Source of the DNA: Patescibacteria group bacterium
GTDB taxonomy: Bacteria > Patescibacteriota > Microgenomatia > UBA1406
Direction: 5' to 3'
Assembly (NCBI GenBank): GCA_041665145.1
Contig: JBAYJK010000003.1
Location: 133,177-197,176, forward strand
DNA: 64,000 nucleotides
Shown here: positions 1-64,000 of the stretch, in pieces
How the letters are laid out: each line of letters opens with the position of its first letter
How positions within the stretch are numbered: the stretch's first letter is position 1
Program-made: the position numbers and the translations under genes
Notes under the pieces: generated by a model
The model's database searches: none
The model's input: only the letters and a program-made list of their open reading frames with translations
Told to the model about the DNA's origin: nothing

Positions 1-1
1 T

Positions 2-169
2 CCAATGAAAATCGAAAATCCAATTCTAAGAATCGATTACGCTTTTCATACAGATAACATTCAGGTATTAAACTTCAAGATTTTGAAAGACACTATTTTC
101 GACCAAGCATCAGATCATTATCCCATTGTTTTTGAGCTAGAGTATCTTGATTCATCCAATAGTTTCTAA
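2..169 (+). CDS. Endonuclease/exonuclease/phosphatase (EEP) family protein, C-terminal fragment (5' end outside window)
   Basis: Frame 2 is open from the window edge to TAA 167-169. Translation ..RIDYAFHTDNIQV..ASDHYPIVFELEY carries the C-terminal SDHxP catalytic motif of the EEP fold. Confidence 0.6.
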   Translation, partial: PMKIENPILRIDYAFHTDNIQVLNFKILKDTIFDQASDHYPIVFELEYLDSSNSF

Positions 170-199
170 CTTCTTCCAATAGCCTCGGCAACCCGTTTT

Positions 200-208
200 T
201 GGTAGAAT
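200..208 (+). promoter_or_regulatory. Extended -10 box TGGTAGAAT, 6 nt upstream of ATG 215 (leaderless geometry)
   Basis: Read directly: TGGTAGAAT-tgatat-ATG. Confidence 0.5.
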
Positions 209-214
209 TGATAT

Positions 215-520
215 ATGGATTTGAAACTACTCTCGGCCGAACTTGCCAAAGTATCGGACCAATATGCAAAAAAGTTCGACATTGAACGAAATGCGGATTG
301 GTATATTCTTAAGTTGCAGGAAGAACTTGGCGAGCTGATTCAGAGCTATTTGATGATGGTTAAACAGGCACGCGTGAAAGGGAAAACCGACAGAGAACTA
401 AAGGATGATTTTAATAAGGAAGTCGCCGATGTGTTCGGAATGGTACTCCTGCTCGCTCGGTTCCACAATGTTGATTTGGGTAAAGAGATAGAAGAAAAAT
501 GGTTAAAGTGGATTAAATAA
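215..520 (+). CDS. MazG-like nucleotide pyrophosphohydrolase (all-alpha NTP-PPase)
   Basis: 101 aa. LQEELGEL (EExxE) and KEVADV metal-binding style motifs, and a size typical of small MazG-family proteins. Confidence 0.6.
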   Translation: MDLKLLSAELAKVSDQYAKKFDIERNADWYILKLQEELGELIQSYLMMVKQARVKGKTDRELKDDFNKEVADVFGMVLLLARFHNVDLGKEIEEKWLKWIK

Positions 521-525
521 CCTCT

Positions 526-1200
526 ATGACAGCTGAATTTAGATTGTCAGGTATAACCCTTGAGCAAGTTGTGCAACGTAACTGGTGGGTACCGGTAGTC
601 ATGGCTACTGCTCTCGATTGGAGCAAAGTTTCCGCAAACAGTTCAATGGTCTTTTTAGGGTGCGGTGCTGAGGCAGAAGAACTAGCCTGCATGCGTTTCT
701 TACTCAGCGAAACGAGGAGAGCCGGCGCTATATATGGAGTAGATCTTCTTGAGCGGTCTCGGTTGGGAGATGAAATTGTTGCACTTGCCCGATCTCGCAC
801 AATAAAAGCCGACTATGCTGCCACTCCGGGTAGCATAATGAAGCAAATTCGTCGTCCCATTGGCGCCATCTTTATGCGCAACCCCAACGTTACTGTCCAA
901 AATCCAGGGTACTCTGTTTCCGTAAGACGTCCGGAACTAGTTGATGCCGCCGTGCAGTGGGCAAAAATCGCGCGAGACTTTCATACCCAATTTGTCGTTA
1001 CCACCGAACATCCTGAAACAAAAGAGCTGTTAAGCAAAGCTTTGCAGGCCGCAGGCCTTAATTTTCGACAAACAGAGAATAGATATTTTATTGACCATCC
1101 AACACCTTCCGATCGCAAAGCATTAGTAGCCCGTCCTGAGATAGAATTAGCAGTGAGAGATAATATTTTGCCGGATCAGTTTGTCTTCGTGGTTGCTTAG
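526..1200 (+). CDS. Hypothetical protein (weak Rossmann/methyltransferase-like motifs)
   Basis: 224-aa ORF starting 5 nt after the previous stop. VFLGCGAEAEE and IYGVDL loosely resemble SAM-MT motifs I/II. Visibly more GC-rich than its neighbours (by eye, not computed). Confidence 0.5.
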   Translation: MTAEFRLSGITLEQVVQRNWWVPVVMATALDWSKVSANSSMVFLGCGAEAEELACMRFLLSETRRAGAIYGVDLLERSRLGDEIVALARSRTIKADYAATPGSIMKQIRRPIGAIFMRNPNVTVQNPGYSVSVRRPELVDAAVQWAKIARDFHTQFVVTTEHPETKELLSKALQAAGLNFRQTENRYFIDHPTPSDRKALVARPEIELAVRDNILPDQFVFVVA

Positions 1201-1224
1201 ATTCCAAGCGCTATTGTCAAATAG

Positions 1225-1911
1225 TTACGCTATTTTTTCAACAATTGCCGGAAGTTTGATCATTTTTCCCGCCAAATAGTCCGTCAGGAGTACGCGCAAC
1301 ACCTTCACTCTCCATGCATGCAGTTTCGGAGTCTTCAGTAATTGTGATGCCATAAATATTCCTCTGCTGAGAATGAATTCTCCCGTGAAGTAGGTAAACC
1401 GAGGTATATTATTGTCAACGCTGACCTTATCCATTGCATACACGAATGTTGCCCGTTGGTTCTTGCTGAATTCATACGTCCGTAACGTTTCATACTCACC
1501 CATTTTTGGAAATAAATATGTGTTGTAGAGCGCAGTCACCATGTCGTAACCGAACGGAGAAACATGTTTCCCGTTTAATTCAAAGCTGCCGTCTACCGGA
1601 ATACTTTCCGGCACAAAGCCATCTGTCATGGGCACGAACGGAAGAGATCCGAGTTTATTCTGAATTTTATCGACCGCTTGTGTCAAAAGTTCAGCAGAAT
1701 CTTTAAGTTCAACCTTAACCATATCCACATTCAAAGAGTCTAAATACGACTCAAAACCGGATAATTTTTGTTTTTGTGACAGTTGTTTGGCTGCAAATTC
1801 CGAACATTTGGCAAGATAAAGTGAGAAGTTTTCTTCGGTTATGTACCCATACTTTATAAAATCTTCCTCGAACAGTTTAGAAAAGGTAGTTTTGTTTGTC
1901 ATACTATGCAT
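1225..1911 (-). CDS. Hypothetical protein
   Basis: 228-aa ORF with no motif I recognise. The first ATG (1911) overlaps a -10 box; the ATG at 1902 (MTNKTT..) fits leaderless geometry better. Confidence 0.55.
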   Translation of the reverse strand: MHSMTNKTTFSKLFEEDFIKYGYITEENFSLYLAKCSEFAAKQLSQKQKLSGFESYLDSLNVDMVKVELKDSAELLTQAVDKIQNKLGSLPFVPMTDGFVPESIPVDGSFELNGKHVSPFGYDMVTALYNTYLFPKMGEYETLRTYEFSKNQRATFVYAMDKVSVDNNIPRFTYFTGEFILSRGIFMASQLLKTPKLHAWRVKVLRVLLTDYLAGKMIKLPAIVEKIA

Positions 1912-1918
1912 TGTACCA
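1910..1918 (-). promoter_or_regulatory. Extended -10 box TGGTACAAT, 7 nt upstream of ATG 1902
   Basis: Minus strand reads TGGTACAAT-gcatagt-ATG. Confidence 0.45.
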
Positions 1919-1983
1919 GATTGTTGATTGACTTATTGGGGTAATGTTGGTAGTGTTAAGTATTAGCAGTTTATATCGCCTTT

Positions 1984-2094
1984 ATGAAAAAACGAGTTAA
2001 ACCAATTGCAAAAAAACGTACATCGCTTATCAAGCCCAAGATGCACGGAACGGCTAAAAATTTGAAAAGACGCCGCAAAGCAAATAGAGGATAA
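1984..2094 (+). CDS. Possible small, highly basic protein (36 aa), missing from the ORF track because of its size
   Basis: ATG 1984 to TAA 2092-2094. MKKRVKPIAKKRTSLIKPKMHGTAKNLKRRRKANRG has 14 K/R in 36 aa. It lies in the intergenic gap upstream of tspO with no clear SD. Confidence 0.25.
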   Translation: MKKRVKPIAKKRTSLIKPKMHGTAKNLKRRRKANRG

Positions 2095-2115
2095 TCTGTT
2101 TTTAGTTTTATTAAC

Positions 2116-2658
2116 ATGTTAGTGATGAAGAAGTTTAATCTTTCGCTATTCCTTTTTTGTTTCTTAATCTGTGCTCTGGCAGGAGCTTTTGGTTCCCTGT
2201 TTACTTTCCAGGCAATTCCCACTTGGTACGTAACGCTTGTTAAACCGGCTTTAAACCCTCCGAATTTTGTATTCGGGCCTGCGTGGACACTTCTTTATTT
2301 TCTGATGAGTGTATCGCTCTACAAAGTACTTGTAGCCAAACTCCCACAGAAGCTACTTCATGTGAGACAGACAGGATTAATGTTGTTCTTTGCTCAACTT
2401 GTACTAAATGCATTGTGGTCACTCCTATTTTTCGGAGCTCATATGCTTTTGATTTCTTTTATAGAAATTGTTCTTTTATGGATAGCAATAGTCGGAACGA
2501 TAGTTGTATTCAAAAGAATCTCGAAAGTTGCAGCACTGCTGCTCATACCGTATTTACTCTGGGTAACTTTTGCCGCCTACCTTAATTTTTCCGTATTTCA
2601 ACTCAATACCCCCACTGTTCCGAGCAACTACGTATATTCTGTCCCCGACAACAAATAA
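2116..2658 (+). CDS. tspO: TspO/MBR family tryptophan-rich sensory protein
   Basis: 180 aa, 5 TM. LNPPNFVFGPAWTLLY, LNALWSLLFF and LIPYLLWVTFAAYLN are TspO signature segments. Confidence 0.85.
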   Translation: MLVMKKFNLSLFLFCFLICALAGAFGSLFTFQAIPTWYVTLVKPALNPPNFVFGPAWTLLYFLMSVSLYKVLVAKLPQKLLHVRQTGLMLFFAQLVLNALWSLLFFGAHMLLISFIEIVLLWIAIVGTIVVFKRISKVAALLLIPYLLWVTFAAYLNFSVFQLNTPTVPSNYVYSVPDNK

Positions 2659-2675
2659 ATACTTCCGTAAACAAC

Positions 2676-3149
2676 TTACTGCTGTGAAGGAGTTCCTGTC
2701 GGACGCACCAGTTGCCTGATTACCGGATTCAGTTGTACACTCTCAGCAGTAATGCTTCCGTCGGTATTTTCAGTGCCGAATACTGCAACTTTTTCGCCAA
2801 CTTTCAAATCTGCCTTGGCGCCGGGAGTTGACTTGCTGACTGTGGATTTTCCGGTAAGAAGCACTATTTTTGTACTGCCATCTGCCATTTTAACGGTAAC
2901 AGATTGCTCATCCGCACTGATAATCTCCCCTGCGGTTTGTCGCATTCCTATCCGTGCAGCATTTTGCGCTCCTGTTTGAATGCCGGGTGCACCTTGACCA
3001 TTCATACCCAATTGTCCACCAAATTGAGCCATGCGCGTTCCACGGGACGACGCGGTTTGCATTTCCTGAAATTTCATTCCGCCGAAAAATGCTAATGCTC
3101 CGACTACCACTACTGCCAGGACAGTGACGATCATTGTGTTGTTTTTCAT
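2676..3149 (-). CDS. Secreted/membrane-anchored protein, DUF5666-like beta domain
   Basis: N-terminal TM (MIVTVLAVVVVGALAFF), a G/Q/M-rich linker, then SVTVKMADGSTKIVLL..GEKVAVFGTENTDGSITAESVQL. Last gene of the ABC export operon. Confidence 0.55.
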   Translation of the reverse strand: MKNNTMIVTVLAVVVVGALAFFGGMKFQEMQTASSRGTRMAQFGGQLGMNGQGAPGIQTGAQNAARIGMRQTAGEIISADEQSVTVKMADGSTKIVLLTGKSTVSKSTPGAKADLKVGEKVAVFGTENTDGSITAESVQLNPVIRQLVRPTGTPSQQ

Positions 3150-3161
3150 TGTTTCAATATT

Positions 3162-3181
3162 GGGCGAAACAAGTTTCGCCC
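3162..3181 (-). other. Intercistronic perfect stem-loop GGGCGAAAC-AA-GTTTCGCCC
   Basis: 9-nt inverted repeat read directly between the permease stop (3203) and the next start (3149). No U-tract, so it is not a classical terminator; it could be an mRNA processing or stability element. Confidence 0.4.
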
Positions 3182-3202
3182 CTACAAATTTTTAATTAAT
3201 AA

Positions 3203-4426
3203 TTATTCGTACCTTAATGCCTCAATCGGCTGAAGATTCGAGGCCTTCTTTGCCGGATACCAGCCGAACAGTATTCCGATACCAGCCGATACAACGAAGG
3301 CGATCAGCACAGAAATCGGAGACACGACAAATGCTGAACTGAGAACGATGGACAAGATAAATGAAACAGTTATTCCCAAAACTACGCCGATGATTCCCCC
3401 CGTAAAAGTAAGAATAATAGATTCCATCAGGAATTGGGTTGTAATAACGTTCTTTTTTGCACCGAGCGCTTTTCTGAGTCCTATTTCCCGAGTCCGTTCG
3501 GTAACTGTTACCAGCATTATATTCATAATACCTATTCCCCCGACCAGCAAAGAAATAGCAGCGATACCGGCAAGCAATGAGGTGAACATTCCGGTAATGG
3601 ATGATGCTGAATTCAGAATGTCCTGTTGCGAGAATATGGAAAAATCGGCAGACGCCGGGTCACTTATTTTATGCCTGGCAAGCAGAAAATAGCCGACCTC
3701 GTCTTGTGCGGCTGTCATAACGTCTGAGCTTTGTGCTTCGAGTGCAATTGAACCTAAATAATCTACCCCGAACAGGACTTTTTGCGCTGTTGAAAGCGGC
3801 ACGTAAATCATGTCGTCCTGATTCTGAAACCCGGTACCTCCTTTTGCCACCGTCACGCCGACTATCCGCAATGACTGTCCGTTTATCCTGATGGATTGAC
3901 CGATAGGATCTGCACCTTCTCCGAACAAATCGGTAACTACCTGCGGACCGACAACCGCTACTTTATTAATGCCGTCAACATCGGTCTGAGAAATGAAACT
4001 CCCGGTACTGATGCTTACTTTATGTACTCCGGCATATTCGGGATATACACCGACGATTTGCGTGTTCGTGTTACTCCCGGCAGTGGTAACTTGCGTTCTG
4101 CGGCTTAACTCAGGAGAAACTGTCTTGACGGTGGTGACTTGTGTGGCATTTTTTATGGCAAGCGCATCTGCGAGAGTCAGAGTGGTTGATCCGCCCGCTG
4201 CTTCCCGGACCGCTCCCGAACGCAGTGAACCCGGCTGAACAGTAAGTAAGTTTGCACCCAAAGATTGTATTTGCTCCTGCACACTCTGTTGGGTTGCCTG
4301 ACCGAGAGATACCAGAGCGATGACACTTCCGATTCCTATGACAATTCCCAGGATTGCCAAACCGGTTCTGGTTTTATTCAGCGTGAGCATTCCGAAGCTT
4401 TCTTTGAACAGTTCGAGAAAATCCAT
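3203..4426 (-). CDS. ABC transporter permease, MacB/FtsX family
   Basis: 407 aa. N-terminal TM, a large periplasmic (MacB_PCD-like) domain and a C-terminal FtsX 3-TM bundle (TERTREIGLRKALGA motif). Confidence 0.9.
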   Translation of the reverse strand: MDFLELFKESFGMLTLNKTRTGLAILGIVIGIGSVIALVSLGQATQQSVQEQIQSLGANLLTVQPGSLRSGAVREAAGGSTTLTLADALAIKNATQVTTVKTVSPELSRRTQVTTAGSNTNTQIVGVYPEYAGVHKVSISTGSFISQTDVDGINKVAVVGPQVVTDLFGEGADPIGQSIRINGQSLRIVGVTVAKGGTGFQNQDDMIYVPLSTAQKVLFGVDYLGSIALEAQSSDVMTAAQDEVGYFLLARHKISDPASADFSIFSQQDILNSASSITGMFTSLLAGIAAISLLVGGIGIMNIMLVTVTERTREIGLRKALGAKKNVITTQFLMESIILTFTGGIIGVVLGITVSFILSIVLSSAFVVSPISVLIAFVVSAGIGILFGWYPAKKASNLQPIEALRYE

Positions 4427-4428
4427 GG

Positions 4429-5145
4429 TTATATTTTCACCTTTCTTTGTTGATGATTATTGCCATCGTCGACAATTCTTCCATCACGAACATGAATAAT
4501 GCGCTTGGCATGTTGTGCAATATCCGGTTCGTGGGTAATCATGACAATCGTATGGCCTTCGTTATTCAACTTCTGGAAGATAGCCATAACTTCTTCTGCC
4601 TGTGCGGACGCAATGTTTCCGGTCGGTTCGTCCGCGAGTAAGATCGCGGGGTTCATGACAAGTGCGCGGGCAATTGCTACCCGTTGCTGCTGACCTCCGG
4701 AAATCTGATTTGAGGTATGTTCTAACCGGTCACCCAAACCGACCATAGTCAAGAATTTTTTTGCTTTCTCTTCCCGTTCCTCTTTCGGTACGCCTGCATA
4801 AACCATCGGCAACATGACATTTCTCATTGTTGTCGTACGGGGAAGCAGGTTAAAAGCCTGGAATATAAAACCGATTTTTCTGTTTCTGATATCGGCAAGT
4901 TCGTCATCAGACATTTTTTCCACGTTTTCGCCATCCAAAAGATATGTTCCTTTGGTCGGCAAATCAAGCGCTCCAAGAATATGCATGAGTGTCGACTTGC
5001 CGGAACCGGAAGGGCCCATGATTGCAACAAACTCACCTTTTTTAATGGTGAAAGAAACATTGTCCAACGCAACCGTCTCCACATCATTGCCGGTCGTATA
5101 AATCTTCGACAGATGATTTGTTTGGATAATCGAAGTGGTATTCAT
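4429..5145 (-). CDS. ABC transporter ATP-binding protein (MacB/LolD-type)
   Basis: Walker A GPSGSGKST, signature ISGGQQQRVAIARAL, Walker B ILLADEPTG and H-loop ITHE. Confidence 0.95.
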   Translation of the reverse strand: MNTTSIIQTNHLSKIYTTGNDVETVALDNVSFTIKKGEFVAIMGPSGSGKSTLMHILGALDLPTKGTYLLDGENVEKMSDDELADIRNRKIGFIFQAFNLLPRTTTMRNVMLPMVYAGVPKEEREEKAKKFLTMVGLGDRLEHTSNQISGGQQQRVAIARALVMNPAILLADEPTGNIASAQAEEVMAIFQKLNNEGHTIVMITHEPDIAQHAKRIIHVRDGRIVDDGNNHQQRKVKI

Positions 5146-5149
5146 AAAA

Positions 5150-6457
5150 TTACCTGCTTATTCGGGTTGCTCCTCCACCACCACCGAACGAACTAAATAC
5201 CGAGCGGGTACTTGAAGATGATGTTGTGGCAGTGCTTGTGGTACTGGTAACTACTACGTCGTTCTCAGAAATCCCCGTCAATATTTCCGTGTCAGTCGAA
5301 GACGAAGCTCCGGTTGTTACGGTCACCGATTGAGGTTTGCCGTTCTTCATCACCTGAACCGTTAACTGTTCATTTGTAGTGCGGACCGCCGCAGAAGGAA
5401 CCGTAATTACATCATTCTTAATGTCGGTTATTATGCTCGCTTGTGCAGACATATTTGAAAGCATTGAAGGTTCTTGCGTGTCCAACTGAATCACTGCAGG
5501 GTATGTCGTTACGCCGGAAGTGGTCTGACCTGACGTATCGATGCTGACTATTTTTCCCGTAAATGTCTTACCCGCAAACGCGTCTAAAGTAACCGTGGCC
5601 TTGTTTCCTTCTTTAACTTTCGTAACATCGATCTCGGTTAAATTAATCGTAATTGTCGGCGCTGCGGTCGTTTTAACGCTGGCGATTTTTGTATTTGTTT
5701 GAGTGGTGGAACTTTGACTGCTTGAGGCAGAAATTACCGATCCGACTTGCAAAGAAAATCCGGTTATTTGGCCAGAAATCGGGGCATAGATTGTCGGTGA
5801 GTCAAGTTGGTAGGCAAGCCATGCTGCGTTCAGTGACGTTTGTGCCTGATTTACCACACCCTGCTGGTTCTTATATTTGGCCTCTGCCGCTAACCAATTA
5901 TCCTGTGATTCAATAAATTCGGGTAACAGTCTGTTGTCGTTGTTGTACGACCCGTCGCTGTTGGTGTATTTGCCATCCTGTGTAATATTATTATACGTAT
6001 CCCAATTTGCATACATAGACGATCTGAGCGTATACAGCGAAGCTTGCGCATTGTTGAGATTATTTTGAGCACTTTGGTAATTTGACCAGGCTTGTGCAGA
6101 GTTTTGTTTGCCTGAAAGGTCAAGTTCGATTTCGGCTATCTTATCTCCCGCAGTTACCATGTCACCTTCTTTGACATGCAGCGTTGCCACTACACCCGAA
6201 GCTTGGGTATACACCGGAGCACTGTTTGCTGTGGAAACCTGTCCCGAACCGGAGACAGAGACAATGAGCGTTCCTCTTTGTGCGGTCGCTGTCACATACT
6301 GTACTTTTGCAGCAGTGCTGGGAAACAGAAGACGACTCCCCAACCACACCGTACCGATCGCGGCAATGATAATGAGTGCCTTCACGAACAAAGTACGTTT
6401 CAAAAACCAGTTTTTCATTCCCAAAACGCGTTGTTTTAGTACATTATTTTTATTCAT
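5150..6457 (-). CDS. HlyD/MacA-family periplasmic adaptor protein
   Basis: 435 aa. N-terminal TM, lipoyl-like hairpin (VKEGDMVTAGDKIAEIE), a long coiled-coil-like Q/N-rich segment and beta-barrel domains. First gene of the operon with the ABC ATPase and permease. Confidence 0.8.
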   Translation of the reverse strand: MNKNNVLKQRVLGMKNWFLKRTLFVKALIIIAAIGTVWLGSRLLFPSTAAKVQYVTATAQRGTLIVSVSGSGQVSTANSAPVYTQASGVVATLHVKEGDMVTAGDKIAEIELDLSGKQNSAQAWSNYQSAQNNLNNAQASLYTLRSSMYANWDTYNNITQDGKYTNSDGSYNNDNRLLPEFIESQDNWLAAEAKYKNQQGVVNQAQTSLNAAWLAYQLDSPTIYAPISGQITGFSLQVGSVISASSSQSSTTQTNTKIASVKTTAAPTITINLTEIDVTKVKEGNKATVTLDAFAGKTFTGKIVSIDTSGQTTSGVTTYPAVIQLDTQEPSMLSNMSAQASIITDIKNDVITVPSAAVRTTNEQLTVQVMKNGKPQSVTVTTGASSSTDTEILTGISENDVVVTSTTSTATTSSSSTRSVFSSFGGGGGATRISR

Positions 6458-6511
6458 GCCGAGAGTTTAACGCCTGAAACTGAAAAAAAGCTTAACAGTA
6501 ACACTGGTAAG

Positions 6512-6520
6512 ATTGTAGCA
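6512..6520 (-). promoter_or_regulatory. Extended -10 box TGCTACAAT upstream of the HlyD-like gene (leader of about 50 nt)
   Basis: Minus strand reads TGCTACAAT and lies 54 nt upstream of ATG 6457. This is a counter-example to the leaderless pattern. Confidence 0.4.
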
Positions 6521-6601
6521 TTATGTCTGATTTCACTTGATATTTCTCTTGAACACTTTACACTGATAATAAACCACTTGGTTGGGGTTATATGTGATAT
6601 T

Positions 6602-8434
6602 ATGAACACTCTTTTGAAAGGCGTCGGCGTTACTTCATATAGCAATAGGGTATATATGTATTTTATTGCCGGTGAAAATATGTTTTCTTTTAATGTGGCC
6701 ACTTCAGAAGACGGATTCAACTTCGAGCTTACTGCAAAGCAACAGGAAATAGGTACGCGTCGGGGAGGAAAAAAGTCTTTTTTGCCGACAGAGAAATTTT
6801 CTTTTTTCAGCACACATGACGGCAGTGCTCCATCTCACAAGCTTCTTTTTAAATGCAGTCCCCGATACTGCGTCGCGGATTCTGAAGATTTTACTTCCTG
6901 GACATATTCGTCCTTTGCCGGCGGACTTTCATCACGGGGAATTGTAGTGTCCGAATTCAAATACCGTAATAAGTACGTGTTGTATGGCGGTGATTCAGCA
7001 GTTTCCGTTTCATATTCTTCTGACGCAATCAAATGGTCTTCCCGAAAAAAAATACTGCTTGAGTCCCGCCCTGATAAATTTGATTCCGGAGAATTGGGTT
7101 TGGAGAACGTGTTTGTAAGCTCCAAAGGATTACTGCTACTCTATCACAGCAAGGTTATTTCTCACGGAAAAATTTCATGGAAGGTTGGTGCAGCGCTTTT
7201 TGACAGCACCAATCCGGAAAAACTGCTCTGGCGGTCGGATGAAGCTTTATGGGATTCCGGGAAAGAATGGGGAGCACGAGCAGTGTCTCCTATTGGTGTC
7301 GTAAAATTCAGAAACCGGCTTATCTCCTATTGGGATATGGAAGGTGAAGGTATTTTTGCCGTTGTTTACTCATTTCTGAACATTCACATTCCCACAGTCA
7401 CTTCGCATGTTTCCCTTAACCTCAAGAAGCCTGCCGGAAACCCGATTATATCTCCCCGCGCAGAAAATTCTTGGGAAGCATTTACTACATTCAATGCGGG
7501 AACAGTTAAAATTAACAACGAAGTGCACATTTTGTACCGCGCACAAGGATATGATTATGTTTCCACAGTCGGCTATGCAAGAAGCAAAGACGGAGTGAAT
7601 ATTGATGAGCGGCTACATTACCCCGTGTATGTACCGCGACTGCCGTTCGAGTCTATGTCAGGTTCTCCACACGCGTCACCCAATACTGACCAGTTTGCTT
7701 CGGGGGGTGGATATGGCGGTTGTGAAGATCCCCGCGTAACAAAGGTCGGCAATCGGCTTTATATGGTTTTTGTGGCCAATGACGGGTCAAGTTTACGTCT
7801 CGCATTAACTTCCATCTCGGTGAAAGATTTTCTCGCTCACCGCTGGTTTTGGGAACGGCCGATTCTTATATCTCCACCGGGCGTCGTAGACAAAAGCGGC
7901 TGCATATTGCCGGAGAAGATTAACGGTAAATATGTAATATTTCACCGTGTTTTCCCGGACATTCTTATTGACTACGTCGACAACCTTCAGTTTACGGGCA
8001 ATTCGTGGCTCAAGGGGGAGTTTCGCATTCCGGCGCGGGAAAAAATGTGGGACAGCAGAAAGATAGGGGCAGGAGCGCCACCCATAAAGACAAAGGACGG
8101 TTGGCTGCTTATTTATTACGCGGTTGACGACAAAGACTCGTCGAAATATAAAATAGGAGCCATGCTTCTCGACCTCAAAGATCCGGCAAAAGTCCTGCAC
8201 CGTACCAATGCCCCCATACTCGAACCGACAGAAGTTTATGAAAATGAAGGATTTAAACCCGGTGTCACCTATCCGTGTGGTGCTGTAGTTCTGGGCAAAA
8301 CACTCTTGGTTTACTATGGTGGCGCTGACTCTGTTGTATGCGTAGCTTCTGCTCCGCTTGATCATTTTTTGAGCGAACTAAAACATTCGGAAATTGCTAA
8401 ACTGGATACTGCGATTATAAAACAGGTGCTTTAA
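6602..8434 (+). CDS. GH130-family glycoside phosphorylase/hydrolase-like protein: degenerate N-terminal module plus canonical C-terminal module
   Basis: The C-terminal half has GGCEDPRVTKVGNRLYMVFVANDG, the GH130 signature. The N-terminal half is propeller-like but lacks CEDPR. Start uncertain (TTG 6578 or ATG 6602). Confidence 0.75.
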   Translation: MNTLLKGVGVTSYSNRVYMYFIAGENMFSFNVATSEDGFNFELTAKQQEIGTRRGGKKSFLPTEKFSFFSTHDGSAPSHKLLFKCSPRYCVADSEDFTSWTYSSFAGGLSSRGIVVSEFKYRNKYVLYGGDSAVSVSYSSDAIKWSSRKKILLESRPDKFDSGELGLENVFVSSKGLLLLYHSKVISHGKISWKVGAALFDSTNPEKLLWRSDEALWDSGKEWGARAVSPIGVVKFRNRLISYWDMEGEGIFAVVYSFLNIHIPTVTSHVSLNLKKPAGNPIISPRAENSWEAFTTFNAGTVKINNEVHILYRAQGYDYVSTVGYARSKDGVNIDERLHYPVYVPRLPFESMSGSPHASPNTDQFASGGGYGGCEDPRVTKVGNRLYMVFVANDGSSLRLALTSISVKDFLAHRWFWERPILISPPGVVDKSGCILPEKINGKYVIFHRVFPDILIDYVDNLQFTGNSWLKGEFRIPAREKMWDSRKIGAGAPPIKTKDGWLLIYYAVDDKDSSKYKIGAMLLDLKDPAKVLHRTNAPILEPTEVYENEGFKPGVTYPCGAVVLGKTLLVYYGGADSVVCVASAPLDHFLSELKHSEIAKLDTAIIKQVL

Positions 8435-8435
8435 T

Positions 8436-10373
8436 ATGTTGCCGATTAAACGATATCTACACAACCCGATTCTCTTGCCGGACAAAGGTCAGAAATGGGA
8501 GGAATACTCTGCCTTCAACGGAGCCGTCATTAAAGTCGGCGACCAATTTCATATACTCTACCGTGCCATGTCTGAAGAGATGGATTATCATGACAGGCGA
8601 CTGCGATTGTCTTCCATCGGGCACGCCGTCAGTCGTGACGGTATTCACTTCACTGACAGAGAACAGTTCATTAAACCTGAGCTTGAGTGGGAACGCTACG
8701 GCTGCGAAGATCCGCGGACGACGTATTTTGAGGGAAAATACTACACATTTTACACGGCAATTTCCTCTTATCCGCCCGATGCAAACGGCATAAAGGTCGG
8801 ACTCGCTATAAGCGATGACATGAAGACTGTCACAGAGAAGCATCCGGTGACACCGTTTAATGCCAAAGCAATGGTCCTTTTGCCCGAACGGATAAACGGG
8901 AAAATCACCGTGCTTCTTACCGTCAATACCGATTTGCCGCCTGCTCACATTGCGTATGCCCAATTCGATAAGATCGAGGACTTGTGGTCTGACGAACTGT
9001 GGCACGAATGGTACCTGGATGTCAGTAAACACCGGGTACATCTGAAGAAAATGAAAAAAGATCAGGTAGAAGTCGGTGCAGTCCCCGTAAAGACTGAATT
9101 CGGATGGCTCTTTGTGTATTCGTACATCAGTAATTATTTTACGGGTAAGCCGGAATTCAAAGTGGAAGCGGCGATGCTCGATACAGACAACATCTCAAAA
9201 GTGATTGCAATAGCCCAGGAGCCGCTTTTGAAACCTGAGGAATTGTATGAGCTTGAAGGAACCGTCAGAAATGTAGTTTTCCCCACGGGAGCAGTTGTCA
9301 ACGGAGAAACGCTTTTCATATACTATGGAGCTGCTGATACATCCTGTTGCCTTGCCACTGTTCCGCTGATCAGTTTGTTGAAACGCATGTCATTGACACA
9401 TAGTGATATGCCCCGTCACAACCGGTATGTGGGAAACCCAATCCTGCTGCCCAAGCCCTGGCATGCGTGGGAAGCAAAAGCTGTGTCGAATGCGGGGGTA
9501 GTGAGAATAGAAGAAGAAACATTCATTCTCTACCGCGGGCTCAGCGAAGATAATACATCATCGATCGGATGTGCCATCACCCGCGATGGAATTCATATTG
9601 ACGAACGTTTTCGCGACCCTATCTATGTACCCCGCATGGAGTTTGAAAAAAAGCAGGCACAGAATGTCGGTTCAGGATGCGAAGATCCTCGCCTTACCAG
9701 AATCGACGATACGGTGTATATGTGCTACACCGCATATGACGGTGTTAATAATCCGCGCGTTGCATTAACTTCCATACTCGTTGATGACCTTAAAAATAGG
9801 AAATGGATCTGGACAAAGCCACAGCTCGTTTCACCCCCTGGAATAGATGATAAGGATGCGTGTTTATTTCCGGAAAAAATTAACGGTAAATTCGTATTTA
9901 TGCATCGTATTGAGCCTGATATTGTTTTGGATTATGTTGACAAGCTTGACTTTAGTGAAAACAAATGGCTACAAATTCGAGACGTCATACCGCCGCGGCG
10001 AAATTCCTGGGACAGTATAAAAATAGGCATTTCCGCACCTCCGATTAAATCCAAAGACGGCTGGGTACTTTTTTACCACGGCATAAATCTAGCGGATCAT
10101 GAGTATCGAGTTGGAGTAATGCTGTTGGATTTATCAAACCCCGGTACCGTTTTATCCCGAAGTGAATACCCTCTCATGGAACCAGAAACGGAGTATGAAA
10201 AAAATGGAATCGTTAATAATGTTGTGTTTCCGTGTGGTGTAGCGCTGCAAAACGATACTGCTTATATATACTACGGAGCAGCGGACAAAGTGGTATGCCT
10301 TTCTACTATAGATTTTCCGGCTTTAGTTGCCTATCTTAAAGAAGGCAGCACCTCAACGTATCTGCTTCAATAA
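8436..10373 (+). CDS. Tandem double GH130-family glycoside phosphorylase/hydrolase-like protein
   Basis: 645 aa with two full modules, each carrying the signature (YGCEDPRTTYFEGKYYTFYTA and SGCEDPRLTRIDDTVYMCYTAYDG). Starts 1 nt after the previous stop. Confidence 0.8.
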   Translation: MLPIKRYLHNPILLPDKGQKWEEYSAFNGAVIKVGDQFHILYRAMSEEMDYHDRRLRLSSIGHAVSRDGIHFTDREQFIKPELEWERYGCEDPRTTYFEGKYYTFYTAISSYPPDANGIKVGLAISDDMKTVTEKHPVTPFNAKAMVLLPERINGKITVLLTVNTDLPPAHIAYAQFDKIEDLWSDELWHEWYLDVSKHRVHLKKMKKDQVEVGAVPVKTEFGWLFVYSYISNYFTGKPEFKVEAAMLDTDNISKVIAIAQEPLLKPEELYELEGTVRNVVFPTGAVVNGETLFIYYGAADTSCCLATVPLISLLKRMSLTHSDMPRHNRYVGNPILLPKPWHAWEAKAVSNAGVVRIEEETFILYRGLSEDNTSSIGCAITRDGIHIDERFRDPIYVPRMEFEKKQAQNVGSGCEDPRLTRIDDTVYMCYTAYDGVNNPRVALTSILVDDLKNRKWIWTKPQLVSPPGIDDKDACLFPEKINGKFVFMHRIEPDIVLDYVDKLDFSENKWLQIRDVIPPRRNSWDSIKIGISAPPIKSKDGWVLFYHGINLADHEYRVGVMLLDLSNPGTVLSRSEYPLMEPETEYEKNGIVNNVVFPCGVALQNDTAYIYYGAADKVVCLSTIDFPALVAYLKEGSTSTYLLQ

Positions 10374-10377
10374 GGTA

Positions 10378-10827
10378 TTACAGAGAAAGCCTGACGAACT
10401 CACCGACCTTTATGTTTTCCCCAAGTTTGGTGATGTGTTCCTTAATAAGCTGGCCGACTGTTTTTGCAGAATCGCGAATATACGCCTGAGCTAACAGTTC
10501 TTCGGAGGTTTTTGGCTGCATGGAAGCAATTTGCATAGCGATTTCATTCCCAAGTTTTATAAAACCCTCGTTTTTTGCCACAAAGTCAGTTTCACACAAC
10601 AGGGTGACAGTAGCCCCGAACCTTCTGTTGTGATGAATATACGAAGCAATAATTCCCTGCTCGGTGCCACGATCAGACTTCTTGTCTGCAATCTCGGTAC
10701 CCCATTTCGCCAGAAGAACCTTTGCCTTCTCCATATTATCCTTACTCTCATTGAGTGCCTTGTTGCACAAAGCAATGGATACTCCGGTATCGGCACGAAG
10801 CTTCTTTACTAGTTCTACGTTAGCCAT
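10378..10827 (-). CDS. tsf: Translation elongation factor Ts (short form, 149 aa)
   Basis: N-terminal UBA-like VELVKKLRADTGVSIALCNKAL, then GIIASYIHHNRRFGATVTLLCETDFVAKNEGF. Sits directly downstream of rpsB. Confidence 0.85.
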   Translation of the reverse strand: MANVELVKKLRADTGVSIALCNKALNESKDNMEKAKVLLAKWGTEIADKKSDRGTEQGIIASYIHHNRRFGATVTLLCETDFVAKNEGFIKLGNEIAMQIASMQPKTSEELLAQAYIRDSAKTVGQLIKEHITKLGENIKVGEFVRLSL

Positions 10828-10828
10828 A

Positions 10829-11698
10829 TTATTTTTTCGATTTAACTTTTGTTACTTTGTCTTTCTTTTTTTCCACAGGTGCGCTTTTCTCCTCAGACTT
10901 CTTCTCCTCGTGCTTCTTTTCTTCGGGTTTTGTCACTTCAGCCTTTTTCTCCTCGACCGCAGTCGGAGCTACCTCTTCTGTCTTCACCTGTTTTCTTCCT
11001 TCAAGATATGAATTAAGCAAATGCGTCAAGACATATTCCAAGGTAAGAGCCGAGTCATCGTTGACAACGATTGGGAAATCAACTTCGTTCGGGTCGGCAT
11101 TTGTATCTGCAACGCCGATGATTTTTAAACCTTCTTTTCCTTCCAACAATTGCTGCAATTGTATTTTTTTTGCTTCCGAAAGCGCGTTACGCTCTTTCTT
11201 TACGTCAACAATCACGATGACACTGGGGATTTTGGCCATTTCCAAAACACCGCGGTACACTTTAAGAATTTTGTTAATTTCTTTCTCAAGTTTTACGCGC
11301 TGATGCTTTATCATGCTGTCCAATTCTCCCGTTTTTTGCTTAAGCAGGTGCTCGTTGGCTTTTTTGATGTTCTTGTGAACCTCTTCAAAATTGGTAAAAA
11401 AACCACCGACCCATTTTTCAGTCATGTAGTTTAAATTATTTTTCTGACAATATTCGGCAAGAAACGATTTGATAATACGTTTAGTTGCGATTACCAACAT
11501 CTGTTCGCCAGACGCAGCTGCCGTTTCCAACGCTTTCATTGCATTCTCTATCGACGTCTTTGTTTTGAACAAGTCGATAATATAGATCCCATTCTGGGCT
11601 TTGTGGGTGTAGGGCAGTGCTCGAGGATTAGTTCGTGCTACCTTATGACCGAAATACGCTCCCTTTTCTAAAAGTTCCTTTACATCTACTGTATTCAT
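10829..11698 (-). CDS. rpsB: 30S ribosomal protein S2 with K/E-rich C-terminal tail
   Basis: LLEKGAYFGHKVARTNPRALPY.. is an S2 N-terminus. A GGAGGAG SD lies 7 nt upstream. About 50 aa of EEKK-rich extension at the C-terminus. Confidence 0.95.
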   Translation of the reverse strand: MNTVDVKELLEKGAYFGHKVARTNPRALPYTHKAQNGIYIIDLFKTKTSIENAMKALETAAASGEQMLVIATKRIIKSFLAEYCQKNNLNYMTEKWVGGFFTNFEEVHKNIKKANEHLLKQKTGELDSMIKHQRVKLEKEINKILKVYRGVLEMAKIPSVIVIVDVKKERNALSEAKKIQLQQLLEGKEGLKIIGVADTNADPNEVDFPIVVNDDSALTLEYVLTHLLNSYLEGRKQVKTEEVAPTAVEEKKAEVTKPEEKKHEEKKSEEKSAPVEKKKDKVTKVKSKK

Positions 11699-11722
11699 GT
11701 GTTTGCTCCTCCTTATAATACC

Positions 11723-11762
11723 CTCTTTTCATCCTTATTAATTCAGGAGGAATAGAAAAGAG
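11723..11762 (-). promoter_or_regulatory. rpsB 5'-leader hairpin containing an anti-SD (CCUCCU) segment
   Basis: CTCTTTTC (11723-11730) pairs with GAAAAGAG (11755-11762), with inner TCCT/AGGA pairing. On the mRNA strand the CCTCCT could pair with the GGAGGAG SD at 11706-11712. Confidence 0.3.
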
Positions 11763-11822
11763 TACATTAAATAACTGATAATAGTAACAAGCTATTATAT
11801 AGGACAGAGTGCAAAAAGACAA

Positions 11823-12710
11823 CTATCTTTTCAAAACCTGTTCCAGAAAATCTCTGAATTCCCCGTTGATTTCTTCGTGTCGCAAAGCAAATTCAACAAC
11901 CGTCTTCATATATTCAAGTTTGTTTCCCGTGTCGAAGTACTGCCCGTTTTCAACTTCACAGGCATAGACGGGCATACCTGCTTCCTGAAGCTTATTTATC
12001 CCGTCAACCAACCAAATTTCTCCGCCCTTCCCCGGTTTAACTTGTTTCAGAGCACCGATTACCTCAGGAGGAAGTATATAAGCACCGACTAAAGCCAGGT
12101 TTGATGGTGCCTCATCGGGGTTAGGTTTCTCTACAATACGCTTGATTTTAAAGACGTGACTGTCAACCGGTTCAATGTCTGCAATTCCGTAGCGACTGAG
12201 TGAGGCTTTATCCTCTATGCGGACTCCGGAGACGACAATTCCACCGTATTTTTCCCACACCTTAATCATTTGTGCAAGACGGGGCGGTTTAGAAGATATG
12301 AACTCATCACCCCACATAACGGCAAACGGGTCGCTACCGATAACAGATTCCGCAGATAAAACCGGCGTTCCGTTGCCATACGGGCCTTTCTGACGTATAT
12401 ATATGAAGTTGGCCAGATTTGCAATTTTTTCTATCGCTTCAATAAGCGGCTCTTTCTTTGGTCCTCCCATACGGAGATTTTCCAAAAGCTCTTTATTCGG
12501 CAAATCAAAATGATCCTCAATTGTCCGCTTCAGTGCACCGGTAACCAGAATAATATCCTGAATTCCGGACTCAACCGCTTCCTCTACGACGTACTGAATA
12601 ACGGGCTTGTCAACAATGGGAAGCATTTCCTTCGGCATGGCCTTTGTTTGTGGCAGAAAGCGAGTCCCGAACCCTGCTGCAGGAATAACGGCCTTTGTTA
12701 TTGTTTTCAT
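11823..12710 (-). CDS. galU: UTP--glucose-1-phosphate uridylyltransferase
   Basis: KAVIPAAGFGTRFLPQTKAMPKEMLPIVDKPVIQYVVEEA is the GalU N-terminal signature. 295 aa. Confidence 0.9.
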   Translation of the reverse strand: MKTITKAVIPAAGFGTRFLPQTKAMPKEMLPIVDKPVIQYVVEEAVESGIQDIILVTGALKRTIEDHFDLPNKELLENLRMGGPKKEPLIEAIEKIANLANFIYIRQKGPYGNGTPVLSAESVIGSDPFAVMWGDEFISSKPPRLAQMIKVWEKYGGIVVSGVRIEDKASLSRYGIADIEPVDSHVFKIKRIVEKPNPDEAPSNLALVGAYILPPEVIGALKQVKPGKGGEIWLVDGINKLQEAGMPVYACEVENGQYFDTGNKLEYMKTVVEFALRHEEINGEFRDFLEQVLKR

Positions 12711-12734
12711 GGGAAATAATGCTAAAACTTATAG

Positions 12735-13157
12735 TTAATTATTTGGCTGCTCGCTAAATTTTATAGTGAGCGGTTGTGATGTCTGTTGCCCGTCAATTAC
12801 CCCCGATATAAGCGCTTCTCCTGGAACCCGTGAGCTTAATTTAAAAATAACACGCCCATATTTGTCCGTCAGACCTTGTGAAACATCAAGCGATCCGAGC
12901 GTTGTTGAAAGTGAAACGGCTTTGCTGTCCAACGTCCTTCCGTCCTTATTGCGTACAAAAACGGTAATTGTTACGGGTGTACCGGAAATGGAAGATTCCA
13001 AAGTGCTGGCGAGCAATACGGATCGCTCAATTGAGACAATATCCTGGCCGGCACGGGTGACGTTTCTGATCGGACCCCTAAAGACTGCAATTCCCACTGT
13101 CATGGTAAATAGCAGCACAAACGCGAAAAAAAACGCATATAGTTTTTTGTCGTTCAT
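12735..13157 (-). CDS. Membrane-anchored protein with bacterial Ig-like (Big_1-like) domain
   Basis: N-terminal TM, then a beta-rich repeat (VTITVFVRNKDGRTLDSKAVSLSTTLGSL..DKYGRVIFKLSS..GEALISG) resembling invasin/intimin Ig folds. Confidence 0.5.
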   Translation of the reverse strand: MNDKKLYAFFFAFVLLFTMTVGIAVFRGPIRNVTRAGQDIVSIERSVLLASTLESSISGTPVTITVFVRNKDGRTLDSKAVSLSTTLGSLDVSQGLTDKYGRVIFKLSSRVPGEALISGVIDGQQTSQPLTIKFSEQPNN

Positions 13158-13167
13158 GTTATGTATA

Positions 13168-13176
13168 ATTATAACA
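13168..13176 (-). promoter_or_regulatory. Extended -10 box TGTTATAAT, 10 nt upstream of ATG 13157
   Basis: Minus strand reads TGTTATAAT-tatacataac-ATG. Confidence 0.45.
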
Positions 13177-13192
13177 CAGTATTTTTATAAAT

Positions 13193-13594
13193 TTGTCAAA
13201 AGCCACGGTGAAATTTTTTGTAGTTGCTAATAAGCTGAACCCTAACCTATCGACAGTCTTGCGTATGGTTGATTTCTTACAACAGCGGGGACATGACATT
13301 GTATACTTTCAACCCCTGCAGAAAACTGCGACTTTCAATTTTGAACACAAGCTTGAACTTCTAAAAAGTTGCGATCGGTTAATCTTTGAAGCATCATTCG
13401 GTGATTTCGATGACGGCTTTCTTGTATCGCTTGCAACAAGTAAGCTGATAAAAAAAACCCTCATCATATACAATGTTACTAATGCTGACATCGTGCCCGA
13501 GGTAATACGCGGATGCACATACCCGCACGTATATATAAAACCATATAACACATGGCAAGACTTGCAAAATATATTAACTCTATTGCAGTTTTAA
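13193..13594 (+). CDS. Hypothetical protein, nucleoside 2-deoxyribosyltransferase-like (Rossmann-like) fold suspected
   Basis: 133 aa with a TTG start in the track. Pattern ..CDRLIFEASFGDFDDGFLVSLA...KKTLIIY resembles the N-terminal domain of the Tmk fusion at 18310-19404. Confidence 0.45.
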   Translation: MSKATVKFFVVANKLNPNLSTVLRMVDFLQQRGHDIVYFQPLQKTATFNFEHKLELLKSCDRLIFEASFGDFDDGFLVSLATSKLIKKTLIIYNVTNADIVPEVIRGCTYPHVYIKPYNTWQDLQNILTLLQF

Positions 13595-15279
13595 TACGTC
13601 ATCATCGTACCTACCTTCTTTTCTTACTCGGGGTTTTGCTGGTTTATACCAGATTTGTAAACTTGCCATGGGGGTTTCCGAACCTTATGCACCCCGATGA
13701 AAATAATATGATGAGTTCGGTGATGCAATTGCAGTGTGATGTGCGAAACGTGCGTGATTGTCTGAATCCGCATTTTTTTGCCTACGGACAGTTTTCGATT
13801 TATCTTGCTTCCGCATTGTCCCACCTATTGAAGAGTATTCTGCGTGAGCCGGTTCTATCACCGCTACATGTTTCTCTCACGCTCAGGTTTATCTCGGCAG
13901 TGAGCTCTGTTATCACCGGTTTTTATTTGTACAAATTCACCAAGAAAAAAATAAGATCGGACTGGATCTCTCTGTTATCGCTATTCTTTTACGTTTGCAC
14001 TCCTCTTTTTATCCAGGCAGCTCACTTCGGAACTACTGAGAGCTTACTGATGCTTCTTTTGATGCTTACGGTCTATTACGAGCAAGCGGTTTTATTACAG
14101 GCTTTTTTCGTAGGATTGGCAGTAGCCGTCAAACCATCAGGTTTATTGTTCGGTATTGTTCCGCTTTTAACACTCGTGGTTCAGTTTCAAAAAAGAAAGA
14201 ATATTTTCCGATTTATGTTCCGTGGAATTCTTGCCGCTATGATTATCGTCATTACCACATTTATCGGCTCGCCCCACTATTTTATTCATTTTACTGACTT
14301 TATCGGTACGTTCCAATACGAGAGTTCCGTTGCAACAGGGGCAATGCGAGTTTTCTATACAGAACAGTTTGCTCAAACCCTTCCGATAGTATTTCAATTT
14401 CACCGCGTTCTACCATATACTATCGGGTGGGGCACGATGTTGTTGGGTGTCGTGGGAATGGTCATAAGTTTGAAAAAATATCGCTTCCACGTGTTTGTAT
14501 TCAGTCTGTTTTTCTTGTACAATTCCCTGCTCTATGCTAAGTGGACACGGTTCATCGTTCCCTATATGCCCCTTTTCATTTTCTTTGCAATGGTCTCGAC
14601 GTATACGCTCTACGTTAACCTTAAAAAACACACGAACATTGTCATCGCCACAATCTTTTTGTTGGTATTTTCAGTTTACCAGATGATCATCGGTGTCGCG
14701 TACCTGTCGATTTACCAATCGCCCGATGTCCGGACAACAGCAACAAATTGGATTATTGCCACTTTGCCTCAAAACAAAAAAATGCTTTCGGAAAGTGCCA
14801 ATGTAGTTGACGTTCCTCTTGGCTATACCGGTAAGTATCAGTACTACAACCCATTTATTAATGACATCGACGGCAACCAAGAGTTGCGGAAATCCGTAAT
14901 GAGTGCACTACGAACAACCGATTTTCTTATTATTCCTTCGAGGCGGGTATTTGCTGATTACACATGTTACCGCTCCGTTAATTACAAAAAAACGGGCAAT
15001 ATAGTCAGGACAAGTATTTACAGTTCGCACATCAGCTTGGACAAAGATTGTAACAAAACCGAGCTGTCGTACCCAGCCCTCCACGAATACTATACCGAGG
15101 TGCTGGGCAACAAGAACGCTTATGAATTGTTGGCCGAATTCAGTTCATATCCGAAACTGACCGTATTAAACATTACGTTGCTTGAATTTCCGGACGAACT
15201 TGCGGAGGAAACATGGACAGTGTTTGATCATCCTGTTATCAGGGTTTATCGACGAGTTAATTCCGGTATACCTCTATGA
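13552..15279 (+). CDS. GT-C fold membrane glycosyltransferase (family 39/ArnT-PMT-like)
   Basis: 575 aa, more than 10 TM, first-loop motif NLMHPDENNMM and a soluble C-terminal domain. Overlaps the upstream ORF by 43 nt. Confidence 0.7.
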   Translation: MARLAKYINSIAVLIRHHRTYLLFLLGVLLVYTRFVNLPWGFPNLMHPDENNMMSSVMQLQCDVRNVRDCLNPHFFAYGQFSIYLASALSHLLKSILREPVLSPLHVSLTLRFISAVSSVITGFYLYKFTKKKIRSDWISLLSLFFYVCTPLFIQAAHFGTTESLLMLLLMLTVYYEQAVLLQAFFVGLAVAVKPSGLLFGIVPLLTLVVQFQKRKNIFRFMFRGILAAMIIVITTFIGSPHYFIHFTDFIGTFQYESSVATGAMRVFYTEQFAQTLPIVFQFHRVLPYTIGWGTMLLGVVGMVISLKKYRFHVFVFSLFFLYNSLLYAKWTRFIVPYMPLFIFFAMVSTYTLYVNLKKHTNIVIATIFLLVFSVYQMIIGVAYLSIYQSPDVRTTATNWIIATLPQNKKMLSESANVVDVPLGYTGKYQYYNPFINDIDGNQELRKSVMSALRTTDFLIIPSRRVFADYTCYRSVNYKKTGNIVRTSIYSSHISLDKDCNKTELSYPALHEYYTEVLGNKNAYELLAEFSSYPKLTVLNITLLEFPDELAEETWTVFDHPVIRVYRRVNSGIPL

Positions 15280-16967
15280 TAGTTTCGGTTGCCGGACTCA
15301 TCAGTGTATTGTTCTACTGGCTTGTCATTAATTTTCACCTTGACGGCGCATACAATCAGGATCTGGGAAGACATCTTAAGCTTGGTGAAATTATTGTGAA
15401 CACCGGCACGGTCCCCTTTACAAACCTTTTTACCTATACCCACACGGAGTATCCGTTTGTTAATCATCATTGGTTATCTGAGGTCGTGTACTACTTCACA
15501 CACACATTGGGTGGAGATACCGCTTTGTTGATCCAGAAGATTGTGTTGCTTATTTTGATAAGTATTCTTATCTGGGTATTTCTGGGCAGAAGTAAAGACA
15601 AAATCATCTGGTTTGTCTTAAGTCACATTATATTTCTACCCTTGTTTCTCGAAAGACCGGATACTCGTCCCGAAATTTTCGGTTATGTATTTTTTACATA
15701 TCTGCTCTGCGTATTGGTTGAAAAGAGGCGCATAGCATACCTCATTCCCATACCTATATGTATGGCTTTATGGGTAAATATGCACATCACATTTGTATTC
15801 GGCTATTTTCTGCTGTTTTTTGTTGCAATTACTTATGGGCGGAAAAGTTATCCGATAGTTTTTCTTTCATTTGCTGCGACACTGCTAAACCCCCGATTTT
15901 TATACGGAGCCGTGTTCCCGTTTTTCATATTTAAAGATTATGGGTACACAATTGCCGAGAATCAAAGTATTTCGCTCCTGTTGCAAGTCACCAATAACTC
16001 TAATCTTAAGTACATTTTACTATTGCTGCCTGCGTTTTTTTCGGCTTTGTTTTCTGCTATTTATGCAAAAAAGTATGCCCTTTTTCTTATCGGTCTTACT
16101 TTTATGATTCTCACCGCGTTTCAAGCTCGGCACCTCCCATTTTTTGTCATCACAATTCTTGTTGCGTCAGTTTACTTGGGAAATTTGCCATGGCATTTGT
16201 TTCCTGCACGAATGGTAGGCTATTTGAGTGACAACCGGTATCTTTTTGTGAGTGTACTGCTGATAGGATACAGTAGTTTCGTGCTACTTTTTTACGGAAA
16301 CATGAATGAGCAGAATTTATTCGGAACTTTCGGTTACAGTAAAGACTACGAGCGCTCTACACGGTTCTTAATGGAGAACCGTCTACCCGGTCCACTCTTC
16401 AATAATTTTGACAATGGCGGATATCTTGACTACAAACTGTATCCGACGTATCTCACCTTTGTTGACAACCGCCCGGACGCCTTCCCCGGGAATTTTTTCA
16501 AAGAAACATATATACCGATGCAGGAAAACTCGGAAGCGTGGGAAAAAGCGGAAAAAAAATATAAGTTCAAAACAATAATTTTTTCGTATACCGACCAAAC
16601 CCCGTGGGCACAGAGCTTTATTAAGTTTATCTTGTCCCGCGCTGAATGGAAATTGGTTTATCTTGACGGAACTTCTTTCATTCTTACCCGGTCGGGTAAC
16701 TATATCGATATCCGCAGTCAGCCGGGAAAACTGGACAGCATTATCGATGCTGAAGGAAACTATAAAGCTCTTGTTTACCTGTCGCTCCTATTGTCATCCA
16801 TAAAGCAAAACAAGTTGTCCGTCAGAGCTTTCATAAAAGCCCAAAGTATCAATCCGGATTCGTGCTCAGTAGGAAGGGTGGAACAAATCTATTATTCGGA
16901 GCTGAATACGAATTATTATTCAAACTTAGCTGCTCAGAGCAAAGCACGGCATTGGTATTGTTTTTAG
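15276..16967 (+). CDS. Polytopic membrane protein, GT-C-like (second of pair)
   Basis: 563 aa. N-terminal TM, then the loop YNQDLGRHLKLGEIIVNTGTVPFTNLFTYT..HHWLSEV, many TMs and a C-terminal soluble domain. 4-nt overlap with the previous gene. Confidence 0.6.
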   Translation: MIVSVAGLISVLFYWLVINFHLDGAYNQDLGRHLKLGEIIVNTGTVPFTNLFTYTHTEYPFVNHHWLSEVVYYFTHTLGGDTALLIQKIVLLILISILIWVFLGRSKDKIIWFVLSHIIFLPLFLERPDTRPEIFGYVFFTYLLCVLVEKRRIAYLIPIPICMALWVNMHITFVFGYFLLFFVAITYGRKSYPIVFLSFAATLLNPRFLYGAVFPFFIFKDYGYTIAENQSISLLLQVTNNSNLKYILLLLPAFFSALFSAIYAKKYALFLIGLTFMILTAFQARHLPFFVITILVASVYLGNLPWHLFPARMVGYLSDNRYLFVSVLLIGYSSFVLLFYGNMNEQNLFGTFGYSKDYERSTRFLMENRLPGPLFNNFDNGGYLDYKLYPTYLTFVDNRPDAFPGNFFKETYIPMQENSEAWEKAEKKYKFKTIIFSYTDQTPWAQSFIKFILSRAEWKLVYLDGTSFILTRSGNYIDIRSQPGKLDSIIDAEGNYKALVYLSLLLSSIKQNKLSVRAFIKAQSINPDSCSVGRVEQIYYSELNTNYYSNLAAQSKARHWYCF

Positions 16968-18274
16968 GGAAGCGGAAATCTTTTTGCAAACACAACTGTT
17001 TCTTTGAATGTTTTTGCTATCCACGTATCAACCCGTAATCTCCGGGTAAGATCTTTCAAGTATGGTGCCCTTTTCTCTTTTTCTGCGGGCAGTTTCTCGT
17101 TCCGCATGTGCTCAATAAGATCTGCAATCTTGTTACCGACAAACACCATTTCTTTTTCCTTCATTTTTCGGGTAGTTGCAGCGGGAGTTCCCAGTCTGAT
17201 TCCTGAAGGGTAATACGGAGAACTCGGGTCTTTGGGAATTGTATTTTTGTTGACAGTCAAACCGATAGCATCAAGTCCTTTCTCAATGATTGCCCCACCT
17301 CCGGGACCAAATAAGGGAACGAGGTTCAAAAGAAGCATATGATTCTCGGTTCCGTTACCGACGAGAGATATGCCTCTTTTTTTGAGCGTTTCGCCGAGAG
17401 TTTTCGCATTTTTAACAATCTGATGAGCATAATTCGAAAAAGCCTTTGTTGAATCTTCTCCGAGAGCTATTCCAATTGCCGCTGTCTGATGGTTATGAGG
17501 TCCTCCCTGAAACCCCGGGAAAATAGCTTTGTCAATTTTCATTCCCAGCTCAGGATCTTTATTAAGCCCTTTTTCCGTTACCATTATCATTCCTCCACGT
17601 GGTCCACGGAGCGTCTTATGCGTAGTAGTGGTTACGATGTGAGCATACGGCACCGGAGATACGTGTGCACCGCCAACGACAAGTCCTGCAATATGGGCAA
17701 TGTCTGACGCTAGATAGGCGCCGACAGAATCCGCAATTTCTGCAAACGAAGCGAAATCATATTCGTAAACATATGCAGTAGCTCCGGTCCAGATCAGTTT
17801 GGGTTTGTGTTCTTTTGCGAGCTTCCATACTTCATCAATATCCAATCTGCCATCCTCCGTTACATGATATGGGACACTTTTGTAAAATAATGCAGTCGCC
17901 GAAACTTTCCAACCGTGCGTCAGATGACCGCCGTCGGGCAGGTTAAGCCCCATCACAGTGTCTCCCGGATTGCAGGTAGCCAGGTACACGGCGAAATTAG
18001 CCGGCGAACCCGAGTAGGGCTGAACATTAACAAACGGCACATTGAAAAGTTTCTTTGCTCTGTCCTGTGTCTCCAGTTCGATTCTGTCTATAAATTCGTT
18101 ACCTCCGTAATACCGCTTGTTCGGGTAACCTTCTGAATACTTGTTAGTAAGAATCGAACCCATAGCTGTTCTCACTGCCTTTGAAGCGTAGTTCTCCGAC
18201 GGAATGAGCTCTAAGCCCTCTTTCTGACGCTTAAACTCTCTCTGGATAAGTTGTTGTATTCTATCCACGGGCAT
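16964..18274 (-). CDS. glyA: Serine hydroxymethyltransferase
   Basis: LELIPSENYAS, YSEGYPNKRYYGG and TTTTHKTLRGPRGG (PLP lysine motif). 436 aa. Confidence 0.95.
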   Translation of the reverse strand: MPVDRIQQLIQREFKRQKEGLELIPSENYASKAVRTAMGSILTNKYSEGYPNKRYYGGNEFIDRIELETQDRAKKLFNVPFVNVQPYSGSPANFAVYLATCNPGDTVMGLNLPDGGHLTHGWKVSATALFYKSVPYHVTEDGRLDIDEVWKLAKEHKPKLIWTGATAYVYEYDFASFAEIADSVGAYLASDIAHIAGLVVGGAHVSPVPYAHIVTTTTHKTLRGPRGGMIMVTEKGLNKDPELGMKIDKAIFPGFQGGPHNHQTAAIGIALGEDSTKAFSNYAHQIVKNAKTLGETLKKRGISLVGNGTENHMLLLNLVPLFGPGGGAIIEKGLDAIGLTVNKNTIPKDPSSPYYPSGIRLGTPAATTRKMKEKEMVFVGNKIADLIEHMRNEKLPAEKEKRAPYLKDLTRRLRVDTWIAKTFKETVVFAKRFPLP

Positions 18275-18309
18275 ACTCTATCAAAGCGAGAAAAAAATAG
18301 CAATGTGCA

Positions 18310-19404
18310 TTAAGGGATGAGGTGTTTTTCTCTCAGAGTCAGCAAAATTTTCTGATGAATATCTTCTTTAGAGAGCATTTTCCCGTTCTTGATACAGTCT
18401 ATCTTGACCCAGTGTTTTTTTGTCTTGCACAGCGAAAGAAACATCTCTTCGGAGTTGATTCGGAACTGAATGTCACTTTCATGGATATCAAGCTTCATAC
18501 CCTTAGTATAACTTCGGGCTGATTTCTGCTTCGTAAGTTCCAAGCCGATCTGCCACGGAACGTATAGATAAATGACAATGTCTTCAACCGGGATTTTGTG
18601 AATTTTATATTCAAGTTCGTACACCCATTTCAGAAACTTTTGTCGCTCAAGCGGGTTCGGAATGCGACCGGCTTGATGCCCCATATTTGAAGTCGCGTAC
18701 CTATTCGAAATTATTACTCCCCCTTTTTTAAGAAAGTCACGCATCTCCGTTTTAACCGAGGCCCTATCCAGAGCATATGCTAATGAAGCAAGGTAGGGAG
18801 AGATTGTGTTCAAAGTACCAAATTCACCGGATAACAAACGGCCGACGATGGCGCCATGAAACGATGAATAGTATTGGGGAAAATCATATACCCTATGTAC
18901 TACTTTCTGATTATCCAGGTATTTGGCCAGGAGCTCCGTTTGAGTTGCTTTGCCGGACCCGTCACCACCGTCTATTACAATCAGCTTTCCGATATTTCTC
19001 GATAAGAATGTAACGTGGTCAAAATAATTCTCCAATATGTACTTGAGATTTTTATCATCATAATGCTCCAGAAATAAATTTTCGGAAGGGTTACCGCTGA
19101 GCATCGGTGTAATCTCATCCGCATTCTCCTTATAAATGAGTGACAATACGGGTTTGTCGATAGTAAGAGCATAGACAATCTGGCCGCCAACATCCGTTGA
19201 AGGATGCGTAACTTCCGCGATAATACAATCTGCTTCCTCAATTGCCTTTTTTTGTGCAATAAAATAAGCGGAATCGGACTGGGGTTTTTTCCGGATAGTC
19301 TCAACTACTTGTACTTTGTGACGTTTGAGATGCTGGAGTATGGTTGTCCTTGTATCTTTGTCCGTTGTTTCGCCGTCCTGTGACTGTGCAAAAACAACTT
19401 TCAT
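18310..19404 (-). CDS. tmk: Fusion protein: N-terminal nucleoside 2-deoxyribosyltransferase-like domain plus C-terminal thymidylate kinase
   Basis: The C-terminal half has the P-loop IVIDGGDGSGKATQTELLAKYL and dTMP-kinase-like spacing. The N-terminal ~135 aa (..EEADCIIAEVTHPSTDVGGQIVYAL..KPVLSL) is NDT-like. Confidence 0.75.
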   Translation of the reverse strand: MKVVFAQSQDGETTDKDTRTTILQHLKRHKVQVVETIRKKPQSDSAYFIAQKKAIEEADCIIAEVTHPSTDVGGQIVYALTIDKPVLSLIYKENADEITPMLSGNPSENLFLEHYDDKNLKYILENYFDHVTFLSRNIGKLIVIDGGDGSGKATQTELLAKYLDNQKVVHRVYDFPQYYSSFHGAIVGRLLSGEFGTLNTISPYLASLAYALDRASVKTEMRDFLKKGGVIISNRYATSNMGHQAGRIPNPLERQKFLKWVYELEYKIHKIPVEDIVIYLYVPWQIGLELTKQKSARSYTKGMKLDIHESDIQFRINSEEMFLSLCKTKKHWVKIDCIKNGKMLSKEDIHQKILLTLREKHLIP

Positions 19405-19406
19405 CC

Positions 19407-20204
19407 TTACTCTTGAAGAATAAGTAATTGAACTGAAGGACTCATCGTGGTCTTAACAAATGCTTTGTCGATATTCTTCGGAGCGACCGCGGCGATAAAA
19501 GCTTCGATATTCTCCATCAGTTGGGCCTCCGTAAAGCTGATCTTTCCGACTACCTGGTGCATTATCGGAAACTTGGGTTCAGATTTGAAATTGACCGCGC
19601 CAGCGGCGAACTTTTTACGAGCCGATTCCACATCGTCCAACAAAGTGCCTTTTTTTGGTGAAGGCATCAGACCTTTTGGACCTAACACTTTTGCAAATTT
19701 GACAAGTGATTTCATGTCCGATGGCCGTGCTATAAGTACGTCAAAATCAAACACGCCGGCAGTTAATTGTGCTTCAACTTCGGAAGTAAAGACGGCAATC
19801 CGAACTTCTTTCCCTGTTCCGTGTGGAAGAGTAACTTCACCCTTCAATCCCATTTCTTTAACGTTGATGTGTAACTCAACGGTTGCGTCAAACGCCTCAA
19901 ATTTTCCCTTTTTCAGAAGCGCGATCGCCTCTTTGACTGAGTACTTCTTGGTTTTGTCAATGGTTTTCGTCATTTTTAAATATTTTTTTCCGTGTGTTCG
20001 AACAGTCGAACCCGTGTTTTTCTTCTTTTCCTGTTTTTCTGTCTTCGCCTCTACAGCCTCTTCTGCCTGCTCGACTTTTTGAACAGTTTTAGCCGATTCC
20101 CGTTCTTTTTCCTGCTTTTTAAGTTCATTACGCTTCTTAGCTTTTTCTTTTTGTTCTTGTTCTACCTCATCTATTCCCAGTACTTTAGTTTTTGTTTTTC
20201 CCAT
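19407..20204 (-). CDS. rplA: 50S ribosomal protein L1 with ~69-aa K/E-rich N-terminal extension
   Basis: The canonical L1 core starts at HGKKYLKMTKTIDKTKKYSVKEAIALLKK. The upstream 69 aa are K/E/Q-rich. Only 8 nt separate it from the rplK stop. Confidence 0.9.
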   Translation of the reverse strand: MGKTKTKVLGIDEVEQEQKEKAKKRNELKKQEKERESAKTVQKVEQAEEAVEAKTEKQEKKKNTGSTVRTHGKKYLKMTKTIDKTKKYSVKEAIALLKKGKFEAFDATVELHINVKEMGLKGEVTLPHGTGKEVRIAVFTSEVEAQLTAGVFDFDVLIARPSDMKSLVKFAKVLGPKGLMPSPKKGTLLDDVESARKKFAAGAVNFKSEPKFPIMHQVVGKISFTEAQLMENIEAFIAAVAPKNIDKAFVKTTMSPSVQLLILQE

Positions 20205-20212
20205 TGTATTCC

Positions 20213-20638
20213 TTAATTAGTAACGTCAACACCCATGCTTCGGGCCGTTCCCGCAACAACCTTCTCAGCAGCTGCAACAGTCGTTGCATTAAGATCTTTC
20301 AACTTGGCTTCTGCGATTTCAGTGACCTGCTTCTTTGAAAGTGTTCCGACCTTGTCTTTGTTGGGAACTCCTGAACCTTTTTTAATTCCAAGTTTCTGCT
20401 TGATCATTTCAGCAACGGGCGGTAATTTGGTCACGAACGTAAAAGACCTGTCTTTATAGACGGTAATGACGACAGGAATAATCTGTCCCTTCTGGTTTTT
20501 GGTTGCTTCATTATATTGCTTGATGAAGTCCATGATCGGAACACCGTGCTGACCTAACGCAGGTCCTGCCGGAGGAGCCGCCGTTGCCGCACCCGCTGCC
20601 AAATTAAGTTTGATAAGTGCTTTAATTTCCTTTGCCAT
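20213..20638 (-). CDS. rplK: 50S ribosomal protein L11
   Basis: [35 protein letters not shown] is the L11 signature. 141 aa. Confidence 0.95.
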
Positions 20639-21201
20639 TATATTTTTTGAATTTGTAAGAAATCAAGATCTACGGGCGTCTCACGTCCGAAAATTGAAAT
20701 AAGAACTTTGACTTTTCCCTGATCGTCATCTACGGAAGAAATTGTTCCCAAGAAATCAGTGAACGGACCATCAACAATTTTGACAGCTTCGCCGGTCGAA
20801 AACTTGGTCTTAAACTTCGGTGCCTCTTGGCTTGCAAACTTAAGAATAGCCTCAACTTCTTTTTCGGAAATCGGAGTCGGTTTATTGCCTGCTCCGACAA
20901 AACCGGTGACACCTTCCGTTGTTCTGACAACAAGCCAGCTATCATCATTCATAACCATATGGACAAGAATATATCCCGGAAAAAGCTTCTCTTTAACCTG
21001 CTTTTTTTTACCTTGTTTTATCGTGATAATATCACGCATCGGAATTATAATCTCGTACAGCTGCTCCGCGAAACCGAGCGTCTTTATCCGTTCTTCAAGA
21101 GCCTTTTTGGTTTTTTGTTCATAACCGGATTGTGTGTGCACAACATACCAACGTGCATCAGGATGAATTTTCGGTGCTTCCGTAATCACAAGATCAGTCA
21201 T
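20638..21201 (-). CDS. nusG: Transcription termination/antitermination factor NusG
   Basis: [20 protein letters not shown] (NGN domain) and a KOW motif [18 protein letters not shown]. Stop/start overlap TAATG with rplK. Confidence 0.9.
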
Positions 21202-21202
21202 A

Positions 21203-21400
21203 TTATTTTTTCAAGTTAATTAATAGCGTCAGGAGCTTGGTGAATCCAAAATCGAGTACACCAATATATACCCCAATTAGAAGAGATAGTATAACAACGA
21301 CAAAGGTAAGATGCAAGGCCTCTTGGCGCTTCGGCCATTCAACCTTTTTCAGCTCATCAGCAATACCTTTGAAAATTGCCGGAGAAACAGTCGTCTTCAT
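21203..21400 (-). CDS. secE: Preprotein translocase subunit SecE
   Basis: 65 aa. ELKKVEWPKRQE followed by a single TM. Canonical position upstream of nusG. Confidence 0.75.
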   Translation of the reverse strand: MKTTVSPAIFKGIADELKKVEWPKRQEALHLTFVVVILSLLIGVYIGVLDFGFTKLLTLLINLKK

Positions 21401-21448
21401 GATTACCCATTATAAAGCATAATAACGGTTTTGACAATGGAGTGTGGA

Positions 21449-24064
21449 TTACGGTGTTGTTGTCGGAGAAGCTGACACTGCAGTTGGCGTAGGAGGTTGC
21501 GGCGTAGCCGATGGAAGCGCTTCCTGATTCACTCCAATCAGAATATCCTTTTGTGTTGTTTGATTCTTGTTATTTGTAGCAACAAACGATAACGAGTATA
21601 CTCCGTCCGAAAACTGAAACGTTTCATCAATAACCGAGTCCGTTGTTTCTTTCTTAAGTGACCCGTTTACATAAAATTTAAATGAAGAAATCGGAGCTAT
21701 CGAAACAGCCTGTGCCAACACACTTACCGAATTTGATCCGAGCTTCTCCCGATCACCGGGGCGTGTAAGCTTGATACTTATGCTGTCGGCGTTTGTGTCC
21801 GATGTATCCCGGGGAGCTTTCCAATGATCGTCAGACTGCGTAGCGGCCCATGCGTCGATTCCTTCCTGCCATCTGTTATGCCCGTCCACCGAAACAGGGT
21901 CTTGCTCGGTTACCACATAATAATCCTTCTCGTCGTAATTACCCGAGGCAATTTCTATTGCATTTGCAAGTTTACCGGTTGATTTTGAGATTTTTACTTT
22001 CTTGTAAAACGGCGAAACGGCATTCGGTTCGGTTCCATTAACAAAATACTCGGAACGCTTTGAATCGCCCCCATGTGGTTGCCCACCGAAAAGTGCATCG
22101 ATTTCAACGGCTTTCACGCCGGATGGCGTTTCACCGATACCGTCTTTGTACCCGTGTGCAAAGGCATACTGCATGGTGCGATACCAAATGGGAGCCGCTC
22201 CACTTACACCCGATGCAAGAGATTCGTTCATTTGCGTATTATCGTTGTTTCCGACCCAGACTCCCACAATAATGTCTCTGCTGTAACCAACGGTCCAATT
22301 ATCCCGTTTATCGTCTGTAGTTCCTGTTTTCACTGCTACCGTTTTGCCGGGAACGTTCAAATAGCTGTTTGTACCGAATGTAAGTGCCCGTGCATTGTTG
22401 TCACTTAGAATATGCGAAATAAGGAATGCCGTTTCTGAAGTAAAAACCTGTTCCGATGTGTTTTTATCTGCTTCATAGATCATTTTACTTTGGTAATCGC
22501 GCACTTCCCGCAATGACTGCGGCTTAACCGTCTTGCCTCCATTTGCAAACACGGAATACGAGCTTACTAAATCCAACAGGCGGACTTCCCCTCCTCCTAA
22601 AGTCAGCGATAAACCAAACCGCTTCAGGTTTGCATCAGTCGGCGCTAGCGTGTGCAGCCCTGCGTCACTGATTTTTTGTAAAAACGTCGGAAGACCAACA
22701 AGTGCAAGCGCCTTAACCGCAGGAATATTAATGGAATTACCCAAGGCAAATCTCAATTGAATGGGTCCGTGAAATTTACCGTCATAATTCACCGGTGCAT
22801 ATGCCGGCTCGTCATCTTCTGTTTTCTGGGTTGTGAACTGCGTCGAAACATCCATAAGCACGGAAGCCGGCGTTAAACCCTTCTCAAGTGCCATTGCATA
22901 CGTAAAAGGTTTCAGTGTTGAGCCTGGCTGGCGCAAACCAAGAGCGGCGTTGAATTTCCCGAACTTGTCATTGTTATAATCGACAGAGCCGACCATCGCA
23001 AGTATGTTGCCCGTCTTCGGGTCTATTGCAACTATGGCAGTATTGCTGATACTGAGGCCTTTTGCTTTTGCGATCTCTTCTTTGGCAATTTTCTCTATCT
23101 CCTGTTGAAGGCCGAGATCAAGTGTTGTTTTAATTACCAAACCTTTCTGAAGCAAGGCGTCATTTGCCAACAGATTGTCCAAAGCATCTTTCACATAAAA
23201 GACAAAATGCAACGCCGGTATTTGATTTTTGGATGTCTTGAACTTCAGCAACGGAAGTTGCGCAAGCAATTTTTTTTCTTCTGTTGTCGTAATATACTTA
23301 TCTTCCCGCATTCGTCTTAAGACCTGCTTCGTTCTGTCAAGGTACGCATCTTTCACGCCAAAAAAGGGAGAATAAATGTTGGGGTTCTGCGGCAATCCTG
23401 CAAGAACCGCTGCTTGAAGCAGTGTCAGATCTTTTGCGTGTACGCCGAAGTAGTATTGGGAACCTGACTCAATTCCCCACGCAGTGCCGCCGTAAGGTAT
23501 CTGATTCAGATACATCTCGAGAATCTGATTTTTTGTAAATCGACGCTCCAACTCTACCGCAAGAATAAATTCTTTAATCTTACGGGTGAGCGTCTTTTCG
23601 CTGGTTAATAGCGTGTTCTTAATGAGTTGTTGCGTCATAGTAGAACCGCCCGCTCCGCTGCGAAAAATAAAGTCAACCACGAGAGCTCTCAGGATACCGG
23701 GAATAGAGAAACCTCCGTGCTGAAAAAAATTCTTATCTTCAATTGCTATTGTCGCCTTACTCACATAGGCAGGCAGGCTGGCAAGAGAAACGGGAATGAT
23801 ATTCTTGTTTTCAAAGATCTGGTAGATGACCTTATCGTTTTTATCAAGTATTGTTGACGAGTATCGGGCATCCTGGACTATTCTGTTAGGCGTAGGCAAT
23901 TCCCGAACAATCCAGGCAATTGATACAAACGGAAGAACGATAAAACAGAATATCGCGGCACCGATCAGTATGCCTACTTTTTTTGCATTCATCCTCATAC
24001 GCGACGTGAAATTGCCTCTCCGATGTCTGCCTCCACCAAATGTAACGGCAAAATCTTTTCTCAT
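21449..24064 (-). CDS. Bifunctional class A penicillin-binding protein (transglycosylase/transpeptidase, PBP1A-type) with C-terminal Ig-like/PT-rich tail
   Basis: GT51 motifs (IAIEDKNFFQHGG, GGSTMTQQL, RKIKEFILA) and transpeptidase motifs (STLKP, SINIPA, KTGTT). 871 aa. Confidence 0.9.
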   Translation of the reverse strand: MRKDFAVTFGGGRHRRGNFTSRMRMNAKKVGILIGAAIFCFIVLPFVSIAWIVRELPTPNRIVQDARYSSTILDKNDKVIYQIFENKNIIPVSLASLPAYVSKATIAIEDKNFFQHGGFSIPGILRALVVDFIFRSGAGGSTMTQQLIKNTLLTSEKTLTRKIKEFILAVELERRFTKNQILEMYLNQIPYGGTAWGIESGSQYYFGVHAKDLTLLQAAVLAGLPQNPNIYSPFFGVKDAYLDRTKQVLRRMREDKYITTTEEKKLLAQLPLLKFKTSKNQIPALHFVFYVKDALDNLLANDALLQKGLVIKTTLDLGLQQEIEKIAKEEIAKAKGLSISNTAIVAIDPKTGNILAMVGSVDYNNDKFGKFNAALGLRQPGSTLKPFTYAMALEKGLTPASVLMDVSTQFTTQKTEDDEPAYAPVNYDGKFHGPIQLRFALGNSINIPAVKALALVGLPTFLQKISDAGLHTLAPTDANLKRFGLSLTLGGGEVRLLDLVSSYSVFANGGKTVKPQSLREVRDYQSKMIYEADKNTSEQVFTSETAFLISHILSDNNARALTFGTNSYLNVPGKTVAVKTGTTDDKRDNWTVGYSRDIIVGVWVGNNDNTQMNESLASGVSGAAPIWYRTMQYAFAHGYKDGIGETPSGVKAVEIDALFGGQPHGGDSKRSEYFVNGTEPNAVSPFYKKVKISKSTGKLANAIEIASGNYDEKDYYVVTEQDPVSVDGHNRWQEGIDAWAATQSDDHWKAPRDTSDTNADSISIKLTRPGDREKLGSNSVSVLAQAVSIAPISSFKFYVNGSLKKETTDSVIDETFQFSDGVYSLSFVATNNKNQTTQKDILIGVNQEALPSATPQPPTPTAVSASPTTTP

Positions 24065-24210
24065 ATTGTATGATACAATTATATACTATACGATTGAAAA
24101 AACATGCGTACAATACACCGCTTTCTGAAAAAACTTAATATCGGAAAAATACTTATCGTCATTGCTTCGGTATTGCTTTTAATGTCGTCAGTACTTCCCT
24201 ACTTTTTACG

Positions 24211-26259
24211 ATGACCCAGCGTTTGGCGCTTAATGATTTATTGACTTCCGTCCGCGGCATAGGACCGTCAACGTTTCTGAAATTCCAAAAAAAGAATGTC
24301 GAACGAGTTATTGACCTGCTTAAGATATTTCCCACACGATACGAAGATTTTCGAACGAAAGTTTCCGCAAAAGCAATAAGGGCAGGGGAAAAAGCGACCC
24401 TTGTCGGAACCGTGTCGGATGCTATCGTACTTGTTACCAAGCGACGTGGTCTGACAATAACAAAAGCCACGTTATACGACGATTCCGGCAGTATTGACAT
24501 ACTGTGGTTTAATCAGCCATACATAAGAAATAATCTTGCCGAAGATGTTGTTTATTCCGTTTCGGGTACCTGTGATTTTTTTTCTGGCAAGCGCGTATTG
24601 AAGGTTTCTGACTATGAGGAAAACGGTTCCGACCTGCTTCATACGGGCAGAATAGTTCCTTATTACAGTGAATCCTACGGGGTTACGCAAAAAATGATCC
24701 GCAACAAAATACATACATTACTTACGGAGTTACCGGGCGATCTGTTTACGGAATACTTACCGTCTCAGATTTTAAAAAAAGAAAAGCTTGTTTCACCCCT
24801 GAGGTTCTTTCGTATGATTCATGAACCCTCAACAAATGAAGAAGTAATAAAAGCACGTCTGAGGATTGCTTATGAAGAACTTCTTTCGGCAATGCTAACT
24901 CAAGAGAAGATACGCAAAACCTTACATGATCTGCATGCTCCCGCTATCAAAATAGACGATTTTAAAAAGCTGCTGAAGGAATTTACCGCAAACCTGCCGT
25001 TTCAATTGACCCCAGCCCAGGAGAAAGCAGCCCTTGAAATAACGACTGACATGGGCGGAACATATCCGATGAACCGTCTTCTCTTGGGTGACGTCGGTTC
25101 CGGGAAAACTATCGTAATGGCATTCGCTATTTTTATGACTGTGAAAGCCGGGTATCGTGCGATAGTTCTTGTGCCGACAGAGACGCTTGCCAATCAACAC
25201 GAGCAAACGCTGCGCAAAGTATTGAGTCAGTATAAAATTACAGTCGGGCTGCACACGGCCAAACAGAAAATGAGTTCTTTTGCAGCCGTCGATGTCATAG
25301 TTTCCACTCATGCGGTTTTATACGATCAGAAAGGGATCGACAATGTCGGGATCATTTTAATAGACGAGCAGCATAAATTCGGCGTGAGTCAACGGAACGA
25401 GCTCATAAAACGGAATTCGGGTCCGATGAGTCCTCATATGCTTTTTGTGTCCGCCACCCCAATACCCCGGTCACTTGCTCTTACCTTATTCGGCAGTCTG
25501 GAGATATCGTATATAAACGAAATGCCCCATGACAGAAAACCGGTAAAGACTTATGTTGTCCCCGAGCACAAACGGAATAACGGGTATGCGTGGATACTGA
25601 AAACGCTGAAAGCAAACAAGTCACAGATGTATGTCGTATGTCCCCTGATCCAAAATTCGGACAATGAGCGGATGAGTGAAAAAAAATCTGTCACCGAAGA
25701 ACTTGAGCATTTAAAAAAAGTTTTCCCGTCATTGAGTCTGGCCGCAATACACAGTAAAGAAAAGAACAAAGAAGAGGTATTTGCACTATTCAAGCAGGGA
25801 AAAATAGACATACTCGTTTCAACGACGGTAATCGAAGTAGGGATAGATGTTCCGAATGCTTCAATAATGCTCATTGAGGATGCGGACAGGTTCGGATTGT
25901 CTCAATTGCATCAACTTCGCGGCCGTGTGGGAAGAGGAACAGAACAGTCGTTCTGTCTACTTTTCACTTCCTCAACGTCCGAGACTGCTCTTCAGCGGTT
26001 GAGCGCGCTTGAAAAACACCATGACGGCCTTGCTCTCGCAGAAATTGATCTGAGGCTTCGCGGTTCAGGAAATCTCTTTGGGCTTGAACAGCACGGATTC
26101 AGTTCTTTTGTCGAAGAATTTCTCTTTGACGTTGCCCTTTTACAAAGAATTAAGGAATCGGCACAAGAGTTACTTGCAATAGATGGTAACTTCAATTATA
26201 ATTCACTGGTGCGTGTTCAGAACACGCCGAACGAAAAGTCTGATATTAATTTAAATTAG
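24211..26259 (+). CDS. recG: ATP-dependent DNA helicase RecG
   Basis: Wedge/OB N-terminus. Helicase motifs LLLGDVGSGKT, DEQHKFG, SATPIPR and QLHQLRGRVGRG. Confidence 0.9.
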   Translation: MTQRLALNDLLTSVRGIGPSTFLKFQKKNVERVIDLLKIFPTRYEDFRTKVSAKAIRAGEKATLVGTVSDAIVLVTKRRGLTITKATLYDDSGSIDILWFNQPYIRNNLAEDVVYSVSGTCDFFSGKRVLKVSDYEENGSDLLHTGRIVPYYSESYGVTQKMIRNKIHTLLTELPGDLFTEYLPSQILKKEKLVSPLRFFRMIHEPSTNEEVIKARLRIAYEELLSAMLTQEKIRKTLHDLHAPAIKIDDFKKLLKEFTANLPFQLTPAQEKAALEITTDMGGTYPMNRLLLGDVGSGKTIVMAFAIFMTVKAGYRAIVLVPTETLANQHEQTLRKVLSQYKITVGLHTAKQKMSSFAAVDVIVSTHAVLYDQKGIDNVGIILIDEQHKFGVSQRNELIKRNSGPMSPHMLFVSATPIPRSLALTLFGSLEISYINEMPHDRKPVKTYVVPEHKRNNGYAWILKTLKANKSQMYVVCPLIQNSDNERMSEKKSVTEELEHLKKVFPSLSLAAIHSKEKNKEEVFALFKQGKIDILVSTTVIEVGIDVPNASIMLIEDADRFGLSQLHQLRGRVGRGTEQSFCLLFTSSTSETALQRLSALEKHHDGLALAEIDLRLRGSGNLFGLEQHGFSSFVEEFLFDVALLQRIKESAQELLAIDGNFNYNSLVRVQNTPNEKSDINLN

Positions 26260-26264
26260 ATAGC

Positions 26265-26414
26265 ATGGCAGCTCAACCAAAACGCAAAATATCTACTTAC
26301 AGAGGAGGCAAACGATATGCGGCAAAGAAAATAGGGCTTGTCGGTACCGTAAAGTGCAAAAACTGTAATCAGATGAAAAGACATCATCATCGTTGCCCCA
26401 ACTGCGGCAAATAG
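26265..26414 (+). CDS. rpmF: 50S ribosomal protein L32 (49 aa, missing from the ORF track)
   Basis: MAAQPKRKISTYRGGKRYAAKK...CKNCNQMKRHHHRCPNCGK has the L32 N-terminal PKRK motif plus a CxxC..CxxC zinc ribbon. ATG 26265 to TAG 26412-26414. Confidence 0.8.
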   Translation: MAAQPKRKISTYRGGKRYAAKKIGLVGTVKCKNCNQMKRHHHRCPNCGK

Positions 26415-26421
26415 TTGACGT

Positions 26422-26808
26422 ATGAAGACACAACAAGATCCTCGTCATCAGCGACGAATTGCTATCATGCAAGCTTTGTACTCCATTATGTACCAACCGA
26501 CCCTGCCACCGGAACTCGAACAGGATGTTTTAACCGAGGTTGAGGAGATCGTCCGACGCAAGACTGAAATAAATGCGGCAATTGACTCATATGCCACTTC
26601 CTTCACAACAGAAAAAATGTCCCGGATAGATCTGGCGATTCTGCAGCTTGGCGTATATGAACTCCTGTTTGATAAAAAAGAGCCCTTCCGTGTTGTCATA
26701 GATGAGGCAATCGAACTGGCAAAGGAGTTCGGAAGTTCCAATTCACAGAAGTTCGTCAACGGCATTCTCGGACACTTAATAGTAAAAGATCCCATAAACC
26801 ATGACTGA
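26422..26808 (+). CDS. nusB: Transcription antitermination factor NusB
   Basis: RHQRRIAIMQALYS.. and ..VIDEAIELAKEFGSSNSQKFVNGILG. 128 aa. Confidence 0.85.
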   Translation: MKTQQDPRHQRRIAIMQALYSIMYQPTLPPELEQDVLTEVEEIVRRKTEINAAIDSYATSFTTEKMSRIDLAILQLGVYELLFDKKEPFRVVIDEAIELAKEFGSSNSQKFVNGILGHLIVKDPINHD

Positions 26809-27490
26809 TATCAAAAAACTGGAAAAAAAGATCGGTTTTACATTTACTAAACCTTCCCTTATCCAATCGGCACTGACTCACGAGTCGTATTTAAACGAGC
26901 ATGAAATTACACACGACTCATACGAACGACTTGAATTCTTTGGCGATGCGATACTCGAGTTTGTAGCTTCGGAGTACATCTATAAGCATTTCAAAAAGAT
27001 CAGGGAAGGCCGTTTAACTGAAATACGTGCCGCACTTGTACGCACGGAAACGCTTGCCAAGTGTGCGAAAAAACTTGAACTTGGCACGTATCTGCAACTT
27101 TCCAAGGGCGAAGAGGCAAATAACGGCAGATTGAATGACAACATTCTGGCAGACGCTGTTGAGGCGCTTATTGCAGTGATATACCTGGATAAAGGCATCG
27201 AAGCCTCACGCAGGTTTTTCGATAACTTCTTGCGGGAGGAAGTTGAGGAAATTGTTACTAAAGAGCTATTTGTCGACCCGAAGTCCAAGTTCCAAGAGTT
27301 TGTTCAAGAAAAGTTGAAAGTCACCCCGCAATATAAGCTGATTGCCGAGAAAACTGAAGGATCTGATACCGTTTTCACTATGGGTTTGTACGTAAGCGAC
27401 AAGCTTATCTCAGAGGGCGACGGAAAAAATAAAAAGATTGCCGAGCGAAACGCAGCAATAAATGCGCTTGGCAAATTAAGTGAGTTATGA
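26801..27490 (+). CDS. rnc: Ribonuclease III
   Basis: Catalytic signature ERLEFFGDAILEFV and a dsRBD at the C-terminus. Overlaps the nusB stop (ATGACTGA). Confidence 0.95.
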   Translation: MTDIKKLEKKIGFTFTKPSLIQSALTHESYLNEHEITHDSYERLEFFGDAILEFVASEYIYKHFKKIREGRLTEIRAALVRTETLAKCAKKLELGTYLQLSKGEEANNGRLNDNILADAVEALIAVIYLDKGIEASRRFFDNFLREEVEEIVTKELFVDPKSKFQEFVQEKLKVTPQYKLIAEKTEGSDTVFTMGLYVSDKLISEGDGKNKKIAERNAAINALGKLSEL

Positions 27491-27496
27491 TATAGT

Positions 27497-27739
27497 TTGC
27501 AAATGGCAGTAAAAATCAGACTCATGCGCATTGGGAAGCGAATGAGCCCAAAATACCGAATCATAGTCATTGAGGAGCACAAGAAACGGAACTCTAGTTA
27601 TATAGAGAAGGTCGGTTTTTATGACCCTTCACTCACAAAAGACGCTGTTACTGTCGATAACGACCGGGTAAAATACTGGTTGTCTGTCGGAGCGCAGTTC
27701 TCCTTTGGTCTTCGCAAACTTATCGGGAAAAAGTATTAA
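27497..27739 (+). CDS. rpsP: 30S ribosomal protein S16
   Basis: MAVKIRLMRIGKRMSPKYRIIVIEE...YIEKVGFYDP is an S16 N-terminus. Confidence 0.9.
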   Translation: MQMAVKIRLMRIGKRMSPKYRIIVIEEHKKRNSSYIEKVGFYDPSLTKDAVTVDNDRVKYWLSVGAQFSFGLRKLIGKKY

Positions 27740-27747
27740 TACTGTAT

Positions 27748-28440
27748 TTACTTTCCTGCAAACGGATCCTCTTTAGCGGTGTAATCATCTTCAAGGGACG
27801 TAGTGGTCGCAGTTTGAACGTAATCCGATATCACATCAATTATGCTTTTTTCTTCTTTAGTCAAATTTTTCATATCCGGTAATGCATTCAAATCAATTTT
27901 CGGTTTATACGAGTACATCGTGATCGATAAATCACTGATCACTTTTTCCTTTCCGCTCAAGCTGATTGCGCCGATACTCATTGCCTGACCGGTTATCACT
28001 TTATAATCTTTCAGAAACCCGAGAAACGCTTCAAAACTACCTGAAGCTGTCAGGGAGATTCTTTTTGACAATAAGGCTCCTTCCACCGGCTTCTCGGCAC
28101 CGAGTGTAACAGCCTGGATGCGAAAATCTGTACGCTCACCAATCTCTTCTATCGTCGAGAGGGCGACCAGCAAATCGAATTCGCTCGGCATGAAGCTGTT
28201 TAAAATTCTATCTTTACCCCCCAGCTCCTGAATCAGATTAGTGCTAACTGCAAACGAAGATTTGATTTTGGACAGTTGTCGAGTTGTATCATTGATCTTG
28301 GTTTGAGTTTCCGCCATTCTGTTATAAGTACCGAATGAAAGCACTGCAATAATCAGAACGCTGAATGCGCTGACGATGAGCAGGTTTCTGTGATGTTTCA
28401 ATATGAACATCACCAGCGCCTGATCAAATGTCAGCTTCAT
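27748..28440 (-). CDS. pilO: Type IV pilus assembly protein PilO-like
   Basis: Single N-terminal TM, a coiled segment and a ferredoxin-like C-terminus, downstream of pilM/pilN. The start is trimmed to ATG 28440 (MKLTFDQ); the track ORF to 28578 would overlap pilN by 155 nt. Confidence 0.5.
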   Translation of the reverse strand: MKLTFDQALVMFILKHHRNLLIVSAFSVLIIAVLSFGTYNRMAETQTKINDTTRQLSKIKSSFAVSTNLIQELGGKDRILNSFMPSEFDLLVALSTIEEIGERTDFRIQAVTLGAEKPVEGALLSKRISLTASGSFEAFLGFLKDYKVITGQAMSIGAISLSGKEKVISDLSITMYSYKPKIDLNALPDMKNLTKEEKSIIDVISDYVQTATTTSLEDDYTAKEDPFAGK

Positions 28441-29011
28441 TGAATGCTCCGGTAAACTGAATAACAAAACTAGCACTATAGGTATTCTCAAAATTGCCGA
28501 GATCGTCCTTTGCCGCCCGCAATGCAACGCTATTGACTTTAAGAATGTTGAAATTGGTTTTGATAGCATCGGAATCAAATCGCTTGATCAACGAAAACAC
28601 CTCGTTGATACTGGAGCTGGTAACAGCCAAACTTACATTATTACTGTTATCCAGAGAAAAATTATCAATCGTGAATTTGCCGGTATCAGAAAGAATTCCC
28701 AATAAATACTTGTATTGTTTGTAGTACTCCGGGGAATTGAGGTATATGCCTTCGATCATCTGCAGCTTTTGGTAACTGAAAGCTGTTTTGCCGAGCGTGT
28801 CGGTATCTTGCGGTGATGACCTGAGTTCGGCCGGAATCTGCTCATACAATTTGGTGTAGCGATTTAATTGAAGGTTAAGCGTAATAATAAAGCCGATAAG
28901 AATAATAAAAGAGATCGATACCGCCGACAAAACGCTTATCTTTGTATAATACGCATACTTTTTATATGTGCCGAAGCGCGCCGTATCAGAAAAAAGATTG
29001 ATTCTACGCAT
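28424..29011 (-). CDS. pilN: Type IV pilus assembly protein PilN-like
   Basis: MRRINLF.. N-terminus, then one TM (VLSAVSISFIILIGFII) and a periplasmic domain. Follows pilM with a 3-nt gap. Confidence 0.6.
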   Translation of the reverse strand: MRRINLFSDTARFGTYKKYAYYTKISVLSAVSISFIILIGFIITLNLQLNRYTKLYEQIPAELRSSPQDTDTLGKTAFSYQKLQMIEGIYLNSPEYYKQYKYLLGILSDTGKFTIDNFSLDNSNNVSLAVTSSSINEVFSLIKRFDSDAIKTNFNILKVNSVALRAAKDDLGNFENTYSASFVIQFTGAFNEADI

Positions 29012-29014
29012 AAC

Positions 29015-30046
29015 TCAAATCGATGTTGCAATCGAGCCTACAAACATTGTGAGCTTCGTCTTGTCAACAGTCGCTGCAAATTTTAATGGCGACTTAGCAT
29101 CGAACAGTGCTGCCGTGATTTGAAAAGTCTGGTTATTCAACATTAGCGTTGAGTTTTTAAAGAGATTGGTGATTACCCCCTCGGGATCTGGTTCCATGAC
29201 ATAGAGTGCTTTTGGCATCAAACTGATCTTTTCCGTGGATGCTATAAGTATTTTTTGGACTTCTTTGCTATATTCCGCAAATAGCGGGCTGATAATTTTT
29301 TCATACAAATCCCCGCTCGTCTTCATGGTTGCCAGCTGTTTCTCCGCATCTTCTGCCGGAACGTTCAGGTTCGTCTGGATAGCTTTGACAAAGAAATTCA
29401 TCCCCAAATTAAAATCATGCATCATTAATATAAGTTTGTTCTTCATATCGAGAATTGCGGCTTGGGAACTCTTGTCACCGGCACTGATGAGCAGTATCAG
29501 ATCCTGAGGAACCGAAAAATAACCGTTAAATATTATTCTGATCACGGAAATAAATTGCGGCTCAAGGGACGTCGGGTACAACCCGCAATCAAGTATGAAG
29601 TTGCTTAACCGCTCGGCAATTTTTTTGTAGGTGGCAACGACTAAAACTGACATCTCGCGTTCCTTTTCGTCCGTTACCAGTATTTGATAGTCAAAATTTG
29701 CTTCGTCTACCGGGTAGGGAATAAATTCTTCGGCCTGTAACTCTATGGCTGAGATTATTTCTTTTTCTGAAACAAGGGGCAGTTTTAAAATTCTCACGGA
29801 ACAGTATTCATCCGGTAACGTCACAAAAAGTTCCGTGTCCCCGATTTTCTTTGCTTTCAGTGTACTCTTGATTACTCCCGAGGTTTTAATGAGCTGCTTT
29901 TCCTCATCGACCGTCAAATTTCCAAAGAGATTATTCACACCCAGTGCCACAGAGAAAGCGTCACTTACCTGAAGCACGGGATCAGCCTTCGAATAAGCTA
30001 AATAGGCATTTTTACTATCAAAAGAAATACCCAGACGAGTCTTCAT
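29015..30046 (-). CDS. pilM: Type IV pilus assembly ATPase-like protein PilM (actin-like fold)
   Basis: 343 aa. ..SEKEIISAIELQAEEFIPYPVDEANFDYQIL.. is the conserved PilM segment. Genomic context also fits. Confidence 0.75.
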   Translation of the reverse strand: MKTRLGISFDSKNAYLAYSKADPVLQVSDAFSVALGVNNLFGNLTVDEEKQLIKTSGVIKSTLKAKKIGDTELFVTLPDEYCSVRILKLPLVSEKEIISAIELQAEEFIPYPVDEANFDYQILVTDEKEREMSVLVVATYKKIAERLSNFILDCGLYPTSLEPQFISVIRIIFNGYFSVPQDLILLISAGDKSSQAAILDMKNKLILMMHDFNLGMNFFVKAIQTNLNVPAEDAEKQLATMKTSGDLYEKIISPLFAEYSKEVQKILIASTEKISLMPKALYVMEPDPEGVITNLFKNSTLMLNNQTFQITAALFDAKSPLKFAATVDKTKLTMFVGSIATSI

Positions 30047-30072
30047 ATAAACCAGTATACAACAGATAAATA

Positions 30073-30591
30073 TTAGTTGCGCAAGTACGTGTAGAATTGA
30101 TATACCATCGACTGTTCTGGCAGATAGTTAACCCTCGGAGTGTATACAACCGTGTATTTGAATTGCGCTGTTCTTGAATCAATTATCGAAAACGAAGGAA
30201 ACATGATACGGATGGGAATATCTTTGTCAGTATTTGATCGTAACAGTTGAAGAGGTGAAGCGAGTGCCGCACTGTAGGAAGCGACATTTGCGCTCGCATC
30301 CACCGCATATCCGAACGGCGTACTGTTTGAGTCGTAAAAACAAAGCACTGTCTGGTCTGCCGGAATCAAAGAAAGCCCGGCACAGGTAGAGTTGATGAGT
30401 GTTGCGCTGTTACGGACGGTGTTTATGATCTGGTTCTGAACATAATCGCCCTCCTCCTTCAGTTGTTGAGTAATGAGGAGCTGCATTTGCAATCTGGTTA
30501 TATTGAAGAATATCGAGATAAACATCGGTAACATAAAGCCGATCACCGCAATCACTACGACTATCTCGATTATAGTAAACGCTTTTTTCAT
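30073..30591 (-). CDS. Minor pilin-like protein (prepilin-type N-terminal cleavage/methylation domain)
   Basis: MKKAF|TIIEIVVVIAVIGF has the class III signal with Glu+5. Confidence 0.7.
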   Translation of the reverse strand: MKKAFTIIEIVVVIAVIGFMLPMFISIFFNITRLQMQLLITQQLKEEGDYVQNQIINTVRNSATLINSTCAGLSLIPADQTVLCFYDSNSTPFGYAVDASANVASYSAALASPLQLLRSNTDKDIPIRIMFPSFSIIDSRTAQFKYTVVYTPRVNYLPEQSMVYQFYTYLRN

Positions 30592-30592
30592 A

Positions 30593-31063
30593 TTAGTGAT
30601 TGGTTAATAAAGAGACTATTTGCGAACTTCTCACAAAACCCACACTGTTCCAAGAAGTTGTCACGGTAGCGGTCAATTCAGAATTATCAGCCGCCCGTGA
30701 AAGTAGCAGCTCCCGCCTGAAAAAGTTATTCAGTGAAAAAGTGGTACAGGAACCCACAGCAGGCCAAACAATCTCGGTGCTGTTAAAACAGTACGTTGTT
30801 CCACCAACCGAGGCACGGGATAGGATACTGGGGTATCCCTGGCTTTCATTCTGATACTTCAACCATTCGGACAGTTCCTCTGAAGCATGAGATGCCATTA
30901 TTTTATATTGAGCATTTTTCAAACCCAAACCCGCGTAGTTAACTGACGCAAATATCAGGACGATTGATACGGTAAAGAGGGCAACAAACACTACTACCTC
31001 GATGAGAGTAAACGCCCGATTACGGACACGTGGTTTGGTTGTCATACGATTCAATACTTCCAT
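30593..31063 (-). CDS. Minor pilin-like protein
   Basis: ..RNRAF|TLIEVVVFVALF prepilin motif. Start ambiguous (31063 or 31045). Confidence 0.65.
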   Translation of the reverse strand: MEVLNRMTTKPRVRNRAFTLIEVVVFVALFTVSIVLIFASVNYAGLGLKNAQYKIMASHASEELSEWLKYQNESQGYPSILSRASVGGTTYCFNSTEIVWPAVGSCTTFSLNNFFRRELLLSRAADNSELTATVTTSWNSVGFVRSSQIVSLLTNH

Positions 31064-31553
31064 TTGATAAGACTACAATTCTCGAAAATTTTGACAGAGC
31101 GGACTGTTGTAAACAAACGGTAATATCAGTACCGGTATTTGTTACGCCGGTAAGACGCTTAAAGAAGAAATTGGCAACCGGTGCGGCACCGCTATTGAAT
31201 GCCGTTACTGCAACTCCACCATATTTTGTGCCCAGTGCCAGTGAACGCAATGGGGTACCCGCAATAGCCGGACAGAAATATGACAGGCTAACGGTATTTG
31301 TTCCGATGTTCGCCGCCATGCCATACCCCTGAAACGTGTCGGCAGTACAGCTCGGCTGAATTTGATTTGCTTGAGTCTGTTGTCGCGCAAGACGGATCAT
31401 TTCCAGAACTTCAGTCTTAGCCGAAGCAAGGTTTTTTGATTGGTTCGTAATGACGTAATTCATAACCGCCATTCCGGTGAAAACTCCCACCAAGGCAATC
31501 ACTACAACCAACTCGATAAGCGTAAATGCTTTCTTCACACTATTGAGATCCAA
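31020..31553 (-). CDS. Minor pilin-like protein
   Basis: MDLNSVKKAF|TLIELVVVIALVG prepilin motif. Confidence 0.7.
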   Translation of the reverse strand: MDLNSVKKAFTLIELVVVIALVGVFTGMAVMNYVITNQSKNLASAKTEVLEMIRLARQQTQANQIQPSCTADTFQGYGMAANIGTNTVSLSYFCPAIAGTPLRSLALGTKYGGVAVTAFNSGAAPVANFFFKRLTGVTNTGTDITVCLQQSALSKFSRIVVLSNGSIESYDNQTTCP

Positions 31554-31959
31554 GTGGAGTCAACTTATACATACAGTTTGACGATCCACACATCGCACAA
31601 CAGGACTTAAGTGACCCGCCTGACTCAAGCGTTGAACAAAGGTCATAATTGATCACGTTCCCCGATCCGTCCGTGGCCGGACAGTACACATAACTTGCCG
31701 TCCCCGACTTCGGATCCGCGGGTACAGCAATGAGATACTTACTCGGAACAAGTGTCGTCATCAATCCCGGGTAATAGTTAGTATCATTCTTATACTGCTC
31801 GAGTGCCGCACGGACATTCTCCAAATCACCTTTTCGCTTCGCGTCCCGTGATTGCTTACCCAGTGATGCGTAGGTTGTAATTCCCAGTGTCGCGAGCAAA
31901 GAAATAATGGTTGTTACGACAAGAAGTTCTATTATTGTGAATCCTCTCTTTTTTATCAT
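31540..31959 (-). CDS. GspG/PilE-like pilin paralog 1
   Basis: MIKKRGF|TIIELLVV.. followed by SRDAKRKGDLENVRAALEQY. Cys-containing C-terminus. Confidence 0.8.
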   Translation of the reverse strand: MIKKRGFTIIELLVVTTIISLLATLGITTYASLGKQSRDAKRKGDLENVRAALEQYKNDTNYYPGLMTTLVPSKYLIAVPADPKSGTASYVYCPATDGSGNVINYDLCSTLESGGSLKSCCAMCGSSNCMYKLTPLGSQ

Positions 31960-32354
31960 TGTTGATTGGATACACAGATTGAACTTTCAATTTCTGCGTC
32001 TGCGCAGAGAGTAAACTGCGTATTGTCACAGGTTCCGCTACAATCATATGCGGTGCCATCCTTCGGATCAAAAGGAATCTGACCGGTCGGTAATATTGTC
32101 AGAGCTGAAGCTGCACAGACAATTGCCGTATTAACACCGGTTCCCGGAAAAACAGTCGGGTACAAATTTCCGCAAACTGCATAATATTGTTCCATGGATT
32201 GTTGCAACGTTTTCAGATCACCTCTGCGTTTTGCATCCCTACTCTTTCTTTGAATGGATGAGTAACTTGCAGCTCCGATTGCTAACAAAACCGCGATTAT
32301 GCCGATAACAACTAAAAGTTCGAGAAGGCTAAAGCCTTTTTTGCTCACATTCAT
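31956..32354 (-). CDS. GspG/PilE-like pilin paralog 2
   Basis: MNVSKKGF|SLLELLVV.. followed by SRDAKRRGDLKTLQQSMEQY. Confidence 0.8.
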   Translation of the reverse strand: MNVSKKGFSLLELLVVIGIIAVLLAIGAASYSSIQRKSRDAKRRGDLKTLQQSMEQYYAVCGNLYPTVFPGTGVNTAIVCAASALTILPTGQIPFDPKDGTAYDCSGTCDNTQFTLCADAEIESSICVSNQQ

Positions 32355-32379
32355 GTTAGTAAGTAAAATTTAAAACTAA

Positions 32380-32853
32380 TTATGGCTCAGTTACAATATA
32401 CCACGTTTGAGTCGTGCATCCCGACCAACTTGTCCCGACGGGAGCATTGTCCTGCGTTTCAGGATCGCTTGCGTCCTCCAGACACGCTCCGAGATAATAT
32501 GTTGTCGGGTCAACCGCAGCATCGGAGTAATAACGATACGAATACATACCGGGGTTCGATGCGTATAACGGGTCCGTCGGCATAGTCATATACTTTACAT
32601 TATTGTAAATCCATACCTGACCGGGTTGGGGTATGTCCACAGGATCAGGATATGCAGGCAATGGTTGGTTATTCTTGTAAAGCTCCAAGGCTTGAGCAAA
32701 CCCCCGTAGATCAGCCTTGCGTTTCTCGTCGCGTGCTTTCAGTCTGGCTTCGTTTAAATTTGGCAGTAAAACACCGATCAATATCGCAACGATAGTTATA
32801 ACGATAAGTATCTCGATGAGCGAAAAGGCTTTGTTTTTTTTAGGGAACTGCAT
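32380..32853 (-). CDS. GspG/PilE-like pilin paralog 3
   Basis: ..KKNKAF|SLIEILIV.. followed by ARDEKRKADLRGFAQALELY. Start at ATG 32853, or alternatively 32871. Confidence 0.75.
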   Translation of the reverse strand: MQFPKKNKAFSLIEILIVITIVAILIGVLLPNLNEARLKARDEKRKADLRGFAQALELYKNNQPLPAYPDPVDIPQPGQVWIYNNVKYMTMPTDPLYASNPGMYSYRYYSDAAVDPTTYYLGACLEDASDPETQDNAPVGTSWSGCTTQTWYIVTEP

Positions 32854-33313
32854 TCCCGCTAGATATTCCATAGTTGCATATGTTACCGCACTTTACGCCG
32901 CAATTCGGCACCGGGTTCGGGTTAATTTCATTGTAACTGTAATCCAGATTATTCTCAAGACAAGAATACAATTTGTATGAAGTGCCGTCGGATTGCAATA
33001 CGTAGTTGTACCCGTTATCAACGGGGTCTTGCGGCAGTTTCTGCATGTACACCTTCGGGACTGCGCGTGTATCCTGAAAGACTTGAGACCAGTTCATTCC
33101 CCCCGTGTATGCCGGGTCCGCTGTCGGATATACGTTATTCTCAGAATAGTAGACTTCGAGAGCTTTGCCGATATTATCAAGATCCTGCTTTCGTTTACTG
33201 TCTCTGCCTTTGGACAGCGCTGAAGTAAAGTTGCTGAAAATAATCCCTGCAAGAACTGTCAAAATAGCCATGACTGTCATAAGCTCCAAAAGCGTAAATC
33301 CTTGTTTTTTCAT
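32840..33313 (-). CDS. GspG/PilE-like pilin paralog 4
   Basis: MKKQGF|TLLELMTV.. followed by GRDSKRKQDLDNIGKALEVY. Start trimmed to ATG 33313. Confidence 0.8.
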   Translation of the reverse strand: MKKQGFTLLELMTVMAILTVLAGIIFSNFTSALSKGRDSKRKQDLDNIGKALEVYYSENNVYPTADPAYTGGMNWSQVFQDTRAVPKVYMQKLPQDPVDNGYNYVLQSDGTSYKLYSCLENNLDYSYNEINPNPVPNCGVKCGNICNYGISSGNAVP

Positions 33314-33329
33314 AATTTTTTCATAATAA

Positions 33330-34001
33330 CTATTGATTACAATATTGCAGGCACCAATTGGCTTGGCAATAAATACGTGCATATCCTCCACAATTCATAT
33401 TGGGACAACCTCTACAATACGTAGTTGTTCCGGGATAGCATCCGATATATTGCGTAGGCTGACATGCGGGTAGCGTGAGACTTGGAGAAGTGACATCGTA
33501 ATTGAAAAAGTTTTCAGAGATGGAAGAAGCAGGATACTGTTGATCCAAATAATAGCTGCAACCCATGTTACAAGCAGATGTCTTGAGCGTGGGATCATTT
33601 TTGTTCTTCAATATAACAAATACCGCATAGTCTTGTCCGCCGTTCGTCAAAAAGTAAACATAATCATTCGTCGGAGAATCCGGGCTACAGGGCAGTTCCC
33701 TCGTATAGGGAGCAATTCCGCTGCCGATGAATTTGCTCCCGCACACCCGTCCGGCGGTTGGAGTGTCTGTCATGGTCACATAGGTCATTTCCGACACCGG
33801 GGGGTACACATGATTATCAGCGTAATACTCTTCAGCAATACGTTGAATCGACGCCATGTCTTCTTTTTTCTTTGTGTCCATCGCTTTTTGTATCTGAAAA
33901 TAGTAGTTAGTAGTCAACATGATACCGAATATTATGATCGCAAGAATGAAGACGACCATCAGCTCCATGAGCGTCACACCGTTAAGTTTTCTTATAGCCA
34001 T
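33330..34001 (-). CDS. Pilin-like protein with a 12-Cys C-terminal domain (paralog 5)
   Basis: ..KLNG|VTLMELMVV (Glu+5 kept, Val+1), then AMDTKKKEDMASIQRIAEEY. The C-terminus is ..YCRGCPNMNCGGYARIYCQANWCLQYCNQ. Confidence 0.7.
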   Translation of the reverse strand: MAIRKLNGVTLMELMVVFILAIIIFGIMLTTNYYFQIQKAMDTKKKEDMASIQRIAEEYYADNHVYPPVSEMTYVTMTDTPTAGRVCGSKFIGSGIAPYTRELPCSPDSPTNDYVYFLTNGGQDYAVFVILKNKNDPTLKTSACNMGCSYYLDQQYPASSISENFFNYDVTSPSLTLPACQPTQYIGCYPGTTTYCRGCPNMNCGGYARIYCQANWCLQYCNQ

Positions 34002-34717
34002 AATGCACAGAGCAATCCGATAACTAAAAATGGACCCAAAGCAATTCTCGATTGCAGTTTTTTAAACCTCCCTATAAGCAGTATTACAGAGAGGACGCCA
34101 CCTGTCAAGAACGCAATGTACAGCGCGAGAAACAGGTTTGGTAAGGTCAACAGAAAACCCATAGCAAAGACAAGTTTGACGTCGGCATACCCCATTGCCT
34201 GCCCCGAACTCAACACATGAAGCAATAGAAATAAGGTAGCCGCTATAAGGCTTCCTCCTAAGTAAAAGGGTAGCAATGATGCTGTAGTAATAAGCCCTAT
34301 TGCCAATAGTGGAATCAGTGCTTCGTCGAGAATAATTTGCCATTTTATGTCGGTAATAAGAATAACAACCGCACACGAAGAAACAACAATTAATTTCAGT
34401 AAATTGAGATCGAGCAGATACTGATTCCGCACAAAACTGATTACAAAGAGCACCCCGGTAAGAATTTCTACAAGAAAATACTGCGACGAAATTTTTTTAT
34501 GACAATAGCGACACGTTCCCATCGTGGAAAAATATGAAACAACGGGAATCAGATCGAACCATTGCAGAGTTTTATGACAATAATCACAGTGCGATCTGCC
34601 ATTAATACTCTCACCTGCCGGCACCCGTTCCGCAACCACATTCAGAAAAGATCCGATACACATCCCGAATACAAACACAAAAAACGTAAACATTGGGAGC
34701 AGGTTACTTTCCACCAT
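33992..34717 (-). CDS. pilD: Prepilin peptidase (A24 family) PilD
   Basis: GMCIGSFLNVVAERVP, a Zn-binding CDYC..CRYC region and multiple TMs. Start trimmed to ATG 34717; the track ORF to 34921 overlaps the upstream gene by 218 nt. Confidence 0.85.
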   Translation of the reverse strand: MVESNLLPMFTFFVFVFGMCIGSFLNVVAERVPAGESINGRSHCDYCHKTLQWFDLIPVVSYFSTMGTCRYCHKKISSQYFLVEILTGVLFVISFVRNQYLLDLNLLKLIVVSSCAVVILITDIKWQIILDEALIPLLAIGLITTASLLPFYLGGSLIAATLFLLLHVLSSGQAMGYADVKLVFAMGFLLTLPNLFLALYIAFLTGGVLSVILLIGRFKKLQSRIALGPFLVIGLLCALWL

Positions 34718-36668
34718 TTCGTACAGACTCCGCATACTTATAAACAATGTTCCAAAAATTCGCTTGCCGCAAGTCTTTGAAACACGCCGCCGACAGTTGT
34801 GACAGACGTTCTGCAACCAGCGGTTCCGCATACACTTTGAATGCCTTCTCCCACATCTTATATGCATTCCGACAATCATTCTGTTTATAGTAAAGCACCC
34901 CCATTGCATACATGGTCTCATTACTCGGATCTGCGCTGTTGAGAACCTTATAGAACTTCAATGCATAGTTGTAGTTCTTTTTCGCGTTATAGTGGTTGAT
35001 GAAAAAGTTCAACGATTTTACCAGATATTTCTTGACTTCCAAAATGCCGTAAAGCGGAAACATTTCGCGTGAAACTCCGGTAATATATTTTATGTCGTGA
35101 TAAAAGGCGAGTGCTTTTGTGCTGTCAATCGCGACTGGTTGCTCACTGACCTGGTATAGCGGCCCCATTTGCTTGTAGCGTTTAAAGCCCTCGATATGGA
35201 AGTTCGTAAATACCGGACGCGTGCGCGAATTCAGTAGCACCAGATCATTCAAGAGATCTTTTGACTTCTTAGGCATCAGAATCTTACGGGAGGTCAGATA
35301 CTTTCTGTTTGCTTCGTAAAGTTCTTCGTGTTCTGCGTGCATCGCAATAAACACCGTCACATCTGGACGATAGCCTTGAACCACCGAAACATATTGGATG
35401 GGCATGGCAAACGGATCGCTTTTCACAACGAGCAGACTGTTCTTTGGTAGCAGATTAAGGACATTACGCGCATATCGTTCAAGACCGGTATAATGAGACA
35501 GCTCCCGAAAATAGGTAAAATATTTAAGAAAAAGCAAACCCGCGACAAAAAATACTGTCAGGCCAACACACCAGCTCAGCAATTTACCTTTCTTGGTCAG
35601 AGTACTGAGTTTGAGTTCGATCTGGGAAATTCCGATAAAAATGAATAACGAAATTACCGGAAATGAGTACAGTAGAAATCGTTGTGATATTGCTCTGCTC
35701 ATATAATTGGTCAAAGGCAAGGGGTAGACAAAGTAAAGCAGCGGGCCGAACAGTAAAAAAATCCCCAGCAGGACCCCCCCGGTCAAATTACTTTTTCGCA
35801 CACTGACAATAATCCCGAATAACGCAATCACCAGCAGAATGGAAAACATCTCAAATAATTCGTTAAGGTATGTTCCGAGCGAAATAAATCTGGTTGAGAA
35901 ATCGGAGAATCTCGGGTCACTAAAAAGACTTAACGTGCCATACGGCATACGAAGCGCAATAAAGAAAAGCTTCGCCAAGGAGTCTGTCGGAAACCATAGG
36001 TGCGGCACTGTGCTTTGGACAGTTTTCCCGAGAAACACCACGTATGGTGTAAATCCAGCAACTGCAGCTAGAAAGAGTCCGCTCAAATCAACCAATCGAG
36101 CAACTCGGTATTTATACAAGTATGCAAAGATATAGAAAGGTAGTAGCAGAACGAGAATATACTGATGAAAAATCCCGAAAAACAGAACAATAAGTCCCAT
36201 GAAAAACTCTTTCCGGGAGACATTCTCCTTTATCAGAGCACGGGTAATAATCAGAACGACAAAGCTGAGAAAAAAAATTGTCCACATAAATACTTCCTGA
36301 GAAATCGAATACAACCACCACAGGGGGGTAAAATAGGTTATAAGTAACGCTCCTGCCGACAGATACCACGGGCAATCTTTGCCAAAAAAATGACGATAGA
36401 CGTGTCGATACAGTTTGTAGAGAACAATGAGGGTTAAAACGGAAGCGACGGCAGAACTGAGAGACAAGACATACGTAACGGAGAAAGACGGCAACAAGTT
36501 TTTCAACATCCCTCCGAACACAAGATATAGCGGATATCCCGGAGGATGTGCTATCTGCCCCAAGAATAATGAGGTTGCCAAGTCCCCCGCATCAACTGTC
36601 CACAAATAACGAAGCAGCGTGCTCGCGAGCACGCTGCTTACTAATGCGACAAGTATCACTATTTGCAT
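34704..36668 (-). CDS. DUF2723/TMEM260-like GT-C membrane protein with C-terminal TPR-like domain
   Basis: 654 aa. N-terminal loop AGDLATSLFLGQIAHPPGYPLYLVFG matches my recollection of the DUF2723 signature (GDxxE..HPPGYP). About 11 TMs and a helical-repeat C-terminus. Starts 17 nt after the pilA stop. Confidence 0.7.
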   Translation of the reverse strand: MQIVILVALVSSVLASTLLRYLWTVDAGDLATSLFLGQIAHPPGYPLYLVFGGMLKNLLPSFSVTYVLSLSSAVASVLTLIVLYKLYRHVYRHFFGKDCPWYLSAGALLITYFTPLWWLYSISQEVFMWTIFFLSFVVLIITRALIKENVSRKEFFMGLIVLFFGIFHQYILVLLLPFYIFAYLYKYRVARLVDLSGLFLAAVAGFTPYVVFLGKTVQSTVPHLWFPTDSLAKLFFIALRMPYGTLSLFSDPRFSDFSTRFISLGTYLNELFEMFSILLVIALFGIIVSVRKSNLTGGVLLGIFLLFGPLLYFVYPLPLTNYMSRAISQRFLLYSFPVISLFIFIGISQIELKLSTLTKKGKLLSWCVGLTVFFVAGLLFLKYFTYFRELSHYTGLERYARNVLNLLPKNSLLVVKSDPFAMPIQYVSVVQGYRPDVTVFIAMHAEHEELYEANRKYLTSRKILMPKKSKDLLNDLVLLNSRTRPVFTNFHIEGFKRYKQMGPLYQVSEQPVAIDSTKALAFYHDIKYITGVSREMFPLYGILEVKKYLVKSLNFFINHYNAKKNYNYALKFYKVLNSADPSNETMYAMGVLYYKQNDCRNAYKMWEKAFKVYAEPLVAERLSQLSAACFKDLRQANFWNIVYKYAESVRNGGK

Positions 36669-36685
36669 ACCTTAGTTCCGGAGCA

Positions 36686-37267
36686 TTAATATATGCACCA
36701 GTAACACGGTGTTGTTCCCCCGTTGGAGGTACACGTACCTACCGGCGGTGTTCCCGTGACAGTGTCCGTGGCAACCGCATAGCTACCGGACAACGTAACG
36801 TCCGTAAATTTCGTATTCTTATCAGCTTGCTGAAACGACTTTGACTGCGGCATAAAACAGACCAGTAATGTTGAATCTTGTACGGACATTGCCATGTTCG
36901 ACAATTGAGTCTGTGCAAGTTCATAAAAATTCGCTTTCAGCTCCCCTGCACCGATAAGCGGGCTCAGGTAGTTAGAAATAAATGTAAGATCGCTCATGTC
37001 CGGAATATTAACCGGTGCTCCAGGCTGACCTGCCGTCGCAGACGTAGGTACCGCCCATGTGGTCGGCCAGCTTGTCCGTTGTGCATAATAACGGATGCCT
37101 GCGTTATAAAACTCCTGGACCGTATTACGTACGCCAGTATCAGTACCTTTCTTAAATTGTTCAAATGGATCTATGGCCGCAAGAAGCGCTACAGCCAGTG
37201 TACCCAAAAGAGCAATTACGATCAAAAGCTCGATGAGTGTAAAACCTCTTTTGTTCATGGTTTTCAT
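36686..37267 (-). CDS. pilA: Major type IV pilin candidate
   Basis: MKTMNKRGF|TLIELLIVIALLGTLAVALLAAI. First gene of the pilin operon. S/T/G-rich C-terminus ending TCTSNGGTTPCYWCIY. Start at 37267 or 37258. Confidence 0.8.
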   Translation of the reverse strand: MKTMNKRGFTLIELLIVIALLGTLAVALLAAIDPFEQFKKGTDTGVRNTVQEFYNAGIRYYAQRTSWPTTWAVPTSATAGQPGAPVNIPDMSDLTFISNYLSPLIGAGELKANFYELAQTQLSNMAMSVQDSTLLVCFMPQSKSFQQADKNTKFTDVTLSGSYAVATDTVTGTPPVGTCTSNGGTTPCYWCIY

Positions 37268-37335
37268 ATAATTTTTAACAGTTACTACCAGCCTAGAAGA
37301 TATTCGGATGGTTGTCAAGAGTCATTTTTGACTGG

Positions 37336-37363
37336 TTGACATGTTACAAACAATCAGTACAAT
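37336..37363 (+). promoter_or_regulatory. pilB promoter: TTGACA-16 nt-TACAAT, with the -10 box 6 nt upstream of ATG 37370
   Basis: TTGACA at 37336-37341 and TACAAT at 37358-37363, read directly. Confidence 0.5.
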
Positions 37364-37369
37364 GAATGT

Positions 37370-39094
37370 ATGAGCGTATATTCAGTGAATAAATTTCTTG
37401 ATTACTTTGCCCAGAACAAATTAATCGACCCGAAGACTCTTGAGACGATCCAAATGGATATACTCAAGTCGGATATTTCAGCCGAGGAGTATCTGCGAAA
37501 AAAACGTCTCGCTTCGGAAAGCGAACTTATGAACGCAAAAGCTTTTGCACTCGGAGTTGAATTTATCGATCTTCAAAGCACCGCTGCTTCTCCTGAAGCG
37601 CTCAACCTGGTTCCCGAACTCATATCACGAGAATTTGATATTTTTCCGTTTGAATACGACCAGAAAAACGAATTGGTCAGAATTGCCAGTGAAGACCCTC
37701 TGAATCTTGAAACAATCAGCTTTCTCGAGAAGAAAACCGGAAAAAAAGTGCTCCCGTATCTGGCAACCAAAACAGATATCGATGACGCAATTCGTTTGCA
37801 ATACCGTCAGAACATCAGTCCTACCGTAGTAAATGCACTGCAGGAGAACACTCCGAAAGACAAGGATAAACAATTTGAGGTACAACGGAACAAAGATCAG
37901 ACTGTCGTAAAAGAGCCGCCCATAGCCCGTTTGGTAAATACAATTCTCGAGTATGCCGTGAAAGGAAGAGCCTCAGATATTCACATTGAACCTCAAGAAT
38001 TGAAAACCCGTGTCCGGTACCGGATTGACGGCATTCTCTACGAAAAACTCAGCCTTCCAAAATCCCTGCAAGACTCGCTTATTTCGCGCATCAAAATCCT
38101 TTCCGAAATGCGCATCGACGAGCGGCGTATTCCGCAAGACGGCCGATTTACGTTTAAAATCGGTGATCAGGAAGTTGATTTGCGTGTATCAAGCCTTCCG
38201 ACAGTGCACGGTGAAAAAATCGTTATGCGTTTGCTTAAAAAAACAGGAGGAATTCCGTCGTTGCCCGATCTAGGTTTGGGCAATGTCACCCTTCAAAACC
38301 TGGAAGCCGCAATTACAAAACCGTACGGCATTGTTCTTATCACCGGACCTACCGGATCCGGTAAAACAACAACACTGTATTCCATTTTGTCCCGATTAAA
38401 CAAGCCGAGTGTAAATATTATGACGCTCGAAGACCCTGTCGAATATGAAATTCCAGGTCTCAACCAAGTGCAAATACATCCACAGGCCGGCTTAACGTTT
38501 GCAACCGGACTCCGATCGTTTCTCAGACAAGATCCGAATATTATTCTCGTCGGAGAAATTCGTGATAAAGAGACAACTGCACTTGCAATTCAAGCCGCAC
38601 TTACCGGGCATCTTGTTTTCTCAACACTGCACACAAATGATGCAGCTACTGCCATACCGCGTTTAATAGACCTGGGAGCTGAACCGTTTCTTATCGCTTC
38701 CGTGCTTGCTGCAGTTGCGGGTCAGCGTATTTTGAGAAGAATATGTCAGAATTGCAAGATGAAGTACAACCCGACACCGGAGATCGAACAGGCAATCCGA
38801 AAAACGCTTGGAGAGCTTGTTCCTGCCGACTTTAAAGACAAGCCTCTGGAGTTATACAAAGGAAAAGGTTGTGATGAATGCGGAAGCAGCGGCTACTTCG
38901 GTCGGATTGGTATTTACGAGTTAATACCGGTAAATTCTCAAATCTCCCACCTTATATTAAAAAGTGCAACTGCAGGAGAAATAGAAACTGAGGCACGGAA
39001 ATACGGACTCATCACCATGAAACAAGACGGATTCCTCAAAGCGCTTTCCGGCATGACAACCATCGAAGAAGTTATGAGAGTTGCAGAAGAATAA
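37370..39094 (+). CDS. pilB: Type IV pilus assembly ATPase PilB (GspE family)
   Basis: Walker A ITGPTGSGKTTTLYS, Asp/His boxes, a C-terminal CxxC..CxxC tetracysteine motif (CQNC..CDEC) and an N-terminal GSPII domain. Confidence 0.95.
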   Translation: MSVYSVNKFLDYFAQNKLIDPKTLETIQMDILKSDISAEEYLRKKRLASESELMNAKAFALGVEFIDLQSTAASPEALNLVPELISREFDIFPFEYDQKNELVRIASEDPLNLETISFLEKKTGKKVLPYLATKTDIDDAIRLQYRQNISPTVVNALQENTPKDKDKQFEVQRNKDQTVVKEPPIARLVNTILEYAVKGRASDIHIEPQELKTRVRYRIDGILYEKLSLPKSLQDSLISRIKILSEMRIDERRIPQDGRFTFKIGDQEVDLRVSSLPTVHGEKIVMRLLKKTGGIPSLPDLGLGNVTLQNLEAAITKPYGIVLITGPTGSGKTTTLYSILSRLNKPSVNIMTLEDPVEYEIPGLNQVQIHPQAGLTFATGLRSFLRQDPNIILVGEIRDKETTALAIQAALTGHLVFSTLHTNDAATAIPRLIDLGAEPFLIASVLAAVAGQRILRRICQNCKMKYNPTPEIEQAIRKTLGELVPADFKDKPLELYKGKGCDECGSSGYFGRIGIYELIPVNSQISHLILKSATAGEIETEARKYGLITMKQDGFLKALSGMTTIEEVMRVAEE

Positions 39095-40154
39095 TATGGA
39101 AATAAATGCACAAGCACTACTGCAGGAGGTAATTAATCGGGAGGCATCGGATCTGCATATCATTCAAGGATACCCGCCAACCGTTCGCGTGAATGGACAA
39201 TTGATCCAATTGACCTTATACCCTGCTCTCACACCGAAAGACATTCAAACTTTTTTCTTGTCTTTCAGTTCTAAAGAACAGCAGGAATCTTTTTCCCTCA
39301 ACAAGGAACTTGACTTTGGTCTTGTGTTTCAGGATTATCGTTTCAGAGTCAACGCTTATTACGAACGGGACAGTATCGCAATCTCCTTGCGACTTATTCC
39401 CAAAAACATACGTACAATCGATCAGCTTGAGCTGCCCGCCATTCTGCACGAAATCAGTGACTTTCAACAGGGATTTGTTTTGCTTACGGGTCAGACAGGT
39501 CAGGGTAAATCGACAACGCTTGCCGGCATTTTGAATGAGATCAATTATAAACGTAAAGTTCACATCATAACAATCGAGGATCCTATTGAGTTCATGTATC
39601 CGAAAGGAAAATCGATCATTTCCCAGCGTGAAATTAAAAAAGACACGCTATCGTTCAATAAAGCGCTTCGATCCGTGCTTCGTGAAGACCCGGATATCAT
39701 CGTAATCGGAGAGATGCGTGACTACGAAACCATTTCCATCGCACTGACATTGGCAGAAACGGGACACCTTGTCTTTTCCACTCTGCATACCAATACAGCG
39801 CCACAGACAATTGACCGTATTATTGACGTTTTCCCCGAGGAGCAACAACCGCAGATTCGTACACAACTCGCGAACGTTCTCAAGAGTATCGTGTGCCAAC
39901 GTCTGGTACCAACCACCTTGGGTGATCAGCGTACCGTTGCGTGTGAAATTTTATTTAACAATACAGCCATTTCGTCACTCATCCGTGAAGGTAAGACCTA
40001 CCAGATTGACAACGTTATCCAAACGTCCGGCGAAGAAAAAATGATTATATTCGAGCGATACCTGAAAGCGCTCATTACCAATGCTAAGATCAGTCCTGAA
40101 ATTGCCCTCAAATACGCATTCAGACCCAAGTTAATGAAAGGTTTAATTTCGTAA
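39081..40154 (+). CDS. pilT: Twitching motility/retraction ATPase PilT
   Basis: ASDLHIIQGYPPTVRVNG, LLTGQTGQGKSTTLA and GHLVFSTLHTN. 357 aa. Confidence 0.9.
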   Translation: MQKNNMEINAQALLQEVINREASDLHIIQGYPPTVRVNGQLIQLTLYPALTPKDIQTFFLSFSSKEQQESFSLNKELDFGLVFQDYRFRVNAYYERDSIAISLRLIPKNIRTIDQLELPAILHEISDFQQGFVLLTGQTGQGKSTTLAGILNEINYKRKVHIITIEDPIEFMYPKGKSIISQREIKKDTLSFNKALRSVLREDPDIIVIGEMRDYETISIALTLAETGHLVFSTLHTNTAPQTIDRIIDVFPEEQQPQIRTQLANVLKSIVCQRLVPTTLGDQRTVACEILFNNTAISSLIREGKTYQIDNVIQTSGEEKMIIFERYLKALITNAKISPEIALKYAFRPKLMKGLIS

Positions 40155-40155
40155 T

Positions 40156-41373
40156 ATGCTTTTTGAATATACGGCGATCGACCTGCACCACCGGAAAATA
40201 CGTGGAATACTCGAGGGGGTGAATGAACAGGAAGTCAAATTGCTGTTGAAAGAAAAAAAACTATTCATTATTGCGATCGAGGAAAAAAGGACCGTGTTTC
40301 CTTTTCAAATTGGTCAGAAACAAAAAGGGAAATTGAACTTCAATCAACTAGTGGACTTTACCCGTCAAATGGGTATTATGATTAATGCCGGCTTAAGTAT
40401 CGTTGATGCTCTCAGCATTATGTCGACCCAGTCGACTAATTTTAACGAAAAGCTGGTTATCACCAAACTGGAAGATCACATCAAAAGCGGTAACACGCTT
40501 TCCGGGGCAATGCATGATTTTCCCGAAACATTCCCATCATATTATCTGTCGTTGATCAAGGCCGGAGAATCTTCAGGGAAGTTAGATGACGTTTTTATGC
40601 GACTTGCCGATAACTTGGAAAAATCAAAAGAATTCCGCGGCAAAGTGATGGGTGCACTCATCTACCCCATTGTTGTCGTTATTGCAATTGTCGTCGTCGC
40701 TTTCATTATGATGACGTTCGTTTTGCCGAAGTTGCTTGACCTTTATAAAAACTTCAATGTCGAGCTGCCGATTACTACCAAATTCATTATGGCTGTCTCC
40801 AAGTTCTGTCAGGACTTCTGGCCTCTGATCATTGTTGCTTCTATCGTATCTGTAGTTGGTCTGAAATCAGTTTTGAAAAACCCGAAATACCGTAAAAAGA
40901 TGGATCGTTATATGCTTAAAATACCTGTTTTCGGCAGTATTATCAAAAAATCTATTTTGGTTGAGGCAACACGAACTCTCGGTGTTCTGATCCGGTCGGG
41001 CGTACCGATTTTAGAAGGAATTGACATTATCAAAAATACAACAGACAATGAAGTTTACCGCGATGCGTTTGCCATGATTCATTTATCCGTAGAAAAAGGT
41101 CGGACACTCGGTGACGCGCTTGCAGACACCGATTTATTCCCATCGATTATGATCCAGATGGCATCGGTCGGTGAGCGATCGGGAAAAATGGATGAAACGC
41201 TTTTTCGGTTGTCAAACTACTTTCAGATGGAAACGGAAATTGCGGTGAAAACTGCTACTACGCTGATTGAACCGGCAATCCTGGTAGTTTTAGGTTTGGG
41301 AGTCGGGTTTTTAGTCGTCTCGGTACTTACCCCAATTTATAACCTCACATCTTCCTTCGGCGCCGCACAATAG
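40156..41373 (+). CDS. pilC: Type IV pilus platform protein PilC (GspF family)
   Basis: Two GspF repeats with 3 TMs (FTRQMGIMINAGLSIVDAL.., ATRTLGVLIRSGVPILEGI..). 405 aa. Confidence 0.9.
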   Translation: MLFEYTAIDLHHRKIRGILEGVNEQEVKLLLKEKKLFIIAIEEKRTVFPFQIGQKQKGKLNFNQLVDFTRQMGIMINAGLSIVDALSIMSTQSTNFNEKLVITKLEDHIKSGNTLSGAMHDFPETFPSYYLSLIKAGESSGKLDDVFMRLADNLEKSKEFRGKVMGALIYPIVVVIAIVVVAFIMMTFVLPKLLDLYKNFNVELPITTKFIMAVSKFCQDFWPLIIVASIVSVVGLKSVLKNPKYRKKMDRYMLKIPVFGSIIKKSILVEATRTLGVLIRSGVPILEGIDIIKNTTDNEVYRDAFAMIHLSVEKGRTLGDALADTDLFPSIMIQMASVGERSGKMDETLFRLSNYFQMETEIAVKTATTLIEPAILVVLGLGVGFLVVSVLTPIYNLTSSFGAAQ

Positions 41374-41412
41374 TCTTTACTGTCTGGCACATGCAGATTT
41401 GTTTGGGAGATT

Positions 41413-44400
41413 TCAGGTCCTTCTGATAAAAAACATCACCAACAGGATAAGTGTTGCGGGTATTAAAGATACTCCGATCACTACCGGAATCAGGTTTGAA
41501 TCCTTTTTTTCTACAATGACATGCAGATCAAAGCGTGCGACGTTTCCTTTTAAGTTTATCGCTTGTTCACCTTTATAATCGTCGTATGCGATAAGCACTC
41601 TATGATTTCCCGAAGCAACGTTTTTGAATACTGCAATGCCGCGAGTATCTGTTTGTTGGACTTGAACTTTCGAATGAATTGTAACAGTTGCACCGGCTAC
41701 TGGTTTTTTGTTGGTATCTACGACCGCTACTTTCAGTTCGTAACCGGTTCCGAGAACTTCAGATTTATCCTTTTCTTGCGCCGGTTTCGAAGTTTTACCA
41801 TCATCAGGACAATCGTACCGGAGCTCCCATCCGACGTTAATGTTTTTTGTGTCTTTGAGGGATGGATAGTGAGAAAGGTTTGCCGTAACCAACTCCTGAT
41901 ATTTTTCACCCGCTCCAAACAACTTTTCGGCAATTGACCACAGCGTGTCACCAGACGTAACCGTATACAGACTGCATACAAGGGGCGTGGCAGTTAATGT
42001 TGAGTCGACAAATTTAAGTTCCCGAATGAGAGTCGGACTCGAAGTCGTGGCGGAAATTTCATTTGACCACTCGCCTGTCTTACAACCGTTCACTGCGCGT
42101 ATTCGAAAATAATAGGTCGTTCCGCTCTGCAGCGATTTCACTATATATTCGGAAGTGCCTTTACCTCCGATAGTATCGGCACCATACGTATAATTTCCGG
42201 ATGACTCTCCAAATTGCAACGAATAGTGATCCGTCGGATCAGATGCCGCTGAAAATTGTAACCTGATCGAATGATCATCCATGATAACCGCAGAATATAT
42301 TCCGGGAACAGTTTTCCCTACATCCTGATCACTGCACACAGGAGCAGCGACAGAACTCGATGTCTGGGAAACAGTTGAACTTGGCGCATGTGAGACAGGT
42401 GTCGGTGATGCATCAGGCAACGGAATTGGGGTAACCGTTGGGGTTGGTGTCGACGTAGGTGTGGAAGTGGGCAAAACTGTCGGAGTTGCTTCAAGTATGG
42501 ATACTAAATGTTGAATGTGGAACATATCTCCGCGTACGAAATTGGGCGCATCAAGGAAACTGCGGAGCTTTTGCCGACTTGCCCCGAGAATCCACGCCTG
42601 CGCATTAAAGAGAGCGTCGTAATCGTACAGTGTTTCAACAGAACTTTCACCATACGCTTGACTGTAAAACCCGATCATCCAGTACGGCGCCACGGTGTTA
42701 TACAGATTATATGCTGTCAGCATTGTGCTGCTGATATTTTGGGACAAGTGCGCACCTAATTCAGGGGTTAGGAACATAAAATTTCTTGCCACTGCGATAC
42801 TTCTCTGACTGTTGTGTGAATCCGGGCTAAACGGAAAATTAAGAGTGACCGGAAAGTTGCTGACACGAAGAGCTAATAATCGGTTCAACTCCGTCTCTTG
42901 CGTAGCATAGGGTTGATTTGCAAGTTTTGCAAGCTCTACATACCCTTTGTATCCGGCGATCCACGCGTTGAGAGCTTCGGGATACGCTTCGAGAGTTGTG
43001 TCAGACGGCGGAGTTCCGAGCTTGCCACTACAGGAAGTAAACAGTGTTGCAGGATTTGCTCCCGTGTTTTGTGCATATTTCCACACAGCATATAACGGAT
43101 ACGGCGGCCATGCCCACCCTGCAAAATTAGTACCCCAATCGGCAGGGTTTGTTCCGGTATTGATTTCAACATCCGGAGGGAGGTCAAAACCGGCAAGCGC
43201 CGACCCCATGGAATTTCTGCTTGCTCCACCCCAACCGTTATTACGATAGGTACACGGAGAATAGCTTGCCATCTCGGATTGCAAGTATGTCTGAATTGAA
43301 GTTTGTAGACCCGACGACACATGGGGGTATGCGTTTGAGAGGGCGAGAACAGTATCTGCGGTATTATGAAAATAATCCGTCAGATCGTCTCCGTATTGCT
43401 CAAGAGTCGCTGGATCAAACCCGCCGTGAGTACTGTATCCGGGACGTAAATGCCCGGCCGCAATCACTTTTGTGATTTCATTTTCGAGGCGTGCCGTGAT
43501 ATCTGCCGTATCAACTTCCGGGAGACCTTGGGAAGTCGAAGTCACCGTCGCATCAGGAAGTTGTAACCCACCACCCGCTGCTGAAAAAACAACAATGGCA
43601 TTTCCTTCTTTCGTATAGACTCTTCCCGTACTATCACTCGCAATATACGGAATGGGTGGACTCTGTTCGCCATGATAGCCGTATACGCCATTCTGACCGA
43701 GAGCTGCCCCATTGTAACCGGTCCCAGCTGTTTTTGAACCAAAAACTTCAACGGATTTGTCTTGGTCGGTACCCATGGTTTTGATGTTGTAGCCGGGAGC
43801 TTGAGAATCTATTCCTGCATACTCATAGTACAACCAATTTGTTCCCGTAGTGGTATGTGCTGCCCCGACTGCACGATCACAACACATAGAGTAGTAAATT
43901 ACGTTTCCTCCGGCTGAAAAAGCGATCGGTTCATCATTTGCCCGCGTCTGAGTGAATGGTGTTTTGATGTACGGTGTACCGATATCCCACCCGACAGCGT
44001 GCCCCCGTGTTACTGAAACGGTATTCACAAAATACGTATTTGCAAGATAAATCAGATTGTCCCCGCCGATGACAGCAGGGTAGCGCATCCCACTACGCGT
44101 GCCTGTCCAGAAAAACGGAGCGTAATCGGCACTCCCGTTGCTGTTGATATCAAACGTAACTTCACCCCCTGATGTGGCATCCAGAACAAAGACCGTTCTT
44201 CTCCACGGTTTGTGATTGTCCCGCGCTAAGCCATTTGGATCACTAGATTGTTCCAAAGCAGTTGGTGTTTCCCAATACGCAGCTGCTGAAGAAATATCCA
44301 TAAGTTGTTGACCGTCACGCGGTCCGATTTCGCCGCTGGTCCCGTACGTCGGCCCAAGAAACTCGTTAGCATCCAAGTTTTGCAGATCTACATAGTTGGA

Positions 44401-45237
44401 GCCGGGAAGTTTCATTCTGTACGGTTGGTTCCCCGTAAAAATAAGCGTGTCGGTACCGGAATGAGGATTGGTATAAATAACCGGCCACCATGTCTGCATA
44501 AGTGTTACTGGCAGTTTACTTGCGGATTTCCAAACGAGTGTACCGTTTGTCGCATTCAACGCATACGCAAAAGAATCTGAAGCTGCGAAATACAAAATGC
44601 TGTTTTTATAAGCCGCTGAAATGTTAATCGGGTGTCCTACATTGTATCTCCAATCCAATTCTCCCTTGTTTACTGCATCATCGTTCGAGTAAATAGAGTA
44701 GAAATAACCGTCCCTATTCCCCAAATAGACACGGTTACCGACGACAACGGGGTTTGTTACATAACCCTGCCCCGCTCCGTCGTACGACCACAGTTTTTGG
44801 CCGTTGGTAATGTCGATTGCGTAGAGTCTTTTATCCACTCCTCCCACATATGCCACGCCGTTTACGATAGTCGGCGAATTTCCCAACGACATTTCCGTCG
44901 GAAAAACCCATTTAACACTTCCGGTAATTGCGTCCAGTGCGTACAACCCGCGGGAAGTAGAAACATATAAGGTGTCATCTATGACAACCAGTTGCACATT
45001 GTGTGGAATATACGCATCAAACGGTTTGTACCATTCTACGGATAACTGACCCGACACCTCCGCCGCCGTCCACGATGTCCGCTGCAAGTTTGCACCTGCC
45101 ATGTACCATGTATCGGTGAGATTGTCGCTCGCCTGAACATCCTGAGTTTTCCTCAATAAGAAGTTGCTGACAAAAAGAGAAATGACGCCTACCGCCACAA
45201 AAGTCATAAGGATATGGAAAGCAATTTTTTCTCGCAT
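41413..45237 (-). CDS. Giant membrane-anchored surface protein: PQQ-like beta-propeller, unassigned ~550-aa domain, P/T linker, FN3, LysM, CarboxypepD_reg-like, C-terminal TM
   Basis: PQQ-like repeats (LYALDAITGSVKW, LYAIDITNGQKLW, FAYALNATNGTLVW). PTSTPTSTPTPTVTPIP linker. FN3-like YYFRIRAVNGCKTGEWS. LysM YTVTSGDTLWSIAEKLFG. TMs at both ends. Confidence 0.8.
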   Translation of the reverse strand: MREKIAFHILMTFVAVGVISLFVSNFLLRKTQDVQASDNLTDTWYMAGANLQRTSWTAAEVSGQLSVEWYKPFDAYIPHNVQLVVIDDTLYVSTSRGLYALDAITGSVKWVFPTEMSLGNSPTIVNGVAYVGGVDKRLYAIDITNGQKLWSYDGAGQGYVTNPVVVGNRVYLGNRDGYFYSIYSNDDAVNKGELDWRYNVGHPINISAAYKNSILYFAASDSFAYALNATNGTLVWKSASKLPVTLMQTWWPVIYTNPHSGTDTLIFTGNQPYRMKLPGSNYVDLQNLDANEFLGPTYGTSGEIGPRDGQQLMDISSAAAYWETPTALEQSSDPNGLARDNHKPWRRTVFVLDATSGGEVTFDINSNGSADYAPFFWTGTRSGMRYPAVIGGDNLIYLANTYFVNTVSVTRGHAVGWDIGTPYIKTPFTQTRANDEPIAFSAGGNVIYYSMCCDRAVGAAHTTTGTNWLYYEYAGIDSQAPGYNIKTMGTDQDKSVEVFGSKTAGTGYNGAALGQNGVYGYHGEQSPPIPYIASDSTGRVYTKEGNAIVVFSAAGGGLQLPDATVTSTSQGLPEVDTADITARLENEITKVIAAGHLRPGYSTHGGFDPATLEQYGDDLTDYFHNTADTVLALSNAYPHVSSGLQTSIQTYLQSEMASYSPCTYRNNGWGGASRNSMGSALAGFDLPPDVEINTGTNPADWGTNFAGWAWPPYPLYAVWKYAQNTGANPATLFTSCSGKLGTPPSDTTLEAYPEALNAWIAGYKGYVELAKLANQPYATQETELNRLLALRVSNFPVTLNFPFSPDSHNSQRSIAVARNFMFLTPELGAHLSQNISSTMLTAYNLYNTVAPYWMIGFYSQAYGESSVETLYDYDALFNAQAWILGASRQKLRSFLDAPNFVRGDMFHIQHLVSILEATPTVLPTSTPTSTPTPTVTPIPLPDASPTPVSHAPSSTVSQTSSSVAAPVCSDQDVGKTVPGIYSAVIMDDHSIRLQFSAASDPTDHYSLQFGESSGNYTYGADTIGGKGTSEYIVKSLQSGTTYYFRIRAVNGCKTGEWSNEISATTSSPTLIRELKFVDSTLTATPLVCSLYTVTSGDTLWSIAEKLFGAGEKYQELVTANLSHYPSLKDTKNINVGWELRYDCPDDGKTSKPAQEKDKSEVLGTGYELKVAVVDTNKKPVAGATVTIHSKVQVQQTDTRGIAVFKNVASGNHRVLIAYDDYKGEQAINLKGNVARFDLHVIVEKKDSNLIPVVIGVSLIPATLILLVMFFIRRT

Positions 45238-45245
45238 TTAGAAAC

Positions 45246-45251
45246 ATTGTA
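45246..45251 (-). promoter_or_regulatory. -10 box TACAAT, 8 nt upstream of ATG 45237
   Basis: Minus strand reads TACAAT-gtttctaa-ATG. Confidence 0.4.
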
Positions 45252-45278
45252 TAACTTTTGTGACGAACATCACTAAAA

Positions 45279-45884
45279 TTATAACTGAGTTTTCAATAAA
45301 TGCGCAAGTCCGTATTTATAGAAAAAATCATTTGGATCCTCATTTGCATAGTATAAGGGTGCCATTTGCTGATATTGAACGATTAGCGTCTCAATCCATT
45401 TTTTTCCCGCATTTAAAATATACGCTTTACGTTTTTCAGGCGAAGCAATGTGACCACATCCACTTGTCCAGTTAATCGTGGCACTGGCGTTTTCAGCATA
45501 GTTTTCTAGCCCTCCCCAACCACAGTTCAACCAGACTAATGTACGTGCTAACTTAAGGGATGCGCCGTCGAAAGTAAGTCTTGTATCAAAATCAACAGGG
45601 TAACAGGCAATTCTCGAAAGGTCTTCATGAGCAGTAATAATGTTCATATCAACTCTCAGATAAGGGAATACCACTTTACCTCCTGTTGCATTACGACCGC
45701 TGGAAAACCAGTTTATCGTAGTATCAATCGGAAGCGCTGTTCCAAGACGGTAGATGACGTTGAAATAGGGTCCGGTAAAACGAAATCGAAGTGGGTTACC
45801 ATTGAATTTTCTTCCAAAAGCTAACCTAACCTGGTTAACATACTTTGCTTTGTCTAAGAAGGATGGTAATTTTTCGGCTGTCAT
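45279..45884 (-). CDS. Hypothetical protein (201 aa)
   Basis: Long ORF with no motif recognised. Start trimmed to ATG 45884, because the track's TTG start (45914) would translate tRNA-like repeat DNA. Confidence 0.5.
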   Translation of the reverse strand: MTAEKLPSFLDKAKYVNQVRLAFGRKFNGNPLRFRFTGPYFNVIYRLGTALPIDTTINWFSSGRNATGGKVVFPYLRVDMNIITAHEDLSRIACYPVDFDTRLTFDGASLKLARTLVWLNCGWGGLENYAENASATINWTSGCGHIASPEKRKAYILNAGKKWIETLIVQYQQMAPLYYANEDPNDFFYKYGLAHLLKTQL

Positions 45885-45890
45885 GTGTAA

Positions 45891-45950
45891 TGGTGGGTCA
45901 GCTAAGCTGACCAATCACCACGCTGAGCGTGGTGGGTCCAGCGGGACTTG
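45891..45950 (-). repeat. Direct-inverted-direct copies of the tRNA-Lys 3' terminus, forming two triloop hairpins
   Basis: Minus strand: CAAGTCCCGCTGGACCCACCA (45930-45950), hairpin CACCACGC-TCA-GCGTGGTG (45916-45934), hairpin GGTCAGC-TTA-GCTGACC (45896-45912), then GCTGACCCACCA (45891-45902). Confidence 0.8.
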
Positions 45951-45997
45951 CTCAACTGACCGTTGACGAGCCTTCAGGAGTCTTACGGGCAGTTAGT

Positions 45998-46012
45998 CCT
46001 GACTATGTCAGG
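45998..46012 (-). repeat. GC-rich triloop hairpin CCTGAC-ATA-GTCAGG (hairpin family member)
   Basis: Perfect 6-bp inverted repeat read directly. Related to the hairpins at 46041-46057 and 46065-46081. Confidence 0.7.
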
Positions 46013-46030
46013 GGAATCTGCTGTTACTTT

Positions 46031-46093
46031 GTGGGTCCAGCCCCGATTATATCGGGACAACCAACCCCGACTACGTCGGGACTGCTCTGCTGA
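46031..46093 (-). pseudogene. 3' half of a tRNA-shaped pseudogene (D-stem 3' strand, hairpin, variable region, hairpin, acceptor 3' strand)
   Basis: Minus strand: CAGCAGAGCAG-TCCCGACGTAGTCGGGG-TTGGTTG-TCCCGATATAATCGGGG-CTGGACCCAC. Flanking segments match tRNA-Lys, but the anticodon and T arms are replaced by triloop hairpins. Confidence 0.7.
46058..46090 (-). repeat. 33-bp direct repeat, copy 1
   Basis: caaccaaccccgactacgtcgggactgctctgc is identical to 46422-46454. I checked it base by base. Confidence 0.95.
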
Positions 46094-46103
46094 TTAATTT
46101 AGG

Positions 46104-46176
46104 TGGGTCCAGCGGGACTTGAACCCGCAACCAACTCCTTAAGAGGGAGCTGCTCTACCAATTGAGCTATAGACCC
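46104..46176 (-). tRNA. tRNA-Lys (anticodon CTT)
   Basis: Hand-folded cloverleaf: acceptor GGGTCTA/TGGACCC, D arm GCTC-AATTGGTA-GAGC, anticodon arm GCTCC-CTCTTAA-GGAGT, T arm GCGGG-TTCAAGT-CCCGC, discriminator A. CCA is not encoded (ACCT). Confidence 0.93.
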
Positions 46177-46409
46177 ATTATGCCTTTTAAGTAGACCTTA
46201 TTCTTCAACCCCTTCAAGTATCGCTCTCTCTTTACTGCCTCACCTCTCGTAAGAAAGTCCTCTGTATAGACAAGAACCCACGGCTTTCTAGTACTTGTAT
46301 ACTTATGCCTGCAACAATTATGCTCGACCAATCTTCTGTCTACATCATTAGTCGACCCAATATAAAATGACTTATCTTTTTCGCTCTGCAAAACATATAT
46401 ATGAAACAT
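46167..46409 (-). CDS. GIY-YIG nuclease family mini-protein (YhbQ/UPF0213-like, 80 aa)
   Basis: MFHIYVLQSEKDKSFYIGSTNDVDRRLVEHN..RE.. carries the GIY-YIG motifs. Its TAG stop (46167-46169) lies at tRNA-Lys positions 8-10. Start trimmed to ATG 46409. Confidence 0.85.
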   Translation of the reverse strand: MFHIYVLQSEKDKSFYIGSTNDVDRRLVEHNCCRHKYTSTRKPWVLVYTEDFLTRGEAVKRERYLKGLKNKVYLKGIMGL

Positions 46410-46418
46410 ATACAGTGT

Positions 46419-46472
46419 CCGCAACCAACCCCGACTACGTCGGGACTGCTCTGCCAATTGAGCTATAGACCC
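46419..46472 (-). pseudogene. 5' half of the tRNA-shaped pseudogene (acceptor 5' strand, D arm, hairpin, variable region, T-stem 5' strand)
   Basis: Minus strand: GGGTCTATAGCTCAATTGGCAGAGCAG-TCCCGACGTAGTCGGGG-TTGGTTGCGG. Positions 1-27 differ from tRNA-Lys by one base. Confidence 0.75.
46422..46454 (-). repeat. 33-bp direct repeat, copy 2
   Basis: Identical to 46058-46090. Together the two copies bracket 331 bp holding the GIY-YIG ORF and tRNA-Lys. Confidence 0.95.
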
Positions 46473-46487
46473 GAAAATACAAGGAAA

Positions 46488-46496
46488 ATTATAGCA
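46488..46496 (-). promoter_or_regulatory. Extended -10 box TGCTATAAT upstream of the tRNA fragment / GIY-YIG / tRNA-Lys unit
   Basis: The minus-strand TGCTATAAT ends 15 nt before the first G of the 5' tRNA fragment. Confidence 0.5.
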
Positions 46497-46508
46497 TAAA
46501 ATGCGCTT

Positions 46509-46664
46509 TCAGGTCGTGATAGTTAACCATACCGACCCAAGAATAACAACGAATATGGTCGCAAAAGGAATCCTGTATAAGACCATCTCAAACAAAAGCA
46601 TTACACACAACGTGTTTACCGCAAAGAAAAAATACGCAATTTTTTTTATTATTTCTGGTGACAT
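46509..46664 (-). CDS. Possible small membrane protein (51 aa)
   Basis: MSPEIIKKIAYFFFAVNTLCVMLLFEMVLYRIPFATIFVVILGSVWLTITT has two hydrophobic helices. AGGAAG lies 8 nt upstream of the ATG. It sits 60 nt downstream of the DUF2294 gene. Confidence 0.3.
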   Translation of the reverse strand: MSPEIIKKIAYFFFAVNTLCVMLLFEMVLYRIPFATIFVVILGSVWLTITT

Positions 46665-46724
46665 ACGACGAGCTTCCTGATTAGCTATCGGAATACTCGA
46701 CGACCAGAATAATACCCTGTTCGT

Positions 46725-47096
46725 TTAGTCTGCCGCTTCGAATTTTCTATCTAATATAAAAACCTCCAATCGCTCTCCACTTCGGGTGCTAATGTCGCTG
46801 TGGGAGCCGACCACTTTATAACCGAGGATTTTCGCGATTTCCGGACCCAATTCCTTTGTCGTTACTTCGTGTAACTGTTTTCTGAGATCTTTAACTATTC
46901 TATAACCGTGTTCCGCCTTTAAAAGCATTTCTTCCATCGGCATCAAACGCCCTTTCAGTCTCACGATCACCATATCGTCTACTATGTAAACGCGGGTTTC
47001 TCTCGGCCCAAAGCCAATATTTTTGGAGTAAAACGCAGCGACAATTTTGGAAACCGCATCTTCGTATTGACGTTTAGTTCTCGGTGTGACTGTCAT
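46725..47096 (-). CDS. DUF2294 family protein
   Basis: ..GFGPRETRVYIVDDMVIVRLKG.L.P.E..L.......V...R..L.......E..K..G.KVVGSHSDISTRSGERLEVFILD matches my recollection of DUF2294. Confidence 0.65.
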   Translation of the reverse strand: MTVTPRTKRQYEDAVSKIVAAFYSKNIGFGPRETRVYIVDDMVIVRLKGRLMPMEEMLLKAEHGYRIVKDLRKQLHEVTTKELGPEIAKILGYKVVGSHSDISTRSGERLEVFILDRKFEAAD

Positions 47097-47106
47097 AGAA
47101 GGGTAA

Positions 47107-47136
47107 ATTATACCTGAGCCGATGTGATACTGTCAA
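47107..47136 (-). promoter_or_regulatory. Consensus promoter TTGACA-18 nt-TATAAT, with the -10 box 10 nt upstream of ATG 47096
   Basis: Minus strand: TTGACA (47131-47136) and TATAAT (47107-47112), read directly. Confidence 0.55.
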
Positions 47137-47154
47137 CGCTTTTGAACTTCCTGC

Positions 47155-47185
47155 AAGGGTTAAACCCTTTAAGGGTTTAACCCTT
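47155..47185. repeat. Perfect 31-nt palindrome AAGGGTTAAACCCTT-T-AAGGGTTTAACCCTT
   Basis: Read directly. A half-unit, AAGGGTTAAACCCTT, recurs at 51959-51973 next to tRNA-His. Confidence 0.9.
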
Positions 47186-47194
47186 AAAGAAGTC

Positions 47195-47212
47195 TGGTGC
47201 CGGAGGGAATTG
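47195..47212 (-). pseudogene. Orphan tRNA 3' fragment (T loop/stem plus acceptor) ending in CCA
   Basis: The minus-strand CAATTCCCTCCGGCACCA matches the tRNA-Arg(TCG) T-arm/acceptor CAATTCCCTCCGGAAGCA, except in the acceptor. It lies 85 nt downstream of the intact gene. Confidence 0.65.
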
Positions 47213-47257
47213 TTCCGATGCTGTTTTCGAGAAACGAGTAATTACAGCATCGTGAAT

Positions 47258-47273
47258 CCTCGACGCAGTCGGG
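47258..47273 (-). repeat. Hairpin family member (CCCGAC-TGC-GTCGAG, one G-T pair)
   Basis: Plus strand: cctcgacgcagtcggg. Same CCCGAC/GTCGGG core as the hairpins in the tRNA-Lys locus. Confidence 0.55.
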
Positions 47274-47296
47274 AAACCCTTTATATATAGGTTCTG

Positions 47297-47368
47297 TGCT
47301 TCCGGAGGGAATTGAACCCTCATCACTGGTTCCGAAGACCAGTACTCTATCCATTGAGCTACAGAAGC
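47297..47368 (-). tRNA. tRNA-Arg (anticodon TCG)
   Basis: Hand-folded: acceptor GCTTCTG/CGGAAGC, D arm GCTC-AATGGATA-GAGT, anticodon arm CTGGT-CTTCGGA-ACCAG, T arm GAGGG-TTCAATT-CCCTC, discriminator A. No CCA encoded. Confidence 0.9.
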
Positions 47369-47384
47369 AGTCGACTACCCTATA

Positions 47385-47393
47385 TGGTAAAAT
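47385..47393 (+). promoter_or_regulatory. Extended -10 box TGGTAAAAT, 8 nt upstream of the tgt ATG at 47402
   Basis: TGGTAAAAT-tataacac-ATG, read directly. Confidence 0.45.
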
Positions 47394-47400
47394 TATAACA
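47392..47400 (-). promoter_or_regulatory. Extended -10 box TGTTATAAT for tRNA-Arg(TCG)
   Basis: The minus-strand TGTTATAAT lies 23 nt upstream of tRNA position +1 and overlaps the tgt -10 box by 2 nt on the opposite strand. Confidence 0.45.
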
Positions 47401-47401
47401 C

Positions 47402-48574
47402 ATGAAGTCCTTCACTTTCGAAATAAAACAGCGCTCCCCGGTAAGTAAAACCCGACTTGGCACTATCCATACACCCCATGGTGATATTGAAACTCCAGCG
47501 TTTGTTCCCGTCGGCACGAAGGCCACGGTTAAAAGCCTTATTCCCTCGGAAATTTCAAACTTAGGATATAACCTGCACTTTGTTAACACGTACCATATGC
47601 TTGTTCATCCGGGTCCTGAAGTTGTCAAAAAAGCTGGTGGTCTCCATAAATTTATGAATTGGGACAATTGTTTGATAACAGACAGTGGCGGCTTTCAAGT
47701 ATTCTCCCTCGCTTCTGTTATATTAAAGAAAAATGAGCATGGAGTTTTGTTCCGGGATCATTATTCGGGACAAACCATAGATTTAACACCCCGGTTCTCT
47801 ATTGAGACCCAAAGGTCACTTGGAGCGGACATCATCTTGCCGCTTGACGATTGCACTCCCTACCCTGTTACGGAAAAGAAAGCGCAAAAATCTCTTGCAT
47901 TAACTCAAAACTGGTTTCTTCAATCATACGAAACGTATAAACAAACCACTTCCGTGACTAAAAAACACCAGGCGTTGTACAAGATTATTCAAGGCAGCCT
48001 ATTTGAGAATTTAAGAAAAGAGTCCATCAAATTTTATCGTGATAATAACATCGAAACGGATGGCTGGGCTATTGGTGGTGTTTCTGTTGGAGAATCTAAA
48101 CCGGATATTTATGATATCACTAATGTGTGCATGGATCTTATCACGGGAGATAATCAGCCGGTACATCTCTTGGGAGTTGGAGAAGTCGATGACGTTTTTG
48201 ACATTCTTCATGCCGGTATCGACACCTTTGACTGCGTGCAACCGACACGCCTTGCCCGCATGGGTATGGCGTATAACTTTTCTATACCCAAATACTCCTT
48301 TTCAATAGAGGAAATGAAATACAAAGAAGACTTTAACCCTCTTGATTCACAATGCGGTTGCTATACCTGCACACACCATTCACGGTCGTATATTCATCAC
48401 TTGTTTAAAATGAAAGAACTTACCGGTTACCGCCTGATAACTATTCATAACCTCTTCATGATGCAAAAGCTTGTGCAAAGTATTAGAATAGCTGTTATTA
48501 ACAATACGTGGGAAGCAATTTACCATCAGTTCAAGCATGACGAGTTTACCGACCTTCACAAAATCTTTAATTGA
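47402..48574 (+). CDS. tgt: tRNA-guanine transglycosylase (queuine tRNA-ribosyltransferase)
   Basis: RLGTIHTPHGDIETPAFVPVGTKATVK, DSGGFQVFSL, LLGVGEVDD, FDCVQPTRLARMG and the Zn site CGCYTC..H. Confidence 0.93.
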   Translation: MKSFTFEIKQRSPVSKTRLGTIHTPHGDIETPAFVPVGTKATVKSLIPSEISNLGYNLHFVNTYHMLVHPGPEVVKKAGGLHKFMNWDNCLITDSGGFQVFSLASVILKKNEHGVLFRDHYSGQTIDLTPRFSIETQRSLGADIILPLDDCTPYPVTEKKAQKSLALTQNWFLQSYETYKQTTSVTKKHQALYKIIQGSLFENLRKESIKFYRDNNIETDGWAIGGVSVGESKPDIYDITNVCMDLITGDNQPVHLLGVGEVDDVFDILHAGIDTFDCVQPTRLARMGMAYNFSIPKYSFSIEEMKYKEDFNPLDSQCGCYTCTHHSRSYIHHLFKMKELTGYRLITIHNLFMMQKLVQSIRIAVINNTWEAIYHQFKHDEFTDLHKIFN

Positions 48575-50120
48575 GGCAATTACCGGAATAACGGAGAAAA
48601 AAACTGCGGACGACCTCGAAGCGGTAGACGTTTCAAAAACCGTTTCGTTTTTTGCGCTCATCTATGAGAAGATCCGTAATGTCATAGAATTCAAGGACGA
48701 GCATATCGTGCGCAGAAATGCGATAAACCGCATCGTAAACCGTCGACTGGTGTTCAACCCTAATCTGACTGACGAAGGCCTGTCTATAGCCAAAGAAATT
48801 GCGTGGGCCGGGTACTACAAGGGCGACAAGATTCCTGAAACAAAAATCACACAACTTGAGAATGCCGTGTCGTGGTATACCAGTCTCCGCCAGAATCTCG
48901 TCCGAGGGGAATCAGGCGCCAACGCCAAGTATTACGCAGGTTTTATCCGTGACCTTTTGGTTTGCCAAATTGAGGAAATATTCGCGGAGAAAGAGTTTCA
49001 GCTTATACGGACATTTCTTTTTTACTTCTACCAGGTTCTAAACCCGAATATTATTATTCAGGGTGAAGAAAAAAATAACAAAGATCTTACCTTTTATGTT
49101 GCGTGTGAACAGGTTTTTCTCAAAAGCGATAAGCCCTACCTGCGTTTTCATCTGTTCAAACTACTTTTTGAAGATTACCTGAAAGTGAAAGAAAAGGATA
49201 TGGTTACCAAACTCCCTGATTTCAAAAAAGCGTTCAAGTATATCGACAAACAAATCGATCGGCCTATTAACAGGAAAATATTCAGGTATCTCCGAAACCA
49301 ACGACCCGCATACCTTGTTCTTAAAGAGTTGGTATTGACTCATGCACACGAGTTGTCAACACTGTTCGACGATGAAGAAAAATTGAATGCAACAATCGAT
49401 GCTTTGTGTCGTGAAAAATACGAAGCTTCCCGTGAAAAACTTAAGCGTGCGGGAGTCAGAAGTTTTCTATACATTCTGTGCACGAAAATGATTTTTGTCA
49501 TCGTTCTTGAGTATCCGATTATGGTTGCCGCGGGTGGACTTAACCTGGTTGCTCTCGGAATTAATGCGGCACTTCCGCCGGTGCTTATGGCACTTTTTGT
49601 CTTATTGGTCTCTTTACCCAATGAAGAAAATACAAAAAAAATTATTGAGCGAATCGGTCAAGTGGTATATGGCCGGGAAATAGTCGACGTTACGTTCAAA
49701 GTAAGCCGATACCGCCCTCGAAGCTTCTTCTCAACGGCAGCATTCTGGACATTCTATCTTCTGACATTTGCAGTAACGTACTTGGGAATTGACCTGATTC
49801 TCGATGTATTTGAATTTGAGTGGTTCAGTAAGATCGTATTTTTCTTCTTCATCACTGCCGTATCTTTTTTCGGTTACCGCGTGAGACAGATGGCCATGGA
49901 ATACACGATAAAAGAAAAAGAAAGCATTCTTACCCCTGTTGTGGACTTCTTTATGATCCCTCTTATCTCTGTTGGAAAATGGCTTTCCAGTGAAATTTCG
50001 AGAATCAATGTTCTTATTTTTGTATTCGACTTCATAATAGAAGCCCCCTTCAAGGTGCTCTTCGAGGTAATCGAGGAATGGATTCACTTCGTCAATCGAC
50101 GAAAAGAGGATATTGTGTAG
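48537..50120 (+). CDS. Hypothetical large membrane protein (helical N-terminal ~300 aa plus 4-6 TM C-terminal half)
   Basis: 527-aa ORF with no catalytic motif recognised. Overlaps the tgt 3' end by 38 nt, so the start is uncertain. Confidence 0.55.
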   Translation: MTSLPTFTKSLIEAITGITEKKTADDLEAVDVSKTVSFFALIYEKIRNVIEFKDEHIVRRNAINRIVNRRLVFNPNLTDEGLSIAKEIAWAGYYKGDKIPETKITQLENAVSWYTSLRQNLVRGESGANAKYYAGFIRDLLVCQIEEIFAEKEFQLIRTFLFYFYQVLNPNIIIQGEEKNNKDLTFYVACEQVFLKSDKPYLRFHLFKLLFEDYLKVKEKDMVTKLPDFKKAFKYIDKQIDRPINRKIFRYLRNQRPAYLVLKELVLTHAHELSTLFDDEEKLNATIDALCREKYEASREKLKRAGVRSFLYILCTKMIFVIVLEYPIMVAAGGLNLVALGINAALPPVLMALFVLLVSLPNEENTKKIIERIGQVVYGREIVDVTFKVSRYRPRSFFSTAAFWTFYLLTFAVTYLGIDLILDVFEFEWFSKIVFFFFITAVSFFGYRVRQMAMEYTIKEKESILTPVVDFFMIPLISVGKWLSSEISRINVLIFVFDFIIEAPFKVLFEVIEEWIHFVNRRKEDIV

Positions 50121-50175
50121 CTCACCTTTCCTTAAATTTTGAATTTCAAATTTTGAATTTTGAATTTCTCGCGTG

Positions 50176-50249
50176 TGCCCCCGGACGGATTCGAACCGTC
50201 GACCTACTGCTTAGAAGGCAGTCGCTCTATCCAACTGAGCTACGGGAGC
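50176..50249 (-). tRNA. tRNA-Arg (anticodon TCT)
   Basis: Hand-folded: acceptor GCTCCCG/CGGGGGC, D arm GCTC-AGTTGGATA-GAGC, anticodon arm ACTGC-CTTCTAA-GCAGT, T arm GACGG-TTCGAAT-CCGTC, discriminator A. Confidence 0.92.
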
Positions 50250-50266
50250 ATTAACAATTACCGATT

Positions 50267-50275
50267 ATTATAACA
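50267..50275 (-). promoter_or_regulatory. Extended -10 box TGTTATAAT for tRNA-Arg(TCT)
   Basis: The minus-strand TGTTATAAT lies 17 nt upstream of tRNA position +1. Confidence 0.45.
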
Positions 50276-50280
50276 CGGCC

Positions 50281-50289
50281 TGCTATAAT
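50281..50289 (+). promoter_or_regulatory. Extended -10 box TGCTATAAT, 6 nt upstream of GTG 50296
   Basis: TGCTATAAT-tctact-GTG, read directly. Confidence 0.45.
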
Positions 50290-50295
50290 TCTACT

Positions 50296-51543
50296 GTGTT
50301 AAACTTTTTAAGAAAAGAGCTCGAGCATTACGGTAAAATGCCGAAGAATGCTCAACGCCTATTGCTTTCATATCTATTTAACGGTGCAGCGAATCCCCTA
50401 CTGTCAGTTTTTTTAAATGCGTACATCTGGCGAGTAGAACAAGATATTTTGCTTCTGGTGTACTATAACTTCAGCACGTTTATTGCCCTTATTATCGGCT
50501 TCTTTCTCAACGGATACTTTATCCGTAAGATAAAAGTGTCATACATGTATGCTATCGGCATAGTGCTTCTTGCAATCGGCTCCCTTTCCATTTTGTTTTT
50601 CACAGACATCAGTCCACTAACCATTACCATTTTCGGTTTCATTTCGGGATTAGGAAACGCATTTTATTGGGCAAACAGAAACTTTCTTTCACAGCTTGTG
50701 ACAAAAAGTGAATTTCGTAACTACTTTTCCGGGCTAGAAATGGCTCAGGATACTACCACGTATGTAATTGTACCTATCGTGCTTGGATGGTTTCTGGTTA
50801 CTGGAGAATTTTTGCACTTGTACTCGACGCAAAACGCATACGCAGTGGCGTCTATCGGAGCAATGATACTACTTGGCATCTCAGCAACAATTGTCTTAGT
50901 AGATACCTATCATCCTGTTGAAATTGAAAATATATTTTTAAAGAACGTAACTGACACCTGGATGGTGACACGCCTTATAACCTTCGGTGAGGGTTTGCTT
51001 AACGGAATTTCTTTCTTCCTGCCTACTGTATTAATACTGATGTTTGTTGGTAAAGAAAATGTACTTGGAACAGTAGATTCGGCACTTGCGTTTATAACAA
51101 TATTTATGAGTTATATTATTGGTCGTCATATTCGTATACAAGATCGGTATAAATTGATTATTATTTCTGCTGTGGTTACATTGCTGGGAGGAGCTTCTCT
51201 CTTATTTTTCTTTAATTCGATTGGAGTACTCGCCTATAATTTATTGAACGGTCTGGGAGTAACGTTTCTCTATTTGTCATCGAACCCAATGATCATGGAT
51301 ATAACCGACGACAGCCATAAAATTACCAACGGTAGTTTATATGCGTATGTTTTTGACCGTGAATTATTCCTGAATCTCGGAAGAATCACCGGTAGTTCCG
51401 TATTTCTGATACTGTTTGTATATCTTAATTTGACTGCAACACGAATAGCACCTGTTCTCATTGCTGGTGTAGAGCTTGTACTGGTTCTTGCTGGTTTACT
51501 GCTATTGAAACTTCACGCTAAGCGAGTTCCTGTGTTAAAATAG
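50296..51543 (+). CDS. MFS-type transporter (about 12 TM)
   Basis: 415 aa, uniformly hydrophobic with 12 predicted helices in a 6+6 arrangement. Start at GTG 50296 (leaderless geometry) or ATG 50338. Confidence 0.65.
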   Translation: MLNFLRKELEHYGKMPKNAQRLLLSYLFNGAANPLLSVFLNAYIWRVEQDILLLVYYNFSTFIALIIGFFLNGYFIRKIKVSYMYAIGIVLLAIGSLSILFFTDISPLTITIFGFISGLGNAFYWANRNFLSQLVTKSEFRNYFSGLEMAQDTTTYVIVPIVLGWFLVTGEFLHLYSTQNAYAVASIGAMILLGISATIVLVDTYHPVEIENIFLKNVTDTWMVTRLITFGEGLLNGISFFLPTVLILMFVGKENVLGTVDSALAFITIFMSYIIGRHIRIQDRYKLIIISAVVTLLGGASLLFFFNSIGVLAYNLLNGLGVTFLYLSSNPMIMDITDDSHKITNGSLYAYVFDRELFLNLGRITGSSVFLILFVYLNLTATRIAPVLIAGVELVLVLAGLLLLKLHAKRVPVLK

Positions 51544-51560
51544 AGACTGGTGTTTTTATA

Positions 51561-51623
51561 TTGGTGGCTCCCGCCCGCCACGCAAGACGAGCTTGCGAGG
51601 CTTTGCGGGCAGGGTAGCTCAAT
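51561..51623 (+). pseudogene. Displaced tRNA-His 5' fragment (G-1 to position 16) interrupted by a 44-nt GC-rich hairpin
   Basis: TTGGTGGCT (51561-51569), then the insert cccgcccgccacgcaagacgagcttgcgaggctttgcgggcagg (51570-51613), then GTAGCTCAAT (51614-51623). Both flanks are identical to 51871-51889 of the intact gene. Confidence 0.75.
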
Positions 51624-51626
51624 GAG

Positions 51627-51866
51627 ATGTTATACTTTACATACGTCTTAAAAAGCACTGTCGATAATAAGTTATATGTTGGGTGGACTAATAATCTTAG
51701 GCAAAGATTTGAAAGCCATAATAAAGGTTTGGTCGAAGCTACTAAGCATAGACGTCCGTTAACATTAATTTATTACGAGGCAGGAATAAGCAAAGAAAAA
51801 GCAATAAGTAGAGAGAAATACTTTAAAACAGGCTTTGGCAGACGTTTTTTGTTAAGCAGAATTTAA
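51627..51866 (+). CDS. GIY-YIG nuclease family mini-protein (YhbQ/UPF0213-like, 79 aa)
   Basis: MLYFTYVLKSTVDNKLYVGWTNNLRQRFESHN...REKYFK carries the GIY-YIG motifs. Its stop lies 6 nt before G-1 of tRNA-His. Confidence 0.85.
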   Translation: MLYFTYVLKSTVDNKLYVGWTNNLRQRFESHNKGLVEATKHRRPLTLIYYEAGISKEKAISREKYFKTGFGRRFLLSRI

Positions 51867-51872
51867 ATAATT

Positions 51873-51947
51873 GGTGGCTGTAGCTCAATTGGTTAGAGCG
51901 CTGCCCTGTGGAGGCAGAGGTTGCGGGTTCAAGTCCCGTCAGCCACC
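51873..51947 (+). tRNA. tRNA-His (anticodon GTG) with encoded G-1
   Basis: G-1 plus acceptor GTGGCTG/CAGCCAC, D arm GCTC-AATTGGTTA-GAGC, anticodon arm CTGCC-CTGTGGA-GGCAG, T arm GCGGG-TTCAAGT-CCCGT, discriminator C73 opposite G-1. Confidence 0.93.
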
Positions 51948-51958
51948 CATTCAACTGT

Positions 51959-51973
51959 AAGGGTTAAACCCTT
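51959..51973. repeat. Palindromic unit AAGGGTTAAACCCTT (same unit as in 47155-47185)
   Basis: Read directly. Lies 12 nt after the tRNA-His 3' end and overlaps the stop codon of the convergent DUF4256 gene. Confidence 0.85.
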
Positions 51974-52527
51974 AATGACCCACGAAATCCCCGGGCGGCG
52001 TAGTAAGAATCCGCACCGTTGTGGAAGACAAAAACACGGTTAAAACGACGGTCTGCAAACAAAGCACCACCGAGTTTCCGTACCTCGGGAGGTGTTTCTA
52101 CCCAACTGGATGTTGTGGTATCAAACTCCCCAAGTTCTTGCAGATATTCGTATTCTTCCTCTGTTAAGAGCTCAATCCCCATGGCGGCCGCCACGTCGAG
52201 GGCCGTATCTTTCGGTTTAGCAGTTTTGCGGTCTTCCCATGCTTTGTGGTCATAACACAAGCTACGTCTGCCCTGAGGGCTTTGTGGTGAACAATCAATA
52301 AAAATACACTCATTGGATTTTTTATCAAAAACAACAACATCCGGTTCACCCCCCGTTTTTTCCATCTCGTGCAAAGACCATAGCTTTTCCGTCTTTTCTT
52401 CCAACCGTTTCTGAATACTGGCCCATTCGCAAATTGAGTGACGTTTCATATTCTTCTCGAAACGGGTTTTCAATACTCCCAGCAACCTTTCACGATCTTC
52501 GGTTGAAAGTGTTTTTTGTTGTTTCAT
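51964..52527 (-). CDS. DUF4256 family protein
   Basis: 187 aa. ..LLGVLKTRFEKNMKRH....W..IQKRLE....KLWSLHEMEKTGGEPDVV.. matches my recollection of DUF4256. Function unknown. Confidence 0.6.
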   Translation of the reverse strand: MKQQKTLSTEDRERLLGVLKTRFEKNMKRHSICEWASIQKRLEEKTEKLWSLHEMEKTGGEPDVVVFDKKSNECIFIDCSPQSPQGRRSLCYDHKAWEDRKTAKPKDTALDVAAAMGIELLTEEEYEYLQELGEFDTTTSSWVETPPEVRKLGGALFADRRFNRVFVFHNGADSYYAARGFRGSLRV

Positions 52528-52533
52528 AAAAAT

Positions 52534-52542
52534 ATTGTAACA
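52534..52542 (-). promoter_or_regulatory. Extended -10 box TGTTACAAT, 6 nt upstream of ATG 52527
   Basis: Minus strand reads TGTTACAAT-attttt-ATG. Confidence 0.5.
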
Positions 52543-52596
52543 AAGATCACAATGTCAGTCAGGCGTATCCAGCACTAAGCCTTATAACAGCCTGTA

Positions 52597-52605
52597 TGAT
52601 ATAAT
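52597..52605 (+). promoter_or_regulatory. Extended -10 box TGATATAAT, 7 nt upstream of ATG 52613
   Basis: TGATATAAT-tacactc-ATG, read directly. Confidence 0.5.
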
Positions 52606-52612
52606 TACACTC

Positions 52613-53479
52613 ATGACAGTCGCAAAAGCAGACTTAGCAGCGCATATAGATGATCTTCCTGAAATGGCAGATCTTGTCGCATTACATGAAGCTCGAGTCG
52701 CTGAATTAACCAGATCTCTCTTCTTCAGATTAGATCGTATGGCAGCTAGTCTTATTGGTTTCAAAGGAGGAACTATTATTGAAGAAATTTTCAGGCGAAA
52801 AGCACCGGTTAACATGGACGGCCCAAGCGATATAAACCTGGACGGAATAGATCCAGTACTCAGACCTTTTATCCAAGATTGGAGATTTATGTGCCACGTT
52901 ACCACTGCAGACGGACGAAAAGTTGCGTACTCCATAAATTGTTTCCGGGGTTATATGAACCCGGAAATAATGGTCCCCGCAGACAATGGGTGGATTAGTT
53001 TTAACGTCCCCGTTGTAATTGACCCAAACGGATTTGCCAGAGTACATATTACCCGATATATTCATGACGCAGAAGACCAGTTCCAGAGAGCTGAATCATT
53101 AAAAACTTTCCAGGGAAATTACCAACGAGGCAATCCAATGTATGTCCTCATCAAAGAACTCCGTCAGAAATCGCAAAAATCCATTGAAATGCATTATGGC
53201 CTTCCAGACGAGAGAGGTGACATTAGCTTAATGGACGGCGAAACTGTTGTGGGTCTTGGACACGGTATCGGGCGCTTCAACAGTAGACAACGTACAGTAG
53301 ATTGGAATCACTCATTAAGCAGGGGTCAGGAGCCACAAACAACTACTGCCGGAAACACATTGACTCTTAATTACGGCGGGACAGATGTCTTCGCTTATCC
53401 TATTCAGACGAATGTGTATGATGAAATCCGAGCAATTGTCGGTCCGGGACTACTGCAACTTACCGGCGGAGGAAACTAA
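52613..53479 (+). CDS. Hypothetical protein (288 aa, no signal peptide)
   Basis: Long ORF with leaderless-type promoter geometry. No recognisable motif. Its 3' end overlaps the convergent deaminase gene by 30 nt. Confidence 0.55.
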   Translation: MTVAKADLAAHIDDLPEMADLVALHEARVAELTRSLFFRLDRMAASLIGFKGGTIIEEIFRRKAPVNMDGPSDINLDGIDPVLRPFIQDWRFMCHVTTADGRKVAYSINCFRGYMNPEIMVPADNGWISFNVPVVIDPNGFARVHITRYIHDAEDQFQRAESLKTFQGNYQRGNPMYVLIKELRQKSQKSIEMHYGLPDERGDISLMDGETVVGLGHGIGRFNSRQRTVDWNHSLSRGQEPQTTTAGNTLTLNYGGTDVFAYPIQTNVYDEIRAIVGPGLLQLTGGGN

Positions 53480-53929
53480 CAGATATTTCTTTTCCCACTC
53501 TTTCACAACTTGTAAGGCTTCTTCCTCTAGTTCGGGAACGTGGACCATTTCTATTTTCTCATTAAAGCTTTCCGTTAATGCATGTGTGTCTGCGTGTGTT
53601 TCGTAATAATCTCCGGAAACTTGGGATTTTGGAATAGCGTAGACAATTCTTCGGAGACCCGACCAATATGCGACCCCCATACACATAAGGCACGATTCAA
53701 GTCCTATGTACAAAGTTGCTCCTTTAAGCGATCCTGTTTGATTGAATGCTTTCGTTAGTGCATTTGAATCTGCATGAAAAAGTCCGGGGTACGGCACACT
53801 TACTTCAGATGACAAAACCTTACCATCTTTTACGACAACTGCGCCAGCCGGAAATCTGCCTTCCTCAAAAGATCTGAGGGAGTTTTCAATAGCAAGCTTG
53901 AGATATTTTAGATCCTCTTCTTGTGTCAT
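53450..53929 (-). CDS. CMP/dCMP-type zinc deaminase family protein with HAD in place of the canonical HAE
   Basis: FPAGAVVVKDGKV.., the His motif LFHADSNAL (Asp where the catalytic Glu normally sits) and the Cys motif LESCLMCMGV. Confidence 0.7.
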   Translation of the reverse strand: MTQEEDLKYLKLAIENSLRSFEEGRFPAGAVVVKDGKVLSSEVSVPYPGLFHADSNALTKAFNQTGSLKGATLYIGLESCLMCMGVAYWSGLRRIVYAIPKSQVSGDYYETHADTHALTESFNEKIEMVHVPELEEEALQVVKEWEKKYLLVSSAGKLQ

Positions 53930-53935
53930 GAAGAA

Positions 53936-53944
53936 ATTATAACA
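53936..53944 (-). promoter_or_regulatory. Extended -10 box TGTTATAAT, 6 nt upstream of ATG 53929
   Basis: Minus strand reads TGTTATAAT-ttcttc-ATG. Confidence 0.5.
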
Positions 53945-53966
53945 AACTGTACTTATATTTATTCTT

Positions 53967-53975
53967 TGCTATACT
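53967..53975 (+). promoter_or_regulatory. Extended -10 box TGCTATACT driving the SAM riboswitch-metK transcript
   Basis: TGCTATACT ends about 6 nt before the P1 helix of the riboswitch. Confidence 0.45.
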
Positions 53976-53978
53976 GTT

Positions 53979-54070
53979 TTCTTGTATCAGGAGCGATAGG
54001 GATTTACTCCCTATCCAGCAACCGTGCGTAGTGCAGCGGTGCTCATCCCGCCCATGGCGGGAGATACGCC
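53979..54070 (+). promoter_or_regulatory. SAM riboswitch (SAM-I/S-box clan) in the metK leader
   Basis: Hand fold: P1 GUAUC/GAUAC; P2 AUAGGGA-UUUAC-UCCCUAU; conserved AGCAACC; P3 CCGUGC../GCAGCGG; conserved GGUGCUCA; P4 UCCCGCC-CAUG-GGCGGGA; closing GAGAUAC. Sits directly upstream of metK. Confidence 0.7.
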
Positions 54071-54095
54071 AATTATTATAAATTATTGGAAACAT

Positions 54096-55196
54096 ATGAA
54101 AATCTTCACTTCCGAGAGCGTGTGTGCCGGTCATCCCGATAAAATTTGCGATCAGATTTCAGACTCTGTTCTGGACGCAGCATTAGAACAGGACCCCATG
54201 TCCCGCGTTGCCGTAGAGACCATGGTGGGAAAAGATATCTGTGTGATTATGGGTGAAGTCACCACTCACGCAAAGTTGAACTACGAACTTATTGCACGAG
54301 AAAGAATTGAAAAACTTGGGTATACCAAAGCGTCATACGGATTTTCAAACAAGTCGAAAATAGAAGTCCATATCCACGAACAGTCCGTAGAGATAGCGGA
54401 AGGTGTGGATGACAAAGGTGCCGGCGACCAGGGAATGATGTACGGGTATGCATGTAATGAAACAGCAGAGCTTATGCCCATGCCTATTTCCATAGCCCAT
54501 AAGCTCGCCAAAAGAATAGACGAAGTCCGTGAAAAAGCCATTCTTAAATATCTTAAACCGGACGGAAAAACGCAGGTATCGATCGCGTATGAAAATAATA
54601 TACCGAAAGTCATAACCGGAATAGTAATTGCAGTTCCACACGAAAAAAGCATTAAACTAGAACAGGTAAAAAAAGATCTTTACGAAAACGTAGTTATTCC
54701 GGTGGTGGAAAAATATGCAATTCCTTATAAGGATTGTCTATACATAGTAAATGGAACAGGAGTATGGCATAATGGCGGTCCAGCTTCAGACACGGGCCTT
54801 ACCGGAAGAAAAATAGTAGTAGATACCTACGGAGGAGTCGGGAGGATTGGGGGCGGGGCATTTTCCGGAAAAGATCCCACAAAAGTAGATCGTTCCGGCG
54901 CATATGCAGCGCGTTACCTTGCTAAAAATATTGTCGCACATTCATTTGCCAAAAAAGCTGAGGTCCGTTTGGCTTATTTTATTGGGGCAAAAGAGCCGGT
55001 GATGCTGGAGTTTGAAACATTCGGTACGGAGAAAGCCTCTGAAAAAGTAATTCATGACTTTCTCAAAGAAACGCTTGATACATCCGTCAGCGGAATTATA
55101 AAAGCATTCAATTTACGAAGACCTATCTACGTTCAAACCGCAGCATATGGCCATTTCGGGAAGGAAGGATTACCATGGGAAAAGATTGTCGGATAA
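54096..55196 (+). CDS. metK: S-adenosylmethionine synthetase
   Basis: FTSESVCAGHPDKICDQISD, GAGDQGMMYGYA, GGPASDTGLTGRKIVVDTYGG and GGGAFSGKDPTKVDRSGAY. Start trimmed to ATG 54096; the track start at 54024 lies inside the riboswitch. Confidence 0.95.
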   Translation: MKIFTSESVCAGHPDKICDQISDSVLDAALEQDPMSRVAVETMVGKDICVIMGEVTTHAKLNYELIARERIEKLGYTKASYGFSNKSKIEVHIHEQSVEIAEGVDDKGAGDQGMMYGYACNETAELMPMPISIAHKLAKRIDEVREKAILKYLKPDGKTQVSIAYENNIPKVITGIVIAVPHEKSIKLEQVKKDLYENVVIPVVEKYAIPYKDCLYIVNGTGVWHNGGPASDTGLTGRKIVVDTYGGVGRIGGGAFSGKDPTKVDRSGAYAARYLAKNIVAHSFAKKAEVRLAYFIGAKEPVMLEFETFGTEKASEKVIHDFLKETLDTSVSGIIKAFNLRRPIYVQTAAYGHFGKEGLPWEKIVG

Positions 55197-55199
55197 GTT

Positions 55200-55526
55200 T
55201 TAACGTCCTTTGTGCCCTTTAATGATTTTGATTCCGCGTAGTCCCATAATGAGCATGAGTAATATGGCAATTTTTTCGGCGTAGTAGTCATTTTGATTCA
55301 AAAACATCTTCATAAAAGGTGTATTTTGGTTAAAAGCCACATGGAAGAGTATCGAAATAGGTACGGTCAACCACAGCCATGACGACCGCGGAATCATGAT
55401 ACGTATCTTAAGAAAAAGCTTACTCAGAAGAGGCGCGAGCAGAAAAACTCCGACATACGCAAGTATGGTATCAAAAAGCGTAATTTCCCCAATTCTGAAC
55501 TGCCGTATATAAGCTAAGTAATCCAC
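55200..55526 (-). CDS. Hypothetical small membrane protein (3 TM)
   Basis: 108-aa hydrophobic ORF with a GTG start in leaderless geometry. Confidence 0.45.
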   Translation of the reverse strand: MDYLAYIRQFRIGEITLFDTILAYVGVFLLAPLLSKLFLKIRIMIPRSSWLWLTVPISILFHVAFNQNTPFMKMFLNQNDYYAEKIAILLMLIMGLRGIKIIKGHKGR

Positions 55527-55532
55527 GTAGTA

Positions 55533-55541
55533 AGAGTACCA
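55533..55541 (-). promoter_or_regulatory. Extended -10-like box TGGTACTCT, 6 nt upstream of GTG 55526
   Basis: Minus strand reads TGGTACTCT-tactac-GTG. Confidence 0.35.
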
Positions 55542-55573
55542 TAATTTCGCGAAGGTTTACCGACAAAGCCACA

Positions 55574-56707
55574 TCAGACAATTTCTCTCTTAAGACTCTC
55601 AGCAAGATGCACCATCAAATCATACGGAATCGTTTTACATATTCTCGCCAGCTCGCACATACAATTTTTGGCGGTCGGTATGTCGCTTATTATGATCACT
55701 TCATCGCCAACTTCCGGCTTTTTTACACCCGAAAGATCAATGGCGGTGATATTCATAGAAATCCTTCCTAAAATTTTACACTCGGTGTTTTTCACTAAAA
55801 CCAACCCCTTATTAGATAACCTTCGATCAATCCCATCATAATACCCCGCGGGTATAACTCCGATCACCATGTCCTTCGTTGCAGTGAATGTACATGAATA
55901 TCCGACTTTTTCGCCCTTTTTTAATGGCTTTATTTGGGCTATGGTTGACATAAAACTCAGCACCGGTTTCAAATCTATTTTTCCGAAAGATCGATCCGAT
56001 TTCTCCAACGGGCTGATCCCGTAGCTGACAATCCCCGCACGTACGAGGTTAAATACATCATCTTTTACTTTATGCGCGCCGCCGGAAGCAGATATATGTC
56101 TCCACTGAGGAAAAACTTCATTTTTCCTCAGGATTTGAAGAGCCTGCTTAAAACACGCAACCTGGCTATAGGTAAACGTGTTCTCATGAGGGTTGTCTGC
56201 ATCGGCAAGGTGAGAAGCCAACCCGACTATGCGGAGGTTTTTCAATTGCTTCACGTGCCTTACAAAATCTTCAAGTTTATCAAGCATTACGCCTTCCCTG
56301 TGCATCCCCGTATCGACAAAAATATGCACCGGACAATTTCTTTGCCCCTTGTTTAAGGCTCGGGCGGATTCTATGTCGAATATAGTAAAGTGGAACGGCA
56401 AGCGCTTCACCACATAGTTTTGCGGATCAGTATAACCAAGAATTAATATCGGAGTTTTTAGATGCAAGGAATTCAATTCATAAGCCTCATAAAGACTATC
56501 TACTGCCAAAAAAGCCGGTGAAAAAGAATCAAAAATAGGCGCAACGGTTTTAAGACCGTGTCCATAGGCATTACTTTTTAAGACCGGTGCGACTGCAAGA
56601 CCTGGTTGAGAAGCCAACAGTTGGTTGTGATTGAATAAAAGTGCATTCTTGCTTACCAAGATCCTGTTCAGGTGCTTGTACTGCTTCCTACCGGGCAATG
56701 CAACCAT
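55574..56707 (-). CDS. alr: Alanine racemase
   Basis: PLP-lysine motif APVLKSNAYGHGL, HIFVDTGMHREG and a C-terminal beta domain (GYSCTF..IPAGYYDG). 377 aa. Confidence 0.9.
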   Translation of the reverse strand: MVALPGRKQYKHLNRILVSKNALLFNHNQLLASQPGLAVAPVLKSNAYGHGLKTVAPIFDSFSPAFLAVDSLYEAYELNSLHLKTPILILGYTDPQNYVVKRLPFHFTIFDIESARALNKGQRNCPVHIFVDTGMHREGVMLDKLEDFVRHVKQLKNLRIVGLASHLADADNPHENTFTYSQVACFKQALQILRKNEVFPQWRHISASGGAHKVKDDVFNLVRAGIVSYGISPLEKSDRSFGKIDLKPVLSFMSTIAQIKPLKKGEKVGYSCTFTATKDMVIGVIPAGYYDGIDRRLSNKGLVLVKNTECKILGRISMNITAIDLSGVKKPEVGDEVIIISDIPTAKNCMCELARICKTIPYDLMVHLAESLKREIV

Positions 56708-56713
56708 ACTGCA

Positions 56714-56719
56714 ATTATA
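56714..56719 (-). promoter_or_regulatory. -10 box TATAAT, 6 nt upstream of ATG 56707
   Basis: Minus strand reads TATAAT-tgcagt-ATG. Confidence 0.45.
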
Positions 56720-56739
56720 CTCCCCAGAAGTTAATTAAA

Positions 56740-57234
56740 CTAATAATTTCTATTTAAAGGAAAATTATCTGGTAGCATACTTATCCCTCCAAACTCTTTG
56801 ACAACAACTGATTTGATTCGGCTTTTCAAGTCTTCCCTAATATGCGGATAGGTCATCTCGGATTCTCCGCCGATACTTTCACAATCGTCCTCAATAACAA
56901 TATCGGGCATTAAACGTTCTGCAACGTCTTTGTATTGTTCTCCTGTTTTCCGATATAAGAGGTTTTGGACATCGGGAAAACCGTACTTTGTGAGAACTCC
57001 ACGAATTATCTCTATTTCTTGTTCCGTATCCCTTGACGTTAAATAATATATTTCGGCGCCTCGTGACTTCCACATTTTTATCTTATCCACCGAGTTGTCA
57101 TTGGGCACATAGTTCTCAAATTTATGAACGATTTGGTCTTGATTTATTGTCATTCTCACCCGCTCTTCACGTGAAACACTCTTGCCGAAGTTTGGCATAA
57201 TTACTGTTCCTTCTGTAAAAATGAGTATCTTCAT
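56740..57234 (-). CDS. Hypothetical protein (164 aa)
   Basis: ORF 7 nt downstream of the previous gene. The alpha/beta pattern is vaguely HAD-like, but it lacks the DxD motif. Confidence 0.5.
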   Translation of the reverse strand: MKILIFTEGTVIMPNFGKSVSREERVRMTINQDQIVHKFENYVPNDNSVDKIKMWKSRGAEIYYLTSRDTEQEIEIIRGVLTKYGFPDVQNLLYRKTGEQYKDVAERLMPDIVIEDDCESIGGESEMTYPHIREDLKSRIKSVVVKEFGGISMLPDNFPLNRNY

Positions 57235-57241
57235 TAAGATA

Positions 57242-57718
57242 TTATGCCACGTGCGCGAAGACTACGCAGTAGTTATGACCGAATTTCTGGGAGCACTTCG
57301 GACAGTAGGCATAGTGAACATAATATTTCTTTGCCCGCAAATTCTTTTTTGCCAGGCGGGAATCCATATCTCTGAGCCATAAGGGAACGGCCTGATACGG
57401 ACCATCGTATACTCTGGTTAAAAAAGTACCGGACATTTGTACCATTTTGCCGTCAGGGATGGTTTTACTGACAGTCATGTTTATTTCGGACTTCCACGAA
57501 GACGGGTCATAACATAACATAAGAAAATCATTTTTCTTCGGCATTGCCTTTGCCTCCTCAATTTGCTGGGACATTTTTGTTATAACCGCGCCCATATTCA
57601 AGGGAATATGCATAATCTGAAGAACTGTGCCTTGCAGAAACAATTTATCTTTCCAGGTAAACTTTTTATCGTCGTATCGCTGAGGATCAAACCGAGAACA
57701 ACAGATTTTGGTTTTCAT
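57242..57718 (-). CDS. Hypothetical protein with C-terminal CPxC motif (158 aa)
   Basis: ..YYVHYAYCPKCSQKFGHNYCVVFAHV at the C-terminus. No family assigned. Confidence 0.5.
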   Translation of the reverse strand: MKTKICCSRFDPQRYDDKKFTWKDKLFLQGTVLQIMHIPLNMGAVITKMSQQIEEAKAMPKKNDFLMLCYDPSSWKSEINMTVSKTIPDGKMVQMSGTFLTRVYDGPYQAVPLWLRDMDSRLAKKNLRAKKYYVHYAYCPKCSQKFGHNYCVVFAHVA

Positions 57719-57779
57719 ATGCCCGATGATATACCATGAACCGACAGTACAACAATGATCGGGATCACATACTCCGGGT

Positions 57780-58640
57780 CTATGCCAAGAAAGAAAGAAG
57801 AATTATGCCTGCGAGCGCGGTAACAACACCTGCTATCTGCTGCATTTTTAATCGGTCTTTGAATACAAAATATGCCAGAACCGCAAACAACACCGGGTAT
57901 GAGCTTGCAATCGGAGCAACTACCGCCGTTTGTCCATTGGCTGCCGCCAGATTGTATGCAAATAATGCAGCAGTGAGTAAAAGTACATTGATTGTCATAA
58001 ATACTATGTTCTTCCTGCCTGTTGGTAATTCAAATTTAATCGATTTTGCTTTCATGAATAACAAGACAAGTGGAAAACCTGCCCACGAAATATACGCCGG
58101 CCAAAACCAGCCGATATTTCTTATGGGAATTTTAACGAAGGTAAAATACACTCCCCACGTCACCAACGAAACAAGAGCAAACGGTATTCCTTTATCCGAC
58201 AAAAGTTTTTTTAAGTTTGAATTCATAAAATCAAACGAAGAAAGTAAAAGTCCGACAAAGATAACCACCACGGAAAACACTTGGATCAAACTGATCCGTT
58301 CACCCAAAAAAATAACCGAGAGAATAACCACCAAACCTCCGAAGGAACCTGCAATAGTTCCAACAAGTGATGCGTTTCCTACTTTTATGCCCTCATAAAG
58401 TGACAGAAGGGGAATAACTCCGATAGGAATCAGCACAACAAGCCATACAGCAGTCTCTAACGTTATTTTAGTGAGTTCAGGAATTGCAAATGGCACGTAT
58501 AATGTGGCAATTACCATGCTCAGTATGTATGACCAGACTGCAGATGAGTACCCGCCGATTTTGCGCGCAACTAACCCGCCGAAAATATCAGCCGTTCCCC
58601 ACCCGACCAGTGCCGTCAGCGCAAATAAAATTGCAATCAT
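57780..58640 (-). CDS. EamA/DMT-superfamily transporter
   Basis: 286 aa, 10 TM in two EamA-like halves, with a GWGTADIFGG motif in TM1. Confidence 0.8.
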   Translation of the reverse strand: MIAILFALTALVGWGTADIFGGLVARKIGGYSSAVWSYILSMVIATLYVPFAIPELTKITLETAVWLVVLIPIGVIPLLSLYEGIKVGNASLVGTIAGSFGGLVVILSVIFLGERISLIQVFSVVVIFVGLLLSSFDFMNSNLKKLLSDKGIPFALVSLVTWGVYFTFVKIPIRNIGWFWPAYISWAGFPLVLLFMKAKSIKFELPTGRKNIVFMTINVLLLTAALFAYNLAAANGQTAVVAPIASSYPVLFAVLAYFVFKDRLKMQQIAGVVTALAGIILLSFLA

Positions 58641-58647
58641 GTTATTT

Positions 58648-58656
58648 ATTCTAACA
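58648..58656 (-). promoter_or_regulatory. Extended -10 box TGTTAGAAT, 7 nt upstream of ATG 58640
   Basis: Minus strand reads TGTTAGAAT-aaataac-ATG. Confidence 0.5.
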
Positions 58657-58703
58657 AATAGTCCGTAAATTAATGCTCCTTGTTATTACAACAAAAGTCT
58701 GCT

Positions 58704-59237
58704 ATGATACCTGTATTGGGAAATTTTAATAGAAACGAAAGATCAGGACCCCGCAGAGATGCCCCCCGTAGAGACTTCGGTGGTAATAGAGGTGGAGGAT
58801 TCGGAGGAAACAGAGGACCGGCAGAAATGCATGACGCAGTCTGTGATAGCTGCGGAAAACAATGCCAAGTACCATTCAGACCAAATGGAAGCAAACCCGT
58901 ATATTGTAGTGACTGCTTTAAGCAAATGGGTGGTGGACAAGATTCCGGTAGATTTCAAGACAGAGCACCACGTCGACCAGATTTCGATAGACAACCGAAT
59001 TTTGAGCGTCGATCAGACACAAGACCACAAGGTAATGATCAAACGTCGGAAATAAATCGTAAATTGGATCAGATATTGAAAATATTAACCCCGGCACCCG
59101 TAAAATCGGCCCCTGTGATCATGGCTGAACCGAAAGCTGAAAAAGTTGTTAAAGAAGACGTAAATGTTACCGTATTTGCTCCGAAAGTGAAGGCTGCCAA
59201 AAAAGTCGCAGCTACACCAGTAGTGGTGGAAGAATAA
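58704..59237 (+). CDS. RGG-rich CxxC-x17-CxxC zinc-ribbon protein
   Basis: CDSCGKQCQVPFRPNGSKPVYCSDCF has exact CxxC-17-CxxC spacing. It is flanked by an R/G/D-rich low-complexity N-terminus and a K/A/V-rich C-terminus. Start uncertain (TTG 58680 or ATG 58704). Confidence 0.65.
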   Translation: MIPVLGNFNRNERSGPRRDAPRRDFGGNRGGGFGGNRGPAEMHDAVCDSCGKQCQVPFRPNGSKPVYCSDCFKQMGGGQDSGRFQDRAPRRPDFDRQPNFERRSDTRPQGNDQTSEINRKLDQILKILTPAPVKSAPVIMAEPKAEKVVKEDVNVTVFAPKVKAAKKVAATPVVVEE

Positions 59238-59257
59238 TCTCCGCAAGCATATTCCCT

Positions 59258-60481
59258 TTATTTTTTGTGTGTTTTTGGTGCCCTACATACCAGAACTACG
59301 TTCCAGCACAACGGTCCGAGAATCGGAAACAGCCCCAGTAATATCTTATCTGCAAACTCCAGAGGCATATAAAGCGGCTTCCATGAATTCCCTTCCTCAA
59401 CAACTTTTTTCCACAACCGTGTTTTATTTGGATCCCTCCGCATAACTACAACCATCAAGCAAAAAATCACGAGCGTTGTCAGCCAAAACCATTTCACAGT
59501 AACATTTTTGAAATAGCTGTGAAAAACATCGATATCTGCTAAACGGATCGGACGCTCATCCTTTGAACGGACGCTTGTAGCAATTCTCCGGTATAAATTT
59601 ATAACCGGGTTGTAATCAACCGGTTCCCAACACACCAAAGTTCCGTCTTTCTTCAGGTGCGGTAGCAATTGATCTAGAGCCTGGGGAATATTTATATGAT
59701 GAAAAACATTGCCTGCATAAATAACATCAAATTTTTGTGATTTTTTAAGATTGAGGTACTCAATAGCCCCCTGAACCGTACTGACTTTTGTTTTATAGTT
59801 TTTAGCTATGCGTTGTGTTGTTTTCAACATCTCTTTGGAGAGGTCAAGGGCGGTCACATGAGCGCCTTTTAAGGCAAAATATACACTTGCTTCTCCGAGT
59901 CCCGAACCGATATCAAGAAGCGTCTTGCCTTTAATATTACCGAGAACTTGTGTTATATACCGCATTTCGGGTGCCGTGCACGCTTCGTTGGTACGGATGA
60001 CATCTATTTTTTTCGGGTCCGTGTTTTTAGCCCACGCATCAAACAACCGTTCTTCATCCGCAAAATGTTCTAGCAGCCGCTCATCAAGTTTTTTTGGAAT
60101 AGAAGACAGTTTGGAAACCGAGAGACCAGCTTTTTTGCTTATTTTAATAACAACTGTCAAGAACCAATCTCTATTATCCGACTGGATTTTATCCTCGTGG
60201 AATTGGAGATGCTTTTTCTTTTGTATTTTGACCGCATCCGGCGTATCACCTCGGAAATACCATATGAGTTTACGTGTGGAAATATACTCCACTCCCTTTC
60301 TGGGGTGTGTCCACGACACGGTCACGCTTTCGGAGCCGGAATATTTAAATTCAAGAGAACGTATAAAGTCACTCCATGCATCATAAGATGACGGGTCTAG
60401 AGCCCGCTCCTTTTCTGCAATAATACGAGCACTTAATAAAAATTGATGCCTGAAGCTTTCAAATTGGGGTTGTTTGGGCAT
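59258..60481 (-). CDS. Class I SAM-dependent methyltransferase with unknown N-terminal domain and C-terminal TM helices
   Basis: Motif I LLDIGSGLGEASVYFA, post-I VTALDLS and motif IV-like DVIYAGNVFHHI. C-terminal hydrophobic segments (FWLTTLVIFCLMVVVM, LLGLFPILGPLCWNVVLVC). Confidence 0.8.
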   Translation of the reverse strand: MPKQPQFESFRHQFLLSARIIAEKERALDPSSYDAWSDFIRSLEFKYSGSESVTVSWTHPRKGVEYISTRKLIWYFRGDTPDAVKIQKKKHLQFHEDKIQSDNRDWFLTVVIKISKKAGLSVSKLSSIPKKLDERLLEHFADEERLFDAWAKNTDPKKIDVIRTNEACTAPEMRYITQVLGNIKGKTLLDIGSGLGEASVYFALKGAHVTALDLSKEMLKTTQRIAKNYKTKVSTVQGAIEYLNLKKSQKFDVIYAGNVFHHINIPQALDQLLPHLKKDGTLVCWEPVDYNPVINLYRRIATSVRSKDERPIRLADIDVFHSYFKNVTVKWFWLTTLVIFCLMVVVMRRDPNKTRLWKKVVEEGNSWKPLYMPLEFADKILLGLFPILGPLCWNVVLVCRAPKTHKK

Positions 60482-60482
60482 G

Positions 60483-61631
60483 TTAGTGTTTCTTTTTTGA
60501 TAACTTTTCTACGGTTGCCAGCATATTTTCATATGTTAACGGCCAGGGTTTTTTTGGTGCTTCGGTTATAAAGGTTTTAATTCTCTGGACGGTGGCATCC
60601 AAAAAACGCATGGAAATAGTCATCTCAGGGTAACTCCCATACATACATCCGGAACATGCGCTCGTTATTGCAAACACTTCCTTCCTGAATACGTGATCCC
60701 TATATACCTGCGGAAAGTCTGAAGAGTAGGTGTAGTATGCACTCGGCATTCTCCAATCACAGCACGGTGAAAACGAACCGTTCGGCAGAATAGCAAAATA
60801 CAGATTAGGGCTGTCACAAACATTATTATTTTTGCTTCTCCATGACGTTGACTCGTTACGGACAAAACGCTTGATATCATCCAGATATTGATCACTGTCA
60901 TAAAGAAGATACCCTTCCGTACGCATTGATCTTACCCGCTCGACAACTTTGTCCACACCTTTGTATTCCTCTGGCTTAAAACGCAGAGAGGTGTCGTATG
61001 AGCGGAAGCCGAGAGGATGAAAATTGGTTGAGACATGAATGGGCACAAGAGAAGTAAACCATCCGATTGCCGTACCGAATTTGATTACGTCTTCTATGTC
61101 GTACAAATTCTTACGCTGCAAAACACAACCGAGAGACGCAAAGCTTTTTTCCTTCGGTAAGTATTTCGTAAAGTGCGCCATTGCTTTTAATGCCCGGTGC
61201 CACGATTGTGGGAATCCTCCATTAATCGCATCTTGGGTAAGCGGATTTATGGAATCGAGAGAAATAGATATGTCACGTCCCCCATATTCGACCACCTTAT
61301 GAATGGCTTCTTCGGAGGCAAGACCGTTGGTTTGCATTCGGACATGAACACCTCGGGACTCGAATTCACGTATAATTTCGGGCAGATCAGTACGCGTAAA
61401 CGGTTCCCCTCCTGTCAAGAGTACCATCGCCACATTCATTTTTGCGAAGTTTTCCGCTATACGTTTTATCTCGTCCAGCGTACATTCCCGCATATCCGCA
61501 TTGGCATACCGGATGTTGCATTGCACACAGGTAAGATTGCATCGGGCGGTAATATAGAACTGCACATACACAGGACTGTTCTTTGTAAGTACACCCTTGG
61601 TCAGTGATTGTGTGGATTTAATTGAAAACAT
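60483..61631 (-). CDS. Radical SAM enzyme with SPASM/twitch-like Cys-rich C-terminus
   Basis: CNLTCVQC is CxxxCxxC, followed by LLTGGEPF. C-terminal CDSPNLYFAILPNGSFSPCC and CSGCMYG. Stops 1 nt before the MT gene start. Confidence 0.85.
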   Translation of the reverse strand: MFSIKSTQSLTKGVLTKNSPVYVQFYITARCNLTCVQCNIRYANADMRECTLDEIKRIAENFAKMNVAMVLLTGGEPFTRTDLPEIIREFESRGVHVRMQTNGLASEEAIHKVVEYGGRDISISLDSINPLTQDAINGGFPQSWHRALKAMAHFTKYLPKEKSFASLGCVLQRKNLYDIEDVIKFGTAIGWFTSLVPIHVSTNFHPLGFRSYDTSLRFKPEEYKGVDKVVERVRSMRTEGYLLYDSDQYLDDIKRFVRNESTSWRSKNNNVCDSPNLYFAILPNGSFSPCCDWRMPSAYYTYSSDFPQVYRDHVFRKEVFAITSACSGCMYGSYPEMTISMRFLDATVQRIKTFITEAPKKPWPLTYENMLATVEKLSKKKH

Positions 61632-61635
61632 ACTT

Positions 61636-63360
61636 TCAGTTATTTATACGATGGTAGATATTGTATCCTTTTATTTGTTTTTTTAGAAAGTAGTGATTCT
61701 TTAAAGCCGACACAATCGCGTCAACGTCCATGTACCCTTTTTCCGTCGTGTGTAAATAGTCGGTTTTCACGATAACCCATTTGACGTTGTGCGTCTCGAT
61801 TTCTGCGCTGTAATCGAGTGGCGAGTATGGAAAAGTCTGTTCAGCGTACTGCGTATATGCTAGCGGAGGAATTCTCCCGGTTACAAAATAAAAGGGATCT
61901 ATTCCGGGAAGAGCTACCACAGAATCTTTAAGCGGGATATTCTTTTTCACATACCTTAACATAGCAGCGACATCCGCTTCCCATGTCTCCGGAACAACCC
62001 CCGGATAGCTTGTAACACGAACCGAACGAGCTGTTATCGATTGTTTACTAACCACTCCTAAAGGCACCCCTATAAGCAAGAGATGGCTTTCGATAAGCGA
62101 GAAACACAACGCGATTGCCGTACCGCCAGCTATCGATCCCACCACTTTTCCCCACGCAAAACTCGGAAAGAACTTGCATAACCGGTTATATAAAAGTATG
62201 AGCAATACTGCAAAAAGAGGATACGAATACATGGTAGCGGCTTCAATGGGGTGCAACATAAACGGTGATAAAGAAAAAACAATAACACACCATGAAAACA
62301 CAAACATAAACCAATCAGTTTTTGATTCGATTTTTTTGGTACTCAAACTAAAAAGTAAAAGGAAGACGAGACCGAAAATCACCACATACCACACTGACGT
62401 AGAAAACATATACACAAAACCAGGTATAAAAGACATGTCCGTGGAAATTCCTCTGTTGCGTACGAACAGAAATGAAGCATACACAATCGGTGAGATGACC
62501 GCTCCATAGATTGCCAATAAAAAAATCTTTGTATTAGTAGCTTTTTTAACCAATATCAGTAATGATATTACTAAAAATGGGAAATAATAAAATAAGCTTC
62601 TTGGTCTAAAAACATCCGCAAATGTCGCAAAGAAAACAGATCCGGGGCGCCGTACTGTTATGGGAAATGTGAGCGTCTGATACACAAATTCTCGCAAAGA
62701 ATTCGTTAAAAGCAGGTTTCCCAAAAATACAAAGAGGATAGTGAGCATTCCGCCCATTAACAATAAAAGTCGTTTTACTTTGCCTTCTGTTTCAAAAAAA
62801 TAAATGTTAAATCCTCCTAAAAAGAACATAAGTACCGTGTATATAAGCCCGGTATTTTGCTTGAATAATATGGTAACTGCTGACAATATTCCGATAAAAA
62901 AATAGTTTTTACTCCCCGCGCTTTTACCCATTGTTTTCAACAATATATATATTCCGAAAAGAGATACGAGCATCATGTTAACGTCATATGAGGGAAACGG
63001 GTATCGGGCATGCCCGGAAAAAACCAACGGTAATAGTACAAGAAGATTAACCAACCTGTTTTTACCGACAAGGCTAAGAACCTTATATGTAATTACTACG
63101 GTAAGAAATGAAACAGACATCGAGTAGAAAACTTGATAGATATACACTGAACCGAAAACTTTCATAATTAAAGCCGAAATATAGTACGTTCCCGGTGTAA
63201 GTACCAACACAAAATCTTTGTAGGGAATCTGTCCGATAAATATCCGGTAAGAATTTTCGATAAAGTATGCAAAGTCTCCGTACAATGTAGTTCTCCCGCT
63301 CTGCCAAAATGTGACAAGTGCTGAGATTATCCCTATGGCATAAACCATGAAATTTATCAT
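61636..63360 (-). CDS. GT-C fold membrane glycosyltransferase (ArnT/PMT family 39-like)
   Basis: 574 aa, more than 12 TM, first-loop motif YGDFAYFIENSYRIFIGQIPYKDF and a soluble C-terminal domain. First gene of the operon with the rSAM and MT genes. Confidence 0.7.
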   Translation of the reverse strand: MINFMVYAIGIISALVTFWQSGRTTLYGDFAYFIENSYRIFIGQIPYKDFVLVLTPGTYYISALIMKVFGSVYIYQVFYSMSVSFLTVVITYKVLSLVGKNRLVNLLVLLPLVFSGHARYPFPSYDVNMMLVSLFGIYILLKTMGKSAGSKNYFFIGILSAVTILFKQNTGLIYTVLMFFLGGFNIYFFETEGKVKRLLLLMGGMLTILFVFLGNLLLTNSLREFVYQTLTFPITVRRPGSVFFATFADVFRPRSLFYYFPFLVISLLILVKKATNTKIFLLAIYGAVISPIVYASFLFVRNRGISTDMSFIPGFVYMFSTSVWYVVIFGLVFLLLFSLSTKKIESKTDWFMFVFSWCVIVFSLSPFMLHPIEAATMYSYPLFAVLLILLYNRLCKFFPSFAWGKVVGSIAGGTAIALCFSLIESHLLLIGVPLGVVSKQSITARSVRVTSYPGVVPETWEADVAAMLRYVKKNIPLKDSVVALPGIDPFYFVTGRIPPLAYTQYAEQTFPYSPLDYSAEIETHNVKWVIVKTDYLHTTEKGYMDVDAIVSALKNHYFLKKQIKGYNIYHRINN

Positions 63361-63369
63361 ATCAGTGAC

Positions 63370-63378
63370 ATTCTATCA
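63370..63378 (-). promoter_or_regulatory. Extended -10 box TGATAGAAT, 9 nt upstream of ATG 63360
   Basis: Minus strand reads TGATAGAAT-gtcactgat-ATG. Confidence 0.45.
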
Positions 63379-63503
63379 TTCATACATTTTTGGCGTATGG
63401 CTACTCAAGGAAAAATGGGAAAAGGTGTATCCCAGCAGCTGATGTGACGCAACAATAGTTTCAGATTGTGATCTACGTCATTGAAATTCTAATTAGAGTT
63501 CGT

Positions 63504-63509
63504 TAGAAT
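63504..63509 (+). promoter_or_regulatory. -10 box TAGAAT, 6 nt upstream of the first sense codon (ATA 63516) of the last ORF
   Basis: TAGAAT-tcgtaa-ATA. Same geometry as the other leaderless sites, but with ATA instead of ATG. Confidence 0.35.
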
Positions 63510-63515
63510 TCGTAA

Positions 63516-64000
63516 ATAAAATATTTTAAAATAAGTTCCCTTCTAAGAACTCTTCCTTTTTTTGCATTATTTGTTCTAACATATTTCGTAGTTACTCCCC
63601 AATATCATCTCGGTGACAGTAATCAGGTCGAACAATTGCCATTTATTCTTTCCCGAATTGATTCCACATATCTGGTACGAGATTTTTACGTTGTCTACAC
63701 TCGGGAAATCGGGCCACGGTTCTATCACGCGTTTTTATTATCCTCAATAATAAGGGTTCTCCCCATGGAGTATGCTTTTTATCTGCTTACATTCATTTTT
63801 CACTTTTTTATTTATGCAGTTGTATTTCGTTTAGCCGGATTATTCACGAAAAATATGCCCATTAAGTTATTTGCAGTACTCCTGCTTGCTCGCTCACAGT
63901 TCAGGAATCTCGGCGACGCAGGGAACATAAACGACAATTACATAACGCCTCAGTTGCTGGCAATGCCATTTGCATTGAGTGGTATTTATTTTGCTGCGAA
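63516..64000 (+). CDS. Polytopic membrane protein, GT-C/DUF2723-like N-terminus, partial (runs off the window); start codon unresolved
   Basis: Open frame from the stop at 63513-63515 to the window end: IKYFKISSLLRTLPFFALFVLTYFVVTPQYHLGDSNQVEQLPFILSRID... The first TTG is at 63636 and the first ATG at 63765, both downstream of TM1. Confidence 0.55.
   Translation, partial: MKYFKISSLLRTLPFFALFVLTYFVVTPQYHLGDSNQVEQLPFILSRIDSTYLVRDFYVVYTREIGPRFYHAFLLSSIIRVLPMEYAFYLLTFIFHFFIYAVVFRLAGLFTKNMPIKLFAVLLLARSQFRNLGDAGNINDNYITPQLLAMPFALSGIYFAA

Follow-up and report, generated by a model that had tools for sequence, protein, structure and literature searches.

Promoter-like -10 boxes adjoining start codons suggest leaderless mRNAs in a Microgenomates-type patescibacterial genome

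Introduction

Patescibacteria represent a large share of bacterial diversity, and gene expression in these organisms is almost uncharted. In a 64,000-nt stretch of DNA from an uncultured, ultra-small patescibacterium (hereafter the window, which denotes the whole stretch that was analyzed), a preliminary description listed 15 sites at which a -10-like hexamer ends only 6–10 nt before a start codon, and the question arises whether the genes behind these boxes are transcribed into mRNAs without leaders. Here, we propose that housekeeping promoters are positioned next to the start codons and would thereby produce leaderless mRNAs, a reading to which we assign a probability of about 0.8. It is based on geometry, statistics, promoter anatomy, conservation, and protein N-termini, from which we infer both the transcription start and the mode of translation.

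Results

Positions of the Boxes

Direct reading of the sequence recovered the hexamer, the spacer, and the start codon at all 15 sites, the TGn prefix at 11 of them, and both TTGACA boxes, with spacers of 16 and 18 nt; the observation of -10 boxes 6–10 nt before start codons is thus confirmed. Independent gene calls on public contigs matched 13 of the 15 starts, the mismatches being 50296 (called at 50545) and 55526 (ORF uncalled), and these two sites are the weaker members of the set. The weakest is 55526, where the hexamer TACTCT matches at 3/6 positions and the ORF was reported by no gene caller. It is possible that gene callers chose some starts by the motif, but in 14 of the 15 cases the start codon is simply the first possible start of its own ORF. 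At least five additional sites were found that are absent from the preliminary list (table 1). Spacers of 9–10 nt, as at 13157, 47096, and 63360, predict leaders of 2–3 nt rather than none.

Table 1. Candidate -10 boxes adjoining start codons, and two leadered counter-examples
Element (5' to 3')	Coordinates	Strand	Gene or product	Remarks
TGGTAGAAT, 6 nt, ATG215	200..217	+	101-aa hypothetical protein	Start matches gene calls
TGGTACAAT, 7 nt, ATG1902	1900..1918	-		Alternative ATG1911 falls within -10 box
Leader with AAGGAGGAG, 7 nt before ATG11698	11698..11730	-	rpsB	Counter-example; sole strong Shine-Dalgarno in window
TGTTATAAT, 10 nt, ATG13157	13155..13176	-	Big_1 domain protein	Predicted leader 2–3 nt
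TTGTCA, 17 nt, TATAAT, 8 nt, ATG21400	21398..21437	-	secE	Not in preliminary list
TTGGCA, 17 nt (incl. TGA), TGATATAGT, 6 nt, ATG27503	27468..27505	+	rpsP	Not in preliminary list
TATACT, 7 nt, ATG30046	30044..30059	-	pilM	Candidate internal promoter, pilus operon
TTGACA, 16 nt, TACAAT, 6 nt, ATG37370	37336..37372	+	pilB	Geometry kept in L035, L036
TACAAT, 8 nt, ATG45237	45235..45251	-	1274-aa surface protein	
TTGACA, 18 nt, TATAAT, 10 nt, ATG47096	47094..47136	-	MpsC family	
TGGTAAAAT, 8 nt, ATG47402	47385..47404	+	tgt	Overlaps divergent tRNA-Arg promoter TGTTATAAT (47392-47400, -)
TGCTATAAT, 6 nt, GTG50296	50281..50298	+	MFS transporter	Gene caller at 50545
TGTTACAAT, 6 nt, ATG52527	52525..52542	-	DUF4256	
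TGATATAAT, 7 nt, ATG52613	52597..52615	+	288-aa hypothetical protein	
TGTTATAAT, 6 nt, ATG53929	53927..53944	-	TadA-like deaminase	
TGCTATACT (53967-53975), then SAM-I/IV riboswitch (53979-54105) overlapping ATG54096	53967..54105	+	metK	Counter-example, calibration
TGGTACTCT, 6 nt, GTG55526	55524..55541	-	108-aa hydrophobic ORF	
TATAAT, 6 nt, ATG56707	56705..56719	-	Alanine racemase	
TGGCATAAT, 6 nt, ATG57234	57232..57249	-	164-aa hypothetical protein	Additional candidate
TATCAT, 7 nt, ATG57718	57716..57731	-	158-aa hydrolase	Additional candidate
TGTTAGAAT, 7 nt, ATG58640	58638..58656	-	EamA transporter	
TGATAGAAT, 9 nt, ATG63360	63358..63378	-	574-aa hypothetical protein	

TATAAT is nearly palindromic, and in short divergent intergenic regions the boxes of opposite strands overlap (tgt/tRNA-Arg, 50296/tRNA-Arg, and 13157/13208); thus, the strand assignment is not independent there. 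The promoters of 52613 and 52527 lie back-to-back within an 85-nt intergenic region.

Start Codons and N-Termini

If the promoters were real but several annotated start codons misplaced, translation would in fact begin farther downstream, behind short leaders lacking a Shine-Dalgarno (SD) sequence. This alternative is unlikely. Gene callers disagree at 1902/1911 (1902 in the JGI call, 1911 in the ENA call) and at 50296/50545 and omit 55526, and seven proteins have no Pfam family for comparison; however, when compared with proteins of solved structure or with homologues, Tgt, S16, the TadA-like deaminase, Alr, and PilB all have N-termini that align at or close to residue 1. Specifically, residue 4 of Tgt aligns to residue 14 and residue 5 of the TadA-like deaminase to residue 6, and the PilB homologues share the common start M-x-x-Y-S. 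Moreover, codon usage is gene-like in the N-terminal extension of the MFS protein (0.136) and in orf108 (0.150; 95th percentile of decoys, 0.122), and an in-frame AUG at the extreme 5' end would normally be used.

The suggestion that the -10 box could act as a ruler for choosing start codons proved useful for two genes, for which it picks ATG27503 (rpsP) and GTG50296 (MFS gene). Translated from ATG27503, the rpsP product begins MAVKIRL, and its residues 1–76 align with residues 1–76 of solved S16 chains; the gene caller's start at 27524 removes the conserved S16 N-terminus, and the promoter itself is located within the 3' end of rnc. With GTG50296 as its start, the MFS protein regains its Pfam domain, which is matched from position 6 of the profile. 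We conclude that the ruler corrected the rpsP start and probably corrected the MFS start as well.

Promoter Anatomy and Operon Position

The box was present before 15 of the 29 operon-first genes and before 3 of the 35 internal genes (Fisher p = 2e-4), and roughly half of the window's transcription units (15–18/29) would accordingly be classed as leaderless-type. TGn was present at 13 of 19 aligned sites, and a T two bases further upstream of TGn likewise at 13/19. A -35 box matching at five or more of its six positions occurred at 4 of 20 sites versus a background of 3.3%, and three of these four stand at sites without TGn. The anatomy of sigma-70 extended -10 promoters was therefore found in either form, with TGn 5' of the hexamer or with a TTGACA-like box at 16–18 nt.

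The same box had also been described before all tRNAs of the minus strand, which held for tRNA-Arg(tcg) and tRNA-Arg(tct), with TGTTATAAT lying 23 and 17 nt upstream, respectively, but not for tRNA-Lys, which has only an abutting CATAAT. Promoters at these distances imply ordinary 5' leaders, and "leaderless tRNAs" of the Nanoarchaeum kind, with promoters abutting the mature 5' ends, were rejected on this ground. The riboswitch leader proposed for metK was identified as SAM-I/IV (RF01725; 44.2 bits vs. gathering score 41.1, E = 2.6e-6) in a focused scan; over the whole window, Rfam models at their gathering thresholds gave four tRNAs only. From the end of TGCTATACT, 3 nt separate the box from the Rfam match and 8 nt from the P1 stem. 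The presence of the box before two tRNAs and the metK riboswitch indicates that the motif marks transcription starts of untranslated RNAs too.

These results bear on another explanation, in which the TA-rich motif would serve translation as an AU-rich, non-SD ribosome- or S1-binding site resembling that of GeneMarkS-2 group B, within longer leaders that originate at more distant upstream promoters. SD cores precede 5 of the 64 genes compared with a background of 8.6%, and they remain at background level inside operons, so another initiation signal is needed; in addition, the sequence upstream of internal genes is A-rich. However, a group B motif is found upstream of every gene (PMC6028130), and here the expected occurrence before internal genes was not observed, the motif being largely missing from them (3/35 vs. 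15/29). The boxes also bear TGn or a correctly spaced TTGACA, and they precede tRNAs and a riboswitch at transcription-start distances. The motif has the features of a promoter rather than of a ribosome site, and the translation-signal explanation is very improbable.

Shine-Dalgarno Use and Internal Genes

The contrast drawn in the preliminary description between leaderless and SD-led genes was borne out only for rpsB, in which AAGGAGGAG is placed 7 nt before the ATG and which alone among the 64 genes has a strong SD. As a general contrast it is too simple: SD cores are at background across the window, and the absence of SD is consequently not specific to leaderless-type genes. Sequestration of the rpsB SD by a CCTCCT...AGGAGG pair in the leader was considered and discarded, as the fold was no better than that of shuffles (z = -0.47). 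Internal genes showed a weak enrichment of AAGG/AGGT (5/31), and their upstream sequence is A-rich and G-poor and includes TAA-containing words; their starts adjoin or overlap the preceding stop codon, which suggests that these genes may be translated by coupling or reinitiation rather than through SD pairing.

Conservation and Tests against Chance

Matches to TAnnnT over the 64 starts peaked sharply close to the start codon, with 8, 7, and 8 matches at 6, 7, and 8 nt and approximately 1.5 per position elsewhere. A TAnnnT hexamer with 5/6 matches ended 6–10 nt upstream of 18 genes, compared with 2.5±1.6 (maximum 10) in 2000 shuffles, and the TGn-extended form was present at 11 starts versus 0.6±0.8. 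The loose TAnnnT was found at 28 starts versus 10.2±2.9, and since it is frequent after shuffling, TAnnnT alone is weak evidence. When first starts were chosen mechanically, the strict box preceded 17 of 63 real ORFs and none of 118 decoy ORFs (Fisher p = 3e-9), which excludes an artefact of stop codons in hexamers containing TAA or TAG; overall, 28% of the genes in the window carry it. This comparison replaced an annotation-free profile built on every ATG that opens 80 or more codons, which was noisy and had a 3-nt periodicity.

The geometry was also conserved. For tgt, the arrangement of TGnTAnAAT, 6–10 nt, and ATG was kept in six relatives (50–77% protein identity), and for pilB, the -35 box, 16/17 nt, TACAAT, 6 nt, and ATG were kept in two relatives (L035 and L036; 70–74% identity) in which the spacer bases differ. 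A -10-like hexamer 6–8 nt before the ATG was observed in 8–9 of 12 pilB loci (51–60% identity), and the geometry upstream of rpsP is conserved in relatives as well. A constant spacing to the ATG while the intervening bases change favors the leaderless reading. With the same mechanical procedure, the strict box at 6–10 nt was found before 16–26% of ORFs in Microgenomates-type loci and before 1–5% in non-CPR control loci, which is no higher than at control spacers; the AT-rich non-CPR loci gave 5% versus 4–5% at control spacers. A contig search with Tgt yielded relatives of at most 45% identity, mostly Ignavibacteria, which were used as non-CPR controls and not for orthologous promoters.

That the pattern arose by chance, from AT-rich intergenic DNA together with TAA/TAG stops preceding the first ATG, is next to impossible and was refuted by the decoy ORFs, the shuffles, and the non-CPR controls: the loose TAnnnT is indeed common at 6–10 nt (approximately 10 of 64 shuffled upstream regions; 7.5% of decoy ATGs), but the strict and extended motifs are 7- and 18-fold over shuffles, the decoy ORFs gave 0/118, the AT-rich non-CPR loci have no peak, and the geometry is conserved in relatives.

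Discussion

The interpretation of the boxes as sources of putative leaderless mRNAs is supported: all computational tests put forward in the preliminary description favored it, and the peak at 6–8 nt, the enrichment at operon-first genes, the sigma-70 anatomy, and the conserved spacing all point in its favor. In the proposed mechanism, the boxes would be housekeeping (sigma-70-type) promoters, mostly of the extended -10 class (T-x-TGnTAnAAT), and the remainder would be -35/-10 promoters with a TTGACA-like box 16–18 nt upstream. RNA polymerase would start approximately 7 nt past the hexamer, and because the box lies so near the start codon, the transcript would begin at its A/G or 1–3 nt before it. 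The resulting mRNAs would have neither a leader nor a ribosome-binding site and would have to be translated by direct recognition of the 5'-terminal AUG/GUG, as in Actinobacteria, Deinococcus, and archaea. Other units would be leadered, namely rpsB, metK (through its riboswitch), and probably recG. Extra leadered transcripts from promoters further upstream are possible at the box-bearing genes.

The mechanism itself is known, and we found no earlier report of its occurrence in Patescibacteria: a literature search for leaderless mRNAs in CPR, Patescibacteria, or Saccharibacteria found no direct report and gave only GeneMarkS-2 citations, a remark on YchF, and the loss of the anti-SD motif in Parcubacteria. 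As a tentative extension, on which we would not insist, the Microgenomates/Roizmanbacteria-like branch of the CPR might be nearly SD-free, with leaderless first genes and internal genes that depend on stop-start coupling in A-rich sequence, as a bacterial counterpart of the haloarchaeal mode; the small ribosomes of Microgenomates-like lineages may be connected with this regime. If this extension is true, standard gene callers would systematically misplace starts in such genomes, as they did for rpsP, for the MFS gene, and for pilin genes. If leaderless initiation dominates with SD marginal, start-codon annotation of MAGs would need a promoter-aware model. Promoters would then be readable from sequence, which would help to predict operons and regulons of organisms not yet in culture, and a further, phylogenetically distant case would bear on whether leaderless starts are an ancestral trait or one that arose several times.

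Several known systems resemble the one proposed here. Extended -10 promoters of Firmicutes and E. coli (TGn, or the "TRTGn -16 region") have TGn directly 5' of the hexamer, a T two bases beyond it, and a dispensable -35 box, as in the window; they normally drive leadered mRNAs, whereas here they stand before genes that are predicted to be leaderless. Haloarchaeal-type initiation comprises leaderless first genes and SD-independent internal genes, and the likeness consists of a high leaderless fraction with little or no SD elsewhere. This resemblance is functional only; the archaeal promoter has TATA/BRE approximately 26 nt upstream, and both the polymerase and the initiation factors differ.

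In part of the Parcubacteria, the anti-SD motif has been lost from the 16S rRNA 3' end, in lineages lacking uL1 (Tsurumaki et al. 2022, PMC9297842). This is evidence that some CPR lineages do without SD pairing. The genome studied here, in contrast, is Microgenomates-like; it encodes uL1 and carries one strong SD, that of rpsB, and its 16S rRNA lies outside the window. The leaderless transcriptomes of Mycobacterium tuberculosis and M. smegmatis, mapped experimentally as outlined in PMC3898074 and PMC4633059, and of Deinococcus deserti (de Groot 2014, as cited in PMC6028130) have the same architecture as predicted here, a -10 box and then AUG/GUG; they were established by dRNA-seq, ribosome profiling, and proteomics, and the architecture here was read from sequence alone. 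The closest match is GeneMarkS-2 group C, in which a Pribnow box 6–8 nt from operon-first starts is the signature of leaderless transcription in 25–50% of operons (PMC6028130). Group C is equivalent to the "TA-led" genes, which make up 19–39% of genes in the two leading phyla (Zheng et al. 2011, PMC3160421), and belongs mostly to Actinobacteria and Deinococcus-Thermus. The window resembles it in the 6–8 nt peak, in the share of operon heads (15–18/29), and in the share of genes (28%). It differs in that the remaining genes of group C carry SD, whereas SD is at background here and internal genes lie in A-rich, G-poor sequence beside the preceding stop codon, in that the host is a patescibacterium of the Microgenomates type with 43% GC, and in that the boxes follow the full TAtAAT/TGn consensus instead of the degenerate TAnnnT of the high-GC phyla.

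A -10 Box Close to Start Codons

At 15 sites, a -10 box (TAnnnT) had been described 6-10 nt before a start codon and read as a sign of leaderless mRNAs. When the sequence was reread, all 15 hexamers, spacers, and TGn prefixes and both TTGACA boxes were as described. The start codon was the first of its own ORF at 14/15 sites. The window belongs to a metagenomic contig of 918,908 bp (JGI 3300037810 Ga0376277_0000024), and its sequence also occurs in ENA and Logan assemblies; 13/15 starts matched independent gene calls on these public contigs. The other two were GTG50296, for which the call was 50545, and GTG55526, in an ORF missing from the calls. Because a loose TAnnnT at 6-10 nt survived shuffling of each upstream region in about 10/64 genes, this motif by itself is weak evidence. 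The preliminary description expected positional enrichment, and the 64 gene starts of the window indeed showed 8, 7, and 8 matches at spacers of 6, 7, and 8 nt, compared with about 1.5 per position at spacers of 11 to 60 nt. Moreover, strict boxes (hexamers with at least 5/6 matches) were found 6-10 nt upstream of 18 of these genes (2.5±1.6 expected from shuffled upstream regions), and TGn-extended boxes upstream of 11 (0.6±0.8 expected). Every ORF's first ATG necessarily follows an in-frame stop, and TAA or TAG occurs within -10 hexamers; real ORFs were therefore also compared with decoys (118 ORFs in wrong frames, with first starts set mechanically as for real ORFs): a box preceded the mechanical first start of 17/63 real ORFs and 0/118 decoys (p=3e-9). 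Sites missed by the preliminary description are included in the table.

Additional -10 sites and other features of the window
Feature	Position (strand)	Description
secE	ATG21400	TTGTCA, 17 nt, TATAAT, 8 nt
rpsP	ATG27503	TGATATAGT, 6 nt
pilM	ATG30046	TATACT, 7 nt
164-aa ORF	ATG57234	TGGCATAAT, 6 nt
158-aa hydrolase	ATG57718	TATCAT, 7 nt
TspO (weaker candidate)	ATG2116	
NTP-transferase (weaker candidate)	12710	
HlyD-like gene (weaker candidate)	ATG6457	TAAACT, 6 nt
metK -10 box	53967-53975	TGCTATACT
metK riboswitch with box	53967-54105 (+)	3' part covers ATG54096
rpsB leader	11698-11800 (-)	about 90 nt from TATAAT box; CCTCCT upstream of its SD
tgt (+) and tRNA-Arg(tcg) (-) boxes	47385-47400	2 bp in common
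MFS and tRNA-Arg(tct) boxes	50267-50289	divergent, 5 bp apart
First GIY-YIG ORF	46167-46457 (-)	probably from ATG46409
Second GIY-YIG ORF	51627-51866 (+)	
Partial tRNA-Lys copies	46446-46472; 45931-45950	5' 27 nt; 3' 20 nt
Direct repeat, 38 nt	46058-46095; 46422-46459	near first GIY-YIG ORF
Tandem AT-rich repeat	50132-50168	TTRAATTTTGAATTTC, two copies 21 nt apart, between 527-aa ORF end and tRNA-Arg(tct)
G+C-rich hairpin	3150-3202 (-)	GGGGCGAAAC...GTTTCGCCC, between FtsX gene and 157-aa ORF; terminator-like; ATG3149 only 17 nt after
Treble-clef zinc-finger ORF	58680-58720 (+)	start ambiguous; called at TTG58680; in-frame TGCTATGAT 7 nt before TTG58716; ATG58704 within box

The two small GIY-YIG ORFs, both with atypical codon usage, adjoin tRNA-Lys and tRNA-His; the region of the tRNA-Lys fragments (45931-46472) looks like the scars of a putative tRNA-targeted mobile element.

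A Probable Promoter Rather than a Ribosome Site

The evidence for a promoter, rather than a ribosome site, consists of four results. Genes were counted as transcription-unit heads if they were divergent or lay >40 nt from the gene upstream; the motif occurred at 15/29 such heads and, inside operons, at 3/35 genes (p=2e-4). At rpsP, pilM, and alr, the three operon-internal genes with the motif, the upstream gap is 12-32 nt, and the boxes look like internal promoters. Among the 19 aligned sites, which showed classical sigma-70 anatomy, 13 carry TGn, and 13 have a T another two bases upstream. TTGACA-like boxes at 16-18 nt were found mostly at sites without TGn (pilB, TTGACA-16; MpsC, TTGACA-18; secE, TTGTCA-17), rpsP having both TTGGCA-17 and TGn; -35 boxes scoring 5/6 or better were present at 4/20 sites and at 3.3% of random positions. 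Finally, the predicted -10 box also fronts untranslated RNAs, at distances expected of a transcription start: TGTTATAAT precedes tRNA-Arg(tcg) by 23 nt and tRNA-Arg(tct) by 17 nt, and at metK the box is followed, after 3 nt, by the Rfam match to a SAM-I/IV riboswitch (RF01725; 44.2 bits, with a gathering score of 41.1) and, after 8 nt, by the P1 stem of that riboswitch. By the internal calibration that the riboswitch provides, transcripts from the 15 sites would begin on the start codon or 1-3 nt ahead of it. The observation was confirmed, and its leaderless interpretation is supported at the level of sequence. The riboswitch, which the whole-window gathering scan did not return, has no Shine-Dalgarno (SD) sequence where the family consensus has AGGAG.

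Start Codons and Gene Calls

Public gene calls place starts wrongly in this lineage (27503 vs 27524; 50296 vs 50545; in loci of relatives, L035 128 vs 146, L029 7777 vs 7885, and the L035 pilins). Residues 1-76 of S16 from ATG27503 (MAVKIRL...) aligned to residues 1-76 of S16 in solved ribosomes, and the called rpsP start, 27524, loses the conserved N-terminus; rpsP of L035 is similar (TGATATTAT, 8 nt, ATG, MVVKIRL). The L035 pilin starts were called after the MKxGFT signal because a coding GGAGG resembles an SD. Among these calls, rpsP comes out too short or too long, and Tgt reaches over a tRNA. Residue 5 of the TadA-like deaminase aligned to residue 6 of a 159-aa solved TadA, residue 4 of Tgt to residue 14 of Zymomonas Tgt, and the Alr N-terminus to within a few residues of those of solved racemases; M-x-x-Y-S-x-x-K-F opens all PilB homologues of 568-575 aa. 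For MFS from GTG50296, the Pfam domain starts at residue 23 (profile position 6), and codon usage of the 83-codon extension is gene-like (0.136 per codon; real-gene mean, 0.175; decoy 95th percentile, 0.122). The uncalled 108-aa ORF at 55526 is hydrophobic with gene-like codon usage (0.150), and its site is the weakest because the hexamer TACTCT matches only 3/6. The earlier choice of start 1902 over 1911 follows from the model, since ATG1911 falls inside TACAAT, the box assigned to start 1902, and the choice agrees with the JGI call.

Conservation in Relatives

The proteins of the window (43% GC) are listed by NCBI under "Patescibacteria group bacterium". Its nearest named relatives are Candidatus Roizmanbacteria, at 70% for PilB, and Gottesmanbacteria and Microgenomates, at about 50% for Tgt, a placement that fits its gene content: a type IV pilus cluster, secE-nusG-rplK-rplA, rpsB-tsf, GH130 enzymes, and PMT_2/TMEM260-type glycosyltransferases. 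Upstream of tgt, TGnTAAAAT was kept in five relatives (58-77% protein identity), with spacers of 8, 9, 8, and 10 nt to the ATG; the corresponding sequences are TGGTAAAAT-6-ATG in a Microgenomates MAG and TGATACAAT-7-ATG in a Gottesmanbacteria MAG. An overlap between this box and the divergent tRNA-Arg promoter of the opposite strand, an arrangement kept in four relatives, accounts for part of this close conservation. Judged from the compared sequences, pilB is a cleaner case: the window's TTGACA-16-TACAAT-6-ATG recurs in L035 (74% identity) with different spacer bases and as TTGTCA-17-TACAAT-6-ATG in a Roizmanbacteria MAG (70% identity), and among 12 metagenomic pilB loci sharing 51-60% identity, 8-9 carry a -10-like hexamer at 6-8 nt upstream of ATG.

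A single mechanical procedure, in which ORFs were taken greedily and started at the first ATG/GTG, was applied to all groups of loci. A strict box lay 6-10 nt upstream of 23% of the window's ORFs; the share was 16% for close relatives, 17% for Microgenomates and Gottesmanbacteria loci, and 26% for the pilB loci sharing 51-60% identity, and control spacers gave 0-8% in these groups. For non-CPR control loci it was 5% at 35% GC, where control spacers gave 4-5%, and 1% at 56% GC. Given 16-26% versus 1-5%, the leaderless-type architecture appears to belong to this branch of the CPR (Candidate Phyla Radiation), not to one genome.

Shine-Dalgarno Use and Operon-Internal Genes

The preliminary description contrasted leaderless with SD-led genes. 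The strong SD of rpsB (AAGGAGGAG) was confirmed, the only one in the window; however, SD cores (GGAG, GAGG, or AGGA at -20 to -4) were found in 5/64 genes compared with 8.6% of random positions, and the contrast is too simple because SD pairing seems marginal throughout the window. Sequestration of the SD in the rpsB leader is unsupported, since the predicted fold was no better than shuffled sequence (z=-0.47). Upstream of the 31 analysed operon-internal genes, A was 38% (vs 28%) and G 15% (vs 21%), over-represented words (TAAC, TAAT, CTAA) hold the preceding gene's stop codon, and AAGG/AGGT was weakly enriched (5 vs about 1.4 expected). Six internal genes share the junction TAATATG (TAA, one base, ATG; e.g., 10827, 21201, 39096, 40156, 8436, and 30591), and many other junctions overlap (ATGA or larger), which suggests that operon-internal genes may use termination-reinitiation coupling.

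Comparison with Known Leaderless Systems

In the searchable literature, we found no statement on the use of a leaderless -10 architecture in CPR/Patescibacteria; the closest published result is that some Parcubacteria have lost the anti-SD motif (PMC9297842). There is a moderate chance that an SD-poor initiation regime extends across Microgenomates-type lineages, and the practical value lies in the annotation of CPR genomes. The proportion of "TA-led" genes is 19% in Actinobacteria, 39% in Deinococcus-Thermus, and 26% in Aquificae (Zheng et al. 2011, PMC3160421), and in GeneMarkS-2 "group C" 25-50% of operons have a Pribnow box at a spacing of 6-8 nt to the start codon (PMC6028130). Their defining signature, a -10 box about 6-8 nt before operon-first starts, is present here, and since it already defines leaderless genes in both studies, the kind is established. 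The window differs from group C in that its non-leaderless genes show no SD sites. Haloarchaea resemble its regime in this respect.

Follow-up and report, generated by a model that had tools for sequence, protein, structure and literature searches.

Small GIY-YIG nuclease genes lie within tRNA transcription units, bordered by partial tRNA copies that carry GC-rich hairpins in place of native arms

In a 64-kb window of a Patescibacteria group genome (the whole stretch of DNA analysed), a gene for an 80-aa GIY-YIG protein is fused to an intact tRNA-Lys(CTT) gene and bracketed by partial copies of that tRNA (psi5'-Lys and psi3'-Lys), in which short hairpins (hp1 and hp2) occupy the places of tRNA arms. 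The features of this tRNA-Lys locus are as follows:

46419..46472, minus strand: psi5'-Lys, tRNA-Lys positions 1 to ~52, preceded by the tRNA promoter, with hp1 in place of positions 28-42
46429..46445, minus strand: hp1, copy a, TCCCGAC-GTA-GTCGGGG, in place of the psi5'-Lys anticodon arm (-9.7 kcal/mol)
46167..46409, minus strand: GIY-YIG gene, 80 aa, catalytic domain only (Pfam PF01541, E = 9.7e-17)
46102..46176, minus strand: intact tRNA-Lys(CTT) (ARAGORN; 73.9 bits with the Rfam tRNA model)
46031..46095, minus strand: psi3'-Lys, tRNA-Lys positions ~19-76, where hp1 stands in for the anticodon arm and hp2 for the T arm
46065..46081, minus strand: hp1, copy b, TCCCGAC-GTA-GTCGGGG, at the anticodon-arm position of psi3'-Lys
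46041..46057, minus strand: hp2, TCCCGAT-ATA-ATCGGGG, at the T-arm position of psi3'-Lys (-8.1 kcal/mol)
45998..46012, minus strand: hp3, CCTGAC-ATA-GTCAGG, between psi3'-Lys and a further tRNA-Lys 3' fragment
45931..45958, minus strand: second tRNA-Lys 3' fragment, CAAGTCCCGCTGGACCCACC, comprising the 3' half of the T arm and the 3' strand of the acceptor (repeats D1 and D4, alignment A5)
45934-45916, minus strand: triloop hairpin CACCACGC-TCA-GCGTGGTG (-13.8 kcal/mol)
45912-45896, minus strand: triloop hairpin GGTCAGC-TTA-GCTGACC (-10.9 kcal/mol)

The open reading frame (ORF) overlaps tRNA-Lys, its TAG stop codon being formed by tRNA positions 8-10. Each pseudo-copy in the window is truncated at one end (alignment A5). 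The two share a 38-nt direct repeat (D5, 46058-46095 and 46422-46459, 95% identical), and psi5'-Lys is supported by both alignment A5 and direct repeat D2, in which 46446-46472 matches 46150-46176 with 96% identity. Aligned to the true tRNA-Lys, these sequences retain the 3' half of the D arm, the variable region and the 3' strand of the acceptor while the hairpins stand in for the anticodon and T arms, which bears out the original prediction that the hairpins occupy arm positions within tRNA-Lys-like pseudo-copies. tRNA calling across the window with ARAGORN and Rfam returned four true tRNAs only, with no hit to the pseudo-copies even at E up to 1, and no Rfam 15 covariance model matched over the hairpins or pseudo-tRNAs in the window and 12 related loci. 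An independent assembly in ENA is identical to the window at every base of 45169-46760, thus the locus is not an assembly artefact.

The window was searched for the pattern YCCYGAY-N3-RTCRGGR, with 100 shuffles as control. Matches were found at 45997-46013, 46041-46057, 46065-46081 and 46429-46445, with no fifth site within the 64 kb, compared to matches in 0/100 shuffles and a chance expectation of 0; the four hairpins first proposed for this locus therefore exist with the coordinates and sequences given to them, and the motif lies far above random frequency. The loop-adjacent pair changes from C-G in hp1 to T-A in hp2, and hp3 folds at -8.2 kcal/mol (z = -4.6). Two triloop hairpins that were absent from the original prediction (45896..45934) lie on or beside repeats of the tRNA 3' end motif GACCCACC, with the next gene just after. 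Six of the 18 GC-rich perfect hairpins in the window fall within 550 bp at the tRNA-Lys locus, as do six of the eight of family type, the other two being at a His locus and in a riboswitch. The hp1 hairpin is also found, in the same context, at the related loci L004, L089/L091 and L093. The riboswitch example is a similar hairpin at a P4-like position of a SAM-I/IV riboswitch of the same genome, and such stems therefore also occur in ordinary functional RNA. No intrinsic terminator was flagged in 45700-47500, where the hairpins are followed not by a T-run but by TTGGTT, CTGGAC and ACTAAC. A true terminator with the same stem family is present at loci L006/L007.

Two other tRNA loci in the window carry related features:

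47195..47273, minus strand: gene-less remnant downstream of tRNA-Arg(TCG) (47296-47368), with repeat D4 and inverted repeats I13/I14
51563..51623, plus strand: psi5'-His, a 5' copy of tRNA-His interrupted by a long hairpin (GGTGGCT, then the composite hairpin, then TAGCTCAAT)
51570-51614, plus strand: His composite hairpin, 44-45 nt, GC-rich, CCCGCCCGCC...GCGGGCAGGG (-23.5 kcal/mol)
51627..51866, plus strand: second GIY-YIG gene, 79 aa (PF01541, E = 1.1e-16), ending 7 nt before tRNA-His(GTG)
51874-51948, plus strand: tRNA-His(GTG), from tRNA calling

The Arg remnant contains an 8-bp stem (GATGCTGT/ACAGCATC) and a 3' tRNA-Arg fragment, CAATTCCCTCCGG (47195-47212). The hairpin reported there originally, CCCGAC-TGC-GTCGAG (47258-47273), is present as claimed, but it is imperfect and weak (-4.4 kcal/mol, z = -1.3). 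Long inserts homologous to the His composite hairpin (CCCGCCTGC...GCGGGCAGG) were found at loci L004 and L040.

The whole 80-aa protein is a GIY-YIG domain, the only Pfam match, with no separate DNA-binding domain, and its catalytic residues Y5, Y16, R26, H30 and E62 are invariant or nearly so. Its similarity to solved structures extends over the catalytic core, the nearest being the UPF0213 proteins 1YWL (3.4e-10) and 1ZG2 (8.8e-08), followed by SLX1 (~5e-3), while its score against TIGR01453 (21.6 bits) is below the cut-off of 56. The family is large (9,824 representatives at 50% identity, E ≤ 1e-10), its top representatives are mostly 80–130 aa in length, and its usual annotation is 'GIY-YIG nuclease family protein'. 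The ORF displays dN/dS of 0.02–0.30. A check for phage origin found neither a PHROG family match nor a relative on viral contigs, and PADLOC gave a marginal match only (PDC-S14, E = 7e-4). GIY-YIG genes are among those predicted to have been transferred out of Patescibacteria (PMC12455944).

For comparison we assembled 160 related loci from many phyla, using a 5-sequence alignment as the query (a 15-sequence alignment was too diverse). A tRNA of one of 30 species lies within 300 bp of the ORF in 126 of the 160, always on the same strand, and is downstream in 64 and upstream in 62. Partial tRNA copies are present on the far side of the ORF in ~90% of loci: where the ORF precedes the tRNA, a 5' partial copy lies upstream of the ORF in 58/63 (45 beginning at tRNA position 1), and where the tRNA comes first, a 3' partial copy lies downstream in 51/58 (33 reaching the tRNA 3' end). 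The stop codon TAG lies inside the tRNA in 33/71 related loci. Hairpins reach a density of 2.64 per kb near the ORF compared to 0.46 per kb further out, a ~6-fold enrichment (80 to 160 related loci). The proposed link between hairpins and GIY-YIG genes is upheld in this set of 160 loci from many phyla. They lie on the outer side of the ORF in 76–78% of loci (~20–50 nt ahead of the start codon where the ORF precedes the tRNA), between ORF and tRNA in 7%, and inside tRNA fragments on the outer side of the tRNA in 30–44%. The segment most frequently replaced is tRNA positions 28-43, i.e. the anticodon arm, with the T arm also replaced in this window.

The cassette is thus a catalytic-domain-only GIY-YIG gene (UPF0213/SLX1-like, ~80 aa) set tightly beside an intact tRNA on the same strand; it lies inside tRNA transcription units, and remnants of the same tRNA, each a partial copy, flank it. 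Within these remnants the hairpins, as cis elements of the cassette, replace or interrupt native arms. Direct repeats of part of a tRNA are what elements integrating into tRNA genes classically leave behind, and could in principle be attL/attR-type duplications of an integrase-borne element. However, there is no recombinase gene in or beside the cassette (in the window, only the 80-aa ORF and the tRNA lie between the Lys repeats, and the cassette is flanked by an MpsC-domain gene and by an ORF without family match), the inserted DNA is just ~250–330 bp, and 5' duplications are as common as 3' ones. Given in addition the identical independent assembly and the zero chance expectation for the motif, we consider it extremely improbable that the structure is either an att duplication or an artefact of assembly or chance. 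A metagenome scan for an empty site using the neighbouring MpsC protein gave no relative, and an exact-protein look-up returned the same sequence only; as no empty site was recovered, mobility is deduced solely from the distribution of the cassette and from differences in unit number. A search of the literature found no description of tRNA-linked UPF0213 cassettes or of hairpin-swapped pseudo-tRNAs.

To characterise the hairpins, inserts were defined by their tRNA-matching flanks rather than by complementarity. Of 105 unique inserts, 86% fold with z < -2, and among the 72 no longer than 30 nt, the 5' end reads TCC in 51% and the 3' end GGA in 61%. The hallmark of the family is a conserved T-CC...GG-A base, while inner pairs and loops vary; the closing T-A pair is found in 56% of hairpins near the ORF compared to 22% of those further away. 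The loops are real and mostly of 3–4 nt. Across 20 inserts from other loci, 96.7% of cells are paired compared to 68.9% in shuffles, both sides have changed in 5/6 pairs, and the observed score was reached by 0/500 shuffles, in agreement with the proposal that compensatory C-G to T-A changes preserve structure over sequence. Three further candidates were rejected. Perfect duplex palindromes, as expected for dimer binding, are not enriched (10/210 near the ORF and 6/166 further away); the special RNA loops GNRA and UNCG are negligible; and derivation of the arms from the local T arm or anticodon stem holds for individual cases only and is not general across loci. The last two hairpins of the window do reuse GACCCACC, and part of the hairpin gained at locus L021 (see below) is like local sequence.

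Hairpin family co-varies with protein clade (mutual information 1.105 compared to 0.717 ± 0.051; 0/5000 permutations), even though every clade covers several tRNA species and both gene orders. In L004 (Roizmanbacteria) the ORF is only 59% identical, yet TCCCGAC-NTA-GTCGGGG is retained in the same tRNA-Lys context. This co-variation could reflect simple linkage and common descent. In 6/9 ortholog pairs, identity over 90 nt at the hairpin side is 94–99%, compared to 71–91% at ORF third positions. Compared to L013, L021 has gained a near-copy of a neighbouring hairpin in place of tRNA positions 11-17, and near-identical loci differ in their number of whole pseudo-tRNA-plus-hairpin units, with one junction inside hairpin loops. 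No conserved target motif and no target-site duplication was found at the insertion points of the hairpins.

It was suggested originally that the hairpins resemble REP-type elements or might be mobile mini-palindromes. In its fuller form this explanation would make them independent REP-like or MITE-like sequences, spreading by themselves or through a RAYT-type transposase and accumulating in dispensable pseudo-tRNA sequence. They are indeed small GC-rich palindromes in a genome of 43% GC, one copy includes GTAG, and pure insertions occur at several tRNA positions without flank duplication. However, GTAG is not conserved in orthologous copies, which read TTAG, TTTAG or ATAA, and its presence in the window copies is due only to their GTA loop, the loops of relatives being TTA, TTTA or ATA. 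Nor are the copies dispersed: just 18 GC-rich hairpins were found in 64 kb, those of family type are limited in the window to the tRNA loci and one riboswitch stem, and in related loci they are concentrated next to the ORF, whose product is of GIY-YIG and not Y1-HUH type. Published REPs, according to passages of one account (PMC3733652), are high-copy extragenic repeats with a GTAG or CGTC tag. The REP reading is therefore not upheld, and since the hairpins are confined to these cassettes an independent mobile mini-palindrome is also disfavoured; we regard this explanation as very unlikely.

The hairpins could alternatively act in RNA, as stem-loops in the 5' or 3' untranslated regions of a nuclease mRNA carved from the tRNA precursor, where they might shield the outer mRNA end from RNases, damp translation driven by the strong tRNA promoter or stop read-through; their location within tRNA-derived leader and trailer sequence would then be incidental. 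This would fit their outer-side position close to the start codon, the maintenance of stems by compensatory change while loops vary, the conservation of leaders beyond that of synonymous sites, a slight excess of A/G-rich triloops (GAA, AAA) over their complements, and the look-alike hairpin in the SAM-I/IV riboswitch. However, the expected signature of an RNA strand is missing. The predicted share of G·U pairs in the inserts is 2.7% in sense and 4.1% in antisense orientation, compared to 11.0% and 4.3% in the adjacent true tRNAs, and wobble-type mismatches are without strand asymmetry, T·G equalling C·A at the closing pair (a first mismatch test, 20 G·T and 15 A·C, was noisy and is superseded by the comparison with tRNAs). 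Neither a T-run nor a flagged terminator follows the hairpins. Action in RNA also leaves unexplained the recurrence of the same sequence families across phyla and tRNA species, the occurrence of hairpins in tRNA fragments on both sides of the cassette, and their persistence in gene-less remnants such as the Arg locus. On these sequence comparisons we consider an RNA-level role unlikely, and the hairpins most likely act at the DNA level.

A further possibility is that the hairpins are passive scars or homology breakers, i.e. inherited filler with no partner protein, which puts the redundant tRNA copy out of action and breaks up the sequence that it shares with the functional tRNA; cassettes bearing hairpins would be lost less often by recombination between repeats, and are therefore the ones we see. 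The hairpins do lie mid-way in the duplicated tRNA segment, the repeat in the window is cut into blocks of at most 11 nt (except for a 33-nt block which itself includes a hairpin), and deletions and duplications between repeat units occur. However, perfect tRNA blocks of 27–32 nt remain beside the hairpin in many loci, thus homology has not been minimised, and truncated 5' or 3' copies are already non-functional with or without a hairpin. Random filler would not be expected to retain the T-CC...GG-A base, perfect Watson-Crick stems and clade-specific families, or to be copied to new positions as in L021. We give this explanation only a small chance of being correct.

We propose instead that the hairpins are DNA-level elements and probably the structural handle of the cassette nuclease, a reading to which we assign about an even chance. 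Under this model the palindromes would work as DNA hairpins or cruciforms, which either strand could form, and provide an address for an SLX1-like nuclease with no DNA-binding domain of its own. Cuts at or near hairpins within the tRNA-derived repeats may trigger repair from neighbouring copies, which would duplicate or delete pseudo-tRNA-plus-hairpin units and copy hairpins to new positions in leftover tRNA. GIY-YIG enzymes hydrolyse DNA and cannot join strands, therefore any copying of hairpins must rely on host repair, which we assume. As side effects, leftover copies would be barred from becoming tRNAs and their homology to the working tRNA interrupted, so that loss of the cassette by repeat recombination should slow. 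Both functions named in the original prediction, a nuclease recognition structure and a means of disabling the displaced tRNA copy, are viable. Against the model, the stems, at 6–8 bp, are short if cruciforms are to extrude from duplex DNA, the intact tRNA beside the ORF is still a potential target, and the placing of hairpins where the ORF transcript has its outer ends also fits stem-loops at mRNA ends. More tentatively, and with less than an even chance, the cassettes may be a new class of mobile DNA, in which a GIY-YIG nuclease with a clade-specific hairpin handle cuts and remodels tRNA genes, puts its own hairpins in place of their arms and brings along, or restores, a functional tRNA copy.

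Such a role would give a function to one of the largest uncharacterised families of small bacterial proteins, and the few enzymes known to act with DNA hairpins would be joined by a nuclease fold. It would explain an annotation nuisance (tRNA fragments, tRNA-like repeat arrays and miscalled tRNAs), and possibly also the N-terminally extended ORF calls beside tRNA genes. For tRNA gene evolution it would mean that essential genes are duplicated, cut short and re-tiled by a cassette, in genomes down to 0.9 Mb. So small a nuclease (80 aa), with a structural address of 16 nt, would also make an attractive starting point for tools. The cassette is present in cultivated strains (Pedobacter sp. Leaf170, P. 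aquatilis and Daejeonella rubra DSM 24536), thus the system is testable now.

Among related enzymes, SLX1 is a structure-specific nuclease for branched and stem-loop DNA, which makes hairpin recognition by the cassette protein plausible; it differs in its dependence on SLX4 and in its zinc-finger domain at the C-terminus. No substrate is assigned to the bacterial UPF0213 (YhbQ-type) proteins, and passages of a survey of the superfamily (PMC1564403) show no link to tRNA genes. Like free-standing GIY-YIG homing endonucleases (Seg/I-TevI type), the cassette protein has a catalytic domain with intact residues, but it lacks their separate DNA-binding domain, through which those enzymes recognise long targets with tolerance for sequence changes. 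The Seg proteins of phage T4 are encoded by GIY-YIG genes among tRNA genes, especially SegB in the T4 tRNA cluster, and passages of two accounts (PMC2330249, PMC13096335) describe recombination driven by these nucleases as the cause of preferential inheritance and, in the case of SegB, of segmental amplification at tRNA loci. The location among tRNA genes is shared with our cassettes, whose changes in unit number resemble SegB amplification as those passages present it. Seg proteins, however, are of phage origin and have a C-terminal DNA-binding region, while the protein described here is chromosomal and a bare 80-aa catalytic domain. We know of no hairpin-swapped pseudo-tRNAs at Seg loci.

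After integrative elements have inserted into a tRNA gene, the tRNA is likewise intact again and part of it is found displaced, as a direct repeat. Such elements span kilobases, depend on tyrosine or serine recombinases and almost always duplicate the 3' part, whereas the tRNA-resident cassette has no recombinase, shows 5' and 3' duplications at equal frequency and inserts ~0.3 kb. The mobile GC clusters and palindromic hairpin elements of fungal mitochondria are short GC-rich palindromes which have invaded AT-rich genomes, including structured RNA genes, and the genomes that harbour them are rich in GIY-YIG homing endonuclease genes. They differ in being organellar, in having no tie to one small nuclease gene and in showing no systematic replacement of tRNA arms within duplicated tRNA fragments.

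In IS200/IS605 elements the enzyme recognises DNA hairpins, there is no target duplication, and non-autonomous copies consisting only of hairpins exist. The likeness lies in a small element whose hairpins, rather than duplex sequence, are recognised by the enzyme (recognition being predicted for our cassettes), while IS200/IS605 elements differ in their HUH transposase, which works through a covalent intermediate, and in a fixed target of four or five nucleotides, compared to no target motif and no strand transfer here. REP/RAYT systems, or REPtrons, share with the cassette, in the passages of the published account (PMC3733652), a nuclease/transposase-type gene flanked by its own short GC-rich palindromes, and in both the palindrome family co-varies with protein clade. 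The enzyme here is a GIY-YIG hydrolase rather than Y1-HUH, with no RAYT gene nearby, and the palindromes stay in tRNA-derived sequence by the gene rather than occupying hundreds of extragenic sites. Should the more tentative idea of a new class of mobile DNA be correct, these cassettes would be the GIY-YIG counterpart of the hairpin-guided HUH systems (REP/RAYT, IS200/IS605), specialised for tRNA genes and exchanged across bacterial phyla.

The GC-rich hairpins are an integral, conserved, probably DNA-level part of a tiny cassette in which a GIY-YIG nuclease gene and a same-strand tRNA lie amid partial copies of that tRNA. At the tRNA-Lys locus of the window the parts are arranged as follows.

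Upstream of the 5' partial copy, minus strand: TATAAT box
46472-46419, minus strand: partial 5' tRNA-Lys copy, positions 28-42 replaced by TCCCGAC-GTA-GTCGGGG
46409-46167, minus strand: 80-codon GIY-YIG ORF, between the 5' copy and the intact tRNA
46176-46102, minus strand: intact tRNA-Lys(CTT), overlapping the ORF end
46095-46031, minus strand: partial 3' tRNA-Lys copy, after an 11-nt spacer

The 3' copy carries the hairpin of the 5' copy at its anticodon-arm position and TCCCGAT-ATA-ATCGGGG at its T-arm position, and is followed by CCTGAC-ATA-GTCAGG, a further piece of the tRNA-Lys 3' end and another two triloop hairpins (minus strand 45890-46480); predicted folding energies of the locus hairpins are -8 to -14 kcal/mol. 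The hairpin pattern of the original prediction matches at its four sites and nowhere else in the 64 kb, where none is expected by chance, and alignment with the true tRNA bears out its claim of arm replacement in a tRNA-Lys pseudogene, the arms alone being swapped. ORF and tRNA are together bracketed by a 38-nt direct repeat containing the hairpin. The locus is identical, base for base, in an independent assembly; two unitig assemblies break off within its 33-nt repeat. De Bruijn graphs typically end at repeats.

A mechanical ORF list stretches the nuclease ORF to a TTG at 46457 (96 aa), through the hairpin and pseudo-tRNA (46410-46457, minus strand). Many database family representatives have 100-130 aa with the domain beginning at residue 20-50, and their N-terminal extensions may be the same ORF-calling artefact. 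Downstream, the listed start of a 211-aa ORF is a TTG within the last hairpin (45884-45914); the true start is likely the ATG at 45884, which would place the two terminal hairpins directly before that gene. Both pseudo-Lys copies (46452, 46088) differ from the working tRNA-Lys (46156) by one D-loop base (GGCAGAGC vs GGTAGAGC), and pseudo-copy and tRNA likewise differ by a single D-loop base at a related locus from another source, L089 (~141); anecdotal as these cases are, the difference could mark nuclease-sensitive and nuclease-resistant alleles.

The ORF product is a GIY-YIG catalytic domain alone, with conserved catalytic residues. Its nearest solved relatives are uncharacterised UPF0213 proteins, then SLX1, and by sequence it belongs to the UPF0213/SLX1-like group; a phage family was ruled out. 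The family is large (31,373 representatives at 50% identity with E ≤ 1e-3, and 9,824 with E ≤ 1e-10), its best-scoring representatives mostly have 80-130 aa, and dN/dS between orthologous pairs is 0.02-0.30. The window ORF takes its stop codon, TAG, from tRNA-Lys positions 8-10 (46167-46176), and 33 of the 71 loci in which the ORF precedes the tRNA similarly have no stop of their own, the ORF ending at a TAG inside the tRNA (positions 8-10, 13-15 or 21-23). Cutting by RNase P at the 5' end of the tRNA would thus strip the stop from the mRNA, which hints at a non-stop message whose expression may be tmRNA-limited.

Two further tRNA loci of this Patescibacteria, Microgenomates-like host genome show related features.

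51627-51866: second GIY-YIG ORF, ending 7 nt before tRNA-His, 31% identical to the first
Downstream of tRNA-Arg(TCG): gene-less remnant made up of a weak hairpin, another stem and a fragment from the 3' part of tRNA-Arg

The leader of the second ORF is a 5' tRNA-His copy interrupted by a 44-nt GC-rich composite hairpin. The hairpin predicted at the Arg locus exists, in an imperfect and weak form. With the Lys, His and Arg cases, all but one of the window's four tRNA loci show the pattern. A second palindrome family, AAGGGTTWAACCCTT, has three copies where none is expected (47155-47169, 47171-47185 and 51959-51973), each at the downstream border of a tRNA locus: the first two follow the tRNA-Arg remnant, and the third lies 11 nt beyond tRNA-His; none of the three is followed by a T-run. 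Elsewhere, a SAM-I/IV riboswitch (53979-54105, plus strand; scoring 44.2 bits where the gathering score is 41.1, absent from the default gathering-score scan and found with laxer filters only) lies upstream of metK (start ~54087). At the SAM-I P4 place it has an extra stem-loop, TCCCGCC-CAT-GGCGGGA (54046-54062), which shares its sequence family with the hairpins of the pseudo-tRNAs.

With an alignment of close homologues as query we sampled 160 related loci, half of them in species-representative genomes and half in metagenomes (80 each). Hosts include Bacteroidota, Ignavibacteriota, Patescibacteria, Chloroflexota and Desulfobacterota, among others. A tRNA lies within 300 bp of the ORF in 126 of the 160, on the same strand in all 126; it follows the ORF in 64 and precedes it in 62, and 30 tRNA species are represented. 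With a downstream tRNA, the ORF is closely preceded by a 5' partial copy in 58 of 63 loci, and this copy begins at tRNA position 1 in 45; with an upstream tRNA, a 3' partial copy follows the ORF in 51 of 58 and reaches the tRNA 3' end in 33. Inner ends are variable. At L031 (2746-2825) ARAGORN reports an 80-nt 'tRNA-Cys(ACA)' that is actually a full-length tRNA-Val copy with its anticodon arm replaced by TCCCGACATACAATGTCGGGA; hairpin-swapped copies can thus be annotated wrongly as odd tRNAs.

The predicted association of hairpins with GIY-YIG genes holds across these loci, GC-rich perfect hairpins occurring at 2.64 per kb adjoining the ORF and 0.46 per kb farther away. They lie on the side of the ORF facing away from the tRNA in 76-78% of loci, on the outer side of the tRNA in 30-44% and between the two in 7%. 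To prevent circularity, inserts were defined solely as gaps between two collinear tRNA-matching segments. The 105 unique inserts fold with a median energy of -10.9 kcal/mol (z < -2 in 86%), and those of at most 30 nt (n=72) start with TCC in 51% and end with GGA in 61%. Anticodon-arm replacement is the most frequent event, the left flank stopping at 27-29 and the right restarting at 44-48; T-arms or D-arms are also replaced, and pure insertions occur at tRNA 9/10, 11/12, 16/17, 21/22, 22/23 and 36/37. Neither flank duplication nor a clear target motif was found at the inserts. Recurrent families are TCCCGA..TCGGGA, TCCCGC..GCGGGA, TCCGCC..GGCGGA and CCTGCCTGCCGGCAGGCAGG, with a long form CCCGCCTGC...GCGGGCAGG. 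A closing T-A pair outside the CC...GG core is more frequent close to the ORF (56% of hairpins) than farther off (22%).

Compensatory change, also predicted, was confirmed by covariation in 20 same-length inserts, with 96.7% of cells paired against 68.9% after shuffling and five of six pairs altered on both sides. Predicted G·U pairs in the inserts are rare and without strand bias (2.7% sense, 4.1% antisense), whereas true tRNAs of the same loci give the expected RNA signature (11.0% vs 4.3%); the closing position has T·G and C·A equally often (10 of each). The loops are real, mainly 3-4 nt and diverse in sequence, and perfect palindromes are not enriched among the hairpins. The symmetry of the predicted pairs and the real loops together suggest, moderately and not decisively, that complementarity is kept at the DNA level in looped form, which favours hairpins or cruciforms over a duplex site for a dimer; action on RNA, at mRNA ends, is a less likely alternative. 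No window hairpin is followed by a T-run. A true intrinsic terminator, a stem then a T-run, lies downstream of tRNA-Asp at L006 and L007 (2905-2940), and its stem top, TCCCGAG-TG-CTCGGGA, is of the family of the pseudo-tRNA hairpin 450 nt upstream.

Hairpin family co-varies with protein cluster (observed value reached in 0 of 5000 permutations), yet every cluster includes several tRNA species and the two gene orders. Flavobacteriaceae ORFs at tRNA-Asp fall into the cluster of the window ORF and use TCCCGAG..CTCGGGA at a different tRNA position, always bordered on both sides, as in the window, by local tRNA sequence; the hairpin family therefore moves with the gene and is installed anew in each tRNA context. 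At L004 (Roizmanbacteria, ORF 59% identical) the window hairpin and its tRNA-Lys context are preserved nearly base for base, and in six of nine orthologous pairs the hairpin-side 90 nt are 94-99% identical against 71-91% for third codon positions. A passive role for the hairpins, simply breaking homology, is a less likely alternative.

Recent events can be traced between close loci. Relative to L013, L021 has an additional hairpin, a near-copy of its neighbour, in place of tRNA positions 11-17; L097 exceeds the otherwise identical L009 by one 90-nt pseudo-tRNA and hairpin unit; L005 exceeds L006 by a 77-nt leader unit; and L132 and L147 show whole-unit differences, one junction falling within hairpin loops. 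L036 (1994-2373) and L059 (1888-2398) have tandem arrays of 5-7 near-identical units, 76 and 73 nt long, immediately 5' of the true tRNA; each unit joins a 5' part of the tRNA to a hairpin, with a short spacer resembling the native upstream flank. The hairpin at L007 (2448-2463) differs from that at L005 and L006 at its centre alone (TCCCGAG-GA-CTCGGGA vs TCCCGAG-TC-CTCGGGA), the loops being reverse complements, as if the palindrome had flipped.

We infer that the hairpins serve as a structural handle for an SLX1-like nuclease that has no DNA-binding domain. Breaks made at hairpins would be repaired from neighbouring repeats, which would explain unit gain and loss and hairpin copying; as by-products favouring persistence, the leftover tRNA would be disabled and its homology to the working tRNA broken. 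A single crossover of the resident tRNA with a hypothetical circle that bears a truncated piece of the tRNA could yield both gene orders, as well as outer boundaries falling exactly at tRNA positions 1 and 76. An integrase-footprint reading was rejected.

Two systems come closest in their working: the free-standing GIY-YIG homing endonucleases of the T4 tRNA cluster (SegB; PMC2330249, PMC13096335), and REP/RAYT (PMC3733652), in which a nuclease gene lies between palindromes of its own. The cassette is not Seg-like, as it lacks both a DNA-binding domain and a phage setting. The REP-type likeness originally suggested was rejected, since a conserved GTAG tag, dispersal and an adjacent HUH enzyme are all absent from the window and the related loci. 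The tRNA link and arm-swapped pseudo-tRNAs had no description in the full-text literature searched, in which subscription journals are thinly covered, so that a prior description is possible. Broadly, we place it among selfish nuclease cassettes with cis palindromes; that it represents a separate, hairpin-guided class of mobile elements directed at tRNA genes is a less likely reading.
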